Shown: one piece after another, positions 1 to 53,393 of the stretch | How positions within the stretch are numbered: the first letter of the stretch is position 1 | Layout: every line of letters starts with the position of its first letter | Source: Candidatus Geohabitans tengchongensis | GTDB taxonomy: Bacteria > Sysuimicrobiota > Sysuimicrobiia > Sysuimicrobiales > Humicultoraceae | Length of the DNA stretch: 53,393 bases | Assembly (NCBI GenBank): GCA_031459625.1 | Contig: JAVKIH010000013.1 | Coordinates: 23,009 to 76,401, forward strand | Direction: 5' to 3' | Translations under genes and position numbers: made by a program | Notes under the pieces: generated by a model | What the model saw: the letters and a program-made list of their open reading frames with translations, nothing else | Databases searched by the model: none | Told to the model about the DNA's origin: nothing

Positions 1-100
1 CGTGGGGAAGCAGCGGGCCCGGCGCGATCCCTACCTCCTCCGGCCGGGTGGCGAAGACCTGCGAACGCAGTCCAATGGACACCTGGGCCGGTTGCGGCAT
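1..100 (-). CDS. partial hypothetical protein (runs off window edge)
   Basis: Minus-strand ATG at 100 preceded by GGGGA; open frame MPQPAQVSIGLRSQVFATRPEEVGIAPGPLLPH to the edge. Confidence 0.45.
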   Translation of the reverse strand, partial: MPQPAQVSIGLRSQVFATRPEEVGIAPGPLLPH

Positions 101-254
101 GGCTGGTCCCCGATGTATCCGGAGCGCGGCCCCGGGCGGCGCTCCTCTTCCCCGAGACAGTTGTCGGGCTCAAGTTGATGGTATAAACACGCCAGCGGCT
201 GTGCGCGCAAAGTTAGGTCGAGTTTCTCCCGGAGGAGTACCTCTTCCTATCTTG

Positions 255-312
255 GCGCCGATTGTCGCTGGAGCGCCGATTGCCGCTGGCAAAACATAAG
301 CTAGCTAGCTAG
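255..312. repeat. 18-bp-period tandem repeat plus short CTAG repeat
   Basis: GCGCCGATTG(T/C)CGCTGG at 255-271 and 273-289; AGCTAGCTAGCTAG at 299-312. Confidence 0.7.
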
Positions 313-315
313 GGG

Positions 316-867
316 TTAGGCTTCGCCAAAAAGTTCTCCCAGTCGGCAGGAAAACCCCGGAAGGACAGGCTCCTCGATGGTCGCTTCCGGGCTCGACCAG
401 GCACGGGGCGACTCGCCCGGCGCATGACGGGTCACCGTGCGGGTACGAGGATCCACCACCCATACCGCCCGGACGCCAGCTTCGAGGTACTGCTCGATCT
501 TGCGGGCCAGATCGGGCTCCGAGGGATCCTGCACCTCGACGACCAGGTCCGGCGGGACCGTGGGGTAGCTCATCACGTCGGCGATGCGGGCGGCTCGTTC
601 GGCGGAGTAGAAGGTCACATCCGGGGCGCGCAGGACGTCGGGATCCCGGCGGACAAAGAAGCCGGACTCCCCAGCCAGCACCTCACCGAGGTGGTGCTCG
701 TGGACAAACCGCCGGAGGATGAAGTCGACTTGACTGGTAATCTTCCCGTGCAGCCATCCCGCCGGGGCCATGATGACCAGCTCCCCCTCGTCGATCTCGT
801 AGCGCCAGCCTTCTGGGAGCCGGCTGAGCTCCTCGGCGGTCCAGGGCTTCTTCGTGATGGTGCCCAC
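316..867 (-). CDS. Uma2 (DUF820) family endonuclease
   Basis: RYEIDEGELVIMAP...H, RAPDV, PPDLVVEV, KIEQYLEAGVRAVWVVDP motifs; GTG at 867 with AGGAGG SD and an extended -10 TGnTACACT (898-906). Confidence 0.92.
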   Translation of the reverse strand: MGTITKKPWTAEELSRLPEGWRYEIDEGELVIMAPAGWLHGKITSQVDFILRRFVHEHHLGEVLAGESGFFVRRDPDVLRAPDVTFYSAERAARIADVMSYPTVPPDLVVEVQDPSEPDLARKIEQYLEAGVRAVWVVDPRTRTVTRHAPGESPRAWSSPEATIEEPVLPGFSCRLGELFGEA

Positions 868-947
868 GGGTCGCGGCCTCCTTTGGTCCACAGCCGTAGT
901 GTACCATGGGTACGTCGAGGTGGTCGCCCCGCCCCGGATGCGACACC

Positions 948-1100
948 GTGTCTTGATCCAAGAGCCGGCGGCCTTCCGGAGCGGCCACCGTAGCAAGGCC
1001 TCGGCGGCCCGAGCCCCAGCGGGTTTGCAGCCGGCGGCGGCGCAGCAGGCGGTAGATCGTCGTCGGGGCCAGCCGCACCCCGCCCGCGCACTGGCCGGTC
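948..1100 (-). pseudogene. possible IS481-family transposase remnant
   Basis: Minus frame GGVRLAPTTIYRLLRRRRLQTRW resembles the HTH helix of IS481-type transposases; no DDE core seen. Confidence 0.3.
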
Positions 1101-1502
1101 CGGCTCGCAGGAGGCGAGGACGGTTCCGTGGACGCCCTGCAGCCGAGGACGCGCGAAAGCTCTTCAGGGCCGCTCAAGTACGCAAAAGGCCACTCGGGCC
1201 ACCAGTAGAGGGAAGATGGCGCGCAGGGGCGCTCCGGGAGGCATTGCTCGACACCAGCGAGGTATCCCGATACCCACCACGCGGAGCTATAAGGTTAAGG
1301 AAGCGACACCGGCTATCGAAGTGGAGAATTTTCAATCGGCGATCTGGGGAAATTCAAACCGGCGTTGACACGGCCGAGACCGCCGCGGCGGGCGCGGAGC
1401 GCGTGCTCAGGCGCCTGCGCAGCCGACGGGCGGCGTCGGGACCCGCGTAGCGGGACGGTGGGGGCAAGATCTGCTCGCCCGAATCCCGCCTCGCCCGCAC
1501 CT

Positions 1503-2066
1503 GTGGCCGAGATCTTCCTGATCACGGGCCGCCCCGGCGTGGGCAAGACCACCCTCATCCGCCGCCTCGCCGAGTGGCTGGGCCCGCGCGCCGGCGGTTT
1601 CTACACGGACGAGGTCCGTCATGGTGGGACGCGGGTGGGATTCCGGCTGACCACGCTCGACGGTCGCTCCGCGGTCTTCGCTCACGTGGATTTCGCGGGC
1701 CGGTCCCCGCACCGGGTCGGGCGCTACGGGGTGGACCTGGCGGTCCTGGAGGAGATCGGCGTGGCCGCCATCCGCCACGCGGCGTCGCGGGGCCAGATCG
1801 TCGTGGTGGACGAGATCGGCAAGATGGAGCTCCTGAGCGCCGCCTTCCGCCAGGCTCTCGAGGAGGTCGCCCGCGGGTCCGCACCGCTGCTCGCGACGAT
1901 CACGGCTGTCCCGCACCCCTGGGCGGATGCCTTCAAACGCCACCCACGCACGGTGATACACGTGCTGACACCCGCCAACCGGGATCGTGTGGAGGAGGCC
2001 GTCAGGACCTGGGTGGGGGCGCTCCCGGCAAGACCTGCAGGGCGGGCCCGCGCCCGTCGGCCGTGA
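1503..2066 (+). CDS. NTPase_1 (THEP1) family nucleoside triphosphatase
   Basis: ITGRPGVGKTT Walker A, GGFYTDEVR, RVGRYGV, VDEIGKMEL motifs. Confidence 0.92.
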   Translation: MAEIFLITGRPGVGKTTLIRRLAEWLGPRAGGFYTDEVRHGGTRVGFRLTTLDGRSAVFAHVDFAGRSPHRVGRYGVDLAVLEEIGVAAIRHAASRGQIVVVDEIGKMELLSAAFRQALEEVARGSAPLLATITAVPHPWADAFKRHPRTVIHVLTPANRDRVEEAVRTWVGALPARPAGRARARRP

Positions 2067-2223
2067 CGAACTCCCGGCGGAACTGGGGCGTCACGCCCAG
2101 GCGCTGGAGGACGTCCCGGGGGGCCCAGGTGTAGCTGGCCCCCGTGTCGACCACGGCATCCAGGGCTTCCCAGCGGTGCCCCTGCGGGTCCCCCAGCTCC
2201 AGCGTGACGCGGAAGGTCCCCAC
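2002..2223 (-). pseudogene. truncated clan AA (retropepsin-like) aspartyl protease
   Basis: MGTFRVTLE...VDTGASYT...LGV...TADGR, then homology is lost; the C-terminal half is absent and the frame overlaps the NTPase 3' end. Confidence 0.7.
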
Positions 2224-2247
2224 GAGGCATGCTCCGGCATCCCGGCT

Positions 2248-2276
2248 TTGACGGGAACCCGGTCATCGCCTATTAT
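2248..2276 (+). promoter_or_regulatory. sigma70-type promoter of the DEAD-box helicase
   Basis: TTGACG (2248-2253), 17-bp spacer, TATTAT (2271-2276). Confidence 0.8.
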
Positions 2277-2282
2277 GTAAAG

Positions 2283-2442
2283 GTCGTCCACTGCGTTCTG
2301 GCGAGGGGCGCCGGGTGCGCCCCTCGCGGTGTGTCGCGGGTCTAGTTCACGGCATCGGTCCGGCGAGACACGCGCAGGCGCCGGCACCAATGCTCCGGCG
2401 GCCGCCAGCCAGGCGGTCCGCCGGACCGTGAAGGAGATCTCG
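2283..2442 (+). promoter_or_regulatory. long structured 5' leader, candidate cis-regulatory RNA
   Basis: 11-bp hairpin 2301-2327; 10-bp long-range helix 2356-2365/2419-2428 enclosing two hairpins and ending next to the SD. Confidence 0.5.
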
Positions 2443-3615
2443 ATGAGCACACAGACCCTCCTGCAGGATCCCGCCCGCACCTCGGGCTTCGACCGCTTTC
2501 CGCTGCGCGCCGAAACGCTTCGGGCCATTGCACACCTGGGATGGCGGACCCCGACCCCCATCCAGGAGCGGGTCATCCCCATCCTCCTGGAGGGACGGGA
2601 CCTCATCGGCCAGGCCCAGACCGGCTCCGGCAAGACCGGAGCGTACGGCATCCCCCTGGTCGAGCGGGTGGACCCCGAGCCGCAGGACACGGCGCCGCCG
2701 AAGACGGGACCACAGGCGCTCGTCCTCGTCCCCACCCGCGAGCTGGCCCTGCAGGTGACCGACGACCTGCGGGCGCTGGGCGCGGGCCGGGCGCTGCGCG
2801 TCGTGGCCCTCTTTGGGGGCCAGCCCATCGAGCAGCAGTTTGCGGCCCTGCGCCGGGCCCCCCTGGTGGTGGTGGCCACGCCGGGGCGGCTCCTCGACCA
2901 CCTCGGCCGCGGCACCGTCCGCCTGACCGCCGTCCGCGTCGTCGTGCTGGACGAGGCCGACCGCATGCTGGACATGGGCTTCCTGCTGGACGTGAGCCGC
3001 ATCCTGGCCGCCACGCCCCCCGTGCGGCAGACCGGGCTCTTCTCGGCCACGATGCCGCCGGCCGTGCGCACCCTGGCCGAGCAGCGGATGCGCCGGCCGG
3101 TGTGGGTGGCCATCGACGCCCCGGTGCCCACGGTGGAGACGGTGGAGCAGTACTACGTCGAGGTGGCCGAGCGCGACAAGGTGCGCGCGCTGCGGCTGCT
3201 GCTCAGCCGGGAGCCCGTCGCCTCGGCCCTGATCTTCCGCCGCACGAAGCACCGCGCCGACCGCCTGGCCCGCCTGCTGGGGGAGCGCCACCGCGTGGGC
3301 GTGCTCCACGGCGGCATGGCCCAGGGGGCGCGGCTGCGGGCGCTGCGGGCGTTCGCGGAGGGGGAGCGGCCGCTGCTGGTGACCACCAACGTGGCCGCGC
3401 GCGGGCTGGACTTGCCCGCGGTCTCCCACGTCATCAACTTCGACATGCCCGAGGACGTGGACACCTACGTCCACCGGGTGGGCCGCACCGCCCGGGCCGG
3501 GCGCACCGGCGTGGCCATCACCTTCGTGGGGGAGCACGACCTGGAGGTCTTCGACGCGCTGCGCCGCCGCCTGGGAGCCCGCTTGCGCCAGCACCCGCTC
3601 AACGTCTACCGCTGA
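2443..3615 (+). CDS. DEAD-box ATP-dependent RNA helicase
   Basis: PTPIQ, AQTGSGKT, PTRELA, TPGR, DEAD, SAT, ARGLD, HRVGRTAR; AAGGAG SD. Confidence 0.96.
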   Translation: MSTQTLLQDPARTSGFDRFPLRAETLRAIAHLGWRTPTPIQERVIPILLEGRDLIGQAQTGSGKTGAYGIPLVERVDPEPQDTAPPKTGPQALVLVPTRELALQVTDDLRALGAGRALRVVALFGGQPIEQQFAALRRAPLVVVATPGRLLDHLGRGTVRLTAVRVVVLDEADRMLDMGFLLDVSRILAATPPVRQTGLFSATMPPAVRTLAEQRMRRPVWVAIDAPVPTVETVEQYYVEVAERDKVRALRLLLSREPVASALIFRRTKHRADRLARLLGERHRVGVLHGGMAQGARLRALRAFAEGERPLLVTTNVAARGLDLPAVSHVINFDMPEDVDTYVHRVGRTARAGRTGVAITFVGEHDLEVFDALRRRLGARLRQHPLNVYR

Positions 3616-3731
3616 ACCGGCCTGGCGCTGAGCCGGGCCGGCCCGCCCGTCGCTCCGTCCTGCGGGCCTGCGTCTGGGCCTCGCCTGCGCCGCGGTGCCC
3701 TGGCAGGAGTGTCACCCGCCCCGCGACAATA

Positions 3732-3742
3732 ACTGTATACAT
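3732..3742. promoter_or_regulatory. putative GntR-type operator 1
   Basis: ACTGTATACAT with palindromic core TGTATACA in an AT-rich patch upstream of the ABC operon; related sites at 7456 and 23400. Confidence 0.55.
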
Positions 3743-3832
3743 CTCTCGGGCGCCCAGGCGTACACGAGACGGCCGCGTCCGGTGGGGGCGGCCGGACCGT
3801 CCCGGGCGACGCCCTGCGGAGGTGACGGTCTG

Positions 3833-4825
3833 ATGCGCACGACCCTCTTGCTGATGGCGGGGCTCCTCCTGCTGGCGGGGACCCTGGGACCGGGGGGCCT
3901 GGCCGCGGGCGCGCCCGCGGCGCCCGTGGAGATCCGTCTGGGGCACGGCTTCGCCGCCGAGGAGCAGCTCTGGCTGATGGCGGCGCGCCCCGACATCACC
4001 CCCAACCAGGGGCGCGCCTATACGCTGCGCTTCACCGCCTTCCGGGCCAGCGACGACCGCCTGCGGGCCTACGAGGCGGGCCAGCTCGACGGCGGCACCA
4101 TCCCCGGGCCCACCGCGCTCTTCGCGGCGGAACAGGGGGTGCCGCTGGTGCTGGTGGCCAGCGTCTCCAAGGAGGTACCCGGCGGGAACTGGCACAACAC
4201 CACCTACCTGGCGCTGGCAGACGCGGGGATCCGCTCCGCCCGGGACCTGCGCGGCAAGCGGGTGGGGATCGTGGGCTTCAAGACCGCCACGGAGCTGTGG
4301 GCGCGGGCGGCCATCGACGCGGCCGGGCTCGACCCCAACCGCGATGTCAGCTACGTCATCGTCCCCTTCCCGGCCATGGGCGAGGCCCTGCGGGCACGGC
4401 GCATTGACGTGGGCGCCTTCCCCAACCCCTTCTTCCACGTGGAGCAGACGCGCGGCGGGGTGGTGGTCGTCTTCACCTCCAAGACGGGCGTCCCCTTCGA
4501 GGAGGAACTGATCACCATCTTCCTGCGGCCGGACTTCGTCCGGCGCCACCGCGAGGCCGTGCGGGCCTTCCTGCGCGACTTCGTCGCCGCCACGCGCTGG
4601 TACCTGGCCAACCAGCGGGAGGCGCGGCAGGCGCTGCTGGAGAAGCGCTTCATCACCGTGCCGCCGGAGGTCTACTTCAGCATGCAGGACTGGTACCGGG
4701 ACCCGTCGGCCCGCATCTCCTTCGAGTTCCTGCGCCGGATGCAGGAGCTGCACCTGAAGCTGGGCTGGCAGACGAAGGCGGTCGACGTGCGCCGGCTCGT
4801 CGACACCTCGCTGCTGCCCTTCTGA
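3833..4825 (+). CDS. ABC transporter substrate-binding protein (NMT1/SsuA/TauA type)
   Basis: Signal peptide, IRSARDLRGKRVG, AGLDPNRDV; GGAGG SD. Confidence 0.9.
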   Translation: MRTTLLLMAGLLLLAGTLGPGGLAAGAPAAPVEIRLGHGFAAEEQLWLMAARPDITPNQGRAYTLRFTAFRASDDRLRAYEAGQLDGGTIPGPTALFAAEQGVPLVLVASVSKEVPGGNWHNTTYLALADAGIRSARDLRGKRVGIVGFKTATELWARAAIDAAGLDPNRDVSYVIVPFPAMGEALRARRIDVGAFPNPFFHVEQTRGGVVVVFTSKTGVPFEEELITIFLRPDFVRRHREAVRAFLRDFVAATRWYLANQREARQALLEKRFITVPPEVYFSMQDWYRDPSARISFEFLRRMQELHLKLGWQTKAVDVRRLVDTSLLPF

Positions 4826-4860
4826 CGGAGACGCGGGGAGGCGGCACGCTGCGCGAGACC

Positions 4861-5766
4861 GTGGTGGACGCCGGGCGGGGTGAGCCCCGGGACGCGGCCG
4901 GGGCCGCGCGTCCGCTGGTGGAAGTCGCCGGGCTCTCCAAGGTCTTCACCCGCGGCGACCGGCGCGTCGAGGCGCTGCTCGACCTCTCCCTGGCGGTGCG
5001 CGCCGGGGAGTTCGTCACCGTGGTGGGGCCGAGCGGGTGCGGCAAGTCCACCTTCCTGCACCTGCTGGGCGGCTTCATCCCGCCCAGCGGCGGGGTGATG
5101 CGGGTGAACGGTCAGGAGGTGCGCGGCCCGGGGCCTGACCGCGGGGTGATGTTCCAGGAGCTGGCGCTCTTCCCGTGGCGCACCGTCCTGGGCAACGTGG
5201 TCTGGGGGCTGGAGGCGCAGGGGCGGCCGCGGGCGGAGCGGCTGGCTGTCGCCGAGCGCTACCTCGACCTGGTCGGGCTGCTCCCCTTCAAGGACGCCTA
5301 CCCTGCGGAACTCAGCGGCGGGATGAAGCAACGCGTGGCGTTGGCCCGCACGCTGGCCTTCGACCCGGCGGTGTTGCTGATGGACGAGCCGTTCGGGGCG
5401 CTGGACGCCCAGACGCGCGAGCTGATGCAGGAGGAGCTGCAGCGCATCTGGCTGGCCACGGGCAAGACGGTCCTCTTCGTCACCCATGACGTGGAGGAGG
5501 CGGTCTACCTGGGCGACCGCGTGCTGGTCTTCTCGGCCCGGCCCGGGCGCATCAAGGCCGAGGTGGCGGCACCCTTCCCGCGCCCGCGCAGCCTGGAGGT
5601 CAAGAAGAGCGAAGCCTTCCACGAGGTGCGCAACCGCGTCTGGGACCTGCTGCGGGAGGAGGTGCTGAAGCTGGGCGCGGAGGGAGCCGGCGCCCAGGCA
5701 GAGGGCGCCCGGGCGTCCGGGGAGCGGCCGCGCGGGCGCCCGATGGGGCCGGGAGGAGGGCCGTGA
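4861..5766 (+). CDS. ABC transporter ATP-binding protein (SsuB/TauB type)
   Basis: GPSGCGKST, LSGGMKQR, LLMDEPFGALD, VTHD. Confidence 0.95.
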   Translation: MVDAGRGEPRDAAGAARPLVEVAGLSKVFTRGDRRVEALLDLSLAVRAGEFVTVVGPSGCGKSTFLHLLGGFIPPSGGVMRVNGQEVRGPGPDRGVMFQELALFPWRTVLGNVVWGLEAQGRPRAERLAVAERYLDLVGLLPFKDAYPAELSGGMKQRVALARTLAFDPAVLLMDEPFGALDAQTRELMQEELQRIWLATGKTVLFVTHDVEEAVYLGDRVLVFSARPGRIKAEVAAPFPRPRSLEVKKSEAFHEVRNRVWDLLREEVLKLGAEGAGAQAEGARASGERPRGRPMGPGGGP

Positions 5767-6527
5767 CGCGGGAGGCTCTGGGGCTGGTGGTCGCCGTCCT
5801 GGCCCTGTGGCAGGGGGCGGCCGCCTGGCACGTCCTCCCGCCCTACCTGACCAGCCCGGCCGTGGTGCTGGCGGAGCTGCTCCGCCTGATCCGCAGCGGG
5901 GAGCTGCTCCTCCACAGCGCCGTGAGCCTCTACCGTTCGGCGGCGGGATTCGCGCTGGGGGCCGGGCTGGGGGTGGGATTGGGCTTGCTGGCCGGGGTGT
6001 GGCGGCGTGTGGGCGACGCGGTGGAGCCGCTGGTCTCGCTCACCTATCCCGTCCCCAAGGTGGCCTTCCTGCCGATCCTGCTGGTCTGGTTCGGCATCAG
6101 CGACACCTCCAAGATCCTCCTCATCGCCCTGTCGACCTTCTTCCCCTGCTACATCGCCGCGCTCTACGGGGTGCGGGCGGTGGACCCGCTGTGGGTGTGG
6201 GCGGCGCAGAACATGGGGGCGGGGCGGGGCCGCGTCTTCCTGCGCGTCGTGCTGCCGGGCGCGGCGGTGCACATCTTCAGCGGCCTGCGGGTGGCGCTGG
6301 CGCTGGCCTTCATCCTGATGGTGGCCTCCGAGCTCATCGGCTCGTCGAACCGGCTGGGACTGGGTTTCCTCATCCTGAGCGCGGACGCCGGCGGGCGGTT
6401 CGACCTGATGTTCGCGGCCATCCTGGCCATCGCCGTGCTGGGCTTCGCCGCCGACCGGCTGTTGCTGGAGGTGCGGCGGCGGCTCCTGGCCGGCATCGTG
6501 CTCATGGAGGAGGCGCGTCGTGGCTAG
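5763..6527 (+). CDS. ABC transporter permease (SsuC/TauC type)
   Basis: Hydrophobic helices, AAQNMGA EAA-like loop, GLGFLI; GTGA overlap with the ATPase. Confidence 0.92.
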   Translation: MTREALGLVVAVLALWQGAAAWHVLPPYLTSPAVVLAELLRLIRSGELLLHSAVSLYRSAAGFALGAGLGVGLGLLAGVWRRVGDAVEPLVSLTYPVPKVAFLPILLVWFGISDTSKILLIALSTFFPCYIAALYGVRAVDPLWVWAAQNMGAGRGRVFLRVVLPGAAVHIFSGLRVALALAFILMVASELIGSSNRLGLGFLILSADAGGRFDLMFAAILAIAVLGFAADRLLLEVRRRLLAGIVLMEEARRG

Positions 6528-7368
6528 GACGGCCGATCGCGCGGTGGCGGTCCGCCGCGACGTCGGCGTGGTCGAGGGCTCACGGCGGGTGCTCCCCGGG
6601 GTGGCGGCGGTGGCGGTCCGGGTGCTGCCGGTGGCGGCGGCGCTGCTGGCCTGGGAGGTGGTGGCGCGCTCGGGCCTGGTGAACCCGCGCCTCTTCCCCC
6701 CGCTCGGCGCCATCGCCGCGCACCTGGGGGCGCTGCTCCAGGACCCCCAGCTCGGCCGCCACCTGGGGGCCTCCTTCACCCGCATCGTGGCCGGCTTCGG
6801 CCTGGCCGTCGCCGTGGGCGTGCCGCTGGGAGTGGTGCTGAGCAGCGTGGCGCCGGTCAGCCGGGCGGTGGAGCCGCTCCTCGCCCTCACCTACCCCGTG
6901 CCGCGCCTGGCCCTCTACCCGATCCTCGTCTTCCTCCTGGGGATCGGACACCTCTCCAAGGTGACGCTGGTGGCGCTGGAGTGCCTCTACCCCATCGCCA
7001 TCAGCACCGCCGACGGGCTGCGCCACGTCGACCGCCTCTACCTCTGGTCGGCGCAGACCATGGGGGCGGGGCGGTGGCGCCTCTTCTGGCGGGTGCAGGT
7101 GCCGGCGGCGGCGCCGCAGGTCTTCGCCGGCTTCCGCATCGCCCTGCCCATCGCCTTCATCATCACCGTGCTCACCGAGATGGTCAGCGCCACCGAGGGA
7201 TTGGGCTGGCTCATCCTCTACGCGTCGGCCTCGCTGGTCCAGGCGCGCACCTTCGCGGCGGTGGCCCTGGTGGCGCTCATCGGCTTCGTCATGGACCGGG
7301 CGCTGGCCGCCCTGCGCAACCGGCTGATCTACTGGGAACGGGAAGAAGTCCTTGTGGCCTTGCGGTAA
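6520..7368 (+). CDS. ABC transporter permease (second subunit)
   Basis: Hydrophobic helices, SAQTMGA loop, GLGWLI. Confidence 0.92.
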   Translation: MARTADRAVAVRRDVGVVEGSRRVLPGVAAVAVRVLPVAAALLAWEVVARSGLVNPRLFPPLGAIAAHLGALLQDPQLGRHLGASFTRIVAGFGLAVAVGVPLGVVLSSVAPVSRAVEPLLALTYPVPRLALYPILVFLLGIGHLSKVTLVALECLYPIAISTADGLRHVDRLYLWSAQTMGAGRWRLFWRVQVPAAAPQVFAGFRIALPIAFIITVLTEMVSATEGLGWLILYASASLVQARTFAAVALVALIGFVMDRALAALRNRLIYWEREEVLVALR

Positions 7369-7411
7369 GCCCTGCCCCGCACGTCGCGCAGGCGCTCCTG
7401 CGGGCGCCCCA

Positions 7412-7468
7412 TTGACACCCCCACGGGGAGCCGGGTTACCATCGTTGAAGTTAGAACTGTATGACAGT
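7412..7468 (+). promoter_or_regulatory. putative promoter plus GntR-type operator 2
   Basis: TTGACA (7412-7417), 19-bp spacer, TACCAT (7437-7442); ACTGT-ATG-ACAGT at 7456-7468. Confidence 0.5.
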
Positions 7469-7507
7469 CCGACAATCCACGAGCGGAGGCGTGGGGGGGA
7501 GGGGGTT

Positions 7508-8521
7508 ATGGGCCAGAGGAGCCGCAGTGGAATGGCTGGTCTTCTGATCGTCGGGCTGATCCTGGGGATCGCCGTCCATCCCGCCTCGGCGGGTGCCGAC
7601 CGGGCCGTAACGCTCTATCTGGACTGGAGCATCGACGGTATCCACGCGCCGTTCTTCGTCGCGCTGAACAAGGGCTGGTACACCGAGTCCGGGCTGAGCG
7701 TGGACATCCGTCCCGGGCAGGGATCCAGTGATGCAGTCAAAGTTGTGGGGGCAGGCAGGGCCCAGTTCGGCTTTGCCGATGCCGCCACCATGGTCAAGGG
7801 CGTCGCGTCGGGGGCACCTGTGAAGATGCTTGCGGTCGTCATCCGGAAGACCCCGGCCGTCTTCCTCTGTAACAAGAACTTGAGGATTCGCGGGATTGCC
7901 GACCTCAAGGGCAGGTCTATCGGGGACGCTCCTCAGACCGCCACGGCGACGCTGCTCCCCGCCGTGCTGGAGGCCAACGGCCTGACCATGGCCCAGGTGA
8001 GATTCGTGGCCATGTCGTTTGCGGCGCGTGTACCCTCCGTTCGGGAGGGCAAGATCGACTGTGCCCTGGGGTACCTCCAGGAGTTCGTCAATGTCCTGGA
8101 CCAGTTCGATGTGCTCCCCTACCATGCCATGGGGATCAACTCCTATTCGAGCGGCATCCTGGTGAACACCCGTTATCTCCGGGGTAATGTGGAGACTGTC
8201 CGCAGGTTCGTTGAGGTTTCACTGCGGGGCCTTCAGTGGGCTCTGAGCCATCGCCAGGAAGCCGCCAACATTACCGCGGGCTATACGAAGGATCCGGGGG
8301 CCACTCGCGCCTATTTTGCCGCCGAGCTGGACGTGCTTGCGGCGTACTTCACGGATGACGAGGTGCTCCGCCGGGGCTTGGGGTGGATGAGCGAGGCGCG
8401 GTGGAGGACCACCCAGGAGCTCATGGTCAAGTACGGAGGTCAGCGTGCGCGGGTGCCGTTGAGCCAGCTCTACACCACGGAGTTTCTGCCGCCCAAGCCG
8501 TTTCTGCCGCCCAAGCCGTGA
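7508..8521 (+). CDS. ABC transporter substrate-binding protein (NMT1/THI5 type)
   Basis: Signal peptide, LDW..DGIHAPFFVALNKGWY...GLSVDIRPGQGS, DLKGRSIG. Confidence 0.92.
   Translation: MGQRSRSGMAGLLIVGLILGIAVHPASAGADRAVTLYLDWSIDGIHAPFFVALNKGWYTESGLSVDIRPGQGSSDAVKVVGAGRAQFGFADAATMVKGVASGAPVKMLAVVIRKTPAVFLCNKNLRIRGIADLKGRSIGDAPQTATATLLPAVLEANGLTMAQVRFVAMSFAARVPSVREGKIDCALGYLQEFVNVLDQFDVLPYHAMGINSYSSGILVNTRYLRGNVETVRRFVEVSLRGLQWALSHRQEAANITAGYTKDPGATRAYFAAELDVLAAYFTDDEVLRRGLGWMSEARWRTTQELMVKYGGQRARVPLSQLYTTEFLPPKPFLPPKP
8482..8517 (+). repeat. 18-bp perfect tandem duplication
   Basis: GTTTCTGCCGCCCAAGCC x2, giving FLPPKP-FLPPKP at the protein end. Confidence 0.85.
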
Positions 8522-8527
8522 TCCGGC

Positions 8528-9280
8528 GTGATGTCCCGCATCAAGCCGGTGCTGCTGGTTGCCGGACTCGTGGTACTCTGGGAGCTCTTCTCCCGGCAGG
8601 AGTCCTTTCCTCGTTACGTCCTGCCGCCGCCAACGGTCATAGGCAGTTTCGCTGCCGCCCACTGGAGGATCATTTTCGCCCATGCGCTAGTGACGCTGCG
8701 CGAGGCCCTCATGGGCTTCGGCCTCTCAGCCCTGGTGGGTGTCTGCCTGGGGATCCTCATCGTGCGGTTCAGGCTTCTAGAGGAGACCTTGCTGCCTCTG
8801 CTGATCACGTCCCAGGTCATCCCCACTATCGCGATCGCCCCCTTGCTGGTCATCTGGTTGGGATTTGGCAGTGCCCCGAAGATCGCCGTCGCGTTCCTGG
8901 TGTCTTTTTTCCCCATTGTCGTGAACACAGTGGTGGGGCTCCGGGCGGTAGACGAGGACTTGCTCCACCTGGTCCGCGGCCTTTCAGCGACCCGGTGGCA
9001 GGAGCTGCGAAAGGTGCGTTTCCCGAATGCGCTGCCGTACATCTTCGCGGGACTTCGCGTGGCGATCACGCTGGCGCTGATCGGGAGCGTTGTTGGGGAA
9101 TTTGTGAGCGCCGACCAAGGGTTGGGTTTCCTAATCCTGACTGGTGCAGGTCGGCTCGAGACTGAGCAAATCTTTGTCTCCATTGCGATTCTGGGCTTTG
9201 CGGGCGTGCTCATGTTTCATGGCGTTCGGTGGCTGGAGCGGGTGCTGCTCCCGTGGTTGACCGAGGAGCAGAGGGGTTGA
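8528..9280 (+). CDS. ABC transporter permease
   Basis: VLPPP, PTIAIAPLLVIWLGFG, ALPYIFAGLR, GEFV..GLGFLI. Confidence 0.93.
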   Translation: MMSRIKPVLLVAGLVVLWELFSRQESFPRYVLPPPTVIGSFAAAHWRIIFAHALVTLREALMGFGLSALVGVCLGILIVRFRLLEETLLPLLITSQVIPTIAIAPLLVIWLGFGSAPKIAVAFLVSFFPIVVNTVVGLRAVDEDLLHLVRGLSATRWQELRKVRFPNALPYIFAGLRVAITLALIGSVVGEFVSADQGLGFLILTGAGRLETEQIFVSIAILGFAGVLMFHGVRWLERVLLPWLTEEQRG

Positions 9281-9306
9281 CCCTGCGGGAGGAGGTGAGG
9301 GCGGCT

Positions 9307-9930
9307 GTGAGGAGAGTGGTGACTGATCGCATTCTTCCCGGGAAGGCGTACACCGCCTTCACCCTGACAACAGGTCAGGTGCTGCGCATTGAGGACGTTG
9401 AGGGCAAGCAGGTGGCAGATCTCATCTGTTTCAACCTTCACGACTTCAAAGATCGCCTCAACAACGAGAACACCATGTTGCTCAATCATGTCTGGAATCC
9501 TACGAAGGGTCATGCTTTGTACTCTAACAACTGCAGCAAGATGCTGACCATTGTTGAGGATACCGTGGGTCGAAATTACCCTGGCGGTGCCATGTGCAGT
9601 GAGGAGCTCAACTACCTGCGTTATGGGGTTCGAGGAACGGCGAACTGCCGCGACAATCTGGCCGCGGCTGTGGCCCCCTGGGGAATCGCCAAGGATGAGC
9701 TCCCTGGGGCCTTTGCCCCCTTCATGAATGTCATTCACCACCCTGATGGTCGTGCTGAGATCGCGGAACCGACGTCAAAACCGGGTGATTACATCGAACT
9801 GCGGGCGGAGATGGACTTGCTCGTCGCCGTGTCGGTATGCCCGCAGGAGCTCAATCCGGTCAACGGCTGGAAGTCTACGCCGCTGCGCGTGGTCGTGTTC
9901 GAGCAGGAGGGCGCGAGTACCGGGCCGTGA
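9307..9930 (+). CDS. DUF1989 / urea-carboxylase-associated family protein
   Basis: GQVLRIEDVEGKQVAD, LYSN, C-S, NCRDNL, FMNV, SKPGDYIELRAEMDLLVAVSVCPQ; start uncertain (9277 or 9307). Confidence 0.88.
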   Translation: MRRVVTDRILPGKAYTAFTLTTGQVLRIEDVEGKQVADLICFNLHDFKDRLNNENTMLLNHVWNPTKGHALYSNNCSKMLTIVEDTVGRNYPGGAMCSEELNYLRYGVRGTANCRDNLAAAVAPWGIAKDELPGAFAPFMNVIHHPDGRAEIAEPTSKPGDYIELRAEMDLLVAVSVCPQELNPVNGWKSTPLRVVVFEQEGASTGP

Positions 9931-10727
9931 CGGTGGGCATCGCCCCTGGAAGCCGGCGTCTGGAAGGGCGCAAGGGAATTGCCCTGGAGTTGCGGGATCT
10001 GACCGTCGACTTCGTCCGGCGTGGTTCCGTGTTCCCGGCAGTAAGGGGAGTGACCCTGCGCGTGGTCCCCGGCCAGTTCGTCAGTTTGATCGGGCCCAGC
10101 GGGTGCGGCAAGAGCACGATCCTGAAGGTCATTCTGGGCGTCATTCCGATGACGTCGGGAGAGGTTTGGTTGGATGGAAGGCGGGTCTACGGCCCTCAGC
10201 CGGACATCGGCATCGTCTTCCAGTCGCCCACGTTGCTGGCGTGGCGCTCGGTCGTCGACAATGTGTTGTTGCCCGTCGAGATTCGCGGGTTGCCCATCGT
10301 TCCCTATCGGGATCGGGCGCGCCAGCTCCTGGAGATGGTCGGCCTCGGTGAGTTCGAGCGCCACTGGCCCCGTGAGCTCTCTGGGGGGATGCAACAACGC
10401 GCGGCGATCTGTCGGGCGCTGATTCATGATCCGCCGCTGATCCTCTTCGACGAGCCCTTCAGCGCTCTGGATGACCTCACCAGGGATCAGCTGAACCACG
10501 AGATCTTGAGGATCTGGGAACGTACGGGGAAGACGGTTGTCCTGGTAACGCATAATATCGGCGAGGCCGTCTATATGTCGGACCAGGTGTTCGTCATGAC
10601 ATCGCGACCTGGCCGCCTGGCGGGCAGCGTGGTGATCGAGCTGCCGAGACCTCGGTACTACGAGATGCGGCACACTCCGGAGTTCGTCGCCCATGTCCGG
10701 GAGCTGCGCGCATACCTGCGGACGTGA
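9927..10727 (+). CDS. ABC transporter ATP-binding protein
   Basis: GPSGCGKST, LSGGMQQR, FDEPFSALD, VTHN. Confidence 0.95.
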   Translation: MTVGIAPGSRRLEGRKGIALELRDLTVDFVRRGSVFPAVRGVTLRVVPGQFVSLIGPSGCGKSTILKVILGVIPMTSGEVWLDGRRVYGPQPDIGIVFQSPTLLAWRSVVDNVLLPVEIRGLPIVPYRDRARQLLEMVGLGEFERHWPRELSGGMQQRAAICRALIHDPPLILFDEPFSALDDLTRDQLNHEILRIWERTGKTVVLVTHNIGEAVYMSDQVFVMTSRPGRLAGSVVIELPRPRYYEMRHTPEFVAHVRELRAYLRT

Positions 10728-11461
10728 CGGCCTCCGATCGTAGGATGGGTCGGCCGACCAGACTGGATAGACGAGCCTTCATCGCCCGAGAGCTGGTGTG
10801 GGCCAGCCGCGTGCTGGCGTCAACCGGGTTGGTGGAGGCTTTTGGGCACGTGAGTGCACGAGTGCCGGGGACGGAGATCGTCCTGCTGACGCCTCGGATC
10901 GCTCCAGGAGCGGTGAGCGTGGGGACGTTGGTGGAGATGGACCTGTCGACGGGGCGAGTGCAGGGCGGGCGGCTCCCCCTGGAGTGGCCCGTCCACGCCA
11001 GTGTCTACCGGGCCGACGGAGGGGTCGGCGCCATTTGCCGGATCCACGGGCCTGCAGCCTCCGTGCTCAGCGTGATCGGCGTCCCCGTCCGACCGCTACA
11101 CTACCTGGGGACGATCCTGGGCGGGCCGGCGGCTGTGTATCCGGGCGGGGGGCTGGTGACCACACCACGGCTGGGTCAGCAGGTGGCGCGCGCCCTCCGC
11201 GGCGGGACGGCCGTCCTGCTGCGCGGCAACGGCCAGGTGGTGGTGGGGCGGACACTCCGGGAGGCCTGCGTACGGGCCATTTACCTCGAGGAGGCGGCGC
11301 GGGTGCAGTTGGCGGCGATGCTGGTGGGACGGCCCCGTTTCTACAGTTCACGGGAGGTCAGGGCGTATGCGCAGGTGTGGGAGGACGAGGTGAACCTTGA
11401 TCGGGCCTGGGCCTACTATGTGCGCCGGGCCAGGCTCTGGCCGAGGTGGAACATCAATTGA
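10724..11461 (+). CDS. class II aldolase/adducin family protein
   Basis: FGHVSAR, PLEWPVHASVY, VLLRGNG, RAIYLEEAA. Confidence 0.85.
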   Translation: MTASDRRMGRPTRLDRRAFIARELVWASRVLASTGLVEAFGHVSARVPGTEIVLLTPRIAPGAVSVGTLVEMDLSTGRVQGGRLPLEWPVHASVYRADGGVGAICRIHGPAASVLSVIGVPVRPLHYLGTILGGPAAVYPGGGLVTTPRLGQQVARALRGGTAVLLRGNGQVVVGRTLREACVRAIYLEEAARVQLAAMLVGRPRFYSSREVRAYAQVWEDEVNLDRAWAYYVRRARLWPRWNIN

Positions 11462-12192
11462 GGACGACCCAGCGGGAGCCCTTGTCCCTGTCGGCTGCCT
11501 GGCGTTCCCTCGGGCGGCTGCGCAGTCGCCAGACGCTGGCGGAGCTCGTCGCCGCTGAGGTGCGCGAGCGGATCGCCTCCGGCGAGTTCCCGATGGGGGG
11601 GGAACTGAACCAGTTTCAGCTGACGCGGGAACTGGGCGTGAGTCGTACCGTCGTCCGGGAGGCGTTCCGGCAATTGGAGGCGGCGGGCATCATCATGCTG
11701 GCCCCCTATCGGCATGCCGTGGTTACGCCTCTCGACACCGACGACCTGGAGGACCTGTGGACCCTCAGGACGGTGCTGGAAGGACTGGCGGTGCGCCGGG
11801 CTGTTCGACGACCGGCGGACGCTGCTGCGCGGCTTGGCACGCTGCTGGCCGCCATGGAACGGGAAACGGGTGAGGACTGGCTGGAGCTGGACCGGCGCTT
11901 CCATCAGGAGATTGCCGAGTTGTCAGGGAATCCGCTCCTGCCGAAGCTACTCGATGCTGTACGGATGCCCATCGATCGTTTCCTCCAGTTCGTGGCAGGA
12001 GCTCGCCCCAGGATCCGGTCAGCAAACCGGGAACATCGGGCCATTCTCGATGCCCTGGTCAAAGGCGATGACGCCCGTGCTGTCGCTGTGGTCCGCGCGC
12101 ACATTGACCGGACCCGGCGGCTGGTGACCGACCGGTTGCGCCGGGTAGGGTTGGCATCCTCCGATGGGACCGCGGCGAGGAAGGGACCGTGA
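11446..12192 (+). CDS. GntR family transcriptional regulator (FCD domain)
   Basis: LGVSRTVVREAFRQLE HTH; DRRFH, SGN, EHRAILDA. Confidence 0.92.
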   Translation: MEHQLRTTQREPLSLSAAWRSLGRLRSRQTLAELVAAEVRERIASGEFPMGGELNQFQLTRELGVSRTVVREAFRQLEAAGIIMLAPYRHAVVTPLDTDDLEDLWTLRTVLEGLAVRRAVRRPADAAARLGTLLAAMERETGEDWLELDRRFHQEIAELSGNPLLPKLLDAVRMPIDRFLQFVAGARPRIRSANREHRAILDALVKGDDARAVAVVRAHIDRTRRLVTDRLRRVGLASSDGTAARKGP

Positions 12193-13205
12193 CGCTCCCC
12201 TACACCCGTGCCGAGGCCAAGGCCTGGGCGCGCGAGCACATGCGCGGGGTGTGCAACGTCGTCCTGCCGACCTTCACCGGCGACCTGCGGCGGCTGAACG
12301 CGGCGGCCATCGCCCACGACGTGCGCCGTTCGGTGGAGTTCGGTTTCTGGGGCTCGCTGCTGGCCTCGGAGTGCGGGGCCACGGTGGCGGAGTACCAGGC
12401 GTTCATCGAGATCGCCGCCGCCGCCGCCCCGCCCACCCACCACCTGGTCATCCACGGCTCCTTCGACACGCTGGAGGACGTCGTGACGGTGTGCCGCTTC
12501 GCCGAGGAGCACGGCGGGGTGCTGCTGCTGTTGAGCTACCCGCTGACCTTCTACCCGCGCAGCGCCCAGGACATCATCGCCTACACGCGCGCGGTGAGCC
12601 GGGCCACCGACCTGGGGATCATCCTCTTCGCGGTGGGCTTCTGGGGGTTCCGCCGCCTCCACCCGTCGGCCTTCCCCCCGGAGGCGATCGTCGAACTGGC
12701 CCGGGAGGAGACCGTGGTGGCGCTCAAGTACGAAGTGGGCCACCCCGGGACCGGCGGCATGGTGGAGGTGCAGAAGCGCGTGGGGCACCAGCTCGTCATC
12801 ACCGACCCGCTGGAGCACAACGCCCCGGCCTGGGTGGACGCCTACGGGATGCAGTGGCTCGGGACGAGCTACTACAACTACTTCGGGGACCGCATCCCCC
12901 GCCTGTTCCGGCTGATGCAGGAGGGGCGCTGGGAGGAGGCGATGCCGCTCTACTGGGCCCTGCAGCCCTGCCGCGAGGCCTACCAGGCGCTGCGCGGCAC
13001 GCTCACCGGCGCGGGGCTCGTGCCCCGGCTGGCCTGGAAGTACATGGAGTGGCTCAACGGGTTCAACGGCGGGCCCATCCGCATGCCGCACCTGCGCCTC
13101 AACGGCGCGCAGATGCGGCTGCTGCGCGAGGGGGCGGTGGCCTCCGGGCTCGACGTCACCGCGGACCCGGACGAGCGCTTCTTCCAGGGGCGCCACCCGG
13201 CGTGA
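12189..13205 (+). CDS. dihydrodipicolinate synthase (class I aldolase) family protein, possibly a hydratase-aldolase
   Basis: TIM-barrel DHDPS pattern, VVALKYE candidate Schiff-base Lys, GFNGGPIRMP. Confidence 0.75.
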   Translation: MTLPYTRAEAKAWAREHMRGVCNVVLPTFTGDLRRLNAAAIAHDVRRSVEFGFWGSLLASECGATVAEYQAFIEIAAAAAPPTHHLVIHGSFDTLEDVVTVCRFAEEHGGVLLLLSYPLTFYPRSAQDIIAYTRAVSRATDLGIILFAVGFWGFRRLHPSAFPPEAIVELAREETVVALKYEVGHPGTGGMVEVQKRVGHQLVITDPLEHNAPAWVDAYGMQWLGTSYYNYFGDRIPRLFRLMQEGRWEEAMPLYWALQPCREAYQALRGTLTGAGLVPRLAWKYMEWLNGFNGGPIRMPHLRLNGAQMRLLREGAVASGLDVTADPDERFFQGRHPA

Positions 13206-14242
13206 CCGCTGCGGGGCCGGCCGCCGTGACCGTCGTGTCGCCACCCGGCGCCCCCGCCCCGCCCGGCGGGGTGCTGGTGCTAACCGCCGAGGACGTGGCC
13301 AGCCTGCTCGATCCCGCCGCCGCCGTGGAGGCGGTCGAGGCCCTCTTCGCCGCCGAGGCCGCCGGCGGGGTGCGGGTGCCGACGCGCCTGACCGTGGAGA
13401 CAGCGCACGGCTGGTTCCGCGTGATGCCGGGGGTGCTGCAGGACGGGGACGGGCCGCTGGCCGGGGCGAAGGTGATGGCGCTGGCGCAGGGGACGGGCCT
13501 CACCTACCTGGTGCTCCTCTACGACGCGCGGACGGGGGCGCTGCTCGCGCTGATGGACGCCTCGACCCTCACCCAGCGGCGCACCGGCGCCGTGACGGCG
13601 GCGTTCGTGCGCTTCGCCTTCCCCACGGGGGTGGGGCGGCTGGGCCTCTTCGGCTCGGGGTTCGAGGCGCAGGGGCAGCTCGAGGCCATCGCGCAGGCAG
13701 TGGCCGTCGAGGCGGCGGTCGTCTACAGCCCGCGGGCGGAGCGGCGGGAGCGGTTCGCCCGGGAGATGTCGGCGCGCCTGGGGGTGGCGGTGGAGGCGGT
13801 GGGCGACCCCCAGGCGGTGGCGGCGGCCTCGCTCGTCGTGCTGGCGACGCGCGCCGCCCACCCGGTGGTGCAGGGGGCGTGGTTTGCGCCGGGGACGGTG
13901 ATCGTCTCCATCGGCGCCACCCGGCCCGACCTGCGCGAGGTCGACGAAGCGACGGTGCGGCGGGCCGGCCGCGTGCTGGTAGACCACCGCGACCAGGCGC
14001 TGCAGGAGTCGGGGGACGTGCGCGCGGCGCTGGCGGCGGGTGCCATCGGCGAGGGGGACGTGGTGGAGGTGGGGCGCGTCCTCGCCGGCGAAGTGCCGCT
14101 GCGCACCGGGGAGCTCGTCCTCTTCAAGCCCTCGGGGACGGCGGCGCAGGACCTGGCGGTGGCCCGCGTGGTCTACGAGCGGGCCCGCGCCCGCGGGGTG
14201 GGCCGCATGGTGGACGGGTTCCTCACGGTGAAGCCGCGGTGA
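13202..14242 (+). CDS. ornithine cyclodeaminase / mu-crystallin family protein
   Basis: LYDARTGALLALMDA..LTQRRTGA, LFGSGFEA, SIGA..REVD, ESGD, FKPSGTAAQDLA. Confidence 0.9.
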   Translation: MTAAGPAAVTVVSPPGAPAPPGGVLVLTAEDVASLLDPAAAVEAVEALFAAEAAGGVRVPTRLTVETAHGWFRVMPGVLQDGDGPLAGAKVMALAQGTGLTYLVLLYDARTGALLALMDASTLTQRRTGAVTAAFVRFAFPTGVGRLGLFGSGFEAQGQLEAIAQAVAVEAAVVYSPRAERRERFAREMSARLGVAVEAVGDPQAVAAASLVVLATRAAHPVVQGAWFAPGTVIVSIGATRPDLREVDEATVRRAGRVLVDHRDQALQESGDVRAALAAGAIGEGDVVEVGRVLAGEVPLRTGELVLFKPSGTAAQDLAVARVVYERARARGVGRMVDGFLTVKPR

Positions 14243-14261
14243 GGGTCATGGGAGATCGGCG

Positions 14262-15230
14262 GTGAGCGCACGGGACCAGTCGCAGACCACCGTGTCCGCT
14301 CCTGGGACGCACCCGGAAGCCACCGTGTCCGCTCCCGGGACGCGCCCGGAAGCCGCCGTGTCCGCCCCCGCGGCCCGGCCGGCGAAGGCGCCGCGGCGCA
14401 TCCGTCGCCCCGGCCACCTGGCCCTGCGCGTGCCGGACCTGGGCCGGGCCCTCGACTTCTACACGCGGGTGGTACGGCTGGCGGTCTCCGAGGAGGCCGA
14501 CGGGGCCGTCTACCTGCGCGCCCAGTGGGAGCACCACTGCCTGGAGCTGCGCTCCGGCGCGGAGCCCGGCGTGGACCACCTGGCCTGGGAGACGGACAGC
14601 GACGAGGAAACCGCGGCGCTGTGGACGGCGCTGGCCGAACGCGGGGTGCCGGTGCGGGAGGCGATGCCGGAGCCGGGCCGCCGCGGGCTGGCCTTCCAGT
14701 TCCAGGACCCGCTGGGCATGTGGAACGAGGTCTACCGGGCGATGGACCGGCTGGGGGTGCTGGTCCCGGCGGGGCCGGCCCCGGTGCTGCGGCTGGGCCA
14801 CTTCACCCGCATGACGCCGGACCCGGATGGCGCCATGGCCTTCTTCCGCACGGCGGGCTTCCGCGTCTCGGACTGGGTGCCGGACACCCAGGCCTTCCTG
14901 CGCTGCCGCCCGGAGCACCACAACCTGGGCTTCCTCAAGTTCGACCGGGTGACGCTGCACCACCACGCCTACGACGTGGGGGACTGGAACGCCATCAAGG
15001 CGGTCCTCGACTGGTGCGCCGCGCAGACGGTGCGCGTCGAGGTCGGGCCGGTGCGCCACGCCGCCGGGAACAACATCGCCGTCTACATCCGGGACCCCTT
15101 CGGGGTGCGCGTGGAGTTCTTCTGCGAGATGGAGGCCATCGACGACGACGAGGACCACGACACCCGCCGCCAGCCCGTCGTCTTTGACCTCTGGCACCGC
15201 ACCCCGCCGCCCCCCGGCTATCGCGACTGA
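14262..15230 (+). CDS. VOC-family extradiol ring-cleavage dioxygenase
   Basis: LGHF, EHHNL, HHHAY, GPVRHAAGNNIAVYIRDPFGVRVEF. Confidence 0.88.
   Translation: MSARDQSQTTVSAPGTHPEATVSAPGTRPEAAVSAPAARPAKAPRRIRRPGHLALRVPDLGRALDFYTRVVRLAVSEEADGAVYLRAQWEHHCLELRSGAEPGVDHLAWETDSDEETAALWTALAERGVPVREAMPEPGRRGLAFQFQDPLGMWNEVYRAMDRLGVLVPAGPAPVLRLGHFTRMTPDPDGAMAFFRTAGFRVSDWVPDTQAFLRCRPEHHNLGFLKFDRVTLHHHAYDVGDWNAIKAVLDWCAAQTVRVEVGPVRHAAGNNIAVYIRDPFGVRVEFFCEMEAIDDDEDHDTRRQPVVFDLWHRTPPPPGYRD
14288..14370 (+). repeat. 33-bp tandem repeat, about 2.5 copies, in the VOC N-terminus
   Basis: CACCGTGTCCGCTCC(T/C)GGGACGC(A/G)CCCGGAAGC at 14288 and 14321, partial copy at 14354. Confidence 0.85.
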
Positions 15231-15233
15231 CCC

Positions 15234-17327
15234 GTGGTGCGCGTCGGCGTCGACGTCGGGGGCACCTTCACGGACCTGCTGCTGGTCCCGCCGGACGGCC
15301 GCGCCGTCATCGCCAAGCACCTGACCACGCCGGCCGACCCCGGCGAGGCCGTGGCGGCGGTGGTGCGCCGCGCCCTCCCGCGCGACGGGGAGCGCCCCGT
15401 GGCGGGGACGCTGGTGCACGGCACCACCCTGGTGACCAACACCCTCATCGAGCGCAGCGGGCCGCCCACCGCGCTCCTCGCCACCATGGGGTTCCGGGAC
15501 GCCCTGGAGATCGGCCGCGAGCACCGCTACGAGCTCTACGACCTGCGACTGGAGCTGCCCCGGCCGCTCGTCCCCCGCCACCTGCGCTTCGACGTCCCCG
15601 AGCGTCTGGCCGCCGACGGCACCGTGCTCTTGCCGCTCGACGAGGCCTACGTGCGCCGGCTGGCCGCCGAGCTGCGGGCCCGGGGCATCCGGGCGGTGGC
15701 GGTCTGCTACCTGCACAGCTACCGCAACCCCGTCCACGAGCACCGCACCGCGGCGCTGATCCGCGAGGTGGCGCCCGAGCTGCAGGTGGCCTGCAGCGCG
15801 GATGTGGCTCCGGAGCTGCGCGAGTTCCCGCGGATGAGCACCACCGCCGCCAACGTCTACGTGCAGGAACGGGTGGCCCGCTACCTGGGGGCGCTGGAGA
15901 GGCGCCTGCTCGAGGCGGGCTTCGCCGGGCAGGTCTTCGTCATGCTGAGCAGCGGCGGGGTGGGCACGGTGGAGACCGCGGTGCGCTTTCCGGTCCGCCT
16001 GCTGGAGTCCGGGCCGGCCGCGGGCGCGCTGGCCGCCGCGGCGCTGGGCCGCCGCGCCGGCTTCCCCGACCTGCTCTCCTTCGACATGGGCGGGACCACC
16101 GCCAAGCTGTGCGCGGTGGCGGGCGGCGCGCCGCTACGGGTGGACGAGTTCGAGGTCGACCGTGTCTACCGCTTCCGCCGCGGCAGCGGGCTGCCGGTCC
16201 GCATCCCCGTGATCGACATGATCGAGATCGGAGCCGGCGGCGGCAGCATCGCCCGGGTGGACGCGCTGGGCCTGCTGAAGGTGGGGCCGGAGAGCGCCGG
16301 GGCCGACCCCGGGCCGGCCTGCTACGGCCGCGGCGGGCGCGAGCCCACCGTCACCGACGCCGACCTGGTGCTGGGCTACCTCGACCCCGCCTACTTCCTG
16401 GGTGGGCGCATGCCGCTCGACCCCGCCGCCGCCCGCCGCGCCCTTGCCCCGCTGGCCGCCCGTCTGGGGTTGAGCGTGGAGCAGGCCGCCTGGGGGATCC
16501 ACCAGGTGGTGAACGAGCAGATGGCCCAGGCCGCCCGCGCCCACCTGGCCGAGCGCGGCCGTGACCCGCGCCGCCTGCCGCTCTTCGCCTTCGGCGGAGC
16601 GGGACCGGTGCACGCCAGCCACCTGGCGCGCATCCTGCGTCTGCCGGCGGTGATCGCGCCGCTCGGCGCCGGGGTGGGCTCCACCTTCGGGCTGCTGGCG
16701 GCGCCGCTGGCCTTCGACTTCGTGCGCAGCGCCCCCGCCCGTCTGGACGCGCTGGACTGGGCGGCGGTCTCGGTCCTGGTGCAGGGGATGGCGGAGGAGG
16801 GGCGGGCGCTCCTGGCGCGCGCCGGTGTCCCCTCGGAGGCGGTGACGGTGCGGGTGAGCGCGGACATGCGCTACGCCGGGCAGGGGCACGAGGTCGAAGT
16901 ACCGCTCCCCGACGGCGTGCTGGACACCCGGTCGGCCGCCGCCCTGACCGCGGCCTTCGAGCGCGCCTACCGAGAGCGCTACGGTCGCGCCGGGCCTGCC
17001 GTCCCGGTAGAGGTGGTGAACTGGCGCCTGACCGCGAGTGGCCCCGTCCCCGACCTCGCGGTGCGCTTCCCCCTGGAGGCGGCGGCCGGTCGCGCCCGCA
17101 AGGGGACGCGCCGGTGCTTCTTCCCCGAAGCCGGCGGCTTCGTGGAGACGCCGGTGCTCGACCGCTACGTCCTGCGCCCGGGCGACCGCTTCACCGGTCC
17201 CGCGGTGGTGGAGGAGCGCGAGTCCACCCTGGTGGTGGGTCCGGGCGCGCACGCCCGCGTGGACGAGCACCTGAACGTCATCGTGGAGTTCGCCGGGGCG
17301 CCCGGGCCGGAGGCCGGCCATGCGTGA
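15234..17327 (+). CDS. hydantoinase A / oxoprolinase family protein
   Basis: GVDVGGTFTD, HGTTLVTN, ESGPAAG, DMGGTT, IGAGGGS, GPESAGADPGPACY. Confidence 0.95.
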   Translation: MVRVGVDVGGTFTDLLLVPPDGRAVIAKHLTTPADPGEAVAAVVRRALPRDGERPVAGTLVHGTTLVTNTLIERSGPPTALLATMGFRDALEIGREHRYELYDLRLELPRPLVPRHLRFDVPERLAADGTVLLPLDEAYVRRLAAELRARGIRAVAVCYLHSYRNPVHEHRTAALIREVAPELQVACSADVAPELREFPRMSTTAANVYVQERVARYLGALERRLLEAGFAGQVFVMLSSGGVGTVETAVRFPVRLLESGPAAGALAAAALGRRAGFPDLLSFDMGGTTAKLCAVAGGAPLRVDEFEVDRVYRFRRGSGLPVRIPVIDMIEIGAGGGSIARVDALGLLKVGPESAGADPGPACYGRGGREPTVTDADLVLGYLDPAYFLGGRMPLDPAAARRALAPLAARLGLSVEQAAWGIHQVVNEQMAQAARAHLAERGRDPRRLPLFAFGGAGPVHASHLARILRLPAVIAPLGAGVGSTFGLLAAPLAFDFVRSAPARLDALDWAAVSVLVQGMAEEGRALLARAGVPSEAVTVRVSADMRYAGQGHEVEVPLPDGVLDTRSAAALTAAFERAYRERYGRAGPAVPVEVVNWRLTASGPVPDLAVRFPLEAAAGRARKGTRRCFFPEAGGFVETPVLDRYVLRPGDRFTGPAVVEERESTLVVGPGAHARVDEHLNVIVEFAGAPGPEAGHA

Positions 17328-19062
17328 GACGGCCCTCGACCCCATCACCCTGGAGGTGATCTGGAGCCGGCTGCTCGCCGTGGTCACCGAGCAGCAGGAC
17401 GCCCTCATGCGCACCGCCTTCTCCACCGTGGTGCGCGAGAGCCAGGACCTGGCCTGCGGCCTCTTCGACCCGCAGGGCCGGATGATCGCGCAGTCGGTGA
17501 GCGGTACCCCCGGCCACATCAACGCCATGGCCACCTCCATGCGCCACTTCCTGCGCGCCTACCCGCCCGAGCGGCTCGCCCCGGGCGACGTGCTGCTGAC
17601 CAACGACCCCTGGATGACGGCGGGGCAGGTGAACGACATCACGGTGGCCACGCCGGTCTTCCGGGGCGGGCGCCTGGTGGCCCTCTTCGCCAACACCTGC
17701 CACGCTCCGGACATCGGCGGCCGGCTCCTCTCAGCGGAGGCCCGCGAGGTCTACGAGGAAGGGCTGCTCCTCCCCATCCTCAAGCTCTTCGACCGGGGCG
17801 AACCCAACCAGGTCCTCCTCGCCGTCATCCGCGCCAACGTGCGCCTGCCCGACGAGGTGGTGGGTGACCTCTACGCCCAGGCCGCCTGCAACGAGGCGGG
17901 CGCGCGGGCGCTGCTGGAGACGATGGAGGAGTTCGGCCTGGCCACGCTCGACGACGTGGCCGAGGAGATCGTCCGCCGCAGTGAGGCGGCGGTGCGCCAG
18001 CGCATCCGGGCCCTGCCGGACGGGGAGTGGACGAGCGAGACGTGGAGCGACGGCTTCGACGAGCCGATCCTGATCCGCTGTCGGGTGCGCGTGGCCGGGG
18101 ACGAGCTGTGGATCGACTTCACCGGCTCCTCGCCCCAGAGCCCCCGCGGCATCAACGTCGTGCTCAACTACACCCACGCCTACGCCTCCTTCGCCGTGAA
18201 GGCCGCCATCTACCCGGACATCCCGCACAATGAGGGCGGCTTCCGCCCGGTCCACGTCAGCGCGCCGCCGGGGTGCATCCTCCACGCCCTCCCGCCGGCC
18301 CCGGTGGCCAGCCGCCACGCCCTCGGCCACTTCATCCCCACGGCCATCTACGCCGCCCTGGCGGGCGCGCTGCCCGACCGGGTGATCGCGCCGGGCGCGG
18401 ACCCGATCTGGCTGACGGTCTGGCGCGGCAGCGACCCCCCCTTCACCTTCACGATGTTCCAGGTGGGAGGCACCGGCGCGCGGCCCTCGCAGGACGGGCT
18501 CAACACGGTGGGCTTCCCGAGCGGCGTCGCCGGCGTGCCGGCCGAGGTGGTGGAGGCCCTCTCGCCCCTCATCCTGTGGAAGCGGGAGCTGCGTCCCGAC
18601 TCCGGTGGCCCGGGCCGGTGGCGCGGCGGGCTCGGCCAGCGCACCACCTTCGGCTGCCGGGGGCGGGGCGCCTGGAGCGTCTCGGGGATCGTGGACCGCA
18701 CTCGCTTCCCCGCCCCCGGGCTGCTCGGCGGCGGACCGGGGGCGCCCGGGGAGGTCGTGCTCGACTCGGGCGAGCGGCCGAACCCCAAGGCCCGCATCGA
18801 CCTGCGCCCGGGCCAGCTCATCCACCTCCACCTGCCGGGCGGCGGCGGGTACGGCGACCCCTACACGCGCGATCCGGAGCGGGTGCGGCAGGACGTGGCG
18901 GCCGGCTACGTGACGCCGGAGGCGGCGGCGCGCGACTACGGGGTGGTGGTGCGCTTCACCGGCGACCCCGATGCGCTGGTGCGGCTGCCGGAGGAGTGGG
19001 TGGTGGACGAGGCGGCCACGCGCGAGTTGCGGGAGAGGCGCAAGACCGAGCGAGCACGCTGA
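17320..19062 (+). CDS. hydantoinase B / oxoprolinase family protein
   Basis: DPITLEVI, RTAFS..VRES.D, NDPW, H.PDIGG, DSGGPGRWRGG, PGGGGYGDP. Confidence 0.95.
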   Translation: MRETALDPITLEVIWSRLLAVVTEQQDALMRTAFSTVVRESQDLACGLFDPQGRMIAQSVSGTPGHINAMATSMRHFLRAYPPERLAPGDVLLTNDPWMTAGQVNDITVATPVFRGGRLVALFANTCHAPDIGGRLLSAEAREVYEEGLLLPILKLFDRGEPNQVLLAVIRANVRLPDEVVGDLYAQAACNEAGARALLETMEEFGLATLDDVAEEIVRRSEAAVRQRIRALPDGEWTSETWSDGFDEPILIRCRVRVAGDELWIDFTGSSPQSPRGINVVLNYTHAYASFAVKAAIYPDIPHNEGGFRPVHVSAPPGCILHALPPAPVASRHALGHFIPTAIYAALAGALPDRVIAPGADPIWLTVWRGSDPPFTFTMFQVGGTGARPSQDGLNTVGFPSGVAGVPAEVVEALSPLILWKRELRPDSGGPGRWRGGLGQRTTFGCRGRGAWSVSGIVDRTRFPAPGLLGGGPGAPGEVVLDSGERPNPKARIDLRPGQLIHLHLPGGGGYGDPYTRDPERVRQDVAAGYVTPEAAARDYGVVVRFTGDPDALVRLPEEWVVDEAATRELRERRKTERAR

Positions 19063-19100
19063 CAGGGCACATGGCCCGAGCGGGTGGGCCCGCTGCTTGC

Positions 19101-19161
19101 CCGTCACAACGAAGATATGTCGTTGTCACGGATCGATGAGCACGACGATATGTCGATGTCA
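19101..19161. promoter_or_regulatory. tandem palindromic operator-like sites
   Basis: ACAACGA-N7-TCGTTGT at 19106-19126; GATATGTCG(T/A)TGTCA repeated at 19114 and 19147. Confidence 0.55.
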
Positions 19162-19220
19162 ACCGCGGCCGGGGCACAGGGCGTGTCCCCCCGGTCCGGC
19201 CCCAGCGTGGAGGTGACGAT

Positions 19221-20240
19221 GTGACGCACGACGGGCAGCGCGTCGGGTTCGCGTTGGGCTACGGGCGGTTCACCAACGTGCGGGAGATGGCGGCCCTGAT
19301 GCACCGGGCGGAGGCGCGCGGCTTCGAGATGGGCTTCTTCTCCGAGACGATCGAGCTGATGCGCGACTCCGTGACGGCGCTGGCCGCCATCGGCCTGGCC
19401 ACGGAGCGCCTGATTCTGGGGACCACCCAGATCGTCCGCCTGCGCAGCCCGGTGGTGATGGCCCAGACCGCGGCCAGCCTGGACGAGCTGACCGGCGGAC
19501 GCCTGACGCTGGCGCCCGGCGCCTGCACCGCCAGCCACGCCCGGCGCCACGGCCTGCCCCCGGCCGACCCGGCGGAGACGCTACGTGAGTGGGTGGAGGC
19601 GATCCGGCTGATCCTCACCGGCGACCGGATCAGCTACCACGGCCACCACGTCCACCTCGACGACGTGGGGCTGGGGTGGACGCCGGTGCGGCGCGCCATC
19701 CCCCTCTACATCCCGGCCACCAGCCGCACCGGCCTGCGGCTGGCCGGGGAGATCGGGGACGGGGTCGTGCTCAACGCGGTCTGCTCGCCGGAGTACACGG
19801 CGAACGCGCTGCGCATCGTCCGCGAGGCGGCGGAGCGGGCGGGGAAGGACTGGTCGCGCTTCGAGGTGGCGCAGATCATCAACTGCTCGGTGGAGGACGA
19901 CCACCAGGCGGCGCTCGACACGGTGCGCTGGGAGGTGGCCACGAAGTTCGACCCGGTGCAGATCCCCTTCATCGCCGGCCCGAAGATGCGCGTGGGGGAG
20001 CCCTACATCCGCCAGGAGGACCTGCCCCGGTTCGCGGAGGCCTACGCGCGCGGCGGGATGGAGGCCCTGATCCGCGCGGTGCCGGACAGCTACGTGGAGG
20101 GCATGACGGCCAGCGGCACGCCCGAGGAGGTGCGCCGCCGCGTCCAGGCCTACCGCGACGCGGGCGTGCGCCTGCCCCTGCTGCGGCCGGCGGCCGCCCA
20201 CCAGACCGACCGCCTGATCGACCTCTTCGCCCGCGCCTGA
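19221..20240 (+). CDS. LLM class (luciferase-like) flavin- or F420-dependent oxidoreductase
   Basis: AEARGFE, ATERLILGT, RSPVVMAQTAASLDELTGGRLTL, LRLAGEIGDGV, GTPEEV. Confidence 0.9.
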   Translation: MTHDGQRVGFALGYGRFTNVREMAALMHRAEARGFEMGFFSETIELMRDSVTALAAIGLATERLILGTTQIVRLRSPVVMAQTAASLDELTGGRLTLAPGACTASHARRHGLPPADPAETLREWVEAIRLILTGDRISYHGHHVHLDDVGLGWTPVRRAIPLYIPATSRTGLRLAGEIGDGVVLNAVCSPEYTANALRIVREAAERAGKDWSRFEVAQIINCSVEDDHQAALDTVRWEVATKFDPVQIPFIAGPKMRVGEPYIRQEDLPRFAEAYARGGMEALIRAVPDSYVEGMTASGTPEEVRRRVQAYRDAGVRLPLLRPAAAHQTDRLIDLFARA

Positions 20241-20384
20241 GGCTGGATGCCCCAGGGGCGGGGAGCCCACACCGCCGCGGTGCCGACCCGGGGGGGCCGT
20301 CGGGCCTGGGCCACCGGGCTCCCGGGCAGGCAGTGGAGGGGCGGCCGGGCGCCGAAGTAGTGGGGGAGCGAGGAGGGAGCACCT

Positions 20385-21683
20385 ATGGCTGTGACGGCTG
20401 CACCGCTGTCGGCGGGGCTGCGGCAACGGTTGAGCGCCATCCGTCCCGAGGAGGGCGTCATCCCTGCGTTCATCTTCAGCGACCCGGAGGTCTACCGGGC
20501 GGAGATGGACACGATCTTCGCCCGCTGCTGGCTCTTCGTGGCCCACGAGTCGGAAGTGCCCTCGCCGGGGGATTACGTCACCCGCGCCATGGGCGAGCAC
20601 CCGGTCATCGTGGCGCGCGGGGAAGACGGGCGGATCCGCGTGATGCTGAACGTGTGCCGCCACCGGGGCATGCGCATCTGCCGCGCCGACCTGGGGAACG
20701 CCTCCCACTTCCGCTGCCCCTACCACGGCTTCACCTACACTAACACCGGCGACCTCATCGGCATCCCCTACCAGCGGGAGATCTACGGCGAGGCCATCGA
20801 CCGCAGCCGCTTCGGGCTGATCCAGGCGCGCACCGACAGCTATGCCGGCCTCGTCTTCGCCACGTGGGACGCGGACGCCCCGCCGCTGCGCGAGTACCTG
20901 GGGCCGATGACCTGGTACCTCGACCTGCTGGCCGGGCGGGCCGCCATGGAGGTGGTGGGCCCGCCCCACCGCCACGAGATGGCCGCCAACTGGAAGCTGC
21001 CGGCGGAGAACTTCGCCTCCGACGCCTACCACACGCTGCACACGCACGCCTCTACCGCCGAGATCGGGCTCACGCCCTCGCCCCGCTGGGCCAAGGACGG
21101 CTACCACGTGCAGGCCGGGAACGGCCACGGCGTGATGGTGGGGACGCCTGCCCCCCGCTTCATCTTCGCGGAGGCGCTGCTGCCGACGTTCGAGCGCCAC
21201 CTCCGCCCCGAGCAGCTGGCCCTGCTGCGCACCCTGGCCAACATGCCGGGCACCGTCTTCCCCAACTTCTCCTTCCTCATCTCCGCGGTGACCTTCAAGG
21301 GGCGGTTCGTCTCGCACACGGGGCTGTACCAGTGGCAGCCGCTCGGTCCGGAGCGGATCGAGGTCTTCTCCTGGTTCCTGGTGGAGCGCGACGCCCCGCC
21401 CGAGTGGAAGGCGCTGTCGCGCGAGGCCTTCATCTTCACCTTCGGCCCGTCCGGCGTCTTCTCCCAGGACGACAGCGAGAACTGGACCAACATCACGCGC
21501 AACAGCCGCGGCCCGCTGGCCCGCCACCTCTCCTTCCTCTACGAGATGGGCAAGGGGGCGCGACCCACCCGCGCCTTCCCCGGGCCCGGGGAGGTGTACG
21601 AGGGGAAGTACAGCGAGGTGAACGCGCGGGCCTTCTACCGGCGCTGGCTCGACCTGGTGCAGGGGGACGGCCCGTGGACGTGA
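20385..21683 (+). CDS. Rieske aromatic ring-hydroxylating dioxygenase alpha subunit
   Basis: CRHRG...CPYHG Rieske ligands; NWK..AENFASDAYHTLHTH and QDD mononuclear-iron motifs. Confidence 0.96.
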   Translation: MAVTAAPLSAGLRQRLSAIRPEEGVIPAFIFSDPEVYRAEMDTIFARCWLFVAHESEVPSPGDYVTRAMGEHPVIVARGEDGRIRVMLNVCRHRGMRICRADLGNASHFRCPYHGFTYTNTGDLIGIPYQREIYGEAIDRSRFGLIQARTDSYAGLVFATWDADAPPLREYLGPMTWYLDLLAGRAAMEVVGPPHRHEMAANWKLPAENFASDAYHTLHTHASTAEIGLTPSPRWAKDGYHVQAGNGHGVMVGTPAPRFIFAEALLPTFERHLRPEQLALLRTLANMPGTVFPNFSFLISAVTFKGRFVSHTGLYQWQPLGPERIEVFSWFLVERDAPPEWKALSREAFIFTFGPSGVFSQDDSENWTNITRNSRGPLARHLSFLYEMGKGARPTRAFPGPGEVYEGKYSEVNARAFYRRWLDLVQGDGPWT

Positions 21684-22180
21684 CCCCGGAGGTGCGCCAG
21701 GAGCTCACGGAGTGGCTCTACCACGAGGCGGAGCTGCTGGACGGGCGCCGCTTCGAGGAGTGGCTGGCGCTGCTGGCCGACGACCTGACCTATGAGATGC
21801 CGGTGCGCCTGACCCGCGAGGCGGGCGGGGGCGAGGAGCTGGCGCGGGAGATGGCGTTCTTCCGGGACGACCGGGAGACGCTGCGGCTGCGTGTGGCCCG
21901 GCTGCGCACCGAGTTCGCCTGGGCGGAGGACCCGCCGTCGCGCACGCGCCACTTCGTGGCCAACGTCCGGGTGCGGCCCACCGACCGGCCGGACGAGGTA
22001 GAGGTGAGGAGCTACCTGCTCGTCTACCGCAGCCGCGGCGACGCGCCGCAGGCCGAGCTGCTCTCGGGGGAGCGGCGCGACCGCTTCCGACGGGAGGGGG
22101 AGACGTGGAAGCTCTGCCGGCGCGAGTTCGTGCCGGACCAGGCCACCCTGGGCCTGCGGAACCTGGCGCTCTTCGTCTGA
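21674..22180 (+). CDS. ring-hydroxylating dioxygenase beta subunit
   Basis: LYHEAELLD..FEEWL, AWAEDPPSRTRH..NV, SGERRD, NLALF. Confidence 0.94.
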   Translation: MDVTPEVRQELTEWLYHEAELLDGRRFEEWLALLADDLTYEMPVRLTREAGGGEELAREMAFFRDDRETLRLRVARLRTEFAWAEDPPSRTRHFVANVRVRPTDRPDEVEVRSYLLVYRSRGDAPQAELLSGERRDRFRREGETWKLCRREFVPDQATLGLRNLALFV

Positions 22181-22232
22181 TGGAGGGCAGGCACCACGGG
22201 TTGCCGTCGGACGGGAAGGACGGGAGGAGGCC

Positions 22233-22496
22233 ATGGACGACCATGAGCCGGCGCGTGCGCCGGCGATGGAGCGTGAGCCGGTGATCGAGGTGACCAACGA
22301 GTTCGCGCACGTCGAGGTGCGGCGGGTGTGGACGCGCAACGGGATGCGCCTGGAGATCAGCTCGCCGCGGCTGGGCCACTGCGTCCGGCTGGACGCGCTG
22401 GCGCTGGAGAGCCTCACCTGGCAGCCCATGGAGACCTTCAGCCGCTTCCTGGAGGAGCCGTTCGGCCCGGCGCGGCCGGACGGCCGGCACGGCTGA
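22233..22496 (+). CDS. small conserved protein associated with dioxygenase operons
   Basis: NEFAHVEV..TRNGMRLEISSPR.G..RLD..LESLTWQ; GGAGGAGG SD; resembles the small ORF after phthalate-dioxygenase beta genes in Actinobacteria. Confidence 0.8.
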   Translation: MDDHEPARAPAMEREPVIEVTNEFAHVEVRRVWTRNGMRLEISSPRLGHCVRLDALALESLTWQPMETFSRFLEEPFGPARPDGRHG

Positions 22497-22512
22497 GGGG
22501 CCCCAGCACGCG

Positions 22513-23307
22513 GTGACCGGCGCAGCCCCACATCGGCCGGGCCGTCTCGCCGGGAAAGTCGCCCTCATCACCGGCGCGGGCAGGGGGATCGGCCGGGCGG
22601 CGGCAGAGCTCTTCGCCGCCGAAGGCGCCCGGGTGGTCGTGGCCGACCTGGAGGCCGCGGCCGCCCGCGAGGTGGCGGCGGCCATCGCCGACGCCGGCGG
22701 GGAGGCTCTGGCCGTGGGGGCGGACGTGGCCAGTCCCGAGGACAACGCGCGCATGGTGGCGGCGGCGGTGGAGCGGTGGGGCGCGCTGCACGTCTTCTAC
22801 GCCAACGCCGCCATCGTGGACCGCACGCCGGAAGGGGACGTCGGCCTCGAGCGCATCGCCCTGGAGCGCTGGCACCGCATTCTGGCGGTCAACCTCACCG
22901 GCACCTTCCTGGGGTGCCGCGCGGCCATCCCCGAGATCGTCCGCGCGGGCGGCGGTTCGGTGATCCTCACCGGGTCGGTGGGCGCGCTCGTCGCCCACCG
23001 GGCCCACAACCACGCCTACGTCACCTCCAAAACCGGCGTGCTGGGTCTGGCCCGCAACCTGGCCGTGGAGTACGCGCCCAAGGGCGTACGCGTGAACTGC
23101 CTCTGCCCCGGCCAGGTCCGGACGGCCATGATGGCCGACTTCTACGACGACCCCGCACGCCGCCAGCGCTTCATCGACCTGACGCCGATGGCGCGCTTCG
23201 GGGAGGCGGTGGAGGTGGCTCGCGTGGCGCTCTTCCTGGCCTCTGACGAGTCCTCGTTCATGACCGGTGCCGCGGTGGTGGTCGACGGGGGCTGGACGGC
23301 GGTCTGA
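22513..23307 (+). CDS. SDR family oxidoreductase (candidate cis-dihydrodiol dehydrogenase)
   Basis: TGAGRGIG, YVTSK, VRVNCLCPG, VDGG. Confidence 0.92.
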   Translation: MTGAAPHRPGRLAGKVALITGAGRGIGRAAAELFAAEGARVVVADLEAAAAREVAAAIADAGGEALAVGADVASPEDNARMVAAAVERWGALHVFYANAAIVDRTPEGDVGLERIALERWHRILAVNLTGTFLGCRAAIPEIVRAGGGSVILTGSVGALVAHRAHNHAYVTSKTGVLGLARNLAVEYAPKGVRVNCLCPGQVRTAMMADFYDDPARRQRFIDLTPMARFGEAVEVARVALFLASDESSFMTGAAVVVDGGWTAV

Positions 23308-23399
23308 GCCGTGACCGGCCCGGCCGGTCTCCCGTCGGATCCGCCCGACCGCGTCCCCCCGGGCGCGCCGGCGCAGGAGAGGGGCGCGGGGCGGCCAAT

Positions 23400-23411
23400 A
23401 CTGTATACAGT
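23400..23411. promoter_or_regulatory. putative GntR-type operator 3
   Basis: Perfect palindrome ACTGTATACAGT upstream of the GntR gene. Confidence 0.65.
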
Positions 23412-23468
23412 TCGCGGGCTGCGCCACCCGGAGGCGTTCCGGCGCAGACCTCTCACGCCGTCGGGATC

Positions 23469-24209
23469 GTGCCGCTGCGCGACCTCCGCCGCCTCACCCG
23501 TCCCCGGACAGGAGCGGGGGGGACCACGCCCCCCGTCCTGGCCGCCGTCCTGCGCGAGGCCATCGTCACCGGCGTCCTGCAGGCCGGCGAGGAACTGAAC
23601 CAGGTCCTCCTGGCCCGCCAGTTCGGCGTGAGCCGCGTGCCGGTGCGCGAGGCCATCCGCCTGCTCGAGGCGGAAGGCCTGGTGGTCTCGCCGCCGCACC
23701 GGCGCAGCGTCGTGAGCGCACTCACCCCGGAGGTGCTGGGGGAGATCTACGAAGTGCGGGTGCGCCTGGAGGGGCTGCTGCTCGGTGCGGCGGTGCCGCG
23801 CCTCGGACCGGAGGACCTGGCCGAGGCGGACGCGCTGGTGGCGGCGATGAGCCGCCTCCGCGACCACCGGGAGTGGCTCCGTCTCAACGACCGCTTCCAC
23901 GACGCCCTCTATCGGGCGGCGGGCAAGCCTTTCGTCAGCGCACTCGTCCGCCAGCTCCGCCAGCAGGTCCAGCGGTACGTGTGGTTGAGCGGCCGGGCGC
24001 TCTACCGGGCGGCGGAGGCCAATGCCGAGCACCGGCGCATTCTGGAAGCCTGTCGCGCCGGGGACGTGCCCCGCGCGCGCCGGGAGCTGCGCCGCCACCT
24101 GCTGGCCACCTACCGGGGGTTGCGCCAGGCGCTCCGGTCGACCCCATCGGGACGGCGCCGGGCGATCTCTCCCGACCGGCTGGGGACGGTCCCACCGGAC
24201 CGGCCATGA
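23469..24209 (+). CDS. GntR family transcriptional regulator (FCD domain)
   Basis: FGVSRVPVREAIRLLEAEGLV; NDRFH, EHRRILEA. Confidence 0.93.
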   Translation: MPLRDLRRLTRPRTGAGGTTPPVLAAVLREAIVTGVLQAGEELNQVLLARQFGVSRVPVREAIRLLEAEGLVVSPPHRRSVVSALTPEVLGEIYEVRVRLEGLLLGAAVPRLGPEDLAEADALVAAMSRLRDHREWLRLNDRFHDALYRAAGKPFVSALVRQLRQQVQRYVWLSGRALYRAAEANAEHRRILEACRAGDVPRARRELRRHLLATYRGLRQALRSTPSGRRRAISPDRLGTVPPDRP

Positions 24210-25081
24210 GGGCCCTGCTGGTGACCCACCTCGCCCACGTGGCCCTCACGGTGCCACACCCCGAGGACGCGGCCCGGTGGTACGCCGAAGTGCTGGGGCT
24301 CGCCATCACCGGTCGACTCCCCGACGGCGGGGTGCGCCTGGCCACAGCCCCGCCCCACGCCGCGGTGGTGGCCCACACTGAGGTGCTCTTGCTTCCCGGC
24401 GCACCTGGTGTCCACCACATCGGTTTCGGTATACCGAATACAGAATCCCTTGCCGCAGCCGCCGCTGCCCTGCGGCGGCAGGACGTGGAGGTCCATGAGG
24501 CGACGGATGGGCCGTGCGGGGTCGGGTGGTGGGTACGCGACCCGGACGGCCACCGGGTGGAGGTGACGGTTCCCCCATCCCCCGTCCCGCGCCCCGGGGG
24601 AGCCGGTGGCCCGGCGACGCTGGTGAAGCTCGGTCACATCACGCAGCGCAGCCCCGACCCTGTGGTGCAGGCGGCGTGGTGGCAGCGCGTTCTGGGGTTC
24701 CGCCTCTCCGACCGCATGGGGGAGACGTTTGCCTGGCTGCGATGCAACCGCGACCACCACACCATCGCGTTCATCCGCGCCCCCCAGCCCGGGACGCACC
24801 ACATCGCCTTCGAGGCCGGGGGGTGGGACGACCTACGCCGCCTCGGTGACCACCTGGCCGCCTGCGGGTGGCGCTTCGAGTTCGGACCAGGGCGGCACGG
24901 CCCCGGGAACAACCTCTTCGCCTACCTCCTCGACCCCTGGGGGCTGCGCTGGGAAGTCTTCTGTGACCTGGTGCGGATCGACGACGAGGAGACCTACACG
25001 CCCGGAGAGTGGGACCCCGGGGCGAGGCTGACCACGGTGAACCGGTGGGGCCCGCAGCCGCCGGAGTCCTTCCTGCGCTAG
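24206..25081 (+). CDS. VOC-family extradiol dioxygenase
   Basis: LAHVAL, LGHIT, DHHTIA, HHIAF, GPGRHGPGNNLFAYLLDPWGLRWE. Confidence 0.88.
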   Translation: MRALLVTHLAHVALTVPHPEDAARWYAEVLGLAITGRLPDGGVRLATAPPHAAVVAHTEVLLLPGAPGVHHIGFGIPNTESLAAAAAALRRQDVEVHEATDGPCGVGWWVRDPDGHRVEVTVPPSPVPRPGGAGGPATLVKLGHITQRSPDPVVQAAWWQRVLGFRLSDRMGETFAWLRCNRDHHTIAFIRAPQPGTHHIAFEAGGWDDLRRLGDHLAACGWRFEFGPGRHGPGNNLFAYLLDPWGLRWEVFCDLVRIDDEETYTPGEWDPGARLTTVNRWGPQPPESFLR

Positions 25082-25083
25082 CC

Positions 25084-25755
25084 ATGCCGCGCGGCGTCCT
25101 CTTCTCGCAGATGGAACCGGCGCCTGAGTGGGAGGTGGCCTTCAACGCCTGGTACGACGAAGAGCACGTGCCCTCGCGCCTGGCGCTCCCCGGGTTCGTG
25201 GCCGCCGCGCGCTATGTCGCCGTCCGGGCCACGCCGAAGTACGCCGTCACCTACCTCCTGGACGACCTCGGCGCCCTGGCCACCCCGGCCTACCGGGCGC
25301 TGAAGCGCGAGCCCGCCCCGCGCACCGCGCAGATGCTGGCCGCCGTGCGCGGCTTCACCCGCTACGTCGGCGAGGAGGTGGCCCGTCTCCACCGGGACAC
25401 CGGTGAGGACGCGGGCGTGCTCGACGCACCCTACCTCTATGCGGTCTTCTTGGCGGTGCCCGAAGCGCGGGAAGCGGAGTTCGAGCGCTGGTACGACCAG
25501 GAGCACGGCCCCCTGCTCCTGCGCCACCCCGCCTGGCGGGCGTTGCGGCGCTACCGTCTGCGCGAGGCGGCGGGCGGGGCGTGGACCCACCTGACCCTCC
25601 ACTTCCTGGACGACCTGGCGGCCCTGGAGTCGCCCGAGCGGGCGGCAGCGCGCGCCACCCCCTGGCGGGAGCGGCTGGCCGCAGAACCCTGGTTCGCGCC
25701 GGATGCCGCCGTCTACGCCCGCCTGCCGCGGCGGTGGGGCGGAGGAGCGCGGTGA
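25084..25755 (+). CDS. tandem EthD/DUF4286-like dimeric alpha-beta barrel protein
   Basis: Two copies of F..WYD.EH.P..L..P...A.RY. Confidence 0.75.
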   Translation: MPRGVLFSQMEPAPEWEVAFNAWYDEEHVPSRLALPGFVAAARYVAVRATPKYAVTYLLDDLGALATPAYRALKREPAPRTAQMLAAVRGFTRYVGEEVARLHRDTGEDAGVLDAPYLYAVFLAVPEAREAEFERWYDQEHGPLLLRHPAWRALRRYRLREAAGGAWTHLTLHFLDDLAALESPERAAARATPWRERLAAEPWFAPDAAVYARLPRRWGGGAR

Positions 25756-26954
25756 CGCTGGCCGGGGGGGCCGTCCCGCCGGCGGCCATCGTGAACATCG
25801 GGACGGTGGTCACGGGGGAGCTCGACCGCCCCCTGCTGGAGGCGGACACCGTCCTGCTGCGCGGGGGGCGCATCGCCGCCGTCGGGACACGCGACCAGGT
25901 GGACGTCGGCGAGGCCGCCGTCGTGGTCGACGCCGCCGGGGCCACGCTGGCTCCGGGGCTGATCGACTCCCACTGCCACGTCGTCATCGGGGACTACACG
26001 CCGCGCCAGAAGACGGTGGACTTCCTGGAGAGCTACGTGCACGGAGGCATCACGCGCTGCATCTCGCCCAGCGAGGTGCACGCCCCGGGACGCCCGCGCG
26101 ACCCGGCGGGCGTGAAGGCCCTCGCCCTGGCGGCCCAGCGCTGCTTCCGCGACTTCCGCCCGGGCGGCATGACGGTGCACGCCGGCTGCCTCATCCTGGA
26201 ACCGGGGCTGGAAGAGCGCGACTTCGCCGAGCTCGCCCGGGAGGGCGTCTGGCTGGCCAAGGCCGGGTTCGGCGCCTTCGCCCGCCCGCGCGACTGCGCG
26301 CCTCTCGTCCGCTGGGCCCAGCGGCACGGGTTCGTGGTGATGTGCCACAGCGGGGGCGCCTCCATCCCCGGCTCCTCCCCAGTGACGGCCGACGACCTGC
26401 TGGCCATGCAGCCGGACGTCAGCGGTCACGTGAACGGCGGCCCGACGGCCATGGCCGACGAGGACGTGGAGCGGGTGATCACAGAGAGCACGATGGCCCT
26501 GCAGGTGGTCCAGGCGGGAAACCTGCGCTCGGCCCTCCACGTGGTGCGCCGTGCCGCGGAGACGGGCAACCTCCACCGCCTGCTCATCGCCAGCGACACG
26601 CCGACGGGGACGGGGGTGATGCCGCTGGCGGTGCTGAAGTCAGCGGCGGAGCTCGTGTCGCTGGCCCCGCTGGCGCCCGCGGTGGCGCTGGCCGCAGCGA
26701 CGGGGAACGTGGGGCGGGTCTACCGGCTGGACGCCGGGATCGTCGCCCCCGGCCGCCCTGCGGACCTGGTGCTCCTCGACGCCCCGCTGGGCGGGCACGG
26801 GCGGGATGCCCTGGACGCGCTCGCCCGCGGCGACATCCCGGCAGTGGCCGCCGTCATCACGCAGGGGGTGCTGCGCGTGCTCGCCAGCCGGAACACGCCC
26901 CCGCCTGTGCGCCCCGTCCGGGTGGTCCGGGGGAGCGCCACGGCGCCCGCGTGA
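25752..26954 (+). CDS. enamidase-like amidohydrolase
   Basis: NIGTVVTG, PGLIDSHCH..GDYTPRQ, H.PGRP.D..G.KALA, HSGGASIPGS, HVNGGPTA, SDTPTGTG, SRNTPP. Confidence 0.88.
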   Translation: MTLAGGAVPPAAIVNIGTVVTGELDRPLLEADTVLLRGGRIAAVGTRDQVDVGEAAVVVDAAGATLAPGLIDSHCHVVIGDYTPRQKTVDFLESYVHGGITRCISPSEVHAPGRPRDPAGVKALALAAQRCFRDFRPGGMTVHAGCLILEPGLEERDFAELAREGVWLAKAGFGAFARPRDCAPLVRWAQRHGFVVMCHSGGASIPGSSPVTADDLLAMQPDVSGHVNGGPTAMADEDVERVITESTMALQVVQAGNLRSALHVVRRAAETGNLHRLLIASDTPTGTGVMPLAVLKSAAELVSLAPLAPAVALAAATGNVGRVYRLDAGIVAPGRPADLVLLDAPLGGHGRDALDALARGDIPAVAAVITQGVLRVLASRNTPPPVRPVRVVRGSATAPA

Positions 26955-26956
26955 GC

Positions 26957-29314
26957 ATGTCCGGGCAGCCGCGCGCGCTGTCGCACGCGTCCCCGCCGGC
27001 CGAGCACCTCCCGCTCCTCACCGGCCGGGGTCGGTTCATCGGCGACCTGGTCCTGCCGGGGATGGTGCACGTGGCCCTCCTGCGCAGCCCGCACGCCCAC
27101 GCCCGCATCGCCCGACTGGATACGCGCGCCGCCGCCCGCGCCCCGGGCGTGGTGGCGGTCGTCACCGCCGCCGACCTGGGCCCGGCCAACCGCCCCCTGC
27201 CGCCACGCGTCCCGCACCCGGCGCTCACCGACCCGCGCGGGCCGCGACCGCTGGCCGAGGGCGTCGTCCGCCACGTGGGCGAGGCCGTGGCCGCCGTGGT
27301 GGCGGAGTCGGCGGCCGCCGCCGCAGACGCCCTGGAGCGCGTCGCGGTCACTTACGAGGCCCTGCCGGCCGCCGCCGACGTGGAGGCGGCCCTGCACCCC
27401 GACGCCCCCCGCGTGCACGCCGACCGCCCGGACAACGTGGCGGCGCGCTGGACGACGGCCGCCGGCGACGTCGGAGCGATCCTGCGGGAGGCCCCGGTCG
27501 TGGTCCGGCTGCGGCTGGAGATCGCCCGTGGCCACGGCCAGCCCCTCGAGCCGCGCGGAGTGGTGGCGGTGTGGGACGAGACGGCACAGGTCCTCACCCT
27601 CTGGTCCTCCACGCAGGCACCCTACGCCGTCCGCGACGTGGTGGCGGCCGCGCTGGGATTGGCGCCCGGGCAGGTCCGGGTGCGCGTCCCCGACGTGGGC
27701 GGCGGCTTCGGCCTCAAGGGCGCACCCTACCCGGAGGAGGTGCTGGTGGCCTGGCTGGCCCGGCACCTGTGCCGGCCGGTGCGCTGGCTGGAAGGGCGGG
27801 CCGAGTCCTTTGTCGCCTCGGTGCAGGACCGCCGGCAGGTGCACGAGGTGGCCGTGGGCGCCGACCGGGAGGGACGGGTGCTGGCGCTCGACCACCGCTT
27901 CCTGCTCGACGTGGGCGCTTATCTGCCCTTCGGCATCCCCGTGGGGGCAAACCTGCAGAGCCACGTGCCCGGTCCCTACGCCATCCCCCACCTGCGCACC
28001 GAGCTGGTGGCCGTCTACACCCACTGCACCCCCACCGGCCCGTGGCGCGGCGCGGGACGGCCTCAGGCCAACTTCGTGGTGGAACGGGCGCTCGACCAGG
28101 TGGCGCGCTGCCTGGGCCTCGATCCCGTCGCGGTGCGCCGCCGCAACCTGATCCGTCCCGCGCAGATGCCCTACGCCACCGGCCTGCGCCTGGCCACCGG
28201 CACGCCCGTGGTCTACGACAGCGGGGACTACCCCGCGCTGCTCGACCGCGTGCTCCAGCTCTTCCGGTACGAGGAGCGCCGCCGCTGGCAGGCGGCGGCA
28301 CGGGCGGCCGGGCGCGCCTGCGGCCTTGGCGTGGTCTGTGGCATCGAGGCGAGCGGCGGTGGCGGGGTGGAGGGCGCGGCGGTCCGCGTGGAGCCCGACG
28401 GCACGGTGCGGGTGGCCGTGGGCAGCCCGGCGCAGGGGCAGGCCCACCGCACGGCGCTCGGCCGCCTGGTGGCCCAGGTCCTGGGTGTCCGCCCCGAGGC
28501 GGTGATCGTCGAGGGCGGCGACACCGCCCTGCTGCCGAAGGGTTCGGGGACCTTCGGGAGCCGCACGCTCGTCGTCGCCGGCACCGCCGCCGCGGAGGCG
28601 GCGCGGGCGGTGCGCAGGCGCGCGCTGGGCCGGGCCGCCCGGCGCCTCCGCGTGGGCCCCGCCGACCTCGAGACCGTCGACGGCGCCATCCGGGTGCGCG
28701 GGGCACCGCAGCGCACCGTCACCTGGGCGACCGTGGCGGCGGACGGGGAGGAACCGCTCCAGGCCACGCACCTCTTCACCCCGCCCGGCCCGGTCTGGAG
28801 CAGCGGCGCGGCGGCGTGTGCGGTGGAGCTCGACCGTGAGACCGGCGAGGTACGGGTCGAGGCGTACGTCTTCGTCCACGACTGCGGCGTGGTCCTCAAC
28901 CCCGACCTGGTGGAGGGGCAGGTGCTGGGAGCGATCGTGAACGGGCTGGGCAACGTCCTCTGCGAGCACCTGGTCTACGACGCGCAGGGGCAGTTGCTCA
29001 CGGCCACGCTCATGGACTACGGCCTCCCCCGGGCGGCGCGGCAGCCGCCGATCCGTCTGGGCCACCAGGAGACGCCCTCGCCCGCCAACCCGCTGGGCGT
29101 CAAGGGGGTAGGGGAGAGCGGCATCATCACCGTCGCCAGCGCCCTGGCCCAGGCGGTGGAGGACGCCGTCGACGACCCGGCCCTGGTCGTGACGGCCGTG
29201 CCCATCCTGCCCTGGCAGGTGCTGCGCTGGTTGGCCGGCCGGTCCGGTCCCTGCGGCCCCGGCGGGGAACGGTCCGGGCCCAGTGCGCCCCCAGGCCCCG
29301 ACTTCGTGCGGTAG
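26957..29314 (+). CDS. xanthine dehydrogenase family molybdopterin-binding large subunit
   Basis: RSPHAHARI, PDVGGGFGLK, WRGAGRPQ, YDSGDY, GTFGSR, KGVGESG. Confidence 0.93.
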   Translation: MSGQPRALSHASPPAEHLPLLTGRGRFIGDLVLPGMVHVALLRSPHAHARIARLDTRAAARAPGVVAVVTAADLGPANRPLPPRVPHPALTDPRGPRPLAEGVVRHVGEAVAAVVAESAAAAADALERVAVTYEALPAAADVEAALHPDAPRVHADRPDNVAARWTTAAGDVGAILREAPVVVRLRLEIARGHGQPLEPRGVVAVWDETAQVLTLWSSTQAPYAVRDVVAAALGLAPGQVRVRVPDVGGGFGLKGAPYPEEVLVAWLARHLCRPVRWLEGRAESFVASVQDRRQVHEVAVGADREGRVLALDHRFLLDVGAYLPFGIPVGANLQSHVPGPYAIPHLRTELVAVYTHCTPTGPWRGAGRPQANFVVERALDQVARCLGLDPVAVRRRNLIRPAQMPYATGLRLATGTPVVYDSGDYPALLDRVLQLFRYEERRRWQAAARAAGRACGLGVVCGIEASGGGGVEGAAVRVEPDGTVRVAVGSPAQGQAHRTALGRLVAQVLGVRPEAVIVEGGDTALLPKGSGTFGSRTLVVAGTAAAEAARAVRRRALGRAARRLRVGPADLETVDGAIRVRGAPQRTVTWATVAADGEEPLQATHLFTPPGPVWSSGAAACAVELDRETGEVRVEAYVFVHDCGVVLNPDLVEGQVLGAIVNGLGNVLCEHLVYDAQGQLLTATLMDYGLPRAARQPPIRLGHQETPSPANPLGVKGVGESGIITVASALAQAVEDAVDDPALVVTAVPILPWQVLRWLAGRSGPCGPGGERSGPSAPPGPDFVR

Positions 29315-29425
29315 GCCTCGACCCCCGGGCTCGCGGAGCAGGCTGTCTCAACGGCGATCTCCGTGGGGACACCCCGTGCATCCGGGCCGTTGGCGTGCCA
29401 TGGTTGAGACAGGGAGGTGGGAGCG

Positions 29426-30103
29426 ATGCCTCAGCCGGCGCTGGTGCGGTCGGTCACGCTCCCGGCCGGCGGGGTCACGCTGGCGGGAGACCTCGCCCTC
29501 CCGGAGGATCCCAAGGGAGTCGTCCTCTTCGTGCACGGCAGCGGCAGCAGCCGCCACAGCCCCCGCAACCGCTTCGTCGCCGAACGCCTCCAGGCGGTGG
29601 GGCTGGCCACCCTGCTCTTCGACCTCCTTACCGAGGAGGAGGAAGCGGTCGACCTCCGCACGGCCCACCTGCGCTTCGACATCGACCTGCTCACCCGCCG
29701 GGTGCTGGACGCGCTGGCCTGGGCGGGCCGCCAGCCGGAGACGGGCCCGCTGCGCGTGGGGCTCTTCGGGGCGAGCACGGGTGCGGCGGCCGCGCTGGTG
29801 GCCGCGGCGGAGCGGCCCGGTGCCGTGGCCGCCGTCGTCTCCCGGGGCGGGCGGCCGGACCTGGCAGGGGAGGCGGTCCTGCGGCGCGTGCGCGCCCCCA
29901 CGCTGCTGATCGTGGGCGAGCGGGACGCACCGGTGCTCGCGCTCAACCGCGAGGCGCTGGCGATCCTGGGCGGGGAGAAGGCCCTCGAGATCGTGCCGGG
30001 GGCGACGCACCTCTTCGAGGAACCGGGCGCGCTGGAGGAGGTGGCGCGCCTGGCGGCCGACTGGTTCGTCCGCCACCTGAGCACGCCACCTCCCCTGGCC
30101 TGA
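29426..30103 (+). CDS. dienelactone hydrolase-like alpha/beta hydrolase
   Basis: HGSGSSRHSPRN, FGASTGAAAA, SRGGRPDLA, GATHLFEE. Confidence 0.9.
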   Translation: MPQPALVRSVTLPAGGVTLAGDLALPEDPKGVVLFVHGSGSSRHSPRNRFVAERLQAVGLATLLFDLLTEEEEAVDLRTAHLRFDIDLLTRRVLDALAWAGRQPETGPLRVGLFGASTGAAAALVAAAERPGAVAAVVSRGGRPDLAGEAVLRRVRAPTLLIVGERDAPVLALNREALAILGGEKALEIVPGATHLFEEPGALEEVARLAADWFVRHLSTPPPLA

Positions 30104-30267
30104 CGGCGCGGTTGTGACGCCAGCGCCGGTGCGTGACCAGCCGCCGGTCCAGGCTCTGCTCGCGGGCGCGGTGGTCCACGGCGTAGAGGATGGCCCGCGT
30201 GCGGCCACCTCGGGCTGGAAGCTCGGCGGCACCGGCTGCGCCCGGTGGAGCAGACGGCTCTTGCGCG

Positions 30268-31452
30268 TCAGCGCGCCGCCACCCGGTAGACCGCGCCGCC
30301 GTGGTGCACCAGGTACAGCTCGCCGGACTGGTCCTCGCCGAACGAGGAGATGTTCACCGCCTGCTGGTGGAGGAGGGTCATGGCCCACCCATTGCCTTCC
30401 GGCCGCAGGCCCCAGATGCGCCCGCTGCAGTAGTCCCCAAAGACGTACCAGCCGCGCAGGGCGGCGAAGGCCGTGCCGCGGTAGACGAACCCCCCGGTGA
30501 CGGCGCAGCCCCAGGCGTGGGTCTCGTACTCGGCGATGGGCAGCTCCAGCCCCGTCCGGTCGCACCCGGAGGGCGGGTTGAAGCACAGCGACCCCTCCAT
30601 GATGCGCCAGCCGTAGTTGCCGCCCGGGCGGATCAGGTCGATCTCCTCCCGCGCCCCCTGCCCCACGTCGCCCAGGAAGAGGCGTCCGTCGCAGCGGTCG
30701 AAGCTGAAGCGCCACGGGTTGCGCAGGCCGTAGGCGTAGATCTCCCCGCGCGCCCCGGCCCGCCCCACCAACGGGTTGCCGCGCGGGATGGCGTAGGGGG
30801 TGCCGGCGTCGACGTCGATGCGCAGGAGCTTGCCCAGCAGGTCCCCCAGGTTCTGCGCGCGGTTCTGGGGATCGCCGGCGCTGCCGCCGTCGCCCAGCCC
30901 GATGTAGAGGAAGCCGTCGGGCCCGAAGAGGTTCAACCCCCCGTTGTGGTTGCTGTAGGGCTGGGGGACGACCAGCACCTCACGGGCGCTGGTGGGGTCG
31001 GCCACGTCGGGATGGCCGGAGGAGACCCGGTACTCGGCGATCACGGAGGCGCCGTCCGGCCGGCGCGTGTAGTTCACGAAGAAGCGCCCGGTGGTGGCGT
31101 AGCGCGGGTGGAAGGCCACGCTCAGCAGGCCCTGCTCCCCGCCGGCGAGCACGAGGCTGCGGATGTCGAGGAAGGGCGTGGACAGCACCGTCCCGCCGCG
31201 AACGATGCGGATGCGGCCGGGTTGCTCCACGACGAAGAGGCGGCCCGACCCGTCCCCGGCGTGGGTGAGGTGGACGGGCTGGTCGAGCCCCGTGGTAACG
31301 AGCTGCAGGCTCAGCGTCGGCGGGGTGGCACCCGGAACGGGACAGGTGACCGGGGCAGCGAGCGGTGGGACTGACTGCACACACCCGGCGAGGAGGACGG
31401 CCATGAGCAGTCGTGCCCCCCGCCCGGCCGTCGTGGCCCTGCGACGGCGCAT
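30268..31452 (-). CDS. PQQ-dependent sugar dehydrogenase (GSDH family), probable lipoprotein
   Basis: LAGC lipobox, GEQGLLSVAFHP, NHNGG..FGPDG.LY..GDGG, AYGLRNPWR, ISSFGED. Confidence 0.93.
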   Translation of the reverse strand: MRRRRATTAGRGARLLMAVLLAGCVQSVPPLAAPVTCPVPGATPPTLSLQLVTTGLDQPVHLTHAGDGSGRLFVVEQPGRIRIVRGGTVLSTPFLDIRSLVLAGGEQGLLSVAFHPRYATTGRFFVNYTRRPDGASVIAEYRVSSGHPDVADPTSAREVLVVPQPYSNHNGGLNLFGPDGFLYIGLGDGGSAGDPQNRAQNLGDLLGKLLRIDVDAGTPYAIPRGNPLVGRAGARGEIYAYGLRNPWRFSFDRCDGRLFLGDVGQGAREEIDLIRPGGNYGWRIMEGSLCFNPPSGCDRTGLELPIAEYETHAWGCAVTGGFVYRGTAFAALRGWYVFGDYCSGRIWGLRPEGNGWAMTLLHQQAVNISSFGEDQSGELYLVHHGGAVYRVAAR

Positions 31453-31487
31453 GGAGGCCGGGCCACGGGGGTAGGCGGCGGTGGGGC

Positions 31488-31877
31488 CTATCGGCTGACC
31501 TCGGGGCCGTCCTCCAGCCACTCCGTGGGATAGGTCGCCGTGCGCGGGACGACGCAGAGGAACTCCACCGGCTCGTCCGTGGGGTTCTCGTACCAGTGCG
31601 CCGCCCCGGCGGGGATGAAGATGGCCTGGCCCGGCCCGACCTCGCGCACCTCGTCGTCGATGCCGACGCGCATGCGGCCCGAGAGGACGTACTGCTCGTG
31701 CTCGATGGTGGGATGGCGGTGGGCCGGGATGCGCCCGCCCGGCGCCAGGGTGAAGACACGCGTGACGAAGTGCGGCGCCCCGTCGTCGGGCCCGATGAGG
31801 ACGCGCATCTGCGCCCCCCGCGCGCGTTCCACCGGCCGGGGTTCCACGTCGCGCGCCGTGCGCACCACTCCGCCCAC
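31488..31877 (-). CDS. cupin domain protein
   Basis: PGG.IP.HRH..EHEQYVL.G; FIPAGAAHWY.N; TATACT 6 nt upstream of the GTG. Confidence 0.9.
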   Translation of the reverse strand: MGGVVRTARDVEPRPVERARGAQMRVLIGPDDGAPHFVTRVFTLAPGGRIPAHRHPTIEHEQYVLSGRMRVGIDDEVREVGPGQAIFIPAGAAHWYENPTDEPVEFLCVVPRTATYPTEWLEDGPEVSR

Positions 31878-31934
31878 GGCTTCAGTATACGCGGAGGAGC
31901 CTTCGGCCGGTCCCCGGACCGGGGCGTGGGCGCC

Positions 31935-32606
31935 TCATGCCGTCAGGAAGCGCAGCCCGGAGATGACGAAGTAGACGCTCACGGCCAGGACGAAGAGTCC
32001 GGCCACGCCCACCACCACCCGGTAGACCGCCGGCGGGATGCGCCCGCGGCCGGTCCCGACCAGGGTGGCCAGCAGGGTGTTCCACCCCAGGTCGAGGGCC
32101 AGGTGCCCGATAAAGAAGAAGAGGAAGATGGCCAGCGGGCCGAAGCGGGTGAAGAGCAGGAAGTAGCTCGTCCCCACCGTCGCCCACCACAGCAGCCAGT
32201 AGGGGTTCCCGGCGGTGACCACCAGCCCGGCGCGGACGAGGTGGGCGGGGCCGGCGCGGGACGCCGTCTCCCCCGCGGCCTCGCCGGCCGTGGCGGGATG
32301 TGCGACCACTTCGCCCCGCAGCGCCGCCCGCAGGATGCCCCACCCCATCCAGGCCAGCACCACACCGCCGAGCAGGCCCACCACCCCGACGACGCCCGGC
32401 TGCCGCAGCACGGTGCTCACCCCGGCGGCCAGCGCCCCCAGCATCGCCCCCTCGGCGAGGGCGTGGCCGGCGGTGAGGAGCGGCCCCGCCGCAGGCCCGC
32501 GCCGTGCCCCCTCGGTGATGGCCATGGCGGAGACCGGGCCCGGCATGAGGACGCCGGAGAGGCTCACCATCCACCACGTCAGCGAGATCACCCACAACTC
32601 GGCCAC
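31935..32606 (-). CDS. LysE family translocator
   Basis: SGVLMPGP, GHAL.E, NPYWLLWWATVG; hydrophobic. Confidence 0.9.
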   Translation of the reverse strand: MAELWVISLTWWMVSLSGVLMPGPVSAMAITEGARRGPAAGPLLTAGHALAEGAMLGALAAGVSTVLRQPGVVGVVGLLGGVVLAWMGWGILRAALRGEVVAHPATAGEAAGETASRAGPAHLVRAGLVVTAGNPYWLLWWATVGTSYFLLFTRFGPLAIFLFFFIGHLALDLGWNTLLATLVGTGRGRIPPAVYRVVVGVAGLFVLAVSVYFVISGLRFLTA

Positions 32607-32707
32607 GCTGGCGGTCCCTCCACGGGCAGGATACGCTCTACTGTAGCAGCCCGGAGGGGTCGCAGGAGGGAGCGACGGCAGCGGGCCGCGGGTCCCGGGA
32701 GGTGGCG

Positions 32708-33157
32708 ATGGCGGGGGAGATCGGACCGATCCGCCTCAAGCGTGTCTACGAGCCGGCCGCGCCGGAGGACGGCGCGCGCTTCCTCGTGGAGCGCCTCTGG
32801 CCCCGGGGCGTGCGCCGCGACGCGCTGCCCCTCACCGACTGGCTGCGCGACGTGGCGCCCAGTCCCGCGCTGCGCCAGTGGTACGGCCACGATCCCGCGC
32901 GCTGGCCCGAGTTCCGGCGCCGCTACCTGGCCGAGCTGCGCGCCCCCGGGCGCGCCGCCGCCCTGCGTCGCCTGGAGGAGGCGGCTCGCGCCGGGCCGGT
33001 CACGCTCCTCTTCGCGGCGCGCGACGAGGCCCGCAGCAGCGCCGCGGTCCTGCGGGAGGTGCTCCTGCGCCGGCTCAGGTTGCGGGCGCGAGCCGGCCGC
33101 GCGCCAGCAGCGCCAGCACGAGCACGGCCGCCGCGGCCAGCGCGGCCACGGCGCTGA
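32708..33157 (+). CDS. DUF488 family protein
   Basis: IRLKRVYE...DG.RFLVERLWPRG, WLRDVAPS..LR.WYGHDP. Confidence 0.9.
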   Translation: MAGEIGPIRLKRVYEPAAPEDGARFLVERLWPRGVRRDALPLTDWLRDVAPSPALRQWYGHDPARWPEFRRRYLAELRAPGRAAALRRLEEAARAGPVTLLFAARDEARSSAAVLREVLLRRLRLRARAGRAPAAPARARPPRPARPRR

Positions 33158-33998
33158 CCTCCTGCTCCTGCCGGGTCCACCCCAGCGTCCCGGCGAGCGA
33201 CCGGTAGATGGCCCGCAGGTCGCGGGCGCTGGCGGCGTGCCAGTACCGCCCGCCGGTCAGTTCCGCCACCGCGCGCAGCGTCTCCTCGTCCAGCACGCCC
33301 CAGTAGCCGCTGCGGAAGCGCGAGGGATCGCCGCCCGTCCCCATGCCGATGGTGTAGACGCGCACCCGCGCCGCCCGGGCCTGCTGCGCCGCCACGAGCG
33401 GCGGGACGCCGTCGCTGGCCCGCCCGTCCGAGAGGAGGACGACCACCGCCCGCGGGTCGGCGTCCCGCGGGGCGTCGGCCACCGCCCGCACCCCTTCGAG
33501 CAGCCCGTTGCCCAGTTGCGTGCGCAGCTGGGTGGTCAGCGCGGCCAGGGCGGCGAGCAGCCGCGGCCGGTCCCGGGTCGGCGGCACGACCAGCGTGGCG
33601 TAGTTCCCGAAGGTGACGAGGGCCACGGGGGTGGAGGGGGGCAGGCGGCGCACGAACTCCGCCGCCGCCGCCTTGGCCGCCTCGAGCCGGGTGGGCGGGA
33701 TGTCGGTCTCCTCCATGCTGCGGCTGACGTCGATGACCAGCACCACCGGGCGGGTCGACGCGACCGGCCACGGCGCCACCGGGCGCGCCGCCGCGACCAG
33801 GGCCATGACCAGCGCTGCGCCGAAGAGCGCCGGCGGCAGGTGGCGCCGCCACCCGGCCGCCCGCGCCGCCAGCGCGGCGGTGGTCGCGGGGGGGAAGCGT
33901 ACGGGGTGGCGGGGGCGGTGCAGCGCCCGCACGTACGCCGTCAGGAGGAGCGGCAGGCCGAGCGCGCCCCAGAGGACGCCGGGCCAGAGGAAGCGCAT
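33075..33998 (-). CDS. VWA domain membrane protein (BatA-like)
   Basis: N-terminal TM, DVSRSM MIDAS, LLSDG, VYTIG.G, C-terminal TM; GGAGG SD. Confidence 0.88.
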   Translation of the reverse strand: MRFLWPGVLWGALGLPLLLTAYVRALHRPRHPVRFPPATTAALAARAAGWRRHLPPALFGAALVMALVAAARPVAPWPVASTRPVVLVIDVSRSMEETDIPPTRLEAAKAAAAEFVRRLPPSTPVALVTFGNYATLVVPPTRDRPRLLAALAALTTQLRTQLGNGLLEGVRAVADAPRDADPRAVVVLLSDGRASDGVPPLVAAQQARAARVRVYTIGMGTGGDPSRFRSGYWGVLDEETLRAVAELTGGRYWHAASARDLRAIYRSLAGTLGWTRQEQEVSAVAALAAAAVLVLALLARGRLAPAT

Positions 33999-35251
33999 GC
34001 GCGGGGTGCCTCCTGTGGACTCCATTCTAGGGGAGGACGCGGGCGGATGCCGGTGACCTTGCGGACCAACCGGGCCCGCCGCCGGTGGAGGCGCTCCAGG
34101 ACCGGTGCGTCGACCGGCCCGTCCGCCGCGCCGGATGCGGCGACGGCCGCCTCGGCGCAGGCCAGCGCCTGCCGCAGGTCCCGCCCGTACCGCTCCCAGG
34201 ACACGGCCAGACGTTCCAGGCACCGCCACCGCGGCAGGATGCCCAGGGCGGCTTCGCGCTGCCACAGCGCGAGCAGCGCGTCCGGCGCCCCCGCGCGGCG
34301 GTAGAGCCGCGCCAGCGCGCACGCTGTGCGCCAACGCCGCGCAGGGTCCTGCTCGACACGCAGCACCTCCCGGTAGCAGGCCGCCGCACCGACGGAGTCT
34401 CCCCGCACCTCCCGCAGGCGGCCCAGTCCCCAGAGGTCCACAGGCACCGCCGCCACCCCCGCGGCCTCGCCGGTCGCGGCGCGGATGGTCCCCGTGCCCT
34501 CCGGGCGGACGGTCCCCGGGCCGTCCGCCACGAGCGCGCCGGCCAGGCCGTGGAGCGCCATCAGGGAGAGGAGGTCCTGCAGGTTGTGGGTGAAGACGGG
34601 CTCGAGCCCCGCCCGGTCGCCGGTGCGCAGGTACTCGACGTAGCGGGCGGGGATGGCCCACCCCGGGAGGTCCCCCTGGCGGCGCACCCCCAGCACGGCA
34701 CGCTCCACCATCCCCAGGCTGAACCCGCCCAGCGGGCGGTACCACAGGCGCCGGGCCACCGTCATCAGGTCGAGGTGGGCCGGCGGTGCCGGTCCGCGCC
34801 CCGCGCGGGCCAGGAGGTACCGCGTCGTGAGCAGCGGCAGGTCGAAGCGGGTGCCGTTGAAGGTGATGAGCCCGTCCGCATCGCCCAGCTCCACGGCCAG
34901 CCCCTCGAGCATGGCCCGCTCGCCGCGCAGGTCGGCGAGGAAGTGCTGGCGCACGGTGACCGCGTCGTCGTCGAGGCGGGCCAGGCCCACGAGGAAGACG
35001 TAAGTGCCGGTGCCCCCGCTCAACCCGGTGGTCTCGGTGTCCAGCCAGAGGAGGCGCTCTCCGGGCGGTCCCAGGGCACGGCCGACCCGCGCGGCCGCAC
35101 CCGGCGGCCAGTCGCCGTCACCCTGCGTCGCAGGGAGGCGCCGGCACCGCACCTCGTACCCGGGGGCCACGACCTGTACGCGCTCACCCCCCGCGGGAGG
35201 GCGCGGGGCGACGTCCGCCGTACGGGCCAGGGTCGGGTCCGTCGGGTGCAC
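33941..35251 (-). CDS. mrfB: RNase H-like DEDDh exonuclease with C-terminal helical repeats (YprB/MrfB-like)
   Basis: LDTETTGLSGGTGT..FLVG, TFNG..FD.PLL..R, HLDL, HN..D; directly downstream of the DUF1998 helicase; start uncertain. Confidence 0.82.
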   Translation of the reverse strand: MHPTDPTLARTADVAPRPPAGGERVQVVAPGYEVRCRRLPATQGDGDWPPGAAARVGRALGPPGERLLWLDTETTGLSGGTGTYVFLVGLARLDDDAVTVRQHFLADLRGERAMLEGLAVELGDADGLITFNGTRFDLPLLTTRYLLARAGRGPAPPAHLDLMTVARRLWYRPLGGFSLGMVERAVLGVRRQGDLPGWAIPARYVEYLRTGDRAGLEPVFTHNLQDLLSLMALHGLAGALVADGPGTVRPEGTGTIRAATGEAAGVAAVPVDLWGLGRLREVRGDSVGAAACYREVLRVEQDPARRWRTACALARLYRRAGAPDALLALWQREAALGILPRWRCLERLAVSWERYGRDLRQALACAEAAVAASGAADGPVDAPVLERLHRRRARLVRKVTGIRPRPPLEWSPQEAPRACASSGPASSGARSACRSS

Positions 35252-35261
35252 GGCGCCGCGC

Positions 35262-37604
35262 TCAGGGCGACGTCTCGACGACCATCCGGCGGGCGGCCTC
35301 CTGCAGGGGGCGGGTGGCCTCCTGCAGCAGGAGGCGCGCGTCCGCCTTCCCGTGCGCGCCAACCTCGAGCGGCGGGCCCACGCAGGAGGGGCACCCCGCG
35401 GCGCACGGACAGCCCGCCACCAGGTCGGCCGCAGCGGTGGCGAGCCGGTCGAGGAAGCGGAAGAGGCGTTCGGCCAGCCCGACCCCGCCCGGTGCCCGCT
35501 CGTACAGGTAGACGGTGGGCGCGCCGGTGTGCGGCGAGCGCACCTCCACCACCCGGCCCAGGTCCTGCGGGTCGCACATGAGCGCCAGCGGCGCCACGGC
35601 GAGCAGCACGTGGCCCAGGGCGGCCAGCGCGCCGTGCAGGCGGTCGGCGCTGCGCCACCGCAGTGCTTCAGGCGCCAGCCACACCCAGGCGGCGGTGGTG
35701 TGGAGCGTGGTCTCGGGCAGCGCGATCTTCCCCCACCCGACGTTCTCGTGGGTGAAGAGCTTGAGCTTCTTGTAGACGGTCGGCCGGAAGGTCAGGGCCA
35801 CCTCGCCGTGCGCCGCCTGGAGCGCGTCGGCGGTGCCCGCCGCGTGGGGCGCCGGCCCCGGCGTCCGCCCCGTGGTCGCCGCCTCGGTGAGCACGGCCAG
35901 GCGGACGGCGATCTCCGCCTGCGTGTAGTAGTCGACGTCCACGCGCCGCACGTAGGCCTTGCGCGCCTCCCAGTCGAGGCGGTCGACGTGGTGCTGGCGC
36001 CCCAGGTGAAGGTAGATCGCCCCCTCGTGCACCAGCCCCGGGGCCGAGGCCAGGTCCACCTCGCCGATGACGCGGGGCTGCGGGTCGGTGGTGTCGATGA
36101 CGACCACGTTCTCGGTGGAGGCGCTGCGCAGGCTCACCTCCTCGGCGGGGAAGGTCTCGGCGACGTAGTGCCAGCGGGTGCCGTCGTCGTGCACCATCCC
36201 CTGGGCGGCCAGGTGCTGCAGCAGCCGCAGCGGCGGCTCCGGCCCGAAGGGCTCGTCGTGTCCCAGCGGCAGCTCGAAGACGGCGCAGCGCAGGTGGCTG
36301 GCCAGCACCAGCGGGTTGTCGGGGTGGATCCAGGCCTCCTCGGGCGAGCGGCCGAAGAGGTACGCCGGGTGCGTGACGAGGTACTGGTCGAGCGGGTCGC
36401 TGGTGGCCACGAGGAAGGCGGCGGCCAGCTCCCCGGTGCGCCCGGCGCGGCCGATCTGCTGCCAGGTGGAGGCGATGGTGCCGGGGTAGCCGGCCAGCAC
36501 GGCGGCGCCCAGCTGCCCGATGTCGATCCCCAGCTCCAGGGCGTTGGTGCTGGCCACCGCCCGCACCGTCCCCTGGCGCAGGCCGCGCTCGATGGCCCGC
36601 CGCTCGGAGGGGAGGTAGCCGGCGCGGTAGCCGCGCACGCTCTCTGCCTCGCCGCCGCTGCGCGCGGCCAGGTCGCGCAGGTAGGCGGTGAGGAGCTCGG
36701 CGGCCAGGCGGCTGCGCGCGAAGACGATGGTGGGGACGCCTCCCGCCACGAGCTCCCGGGCCAGGTCCCGCACCTCCAGCAGCGTGTCGCGTCGGATGCC
36801 CAGCGCGCGGTTGACCACCGGCGGGTTGAGCAGGACGACGACGCGCGGGCCGGCGGGAGCGCCGTTGTCGTCGATCAGCGTGACGGGCGCTCCCACCAGC
36901 CGCCCGGCGTGTTCCTGCGGGTTGCCGATGGTGGCGCTGGTGCAGATGACCTGCGGGGCCGACCCGTAGAAGCGGCAGACGCGCCACAGGCGGCGCAGCA
37001 CGTTGGCCACGTGGCTGCCGAAGACCCCGCGGTAGTGGTGCACCTCGTCGATGACCACGTAGCGCAGCGACTCGAAGAGGCGCAGCCACTTCGTGTGGTG
37101 GGGGAGGATGGCGGTGTGCAGCATGTCCGGGTTCGTCACCACGACGTGTCCCGCGGCGCGGATGGCGCGCCGGGCCGGGGCGGGCGTGTCGCCGTCGTAG
37201 GTGAAGGTCGTGATGTCGGCGCCGGTGGCGGCGACGAGGGATTGCAGCTCGTCCACCTGGTCGGCGCCCAGCGCCTTGGTCGGGAAGAGGTAGAGCGCCC
37301 GGGTCTCGGGGGCTTTGAGGATGCGGTCGAGGACGGGCAGCGTGTAGCACAGCGTCTTGCCGCTGGCGGTGGGCGTGACCACCACCAGGTGCCGCCCCTC
37401 GGCGGCGGCGCGGTAGGCGGCGGCCTGGTGGGTGTAGAGGGTGGTGACCCCGCGGCGGCGCAGCCCCTCCACCAGGCGGGGGTGGAGGTCCTCGGGGAAG
37501 GGCGCGTAGCGGGCCCGGCGGGCGGGGAGCTCGTGCCAGGCGGTGATGCGGGCGGCGAACCGGGGGTCGTGGCGGAGGCGGTCGAGGAGCTGCTCCAGCG
37601 TCAT
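35262..37604 (-). CDS. mrfA: DEAH-box helicase with DUF1998 (YprA/MrfA-like)
   Basis: LYTHQ, TPTASGKT, PTKAL..DQ, DEVH.YRG.FGS, LELGIDIG, QQIGRAGR, C-terminal CPC..GCPSC. Confidence 0.92.
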   Translation of the reverse strand: MTLEQLLDRLRHDPRFAARITAWHELPARRARYAPFPEDLHPRLVEGLRRRGVTTLYTHQAAAYRAAAEGRHLVVVTPTASGKTLCYTLPVLDRILKAPETRALYLFPTKALGADQVDELQSLVAATGADITTFTYDGDTPAPARRAIRAAGHVVVTNPDMLHTAILPHHTKWLRLFESLRYVVIDEVHHYRGVFGSHVANVLRRLWRVCRFYGSAPQVICTSATIGNPQEHAGRLVGAPVTLIDDNGAPAGPRVVVLLNPPVVNRALGIRRDTLLEVRDLARELVAGGVPTIVFARSRLAAELLTAYLRDLAARSGGEAESVRGYRAGYLPSERRAIERGLRQGTVRAVASTNALELGIDIGQLGAAVLAGYPGTIASTWQQIGRAGRTGELAAAFLVATSDPLDQYLVTHPAYLFGRSPEEAWIHPDNPLVLASHLRCAVFELPLGHDEPFGPEPPLRLLQHLAAQGMVHDDGTRWHYVAETFPAEEVSLRSASTENVVVIDTTDPQPRVIGEVDLASAPGLVHEGAIYLHLGRQHHVDRLDWEARKAYVRRVDVDYYTQAEIAVRLAVLTEAATTGRTPGPAPHAAGTADALQAAHGEVALTFRPTVYKKLKLFTHENVGWGKIALPETTLHTTAAWVWLAPEALRWRSADRLHGALAALGHVLLAVAPLALMCDPQDLGRVVEVRSPHTGAPTVYLYERAPGGVGLAERLFRFLDRLATAAADLVAGCPCAAGCPSCVGPPLEVGAHGKADARLLLQEATRPLQEAARRMVVETSP

Positions 37605-37629
37605 GGGCGGCCTCCAAGACGAGTGGGAT

Positions 37630-37643
37630 CGAACTGGTGTTCG
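37630..37643. promoter_or_regulatory. LexA SOS box, Gram-positive type
   Basis: CGAAC-TGGT-GTTCG, 25 bp upstream of the mrfA-like ATG. Confidence 0.8.
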
Positions 37644-37689
37644 CTATCGTGCCGATGAAGTCCTTCCCGGGACGCCCGGAGGCATCAGG

Positions 37690-37730
37690 AAGGAGAAAGA
37701 CGCCGGGCCGGAGCGTGCTCCGGCCCGGCG
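37690..37730 (-). terminator. Rho-independent terminator
   Basis: 14-bp perfect inverted repeat 37701-37714/37717-37730 followed on the minus strand by TCTTTCTCCTT. Confidence 0.8.
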
Positions 37731-37766
37731 ACACAAACGGCTGGCGAGCGGGTCCCGTTGGAGGCC

Positions 37767-38003
37767 TCAGGCTCCCGCCGCCGCCTCGGCGGCCGGCATG
37801 CGCGGGCGGCGGCCCCGCCGGCCGCGAGCCCGGACGACGGTGCGGCGCCTGCGGGGGCGTCCCGGTCGCCGTCCTCGCCGGCGCGTGGGACGGCCTTCGC
37901 CGGCCAGCGCGTTGAGGATCTCCGCCGCATCCTGCGGCGACTCCGCCATGACCTCCGCACGACGCTGTCCACGACCGCCGAATACCGTGATCGCGATGCG
38001 CAA
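37767..38003 (-). CDS. small Arg-rich hypothetical protein (78 aa)
   Basis: TTG start with strong AAGGAGGG SD, downstream terminator, AT-rich upstream region; 22 Arg, no Lys. Confidence 0.7.
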   Translation of the reverse strand: MRIAITVFGGRGQRRAEVMAESPQDAAEILNALAGEGRPTRRRGRRPGRPRRRRTVVRARGRRGRRPRMPAAEAAAGA

Positions 38004-38222
38004 TGTCCACCCTCCTTTTGTGCTATGACATGGCGACCACTATGACAGCCATTATCTTGACCGTGACACACGAAACTTGCAAGATGCGCCAGGGAGTTTT
38101 TTCCTCAAAAATGCAGTCACGGACGATACATCCAGCACGTGATGAGACATGCGCGTCGCGCAGGACGATGGGTGTGCACGTCAATGGTGCGTTCACGACC
38201 CCGACGTGAGGAGGAGACCACC

Positions 38223-38609
38223 GTGGAGATCACGCGCGTCGACCCGGCCGCGGCTGCGCCGGCGGCCCACCCGGAGTACTTCGACGGTGCCGTGCACATG
38301 CAACCGCTCTACGTTCCCGACCGCGACGGCGAGGAGTCGGAGCTCGTGGCCGTCTTCTTTGCGCCCGGGGCCCGCACACGTCCGCACGTGCACGACAGCG
38401 CGCAGGTCCTCCACGTGCTCTCCGGGTCGTGCGTGGTCGCCGACGAGACCGGCCGGCAGGTCGTGCCGGCCGGGCACCTGGTGGTGGTCCCGCGCGGCGT
38501 CTGGCACTGGCACGGGGCCACCGCCGACGGTCCGATGGTGCACATCTCCATCAAGCTGCCCGGGCGCACGCGCTGGGACGTCCCGGAGCGCGACTGGGCG
38601 GCCCGTTGA
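38223..38609 (+). CDS. cupin domain protein
   Basis: VFFAPGARTRPHVH..Q.L.V..G; WHWHGA...M.H; GAGGAGGAG SD. Confidence 0.9.
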   Translation: MEITRVDPAAAAPAAHPEYFDGAVHMQPLYVPDRDGEESELVAVFFAPGARTRPHVHDSAQVLHVLSGSCVVADETGRQVVPAGHLVVVPRGVWHWHGATADGPMVHISIKLPGRTRWDVPERDWAAR

Positions 38610-38672
38610 GCCGACGGGCGGCACCGGACGGACATCCACGGGCGGGTGCCGGCGCGGGGCTATAATGGGGCG

Positions 38673-43001
<4,329 letters not shown>

Positions 43002-43029
43002 AGCGCAGGGGGAGGGAGGCGCGGGGGAG

Positions 43030-44448
43030 ATGAGGGAGGCTCCCCACCGGCAAGGCCTCGAATGGCTCGTCGGCGGCTGTGCCCGTCGGGTCGGGGACTG
43101 CGCCTGTCGGACCGCGCCGGGCCTGTGGCTGGCCGCGCTCCTCGCAGTCTTCCTCCTGTCGGCCGTCCTGCTGCCCGCGGCCCCGGCGCGGAGCCAGAGC
43201 CGGCCGGGCGGGCCTTACCGCGAGGTCCTCCCCAACGGGCTGACGCTCATCGTGCAGGAGCAGCGCACCAGCCCGCTCGTGGCCGTCCAGGCGTGGGTGC
43301 GGGCGGGTTCCCGCGACGAGGACGACGAGACCAACGGGGCGGCCCACTTCGTCGAGCACATGCTCTTCAAGGGCACGGCGCGGCGGAAGGTGGGGGAGAT
43401 CGACCGCGAGGTGGCGGAGGTGGGCGGCCAGATCAACGCCTCCACCTTCTTCGACTACACCCAGTACTGGCTGGTGGCCGCCGGCCGCTTCTTCGAGCGC
43501 CTGATCGACCTGCAGGCCGACGCGCTGCGCCACTCCAGCTTCGATGCGGCGGAAGTGGAGCGGGAGCGGCAGGTCATCATCGAGGAGCTGAACCGCCGCG
43601 AGGACTCCCCGTTCGTGCGCACCTTCGACCGGCTCTACACCACGGCCTTCACCGTCCACCCCTACCGCCGGCCCATCGGCGGGAACCGCGAGGTCATCCG
43701 CCGCATGAGCCGCGAGGCGCTTTTGGCCTTCTACCGCCGGTACTACGTCCCGTCCAACGTGACCATCGTCGTCGCCGGGGACGTGGCCACCGCCGACGCC
43801 GTGCGGGTGCTGCGGCGGGCCTACGCCTCCTGGCGCGGTCCGCGCCCCGACCGTCCCGCTGTCCCCCCCGAGCCGCCGTGGACGGGGGTGCGGCGCGCCG
43901 TGGTCGAGCAGGACGTGCGCGCCGCCTACCTCCACCTGGGCTGGCTCGCCCCGGCGGCGCGCGACCCCGACCTGGCCGCCATGGACGTCCTCGTCTACGC
44001 GCTGGGACAGGGGCGCGGCGCCCGCCTCCTGCAGGCGCTGCGCGACCGGCGGCGCGTGGCCCAGAGCGTGAGCGCCTTCTTCCCCACCGCCCAGGACCCG
44101 ACGCTCGTGAGCCTCTACGTCGTCACGGAGCCCGAGCTGGCGGCCGAGGCGGAGCGGGCGCTGCTGGAGGAGGTGGCGGCGGTGCGCGACGGGGACGTGA
44201 GCGAAGAGGAGGTGGCGCGGGCGCGGGCGCTGCTCGAGGGGGAGACGCTGCGGAGCCGCCACACCAGCCGCGGGCTGGCCACCACCCTGGGCTTCTACGC
44301 CACCGTGGCCGAATTGGAGGTGGGGCTCGGCTACGTGGAGCGGGTGCGGGCCGTCACCCGCGCCGACGTCCAGCGCGTCGCCCGCCGCTTCCTCGACCCG
44401 GGCCGCTACGCCGCCGTGCTGGTCCGCCCGCGCCCCTCCGCGCCGTGA
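43030..44448 (+). CDS. M16 family zinc peptidase, catalytic subunit
   Basis: LPNGL, AGSRDE, AHFVEHMLFKG (HxxEH), NAST; signal-like segment; start uncertain. Confidence 0.92.
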   Translation: MREAPHRQGLEWLVGGCARRVGDCACRTAPGLWLAALLAVFLLSAVLLPAAPARSQSRPGGPYREVLPNGLTLIVQEQRTSPLVAVQAWVRAGSRDEDDETNGAAHFVEHMLFKGTARRKVGEIDREVAEVGGQINASTFFDYTQYWLVAAGRFFERLIDLQADALRHSSFDAAEVERERQVIIEELNRREDSPFVRTFDRLYTTAFTVHPYRRPIGGNREVIRRMSREALLAFYRRYYVPSNVTIVVAGDVATADAVRVLRRAYASWRGPRPDRPAVPPEPPWTGVRRAVVEQDVRAAYLHLGWLAPAARDPDLAAMDVLVYALGQGRGARLLQALRDRRRVAQSVSAFFPTAQDPTLVSLYVVTEPELAAEAERALLEEVAAVRDGDVSEEEVARARALLEGETLRSRHTSRGLATTLGFYATVAELEVGLGYVERVRAVTRADVQRVARRFLDPGRYAAVLVRPRPSAP

Positions 44449-45911
44449 GCGCCCGCCGCTCCGGCACCCTCGTCGTCCTCCTCGCCCTCCTCGCGGTCGC
44501 CCTGGCGGTGCCGCCATCGCCGCCCGCTGTGGCCCGGGCGCCGGCGGCCCCGTCCACGGCCGCCGGGCCCGGCGCCGTCCCGGTCGTCCGGTACGTCCTG
44601 CCCAACGGACTGCGCCTGCTCGTCCGACCGCTGGCCGGCTCCGGGCTCGCCGCCGTCTCCCTGCTGGTGGGGGCCAGCTCGCGTGCCGAGGAGGCGTCCC
44701 AGGCCGGGGTGGCGGTCTTCACCCGCGAGGTGATGCTCCGCGGGACCGCGGCCCGCACCGGCGCCGAGATCGCGCTGGCGCTCGAGTCGCTGGGCGGGAC
44801 GCTGCGCGTGGGGACGACCGCCGACTACACCCAGCTGGCCGTGATCGTCCCGGCGCGGCGGCTGGCGGCGGCGCTGGACATCCTGGCCGAGCTCGTCACG
44901 CAGCCGCGCTTCGACCCGCAGGACGTGGAGGCGCAGCGCCGCCTCACGCTGGCGCGCATCCGCGCCGCCGCCGACGACGCCGCGACCCGCGCCTTCGACC
45001 TCCTCCTGGCCCAGCTCTACCCCTACCACCCCTACGGCCGGCCGCTGCTCGGCACGCCCGAGACGGTCACCGCCCTCACCCGCGAGGCGCTCGTGGCCTT
45101 CCACCGGGCCACCTACACCGGCCCCAACATGGTGCTCACCGTGGCCGGCGACGTGGAGGCCGCCCCTGTGGCCGCCCGCGTGCGCCGCGCCTTCGCCGCC
45201 GTGCCGGCCGACCCGCCTCCCGCGAGGCTGCGCCTGCTGCGTGCCGTCGAGGCGGCGCTGGCGCCCCGCCCGACAGCGCCGGCGGAAGTGCGGGAGAGCC
45301 GCGGCGTGGCGGCGGGGTGGGTGAGCGTGGGCTACCTGGGGGCGCGGCTCGGGCACGCCGACTGGCCCGCCCTGCGCGTCCTGGCCGCCCTGCTCGGCAC
45401 CCGGCTCTTCGCCGAGATCCGCGACCGGCAGGGCCTGGCCTACGTCGTGGGGGCCTCCTTCGCCTCGCGCGCCGGACCCGGGCCCTTCCTGCTGGCGGCG
45501 GGCGCGGAGGGCGCCAACCTCCCCCGGGTGGTGGAGGGGCTGCTGCAGGAGGTCCGCCGCGTGCAGGAGACCGCCCCGCCGGCGGACGAGGTGGAGCGGG
45601 CGCGCAACCGGGTCATCGGCGCGCTGGCCATCGAGCGGGAGGACCTGGCGGGGCAGGCCTTCGCCCTGGGCTGGCTGGAGCTGCTCGGTCTGGGCGCGGC
45701 AGCCGACGCCCGCCTCCCCGACCTGGTCGGGCGGGTCGCGCCCGCCGACGTCCAGCGGGTCGCCCGCCGCTACCTGGCCGTCCCCACCATCGCGATGATC
45801 GTGCCGGCTCCGCGATTGGGTGCCGCCGGGCAACGGACCCCCGGCCGGCCCGGTCAGGGGCGGGCGACCGAGTCCGGGGCCGACCGCCCCGCGGCCCTTC
45901 GCCCCCGCTGA
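44445..45911 (+). CDS. M16 family peptidase, non-catalytic subunit
   Basis: LPNGL, HPYGRP..G, RLF.EIRDRQGLAY; no HxxEH; signal peptide; GTGA overlap. Confidence 0.88.
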   Translation: MSARRSGTLVVLLALLAVALAVPPSPPAVARAPAAPSTAAGPGAVPVVRYVLPNGLRLLVRPLAGSGLAAVSLLVGASSRAEEASQAGVAVFTREVMLRGTAARTGAEIALALESLGGTLRVGTTADYTQLAVIVPARRLAAALDILAELVTQPRFDPQDVEAQRRLTLARIRAAADDAATRAFDLLLAQLYPYHPYGRPLLGTPETVTALTREALVAFHRATYTGPNMVLTVAGDVEAAPVAARVRRAFAAVPADPPPARLRLLRAVEAALAPRPTAPAEVRESRGVAAGWVSVGYLGARLGHADWPALRVLAALLGTRLFAEIRDRQGLAYVVGASFASRAGPGPFLLAAGAEGANLPRVVEGLLQEVRRVQETAPPADEVERARNRVIGALAIEREDLAGQAFALGWLELLGLGAAADARLPDLVGRVAPADVQRVARRYLAVPTIAMIVPAPRLGAAGQRTPGRPGQGRATESGADRPAALRPR

Positions 45912-45939
45912 GACCGTGGGGGCGGAGGCGGGCGCGCGC

Positions 45940-47454
45940 ATGGTGCAGGAGGTGGGAAGGCCCGGAGGGGCGCCGGGGAGCGGCCCTGCGGTCCTGGCGC
46001 TGGACGTCGGCACCTCCACGGCCCGCGCCCTCCTCTACGACCGCCGGGGCGTGCGGCAGCCCGACGTGCAGGCCTCCACCACCCTCGCCTGGTCGGCGGT
46101 GGACGGCGGCTTCGAGGCCGCCGCCGAGGACCTGGCCGGTACGATCGAATCCCTCCTCGACCAGGCCGTGGCGCGCCTGCGCGCGGCCGGGCGCGCCGTC
46201 GACGCGGTGGCGGTGGCCACGTTCTGGCACAGCCTCCTGGGCGTGGACGCCGACGGCCGCCCCGTCACCCCGGTCATCCCCTGGATGGACGGCCGCAGTG
46301 CGGCCACGGTGCGCCGCCTGCGCGCACAGGTGGACGAGCGCGCCCTCCACGCCCGCACCGGCGCGCGCCTCCACCCTTCCTACCCGCTGGCCAGGATCCG
46401 CTGGCTGACGGAGTCGCGCCCGCAGGACGCCGCGCGCGTGCGCCGGTGGCTGGCCTTCCCCGAGTACCTCCTCCTGCGCTGGTTCGGGCGCACCCACGCG
46501 CACCTGAGCATGGCCTCCGGCACCGGGTTGCTGGACCAGCGCACCCGCCAGTGGGACCCGGAGGCACTGGCGCTGGCCGGGGTACACCCGGACGCGCTCC
46601 CATCCCTCGCCGACACGCCGGCGCCCGCGAGCGGCCTGCGGGAGTCCTACGCCTCGCGGTGGCCGCCGCTGGCCCGCTGCCCCTGGTACGGGCCCTTTGG
46701 CGACGGCGGGACGGGGAACGTGGGGGTGGGGTGCCTGGAGCGCGGGCGCGTGGCCGTGATGGTGGGGACCTCGGGGGCGATGCGCGTGGCCTGGCGCGGG
46801 GAGCCGGCCACGCCCCCCTGGGGGTTGTGGACCTACCGCATCGACGGCAACCGCCCGGTGATGGGCGGGGCGCTCAGCAACGGCGGCAACCTCTTCGCCT
46901 GGGCGCGGCAGGTGCTGGACCTTGAGCCCGACGACGTGCGGCTGCAGATGGCCCTGGCCGAGGTCCCGCCCGACGGGCACGGCCTCACCGTGCTCCCCTT
47001 CTGGGCGGGCGAGCGCAGCCCTGACTACCCGGAGGAGGCGCGCGGGTGGCTGGTGGGCTTCGGCCTGGAGACCACGCCGGTGCAGGTCCTGCGCGCGCTG
47101 ATGGAGGCGGTGGCCTACCGCTTCGGCGTCCTCTACCGCCTGCTGCAGCCGCACCTGCCGCCGCTGCACCGCATCGTGGCCACGGGGCAGGCGCTGCTGC
47201 GCTCGGCGGTGTGGACCCAGATCCTGGCCGACGTGCTGGGGCAGGCGGTGGACCTGGTGGACGTCCAGGAGGCCAGCGCCCGCGGCGCGGCGCTGCTGGC
47301 GCTGGAGGCGCTGGGGCAGGGCGACCCCATCGCCACCCCGCCGGCGGTGGTGCGCACCATCAAGCCCGGCCCGGCCGCCGCTGCCTACCGCGAGGCGCTG
47401 GCGCGCCACGAGCGGCTCTACGCGCACGTGCTCGCCGGTGGCCCCACGGCGTAG
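45940..47454 (+). CDS. FGGY family carbohydrate kinase (gluconokinase-like)
   Basis: DVGTST.RA, WHSL, W.D.RS, ASGTGL, GTSGAMR, GGALSNGG, GERSP. Confidence 0.88.
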   Translation: MVQEVGRPGGAPGSGPAVLALDVGTSTARALLYDRRGVRQPDVQASTTLAWSAVDGGFEAAAEDLAGTIESLLDQAVARLRAAGRAVDAVAVATFWHSLLGVDADGRPVTPVIPWMDGRSAATVRRLRAQVDERALHARTGARLHPSYPLARIRWLTESRPQDAARVRRWLAFPEYLLLRWFGRTHAHLSMASGTGLLDQRTRQWDPEALALAGVHPDALPSLADTPAPASGLRESYASRWPPLARCPWYGPFGDGGTGNVGVGCLERGRVAVMVGTSGAMRVAWRGEPATPPWGLWTYRIDGNRPVMGGALSNGGNLFAWARQVLDLEPDDVRLQMALAEVPPDGHGLTVLPFWAGERSPDYPEEARGWLVGFGLETTPVQVLRALMEAVAYRFGVLYRLLQPHLPPLHRIVATGQALLRSAVWTQILADVLGQAVDLVDVQEASARGAALLALEALGQGDPIATPPAVVRTIKPGPAAAAYREALARHERLYAHVLAGGPTA

Positions 47455-47546
47455 CCCTGTCCGGGGCGTGTCGCCGGCGCGTCGAGGAGGGGATCGCGGG
47501 GGCGCCTGCCAATTCCCCCCGCGAGAACGGGGGGTGAGGGTCGGCG

Positions 47547-48875
47547 ATGATCTGGAACCCCGAGATGGAGACCATGCCGCGCGAGGACCTGCGCGCCCTG
47601 CAGCTCCGCCGCCTCCAGCAGGTGGTCGAGCGGGTCTACGCCCGCGTCGACGTCTACCGCCGCCGCTTCGACGAGGCCGGGGTGCGCCCCGAGCAGGTGC
47701 GCACGCTGGACGACCTGCGCCGCCTGCCGTTCACCACCAAACGCGACTTCCGCGACACCTACCCCTTCGGCCTCTTCGCCGTGCCGGTCAGCGAGACCGT
47801 GCGCATCCACGCCTCGTCCGGCACGACCGGCAAACCCACCGTGGTGGGGTACACGCGCGGCGACATCGCCGTCTGGGCTGAGGTGTGCGCCCGGTGCCTG
47901 GCGGCGTCGGGCGCGCGGCCCGGCGACGTCTTCCAGAACGCCTACGGCTACGGCCTCTTCACCGGCGGCCTGGGGATGCACTACGGCGCCGAGCTGCTCG
48001 GGCTGTGCACCATCCCCGTCTCCGGGGGCAACACCGAGCGGCAGATCCTGCTGCTGCAGGACTTCGGGCCGCGCATCATCGCCTGCACCCCCACCTACGC
48101 GCTGACGCTGGCCGAGGCGCTGCGGGCCCGGGGCATCGCTCCCGGCACGCTGCCGCTGCGCTACGGAGTGCTGGGCGCGGAGCCCTGGACCGAGGAGATG
48201 CGGGCGGCCATCGAGGCCGGGCTCGGGATCACCGCCGTGAACATCTACGGCCTCAGCGAGGTCATCGGCCCCGGGGTCAGCAACGAGTGCGTCGAGGAGC
48301 AGCGGGGGGCCCACATCTTCGAGGACCACTTCCTCGTGGAGGTGGTCGATCCCCGGACCGGCGAGCCGCTGCCGCCCGGGGAGCGGGGGGAGCTCGTCTT
48401 CACCACGCTGACGAAGGAGGCCGTCCCGGTGATCCGCTACCGCACCGGCGACCTGGCCTGGCTCATCGACGAGCCCTGCCGCTGCGGCCGCACCCACGTG
48501 CGCATGAGCCGGGTGGTGGGACGCACCGACGACATGCTCATCATCCGCGGCATCAACGTCTTCCCCTCCCAGGTGGAGGCGGCGCTCGGCACCGTCCCCG
48601 ACCTGACGCCCCACTACCGCCTGGTGGTGACGCGCGACACGCTGGACGAGCTGGAAGTCCAGGTGGAGGTCGGCGAGGCCTTCCTGCAGCGGGCCGGCGG
48701 CGCGCTGGCCCCCGAGGCGCCGGCGGTCCAGGCGCTGCGCCGCCGGGTGGAGGAGACGCTGTTCGGCGTGCTGGCCCTGCACACTCGCGTGACGCTCATG
48801 CCGCCCGGGACGCTGCCGCGCAGCGAGGGGGGCAAGCTGCGCCGGGTGGACGACCGCCGGGGCCGCATCGCGTGA
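47547..48875 (+). CDS. paaK: phenylacetate-CoA ligase
   Basis: [58 protein letters not shown]. Confidence 0.93.
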
Positions 48876-48912
48876 TCCAGTCCCGGGCGGCACACCCGCG
48901 GGGAGGCCTCCC

Positions 48913-49521
48913 GTGACCGCCCTGCGTCGGGTCTGCGTCTTCTGCGGCTCCTCCGCGGGGGTGCGGCCGGCCTACGCGGCGGCGGCCCGCGCGCTGGGAG
49001 CGCTGCTGGCCCGCCGCGGGCTCGGGCTCGTCTACGGCGGCGGGCGCGTGGGGATGATGGGGGTCCTGGCCGACGCCGTGCTCGCCCACGGCGGCGAGGT
49101 CACCGGCGTCATCCCGCGCCACCTGGTGGAGCGCGAGGTGGCCCACGACGGCGTGAGCACGCTGCACGTGGTCACCACGATGCACGAGCGCAAGGCGCGC
49201 ATGGTGGAGCTGGCCGACGCTTTCATCGCCCTGCCGGGCGGCGTGGGGACGCTGGAGGAGCTGTTCGAGGTGTGGGCCTGGGCGCAGTTGGGCCTGCACG
49301 CCAAGCCCTGCGGCGTGCTGAACGTCGACGGATACTACGACACCCTGCAGGCGCACGTGGCCCGCATGGTGGCGGAGGGGTTCCTGCGGCCCGAGCACGG
49401 CGCCATGGTGGTCTTCGCCGACGACCCTGAAGTGCTGCTGGACCGGTTCGCCGACTACGTCCCCCCGCCAGAGCGGTGGCCCTCCCGCCTCTCCCCGGAA
49501 CGCCCGGGGGCTGGAGGTTAG
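48913..49521 (+). CDS. LOG family (TIGR00730) nucleotide phosphoribohydrolase
   Basis: [28 protein letters not shown]. Confidence 0.93.
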
Positions 49522-49602
49522 CCCAGGTCCCTGCGCCACTGCACGTCCGCCCCCGCAATTCGCCGGGCGCCGGCCGATGGTAGAGTATGGGTTGAAGCAG
49601 CC

Positions 49603-50265
49603 ATGCTAGAGGCGCGTGTGAACAGAATCGAAGCCGCCCTGGAGCGCCTGGCGGACGCTCAGGCGCGCACCCAGGAGCAACTCACAGCCCTCACCGCCCG
49701 GGTCGATGCCCTCGCCGTACGCGTGGACGCCCTGGCTGCGGGGCTGGAGACGCTCACCCGGCGGGTCGATGCCCTGGCCGAGCAGATGGCCGTCCTGGCC
49801 ACCGCCATGACCCGACTGGCCTCCGATGTGGGGGACCTCAAGGGCGACGTGCTGGAGCTGCGCTACCGGTCCCACCTCAATGCCTACTTCCACGGGGTCC
49901 TGCGACGCCTCCGCCTCGTCACCGACGAGGAGTTGGGACGGCTCGCCGACGAGGCCAGGCAGCGGCGCGTCCTGACCGAGGAGGAGGCGGCCGACCTGCT
50001 CAGGAGCGACCTCGTCGCCCTCGGGCGGCGGCCGGAGGACGGGGCCGAAGCCTACCTCGTCGTCGAGGTGTCGGCCGTCGTCGACTCCAACGACGTGCGC
50101 CGGGCAGCCCGCCGGGCAGGACTCCTCTCGAACATCACGCGCCTCCCGGCGGTGGCGGCCGTTGCCGGGAACGACGTCACGGAGGCCGCCCGCACCGAAG
50201 CCCGCAACGCCGGCGTCTGGTGCGTGCTGGACGGCCTCGCCTCCCCTCCGACGGCTCCCTCCTGA
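49603..50265 (+). CDS. hypothetical protein: N-terminal coiled coil plus putative PD-(D/E)xK-like domain
   Basis: RVDALA heptad repeats, LKG..LE, SDLVALG...YLVVEVS...DV.RA..RA. Confidence 0.75.
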   Translation: MLEARVNRIEAALERLADAQARTQEQLTALTARVDALAVRVDALAAGLETLTRRVDALAEQMAVLATAMTRLASDVGDLKGDVLELRYRSHLNAYFHGVLRRLRLVTDEELGRLADEARQRRVLTEEEAADLLRSDLVALGRRPEDGAEAYLVVEVSAVVDSNDVRRAARRAGLLSNITRLPAVAAVAGNDVTEAARTEARNAGVWCVLDGLASPPTAPS

Positions 50266-50523
50266 ATCAACCTGCGCTCCGGGCTGGGCGCGCGCCTGGC
50301 TGAGGGTTCCCGCAGGCACTCGCGCTCGGGCGAGGAACCACGACGCCCCAGATCAAGGCCCCCGCGGCGCCAGAATCAAGTCAAGGAAATCTTTAGGGAG
50401 TGTCGAATTTTCGGCAAGAGGTCGCCGCCTGGGCGAACGACCTCGCTATGAACGAATTTGCAATCTCCTCAGCACACCTTGGAACTTCTCGAGTCCAAGC
50501 GCAGGGAGGCTGAATAGGAGACC

Positions 50524-51783
50524 ATGGAACAACTGAGCGTTGAGGTGCTGAAGAGTGCTGTCAAAGGTGCGGCCGCGGCGTTCCGTTGCCGCCGGCGGCT
50601 CCTGCCGGCAGGCGGTCCCGGCGAGAAGGTATTCCCACCGACGTTCGCAGGTGCCGTCTATGCCATCGAACAGCGACGTATCCCGGGTCGTGATGGACCA
50701 GTCACCTGTGTGTTGCTGGACAGCGTGCAGAGCCAGGCCAACCGCATGGAACTGGCCCTCCAGGAGGCAGTGGACGCCGGCAGGATCAGGATCCCGCTCG
50801 TGGTCGTGGACTTCACGGAGTACGATCCCACGGGCGACCTGGAAGCCGACGAGCGGGCCGGTCGACTAATCGACAGGGTGGGGAAGATCACGAGCCTGCA
50901 GGTGCCACACCGCCTGGCTGACGCCACCTTGCGGTACAGCGAGCTGGACGGTGTGCCGTTCCGGAAGTCCGACAAGGGCAAGGCGCTCAACACGGTGAGT
51001 CCGACCAATGCGACTCCCCTGTTCGAGCTCTGCCCCACGGCGCTCCTGTTTGGCATGTGGGACTCGACCGGGCCCAAAGGCGGGCTCGGGGCAAAGTTCG
51101 AGCGGGCAATGGTGTCCGAGATCGTCGGAGTCGGAGTGGAGGTCGGAGACCTTCGACGTGGTGTGCGACGGGATCCCCTTGGGACGAGCAGGGACGTCAC
51201 CGTGATCCCCTCGGAGGACCGGACGGAGTTCCGCGTCGCAGAAGGCAGGAACCGGGGCGTCCGCCCATCGAAGCTCGGCCTTGCCAGCGTCCCCTTCCCC
51301 AAGCAGACGGATCAGAAGACCCGGGAAAATTACTACGATGGCGTCACGATCGAGTACGCAGAGCAGACGACCACCCTCTCGCTGATCTGCCTCCGCCGTC
51401 TGCGCTTCCCACTGAACGGCCAGCCGCCGCAGGACGAGGTGGACGTGGCCGCCCGCACCGTGCTGGCGGCCCTTGGGCTCTGTGCGGCCACCCTCGCCTT
51501 CGAAGCCGGGGCCGACTTGCGGTCGCGGTGCCTTCTGTGGCCTGACGGTCCGACGGTCTGGGAGCTACTGGCCCGACCCGGAGCCGAGCCCGAGCGGTTC
51601 TCGCTCACTGGCGAGACCGCCATTGCTCTACTCAAGGAAGCTGTAAGACAAGCCAAGGAGAAGGGGTTACCGTGGCCGGATGAACCGGTGGTTCTCAAGC
51701 CCTCTGAGGAGCTGGTGAAACTCGCACGCCTGAGCCAGATCGAGGCGGCGAAGAAGACCGGCGAGACTGGGGAGACAGCGTGA
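50524..51783 (+). CDS. csb1: type I-G (I-U) CRISPR Cas7-like protein Csb1
   Basis: L.PAGG.G.KVFPPT, LLDSVQSQANRME, PHR.AD, PTALLFG.WDS, LRRLRFP, LRSRC.L. Confidence 0.93.
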   Translation: MEQLSVEVLKSAVKGAAAAFRCRRRLLPAGGPGEKVFPPTFAGAVYAIEQRRIPGRDGPVTCVLLDSVQSQANRMELALQEAVDAGRIRIPLVVVDFTEYDPTGDLEADERAGRLIDRVGKITSLQVPHRLADATLRYSELDGVPFRKSDKGKALNTVSPTNATPLFELCPTALLFGMWDSTGPKGGLGAKFERAMVSEIVGVGVEVGDLRRGVRRDPLGTSRDVTVIPSEDRTEFRVAEGRNRGVRPSKLGLASVPFPKQTDQKTRENYYDGVTIEYAEQTTTLSLICLRRLRFPLNGQPPQDEVDVAARTVLAALGLCAATLAFEAGADLRSRCLLWPDGPTVWELLARPGAEPERFSLTGETAIALLKEAVRQAKEKGLPWPDEPVVLKPSEELVKLARLSQIEAAKKTGETGETA

Positions 51784-51784
51784 C

Positions 51785-53389
51785 ATGCTGGCCTTTGGGA
51801 TCCGGTACCTGAATGGCTTTGCAGCCGCCTGTGAACCACACGAACGGCAGCCGGAACGCGAGCGGCCCGAGTGGCCGCCACACCCCGCGCGGGTCTTCAT
51901 GGCGCTCGCGGCGGCACACTTCCAGACAGGAGAGGACCCTGACGAGCGCCGGGCCCTGGAGTGGCTGGAGTCGCTGCCCGCGCCTTCGCTGAGGGCACCC
52001 GAGCACGTCCCCCGGGCGGTCGTCACCCACTATGTACCGGTCAACGACAAACCCGGCAACAAGACCAAGCCGCCGACTGCGGTTATCCAGTCCGTCCCTC
52101 AACTGGCCCGTGACCGCCAACCCCGGACTTTCGCCCGTACTTGGCCCGACGAGGATGTGGTGTACCTTGTCTGGCCGGAGGCCGTGCCACAGGAGCCGGT
52201 GGCGCGCGCATTAACACAACTGTGCGCCAAGGTGACCCGGATCGGCCACTCCATGTCGCTGGTCCAGATGTGGATGGCGACCTCTGAGGAAGCCGGCGAA
52301 CCCACCTGGATTCCCGACGAGGAGCGTGCGGAGATTCACCTGCGAGTGCCGTCGGCCGGGCTGCTCGCGGACCTCGAGCGCAGATACAATCAGGTGGCGG
52401 TCGAAGCGTACGCAGCGCTTCTCGTCGCCGCAGAGGATGGAAATGCCAAAACCCGGCGAGCCGCGAAAAGGCGGCTGAGTGAGGAGTTCGGAGGAGAGCC
52501 GCCTCCCCGGCTCCGACCGCAGGTGCCTTTCTACCAGGGTTATGCGCGGCCAGTTGCAGCCGAGTCTCCGAAAGAGACCCCGGGGACCGTCTTCAGCCCC
52601 CACCTCGTCGTGTTCCGCCTCGAGCGCGAGAGCGGCCCCTATCAGGCGCTCAGCCTGCGCACCGTGGCGACGGTCACCACGCGCTGGCGCGAGGCCCTGG
52701 TCAGCCAGTGCAACGACATGCCGGACCGTGTGCGGGAGATCGTGAGCGGCCACCACCGGGACGGCGCGCCACTCGAAGCACCTCATCTGGCGTTCCTGCC
52801 GCTCGCCTTCGTTGGACACCCGCACGCGGACGGCCACCTGTTGGGGATGGGGATTGTCCTACCCCAACAGCTGACACTCGACGAGCGCCGCCAGGTACTC
52901 CGGGTGCTTGCACGCGTAAGCCAGCTCAGGCTCGGAGCTCTCGGCGCCTGGCGTCTGGATCGGGAGGCCGGCGGTCGCCCGCCGTGGAACCTGAGACCTG
53001 AGGCCTGGACCGCGCACCCCGACGGCGCGACCCACTGGTCCACCGTGACGCCTGTGGCGTTCGACCGACACCCGAAGGCGAAAGATCGGGGCGAGTACCA
53101 GCGGGAGGTGGCCGAGATGATCGCCGCCGCCTGTGCAGCGGTTGGGCTGCCACGCCCGCGAGAGGTCGTCGTGACGGCGGTCTCGGCCCATCTCGGGGTG
53201 CCGCCCGCGCACGTTTTCCCACGCCTTGCGCGCAAGGATGGCAGCGAGCGTCGCCACGCCCACGCGATCCTTGTCTTCGACGAACCGGTGCGCGGACCGG
53301 TGCTCATCGGGGCGGGAAGGTATCGGGGATACGGGGTGGCCAGGCCGATGTGGCCGTCCGGGTCGCAGGGTGAGGGGGGAAAGTCGTGA
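51785..53389 (+). CDS. csb2: type I-G CRISPR Cas5/Cas6 fusion Csb2
   Basis: EWPPHPAR.F.AL.AA, ALEWLE.L, YVPVND, RIGHS.S, SGH, W.TVTP, GPVLIGAGRYRGYG Gly-rich loop; GTGA at 53386 suggests a coupled next gene. Confidence 0.93.
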   Translation: MLAFGIRYLNGFAAACEPHERQPERERPEWPPHPARVFMALAAAHFQTGEDPDERRALEWLESLPAPSLRAPEHVPRAVVTHYVPVNDKPGNKTKPPTAVIQSVPQLARDRQPRTFARTWPDEDVVYLVWPEAVPQEPVARALTQLCAKVTRIGHSMSLVQMWMATSEEAGEPTWIPDEERAEIHLRVPSAGLLADLERRYNQVAVEAYAALLVAAEDGNAKTRRAAKRRLSEEFGGEPPPRLRPQVPFYQGYARPVAAESPKETPGTVFSPHLVVFRLERESGPYQALSLRTVATVTTRWREALVSQCNDMPDRVREIVSGHHRDGAPLEAPHLAFLPLAFVGHPHADGHLLGMGIVLPQQLTLDERRQVLRVLARVSQLRLGALGAWRLDREAGGRPPWNLRPEAWTAHPDGATHWSTVTPVAFDRHPKAKDRGEYQREVAEMIAAACAAVGLPRPREVVVTAVSAHLGVPPAHVFPRLARKDGSERRHAHAILVFDEPVRGPVLIGAGRYRGYGVARPMWPSGSQGEGGKS

Positions 53390-53393
53390 GGCA

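Follow-up and report, generated by a model that had tools for sequence, protein, structure and literature searches.

A patchwork catabolic region in Candidatus Geohabitans tengchongensis whose conserved core may serve the breakdown of kynurenate

The 53,393-nucleotide stretch of DNA analysed here (the window) carries 25 plus-strand genes between 3833 and 29314, with start and stop codons overlapping at 12 of the 24 gene junctions under the start choices made in this analysis; the original prediction had described about 25 same-strand genes, many overlapping. The families that it named are likewise present: a Rieske dioxygenase, an SDR, two VOC dioxygenases, a DHDPS fold, a mu-crystallin, hydantoinase A/B, an LLM protein, an enamidase, a Mo subunit and two NMT1-type ABC systems. 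The idea of a single 25-gene pathway finds no support: the second set of ABC genes sits in a variable insert, and the enamidase and Mo genes belong to a module that stands apart in kin. The stretch is a patchwork of three blocks: a 14-gene core (block A), 60–85% identical to its counterparts in kin; a 4.8-kb low-GC insert (block B, about 7359–12192); and module E, a GntR-VOC-EthD-enamidase-Mo set that kin carry at a locus of its own and from which two genes have been lost in the window. The core comprises an ABC importer, a DHDPS-fold lyase, a mu-crystallin reductase, an extradiol dioxygenase, HyuAB, a Mer-like LLM protein, Rieske alpha and beta subunits, a small ORF and an SDR. No ferredoxin or ferredoxin reductase gene lies within the cluster. 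Intergenic gaps of 139–161 bp occur upstream of sbp2, the LLM gene, Rieske alpha and gntR2. Four genes were not in the first listing of the region: a conserved ORF of 87 aa and the genes for a DUF1989 protein, an EthD-like protein and a class II aldolase.

The core opens with SBP1 (3833–4825, PF13379), an NMT1/SsuA-type binding protein with orthologues of 72–83% identity in kin, followed by an ABC ATPase and two permeases (4861–7368, PF00005 and PF00528) in an order that is conserved in kin. Comparison of SBP1 with PatD gave no match; the likely ligand of SBP1 is the ring substrate. An operator-like site, ACTGTATACA, precedes sbp1 at 3732–3743 (no strand assigned); it matches TGTATACA and is presumably a GntR/FCD-type box. 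There are three TGTATACA sites in the window's genome, two of them inside the cluster, and of 13 related loci just 2 have the motif ahead of sbp1. A perfect palindrome, ACTGTATACAGT, stands before gntR2 at 23400–23411 (again unstranded); it gives three matches at two sites against 0.58 expected, and 4 of 100 shuffles reach three.

The Rieske alpha (20385–21683) and beta (21680–22180) subunits have NarAa (2b1x) as their best PDB match. The alpha subunit has a Rieske domain, retains the His-His-Asp iron ligands (H216, H221 and D363) and is paired with a beta subunit. It belongs to an uncharacterised clade of 36 rows (SH-aLRT 98) that contains no reference enzyme and spans Sysuimicrobiota, Bacillota, Chloroflexota and Actinomycetota; K408 is conserved across this clade, and two pocket positions that are Phe in NarAa hold the polar residues N286 and H311. 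Grouping with the phthalate-type enzymes PhtAa/PadAa is rejected (AU p 9e-6), as is grouping with NarAa (AU p 4e-46, 19 rows), so that a plain phthalate enzyme, which the original prediction had named as an outcome that would refute it, did not emerge. The small ORF after the beta subunit (22233–22496, PhtU-like) shares 42–63% identity with its counterparts in nar, pht, pad and bph clusters and has no Pfam or PDB match. Next lies the SDR (22513–23307), a candidate dihydrodiol dehydrogenase whose orthologues (64–80%) lie close to the small ORF in 8 of the 9 loci of subclade A; its identity to NarB/BphB/PadB is 30–37%. VOC1 (14262–15230, PF00903 twice) is the extradiol dioxygenase of the core and is encoded immediately upstream of Rieske alpha in three related loci (L005, L006 and L009). 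In both VOC1 and VOC2, His/His/Glu metal ligands align with those of BphC and C23O, as in type I extradiol enzymes.

The DHDPS-fold Schiff-base lyase (12189–13205) belongs to an uncharacterised family; its structure model has a pLDDT of 96, and the top Foldseek match is PhdJ at 16% identity. The barrel and Schiff-base Lys of the NahE/PhdJ/NarC hydratase-aldolases are present, with K180 invariant in 54 of 54 sequences. Phe147, equally invariant (54 of 54), occupies what we take to be the catalytic Tyr position of that family. Orthology with NahE/PhdJ/NarC was rejected on the separate tree clade, the low identity to PhdJ and the Phe for Tyr; the protein does not match NarC at E 1e-4 and shares 24% identity with an aldolase from a mycobacterial PAH cluster. 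It is predicted to remove a 2-oxo-butenoate side chain. Of the classic naphthalene-type ring-removal module proposed originally, the families thus stand, but the labels are analogies because the SDR and the DHDPS-fold protein are only distantly related to the reference enzymes.

A variable member of the core, the mu-crystallin/OCD-family NAD(P)H reductase (13202–14242, PF02423), has pyrroline-2-carboxylate reductase (6t3e) as its best PDB match; its gene is at the equivalent position in G006, G015, G022 and L159 and missing there in G007, G016 and G023. The DHDPS family adjoins OCD and aldehyde dehydrogenase genes in all four plasmid records examined, and the same set is found in flavonoid-type Pseudomonas clusters, some with an EthD gene. 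The mu-crystallin and DHDPS-fold pair is therefore not specific to N-containing rings. HyuA (15234–17327, PF01968) and HyuB (17320–19062, PF02538), an ATP-dependent lactamase pair matched below cut-off by the CapA/CapB models, are 69–83% identical to kin proteins and keep operon order with VOC1 in at least six kin genomes. The Mer-like LLM protein (19221–20240), 81–83% identical to its counterparts in kin, has Mer/F420 LLM models as top matches, also below cut-off; an F420 ligase is encoded in the genome, and the LLM protein is likely to be an F420H2-dependent reductase rather than an oxygenase.

The insert (7359–12192) encodes sbp2, an NMT1-type binding protein (7508–8521), a permease (8528–9280), the DUF1989 protein (9277–9930), an ATPase (9927–10727), a class II aldolase/decarboxylase-like protein (10724–11461) and a GntR regulator (11446–12192). 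The GC3 of these genes is 0.71–0.82, against 0.87–0.99 elsewhere. The insert is missing from close relatives: L159 lacks it, and contigs of runs X5 and X6 join 7358 directly to 12193. Its five-gene block occurs alone in G010, and a GntR orthologue (68–69%) lies at the insert position in G007, G016 and G023. It is probably an accessory import block.

Module E (23469–29314) consists of GntR2 (23469–24209), the extradiol-type VOC2 (24206–25081), the EthD-like protein (25084–25755), an enamidase-family hydrolase (25752–26954) and a lone Mo large subunit (26957–29314). The hydrolase resembles Ena (2vun) over its full length (residues 12–391, E 1.7e-123). In G010, G015 and G023 the module is at a separate locus, where it includes another paralogue of the DHDPS-fold gene and an AA_synth gene, and the enamidase occurs in only 3 of 33 kin as against 13 with a Rieske orthologue. 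A three-subunit Mo hydroxylase was considered and rejected: the Mo-hydroxylase that had been proposed amounts to a large subunit with its cofactor motifs retained, and none of the genome's six small and four medium subunits is on this contig (C5). The nar-type cluster of Thermomicrobium roseum also holds a lone Mo subunit and an enamidase. Module E is probably what is left, in incomplete form, of a sister pathway that goes with the other subclade of the Rieske clade.

A clue to the substrate comes from two kin genomes (G004 and G027) in which kynA, an aminotransferase gene and kynB lie directly upstream of the importer genes. At the G004 locus (L103, identical to L009 in these genes, the two being counted once), HCHL-kynA-aminotransferase-kynB-sbp1-ATPase-permease-permease-voc1-alpha-beta follow one another on one contig; kynA, the aminotransferase gene and kynB overlap, and a few bases separate them from sbp1. 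In G027 the order kynA-aminotransferase-kynB-sbp1 runs to a contig end (L148) and the remainder opens another contig. At a further locus, L006, the aminotransferase gene and kynB are upstream of sbp1, this kynB scoring 218.5 against the TIGR03035 cut-off of 223. The kynA proteins score under the TIGR03036 cut-off, and the aminotransferase is of the generic class I/II type, with aspartate and aromatic aminotransferases as best PDB matches; its position between kynA and kynB indicates kynurenine as its substrate. The operon link is confined to one genus and may reflect a single event. In the window's genome, kynA adjoins a 63% orthologue of the aminotransferase on another contig (C3), where a VOC1 paralogue of 62% identity lies some 13 kb away, and there is no clear kynB match (best 57 bits against 223).

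Phylogenetic profiles point the same way. Of 33 kin in the family, 13 have the Rieske orthologue, which is complete in 11, split in one and reduced to a 38-aa fragment in another; tryptophan dioxygenase is present in all 13, and the orthologue is in none of the 18 kin that lack tryptophan dioxygenase. The kynA-linked kynureninase orthologue is missing in nine of 14 carriers, the window's genome included, and present in five; in family f5, kynA and kynureninase occur in eight of eight genomes and the Rieske orthologue in none. As a control, unrelated Rieske paralogues also track tryptophan dioxygenase, being present in 11 of 15 kin that have it and in 1 of 18 that do not, so that the profile partly reflects an aromatic-degrading lifestyle. 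Among clade genomes outside the family, tryptophan dioxygenase is not matched in 4 of 23; the Rieske module is in none of 13 kynA neighbourhoods outside the family, nine of which have a kynureninase-like gene. Genus g5, to which the kyn operon belongs, has no DHDPS orthologue (0 of 6 genomes), which means that the lower steps are not shared by all. Pseudomonas is the classical degrader of kynurenate, yet only 9 of its 151 genomes have the DHDPS family, with neither kynA nor the window's Rieske type at any of the ten loci.

Kynurenic acid is a product of tryptophan breakdown, and the kynA-aminotransferase-kynB linkage together with the tryptophan dioxygenase and kynureninase profile indicates kynurenate as the substrate, which the gene neighbours make likely. 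The benzo-fused N-heterocycle of the original prediction, such as a quinoline carboxylate, has thus gained support, with kynurenate, which that prediction had listed among the compounds to try, as the leading candidate. With gene content, modular structure and phylogeny observed, we infer substrates and reactions as follows. Tryptophan dioxygenase, formamidase and the aminotransferase, which relatives encode in the same operon as the first genes of the core, would make kynurenate, and the ABC system would take it up. The Rieske enzyme, a candidate kynurenate 7,8-dioxygenase, would yield the 7,8-cis-dihydrodiol with electron carriers encoded elsewhere, and the SDR would convert this to 7,8-dihydroxykynurenate. 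Cleavage of the 8,8a bond by VOC1, a candidate 7,8-dihydroxykynurenate 8,8a-dioxygenase, would give a 4,6-dihydroxypicolinate bearing a 2-oxo-butenoate chain, which the lyase may take off by hydration and retro-aldol cleavage, as is needed in 5-deoxy-isoflavone breakdown. Least certain are the lower steps, in which the mu-crystallin and F420 reductases might reduce the pyridone or the fragment set free, and the ATP-dependent opening of the lactam might fall to HyuAB.

Dioxygenase, dehydrogenase and extradiol gene types co-occur in the cluster, matching the three activities of the classical kynurenate route (EC 1.14.99.2, 1.3.1.18 and 1.13.11.10). The classical lower route employs a reductase, a decarboxylase and an aldehyde dehydrogenase, and fits the TPP and ALDH genes that adjoin the other Rieske subclade. 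This kynurenate ("quinoline") route of tryptophan catabolism was reportedly described in Pseudomonas fluorescens by Taniuchi and Hayaishi in 1963, a study listed among the references of PMC5610271. The route needs three enzymes of types that the core also encodes, a dihydrodiol dehydrogenase and two dioxygenases (ring-hydroxylating and extradiol), to act after the products of kynA, kynB and an aminotransferase gene; by enzyme types rather than sequences, the core differs in its DHDPS-fold lyase, OCD, F420-type reductase and HyuAB. Our searches found no genes for the bacterial kynurenate ring-opening enzymes, which were described decades ago.

The Rhodococcus nar cluster shares the alpha-beta-small ORF-SDR order and the absence of electron carriers from the cluster, with alpha 45% and beta 51% identical. 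The window departs from it in its Rieske clade and polar pocket residues, in an SDR only 32% identical to NarB (true NarB/NarC orthologues in T. roseum reach 50–52%), in a lyase unrelated to NarC, and in the added ABC importer, lactamases and LLM protein. Actinobacterial pht/pad and pat/ptr systems share the small ORF, a class II aldolase-type gene and the SBP-ATPase-two permeases order, with alpha 39–40% identical; the rejected Rieske grouping apart, the window's cluster differs in having neither a PatD orthologue nor ferredoxin or reductase genes. According to the available part of PMC11069340, the ifc/fde systems resemble the proposed route in 7,8-dihydroxylation, in extradiol opening of the benzo ring next to a fused 4-oxo heterocycle and in the side-chain loss that follows. 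Isoflavones are opened at the corresponding ring, and no gene has been assigned to removal of the side chain. The ifc/fde systems differ in starting with an FAD monooxygenase and in opening the pyranone with cupins. Clusters resembling ifc/fde in gene content carry 37–41% homologues of the DHDPS-fold protein and an OCD. The lum cluster of Nocardioides simplex, as described in the accessible text of PMC12746152, acts on a benzo-fused N-heterocycle (lumichrome) and likewise has Rieske, extradiol dioxygenase, Mo hydroxylase, amidase and ABC genes. Judged against that text, the window's 25 genes include neither a P450 (LumU) nor a two-subunit TPP decarboxylase, a ferredoxin, a ferredoxin reductase or a fused xanthine oxidase of 140 kDa; the LumK/L, fused LumJ and LumA/B types are missing as well.

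It is conceivable, if on balance doubtful, that the core degrades another benzo-fused N-heterocycle by similar ring-removal logic: xanthurenate, quinaldate, 4-hydroxy- or 2,4-dihydroxyquinoline, a quinazolinone, or an indole acid made by the aminotransferase. Conservation of the lactamases and F420-type reductase would suit any of these, as would the aspartate and aromatic relatives of the aminotransferase, and the differing transporters, SDRs and VOC enzymes of the Rieske subclades suggest more than one substrate; the flanking kynA and kynB nevertheless point to kynurenine. The naphthalene dioxygenase that is the nearest solved enzyme, and the occurrence of the DHDPS-OCD-aldehyde dehydrogenase set in flavonoid-type clusters, could instead indicate an O-heterocycle or carbocyclic acid (chromone, coumarin or naphthoate) with the N-handling genes as passengers. 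This is unlikely given that HyuAB stays in order with VOC1, that kyn genes lie upstream of the importer and that the cupin/FAH flavonoid lower pathway is missing from the cluster.

We think it very unlikely that all 25 genes serve one substrate, the Mo subunit and class II decarboxylase oxidising and decarboxylating the pyridine aldehyde left by the lyase. A rare operator-like box is common to the sbp1 and gntR2 upstream regions, with a variant before sbp2; enamidase, EthD, VOC2, OCD and DHDPS genes each lie near same-clade Rieske genes in 2 to 13 of 21 actinomycetotal loci; and T. roseum offers a parallel in its nar-type cluster. Against this, close relatives do without the insert, and module E, two genes short in the window and rare in kin by the enamidase count, is elsewhere separate with its own DHDPS paralogue. 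Most improbable is an ordinary phthalate or naphthalene system amid a chance cluster of catabolic genes: the alpha subunit is 39–45% identical to PhtAa, PadAa and NarAa, the small ORF resembles PhtU, the aldolase resembles PhtC and the ABC genes follow the patDABC order, yet both AU tests reject the groupings, SBP1 does not match PatD, the SDR and DHDPS proteins are not NarB/NarC orthologues, and the aldolase, just 30% identical to PhtC, is located in the insert.

On balance we favour, with modest confidence, a core for the uptake and aerobic breakdown of kynurenate within a patchwork region that also holds an accessory insert and the module E remnant. More tentatively, the core may combine the classical kynurenate ring-cleavage genes with an undescribed lower route, in which a Tyr-less DHDPS-fold lyase takes off the side chain, and F420 and ketimine reductases together with an ATP-dependent lactamase break down dihydroxypicolinate. 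If so, the Tyr-less lyase family would fill the side-chain step of isoflavone breakdown that has no assigned gene.

The 25 genes between positions 3833 and 29314 all lie on the + strand, and translation and family scans place overlaps at 12 of the 24 junctions. Every gene family named in the original prediction is found among them by family scans, and the class of chemistry that it proposed, the breakdown of a fused aromatic N-heterocycle, is judged to be right. Its view of the 25 genes as one unit is not borne out by GC3, by the alignments of relatives, or by the separate loci of kin genomes. The region consists of three blocks: a conserved core, from sbp1 (3833) to the SDR gene (23307); a variable insert within it (7359–12192); and module E (23469–29314). 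The window lies on contig C5 of a 2.76-Mb genome (73% GC, 94% complete). GC3 is 0.71–0.82 in the genes at 7508–12192, as against 0.87–0.99 elsewhere. The alignment of a metagenome relative (92–94% nucleotide identity) ends at 7372 and restarts at 12171, and position 7358 is joined directly to 12193 in contigs of two further studies.

The five-gene sbp2-to-aldolase part of the insert forms an isolated block in G010, the only one of 33 kin genomes with an sbp2 orthologue. There (L123, 651–7112, on contig C252) it is convergent with an operon of cyclase, divergent tryptophan dioxygenase, and creatininase-like genes; the cyclase–tryptophan dioxygenase pair recurs in at least four more kin. A GntR orthologue occupies the position of the insert's GntR gene in three kin, G007, G016, and G023, where the order is sbp1, ATPase, permeases, GntR, lyase, VOC1, HyuA, HyuB, LLM, alpha, beta, small ORF, and SDR, at 67–84% identity; a peptide ABC/M20 block precedes alpha in two of the three. 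Another three kin (G006, G015, G022) retain the first half of the core with the OCD gene in place. An RNA-labelled sequencing run, X4, gives flat coverage of 1500–21400 and long contigs, the insert included, and is uninformative on expression.

The best solved relative of the Rieske alpha subunit is NarAa. Identities to NarAa, BphA1, PhtAa, and PadAa are 39–45%, and the nearest named relatives, from Candidatus Fervidifonticultor (Ca. Sysuimicrobiota), are 73–79% identical. A quick 60-row tree, computed without bootstrap from a sample seeded with the query's own peptides (six distant rows omitted and five added relative to the preceding tree), places alpha in a 36-row clade with SH-aLRT 98 and no reference enzyme inside; members are spread across Sysuimicrobiota, Bacillota, Chloroflexota, and Actinomycetota. 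Cultured carriers of the clade include Alteribacillus iranensis DSM 23995, Sulfobacillus harzensis DSM 109850, and Amycolatopsis rhabdoformis NCIMB 14900. AU tests on 19 of the tree's rows reject grouping with the phthalate enzymes (p 9e-6) or with NarAa (p 4e-46). The phylogeny of alpha, a check that the original prediction had proposed, speaks against a plain phthalate enzyme. For the cluster as a whole, phthalate and naphthalene assignments were rejected by sequence comparison and AU tests. The iron ligands of alpha are intact. All 20 clade rows displayed have Asn or His at the position of NarAa F293 and Lys at that of D418, and the window's subclade has His at that of F320, positions that we take to line the pocket. 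The Rieske enzymes at L084–L087, loci of hot-spring-order genomes of family f5, are sister to actinobacterial phthalate 3,4-dioxygenases.

Like the nar and JF8 bph clusters, the window's cluster has no electron-carrier genes. Searches of the genome with Reductase_C and Fer4_13 gave no match; it encodes two stand-alone Rieske ferredoxins and one YumC-type reductase, 49–50% identical to counterparts flanking a T. roseum cluster; one of the ferredoxins is on contig C46 and the reductase on C27. PDB and Pfam searches with the small ORF at 22233–22496 (+) were empty. In nar, pht, pad, bph, and Thermus clusters, too, a small ORF comes after the beta subunit, and it bears the label ‘dihydrodiol dehydrogenase’ in one record; at two loci, L009 and L005, a pair of glycosyltransferase/asparagine synthase-like-type genes separates it from beta.

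The biochemistry of bacterial kynurenate degradation was established in the early 1960s, and in Pseudomonas it comprises ring dioxygenase, dihydrodiol dehydrogenase, and extradiol dioxygenase activities. The clue to the substrate of the core comes from kyn genes. In G004 (locus L103), mutually overlapping tryptophan 2,3-dioxygenase, class I/II aminotransferase, and arylformamidase-like cyclase genes lead straight into sbp1, ABC genes, VOC1, and alpha/beta; G027 carries the first part of such a run up to a contig end, and at L006 aminotransferase and kynB genes lie upstream of sbp1. Kynurenate is the product of kynurenine transamination, according to the accessible text of PMC5610271. In the window's genome, kynA on contig C3 adjoins an aminotransferase gene (63% orthologue) near a VOC1 paralogue (62%); the surrounding 52000–85030 interleaves HCHL-type hydratase, VOC, CoA transferase-like, kynA, and aminotransferase genes with glycosyltransferase and asparagine synthase-like genes. 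Among family kin, which are not independent of one another, the Rieske orthologue occurs in 13 of 33, all 13 with tryptophan dioxygenase, and in none of the 18 that lack tryptophan dioxygenase; in genus g5, both are present in four genomes and both are absent from two. The kynA-linked kynureninase orthologue is absent from 9 of 14 carriers by orthologue search (the TIGR01814 model misses the divergent local enzyme), two of the nine genomes being only 59% and 84% complete. The cyclase family, present in 59 of 61 genomes, is non-discriminating.

Several results tell against kynurenate. Unrelated Rieske paralogues, taken as a control, follow the occurrence of tryptophan dioxygenase too (11/15 with it, 1/18 without). 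The link to the kyn operon is confined to one genus, whose genomes carrying it are without the lyase, and no clear kynB is found in the genome of the window. Where genomes were reached via other clade loci, tryptophan dioxygenase is present in 19 of 23; none of 13 kynA neighbourhoods holds the Rieske module, and nine hold a kynureninase-like gene. A kynurenate context was sought in Pseudomonas and not found: 9 of 151 genomes carry the lyase family, and none of its 10 loci has an adjoining kynA or clade-type Rieske gene. The lyase and OCD homologues sit in a flavonoid-type context, so these two genes are no evidence for a nitrogen ring. The most likely reading is a core for kynurenate catabolism whose lower route is undescribed, and we rate its chance as a little better than even. 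With lower probability, the core serves another, close N-heterocycle instead.

The DHDPS-fold lyase (12189–13205) has a confident predicted fold (pLDDT 96) that matches PhdJ at 16% identity. All 54 homologues keep K180 and have Phe at what we take to be the usual Tyr position of the NahE/PhdJ/NarC-type family. Sequence comparison rules out NarC orthology, and the ESM Atlas returned generic DHDPS clusters only. Homologues adjoin OCD and aldehyde dehydrogenase genes in all four plasmid records opened; the 10 Pseudomonas loci carry aldehyde dehydrogenase (10), FAD monooxygenase (9), and OCD (at least 6) genes, mostly also with fde-type FAH, epimerase, cyclase, and cupin genes. Isoflavone catabolism proceeds by 7,8-dihydroxylation and cleavage of the A ring, and the gene for side-chain loss is unassigned in the accessible text of PMC11069340. 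Kynurenate is the nitrogen analogue of this scaffold and, like daidzein, has no 5-hydroxyl; by analogy with the isoflavone side-chain step, the lyase would remove the oxo-butenoate chain. HyuAB and the Mer-like LLM protein might then open the pyridone, the least secure step of the proposal; the genome encodes an F420 ligase. In Bacillota clade members (L011, L018, L037) the neighbours are VOC, cupin, hydrolase, TPP enzyme, aldehyde dehydrogenase, and aspartate dehydrogenase genes, a third type of lower pathway.

Module E has its own locus in three kin (G010, G015, G023), where it also includes AA_synth and a further, second DHDPS paralogue, neither of which the window's genome has. Within 10 kb on each side of 21 clade loci outside the window's subclade and Bacillota, we find lyase (11), OCD (13), VOC2-like (13), TPP enzyme (11), enamidase (3), and EthD (2) genes, and a T. 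roseum nar-type cluster includes a lone Mo subunit and enamidase. Because its genes lie beside Rieske genes in these settings, module E is a real companion of such systems, incomplete in the window. On a plasmid of the cultured thermophile Thermomicrobium roseum (L252, 8790–26550), the nar-type operon has a lone Mo subunit, AA_synth, enamidase, TPP enzyme, and VOC genes. Elsewhere in the window's genome (contig C26, 14129–24577), a Rieske monooxygenase-like gene lies together with class II aldolase, pca-like, and TPP enzyme genes, the last 56% identical to the clade-linked TPP family. A rare box common to the upstream regions of sbp1 and gntR2 hints at shared regulation; among 13 relatives, only 2 have this operator-like box ahead of sbp1. 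A sigma-70 scan of 3500–12500 gave nothing useful. The imperfect repeat CGA(A/C)GATATGTCG at 19100–19170, upstream of the LLM gene, is, from its sequence, a possible second regulator site.

Beyond module E, genes for an RNase H-like protein, an HRQ1/MrfA-type helicase, and a 1451-aa Lhr helicase are clustered at 33941–43001, and the type I-U (I-G) CRISPR-associated genes Cas_GSU0053 and Cas_GSU0054 occupy 50524–53389 (+), in lower-GC sequence at the contig end.

No published account of the cluster, and none of genes for kynurenate ring cleavage, turned up in the literature searched; most subscription journals lay outside its scope, and an earlier report may exist. The accessible text of a review (PMC10732645) has Acinetobacter baumannii growing on kynurenic acid. 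The lumichrome pathway, as the accessible part of PMC12746152 presents it, is similar in logic but different in its parts, and a lumichrome assignment of the cluster was rejected. The division into modules is of use on its own: a variable insert makes up about 5 kb of the reported cluster, and a separate module about 6 kb. The lyase family is nominated for the open step of isoflavone breakdown. With a named gene set and a commercially available substrate, the question of kynurenate ring cleavage is directly testable. The kynurenate reading would annotate a Rieske clade of four phyla and would provide a fate for kynurenine in genomes that lack kynureninase.
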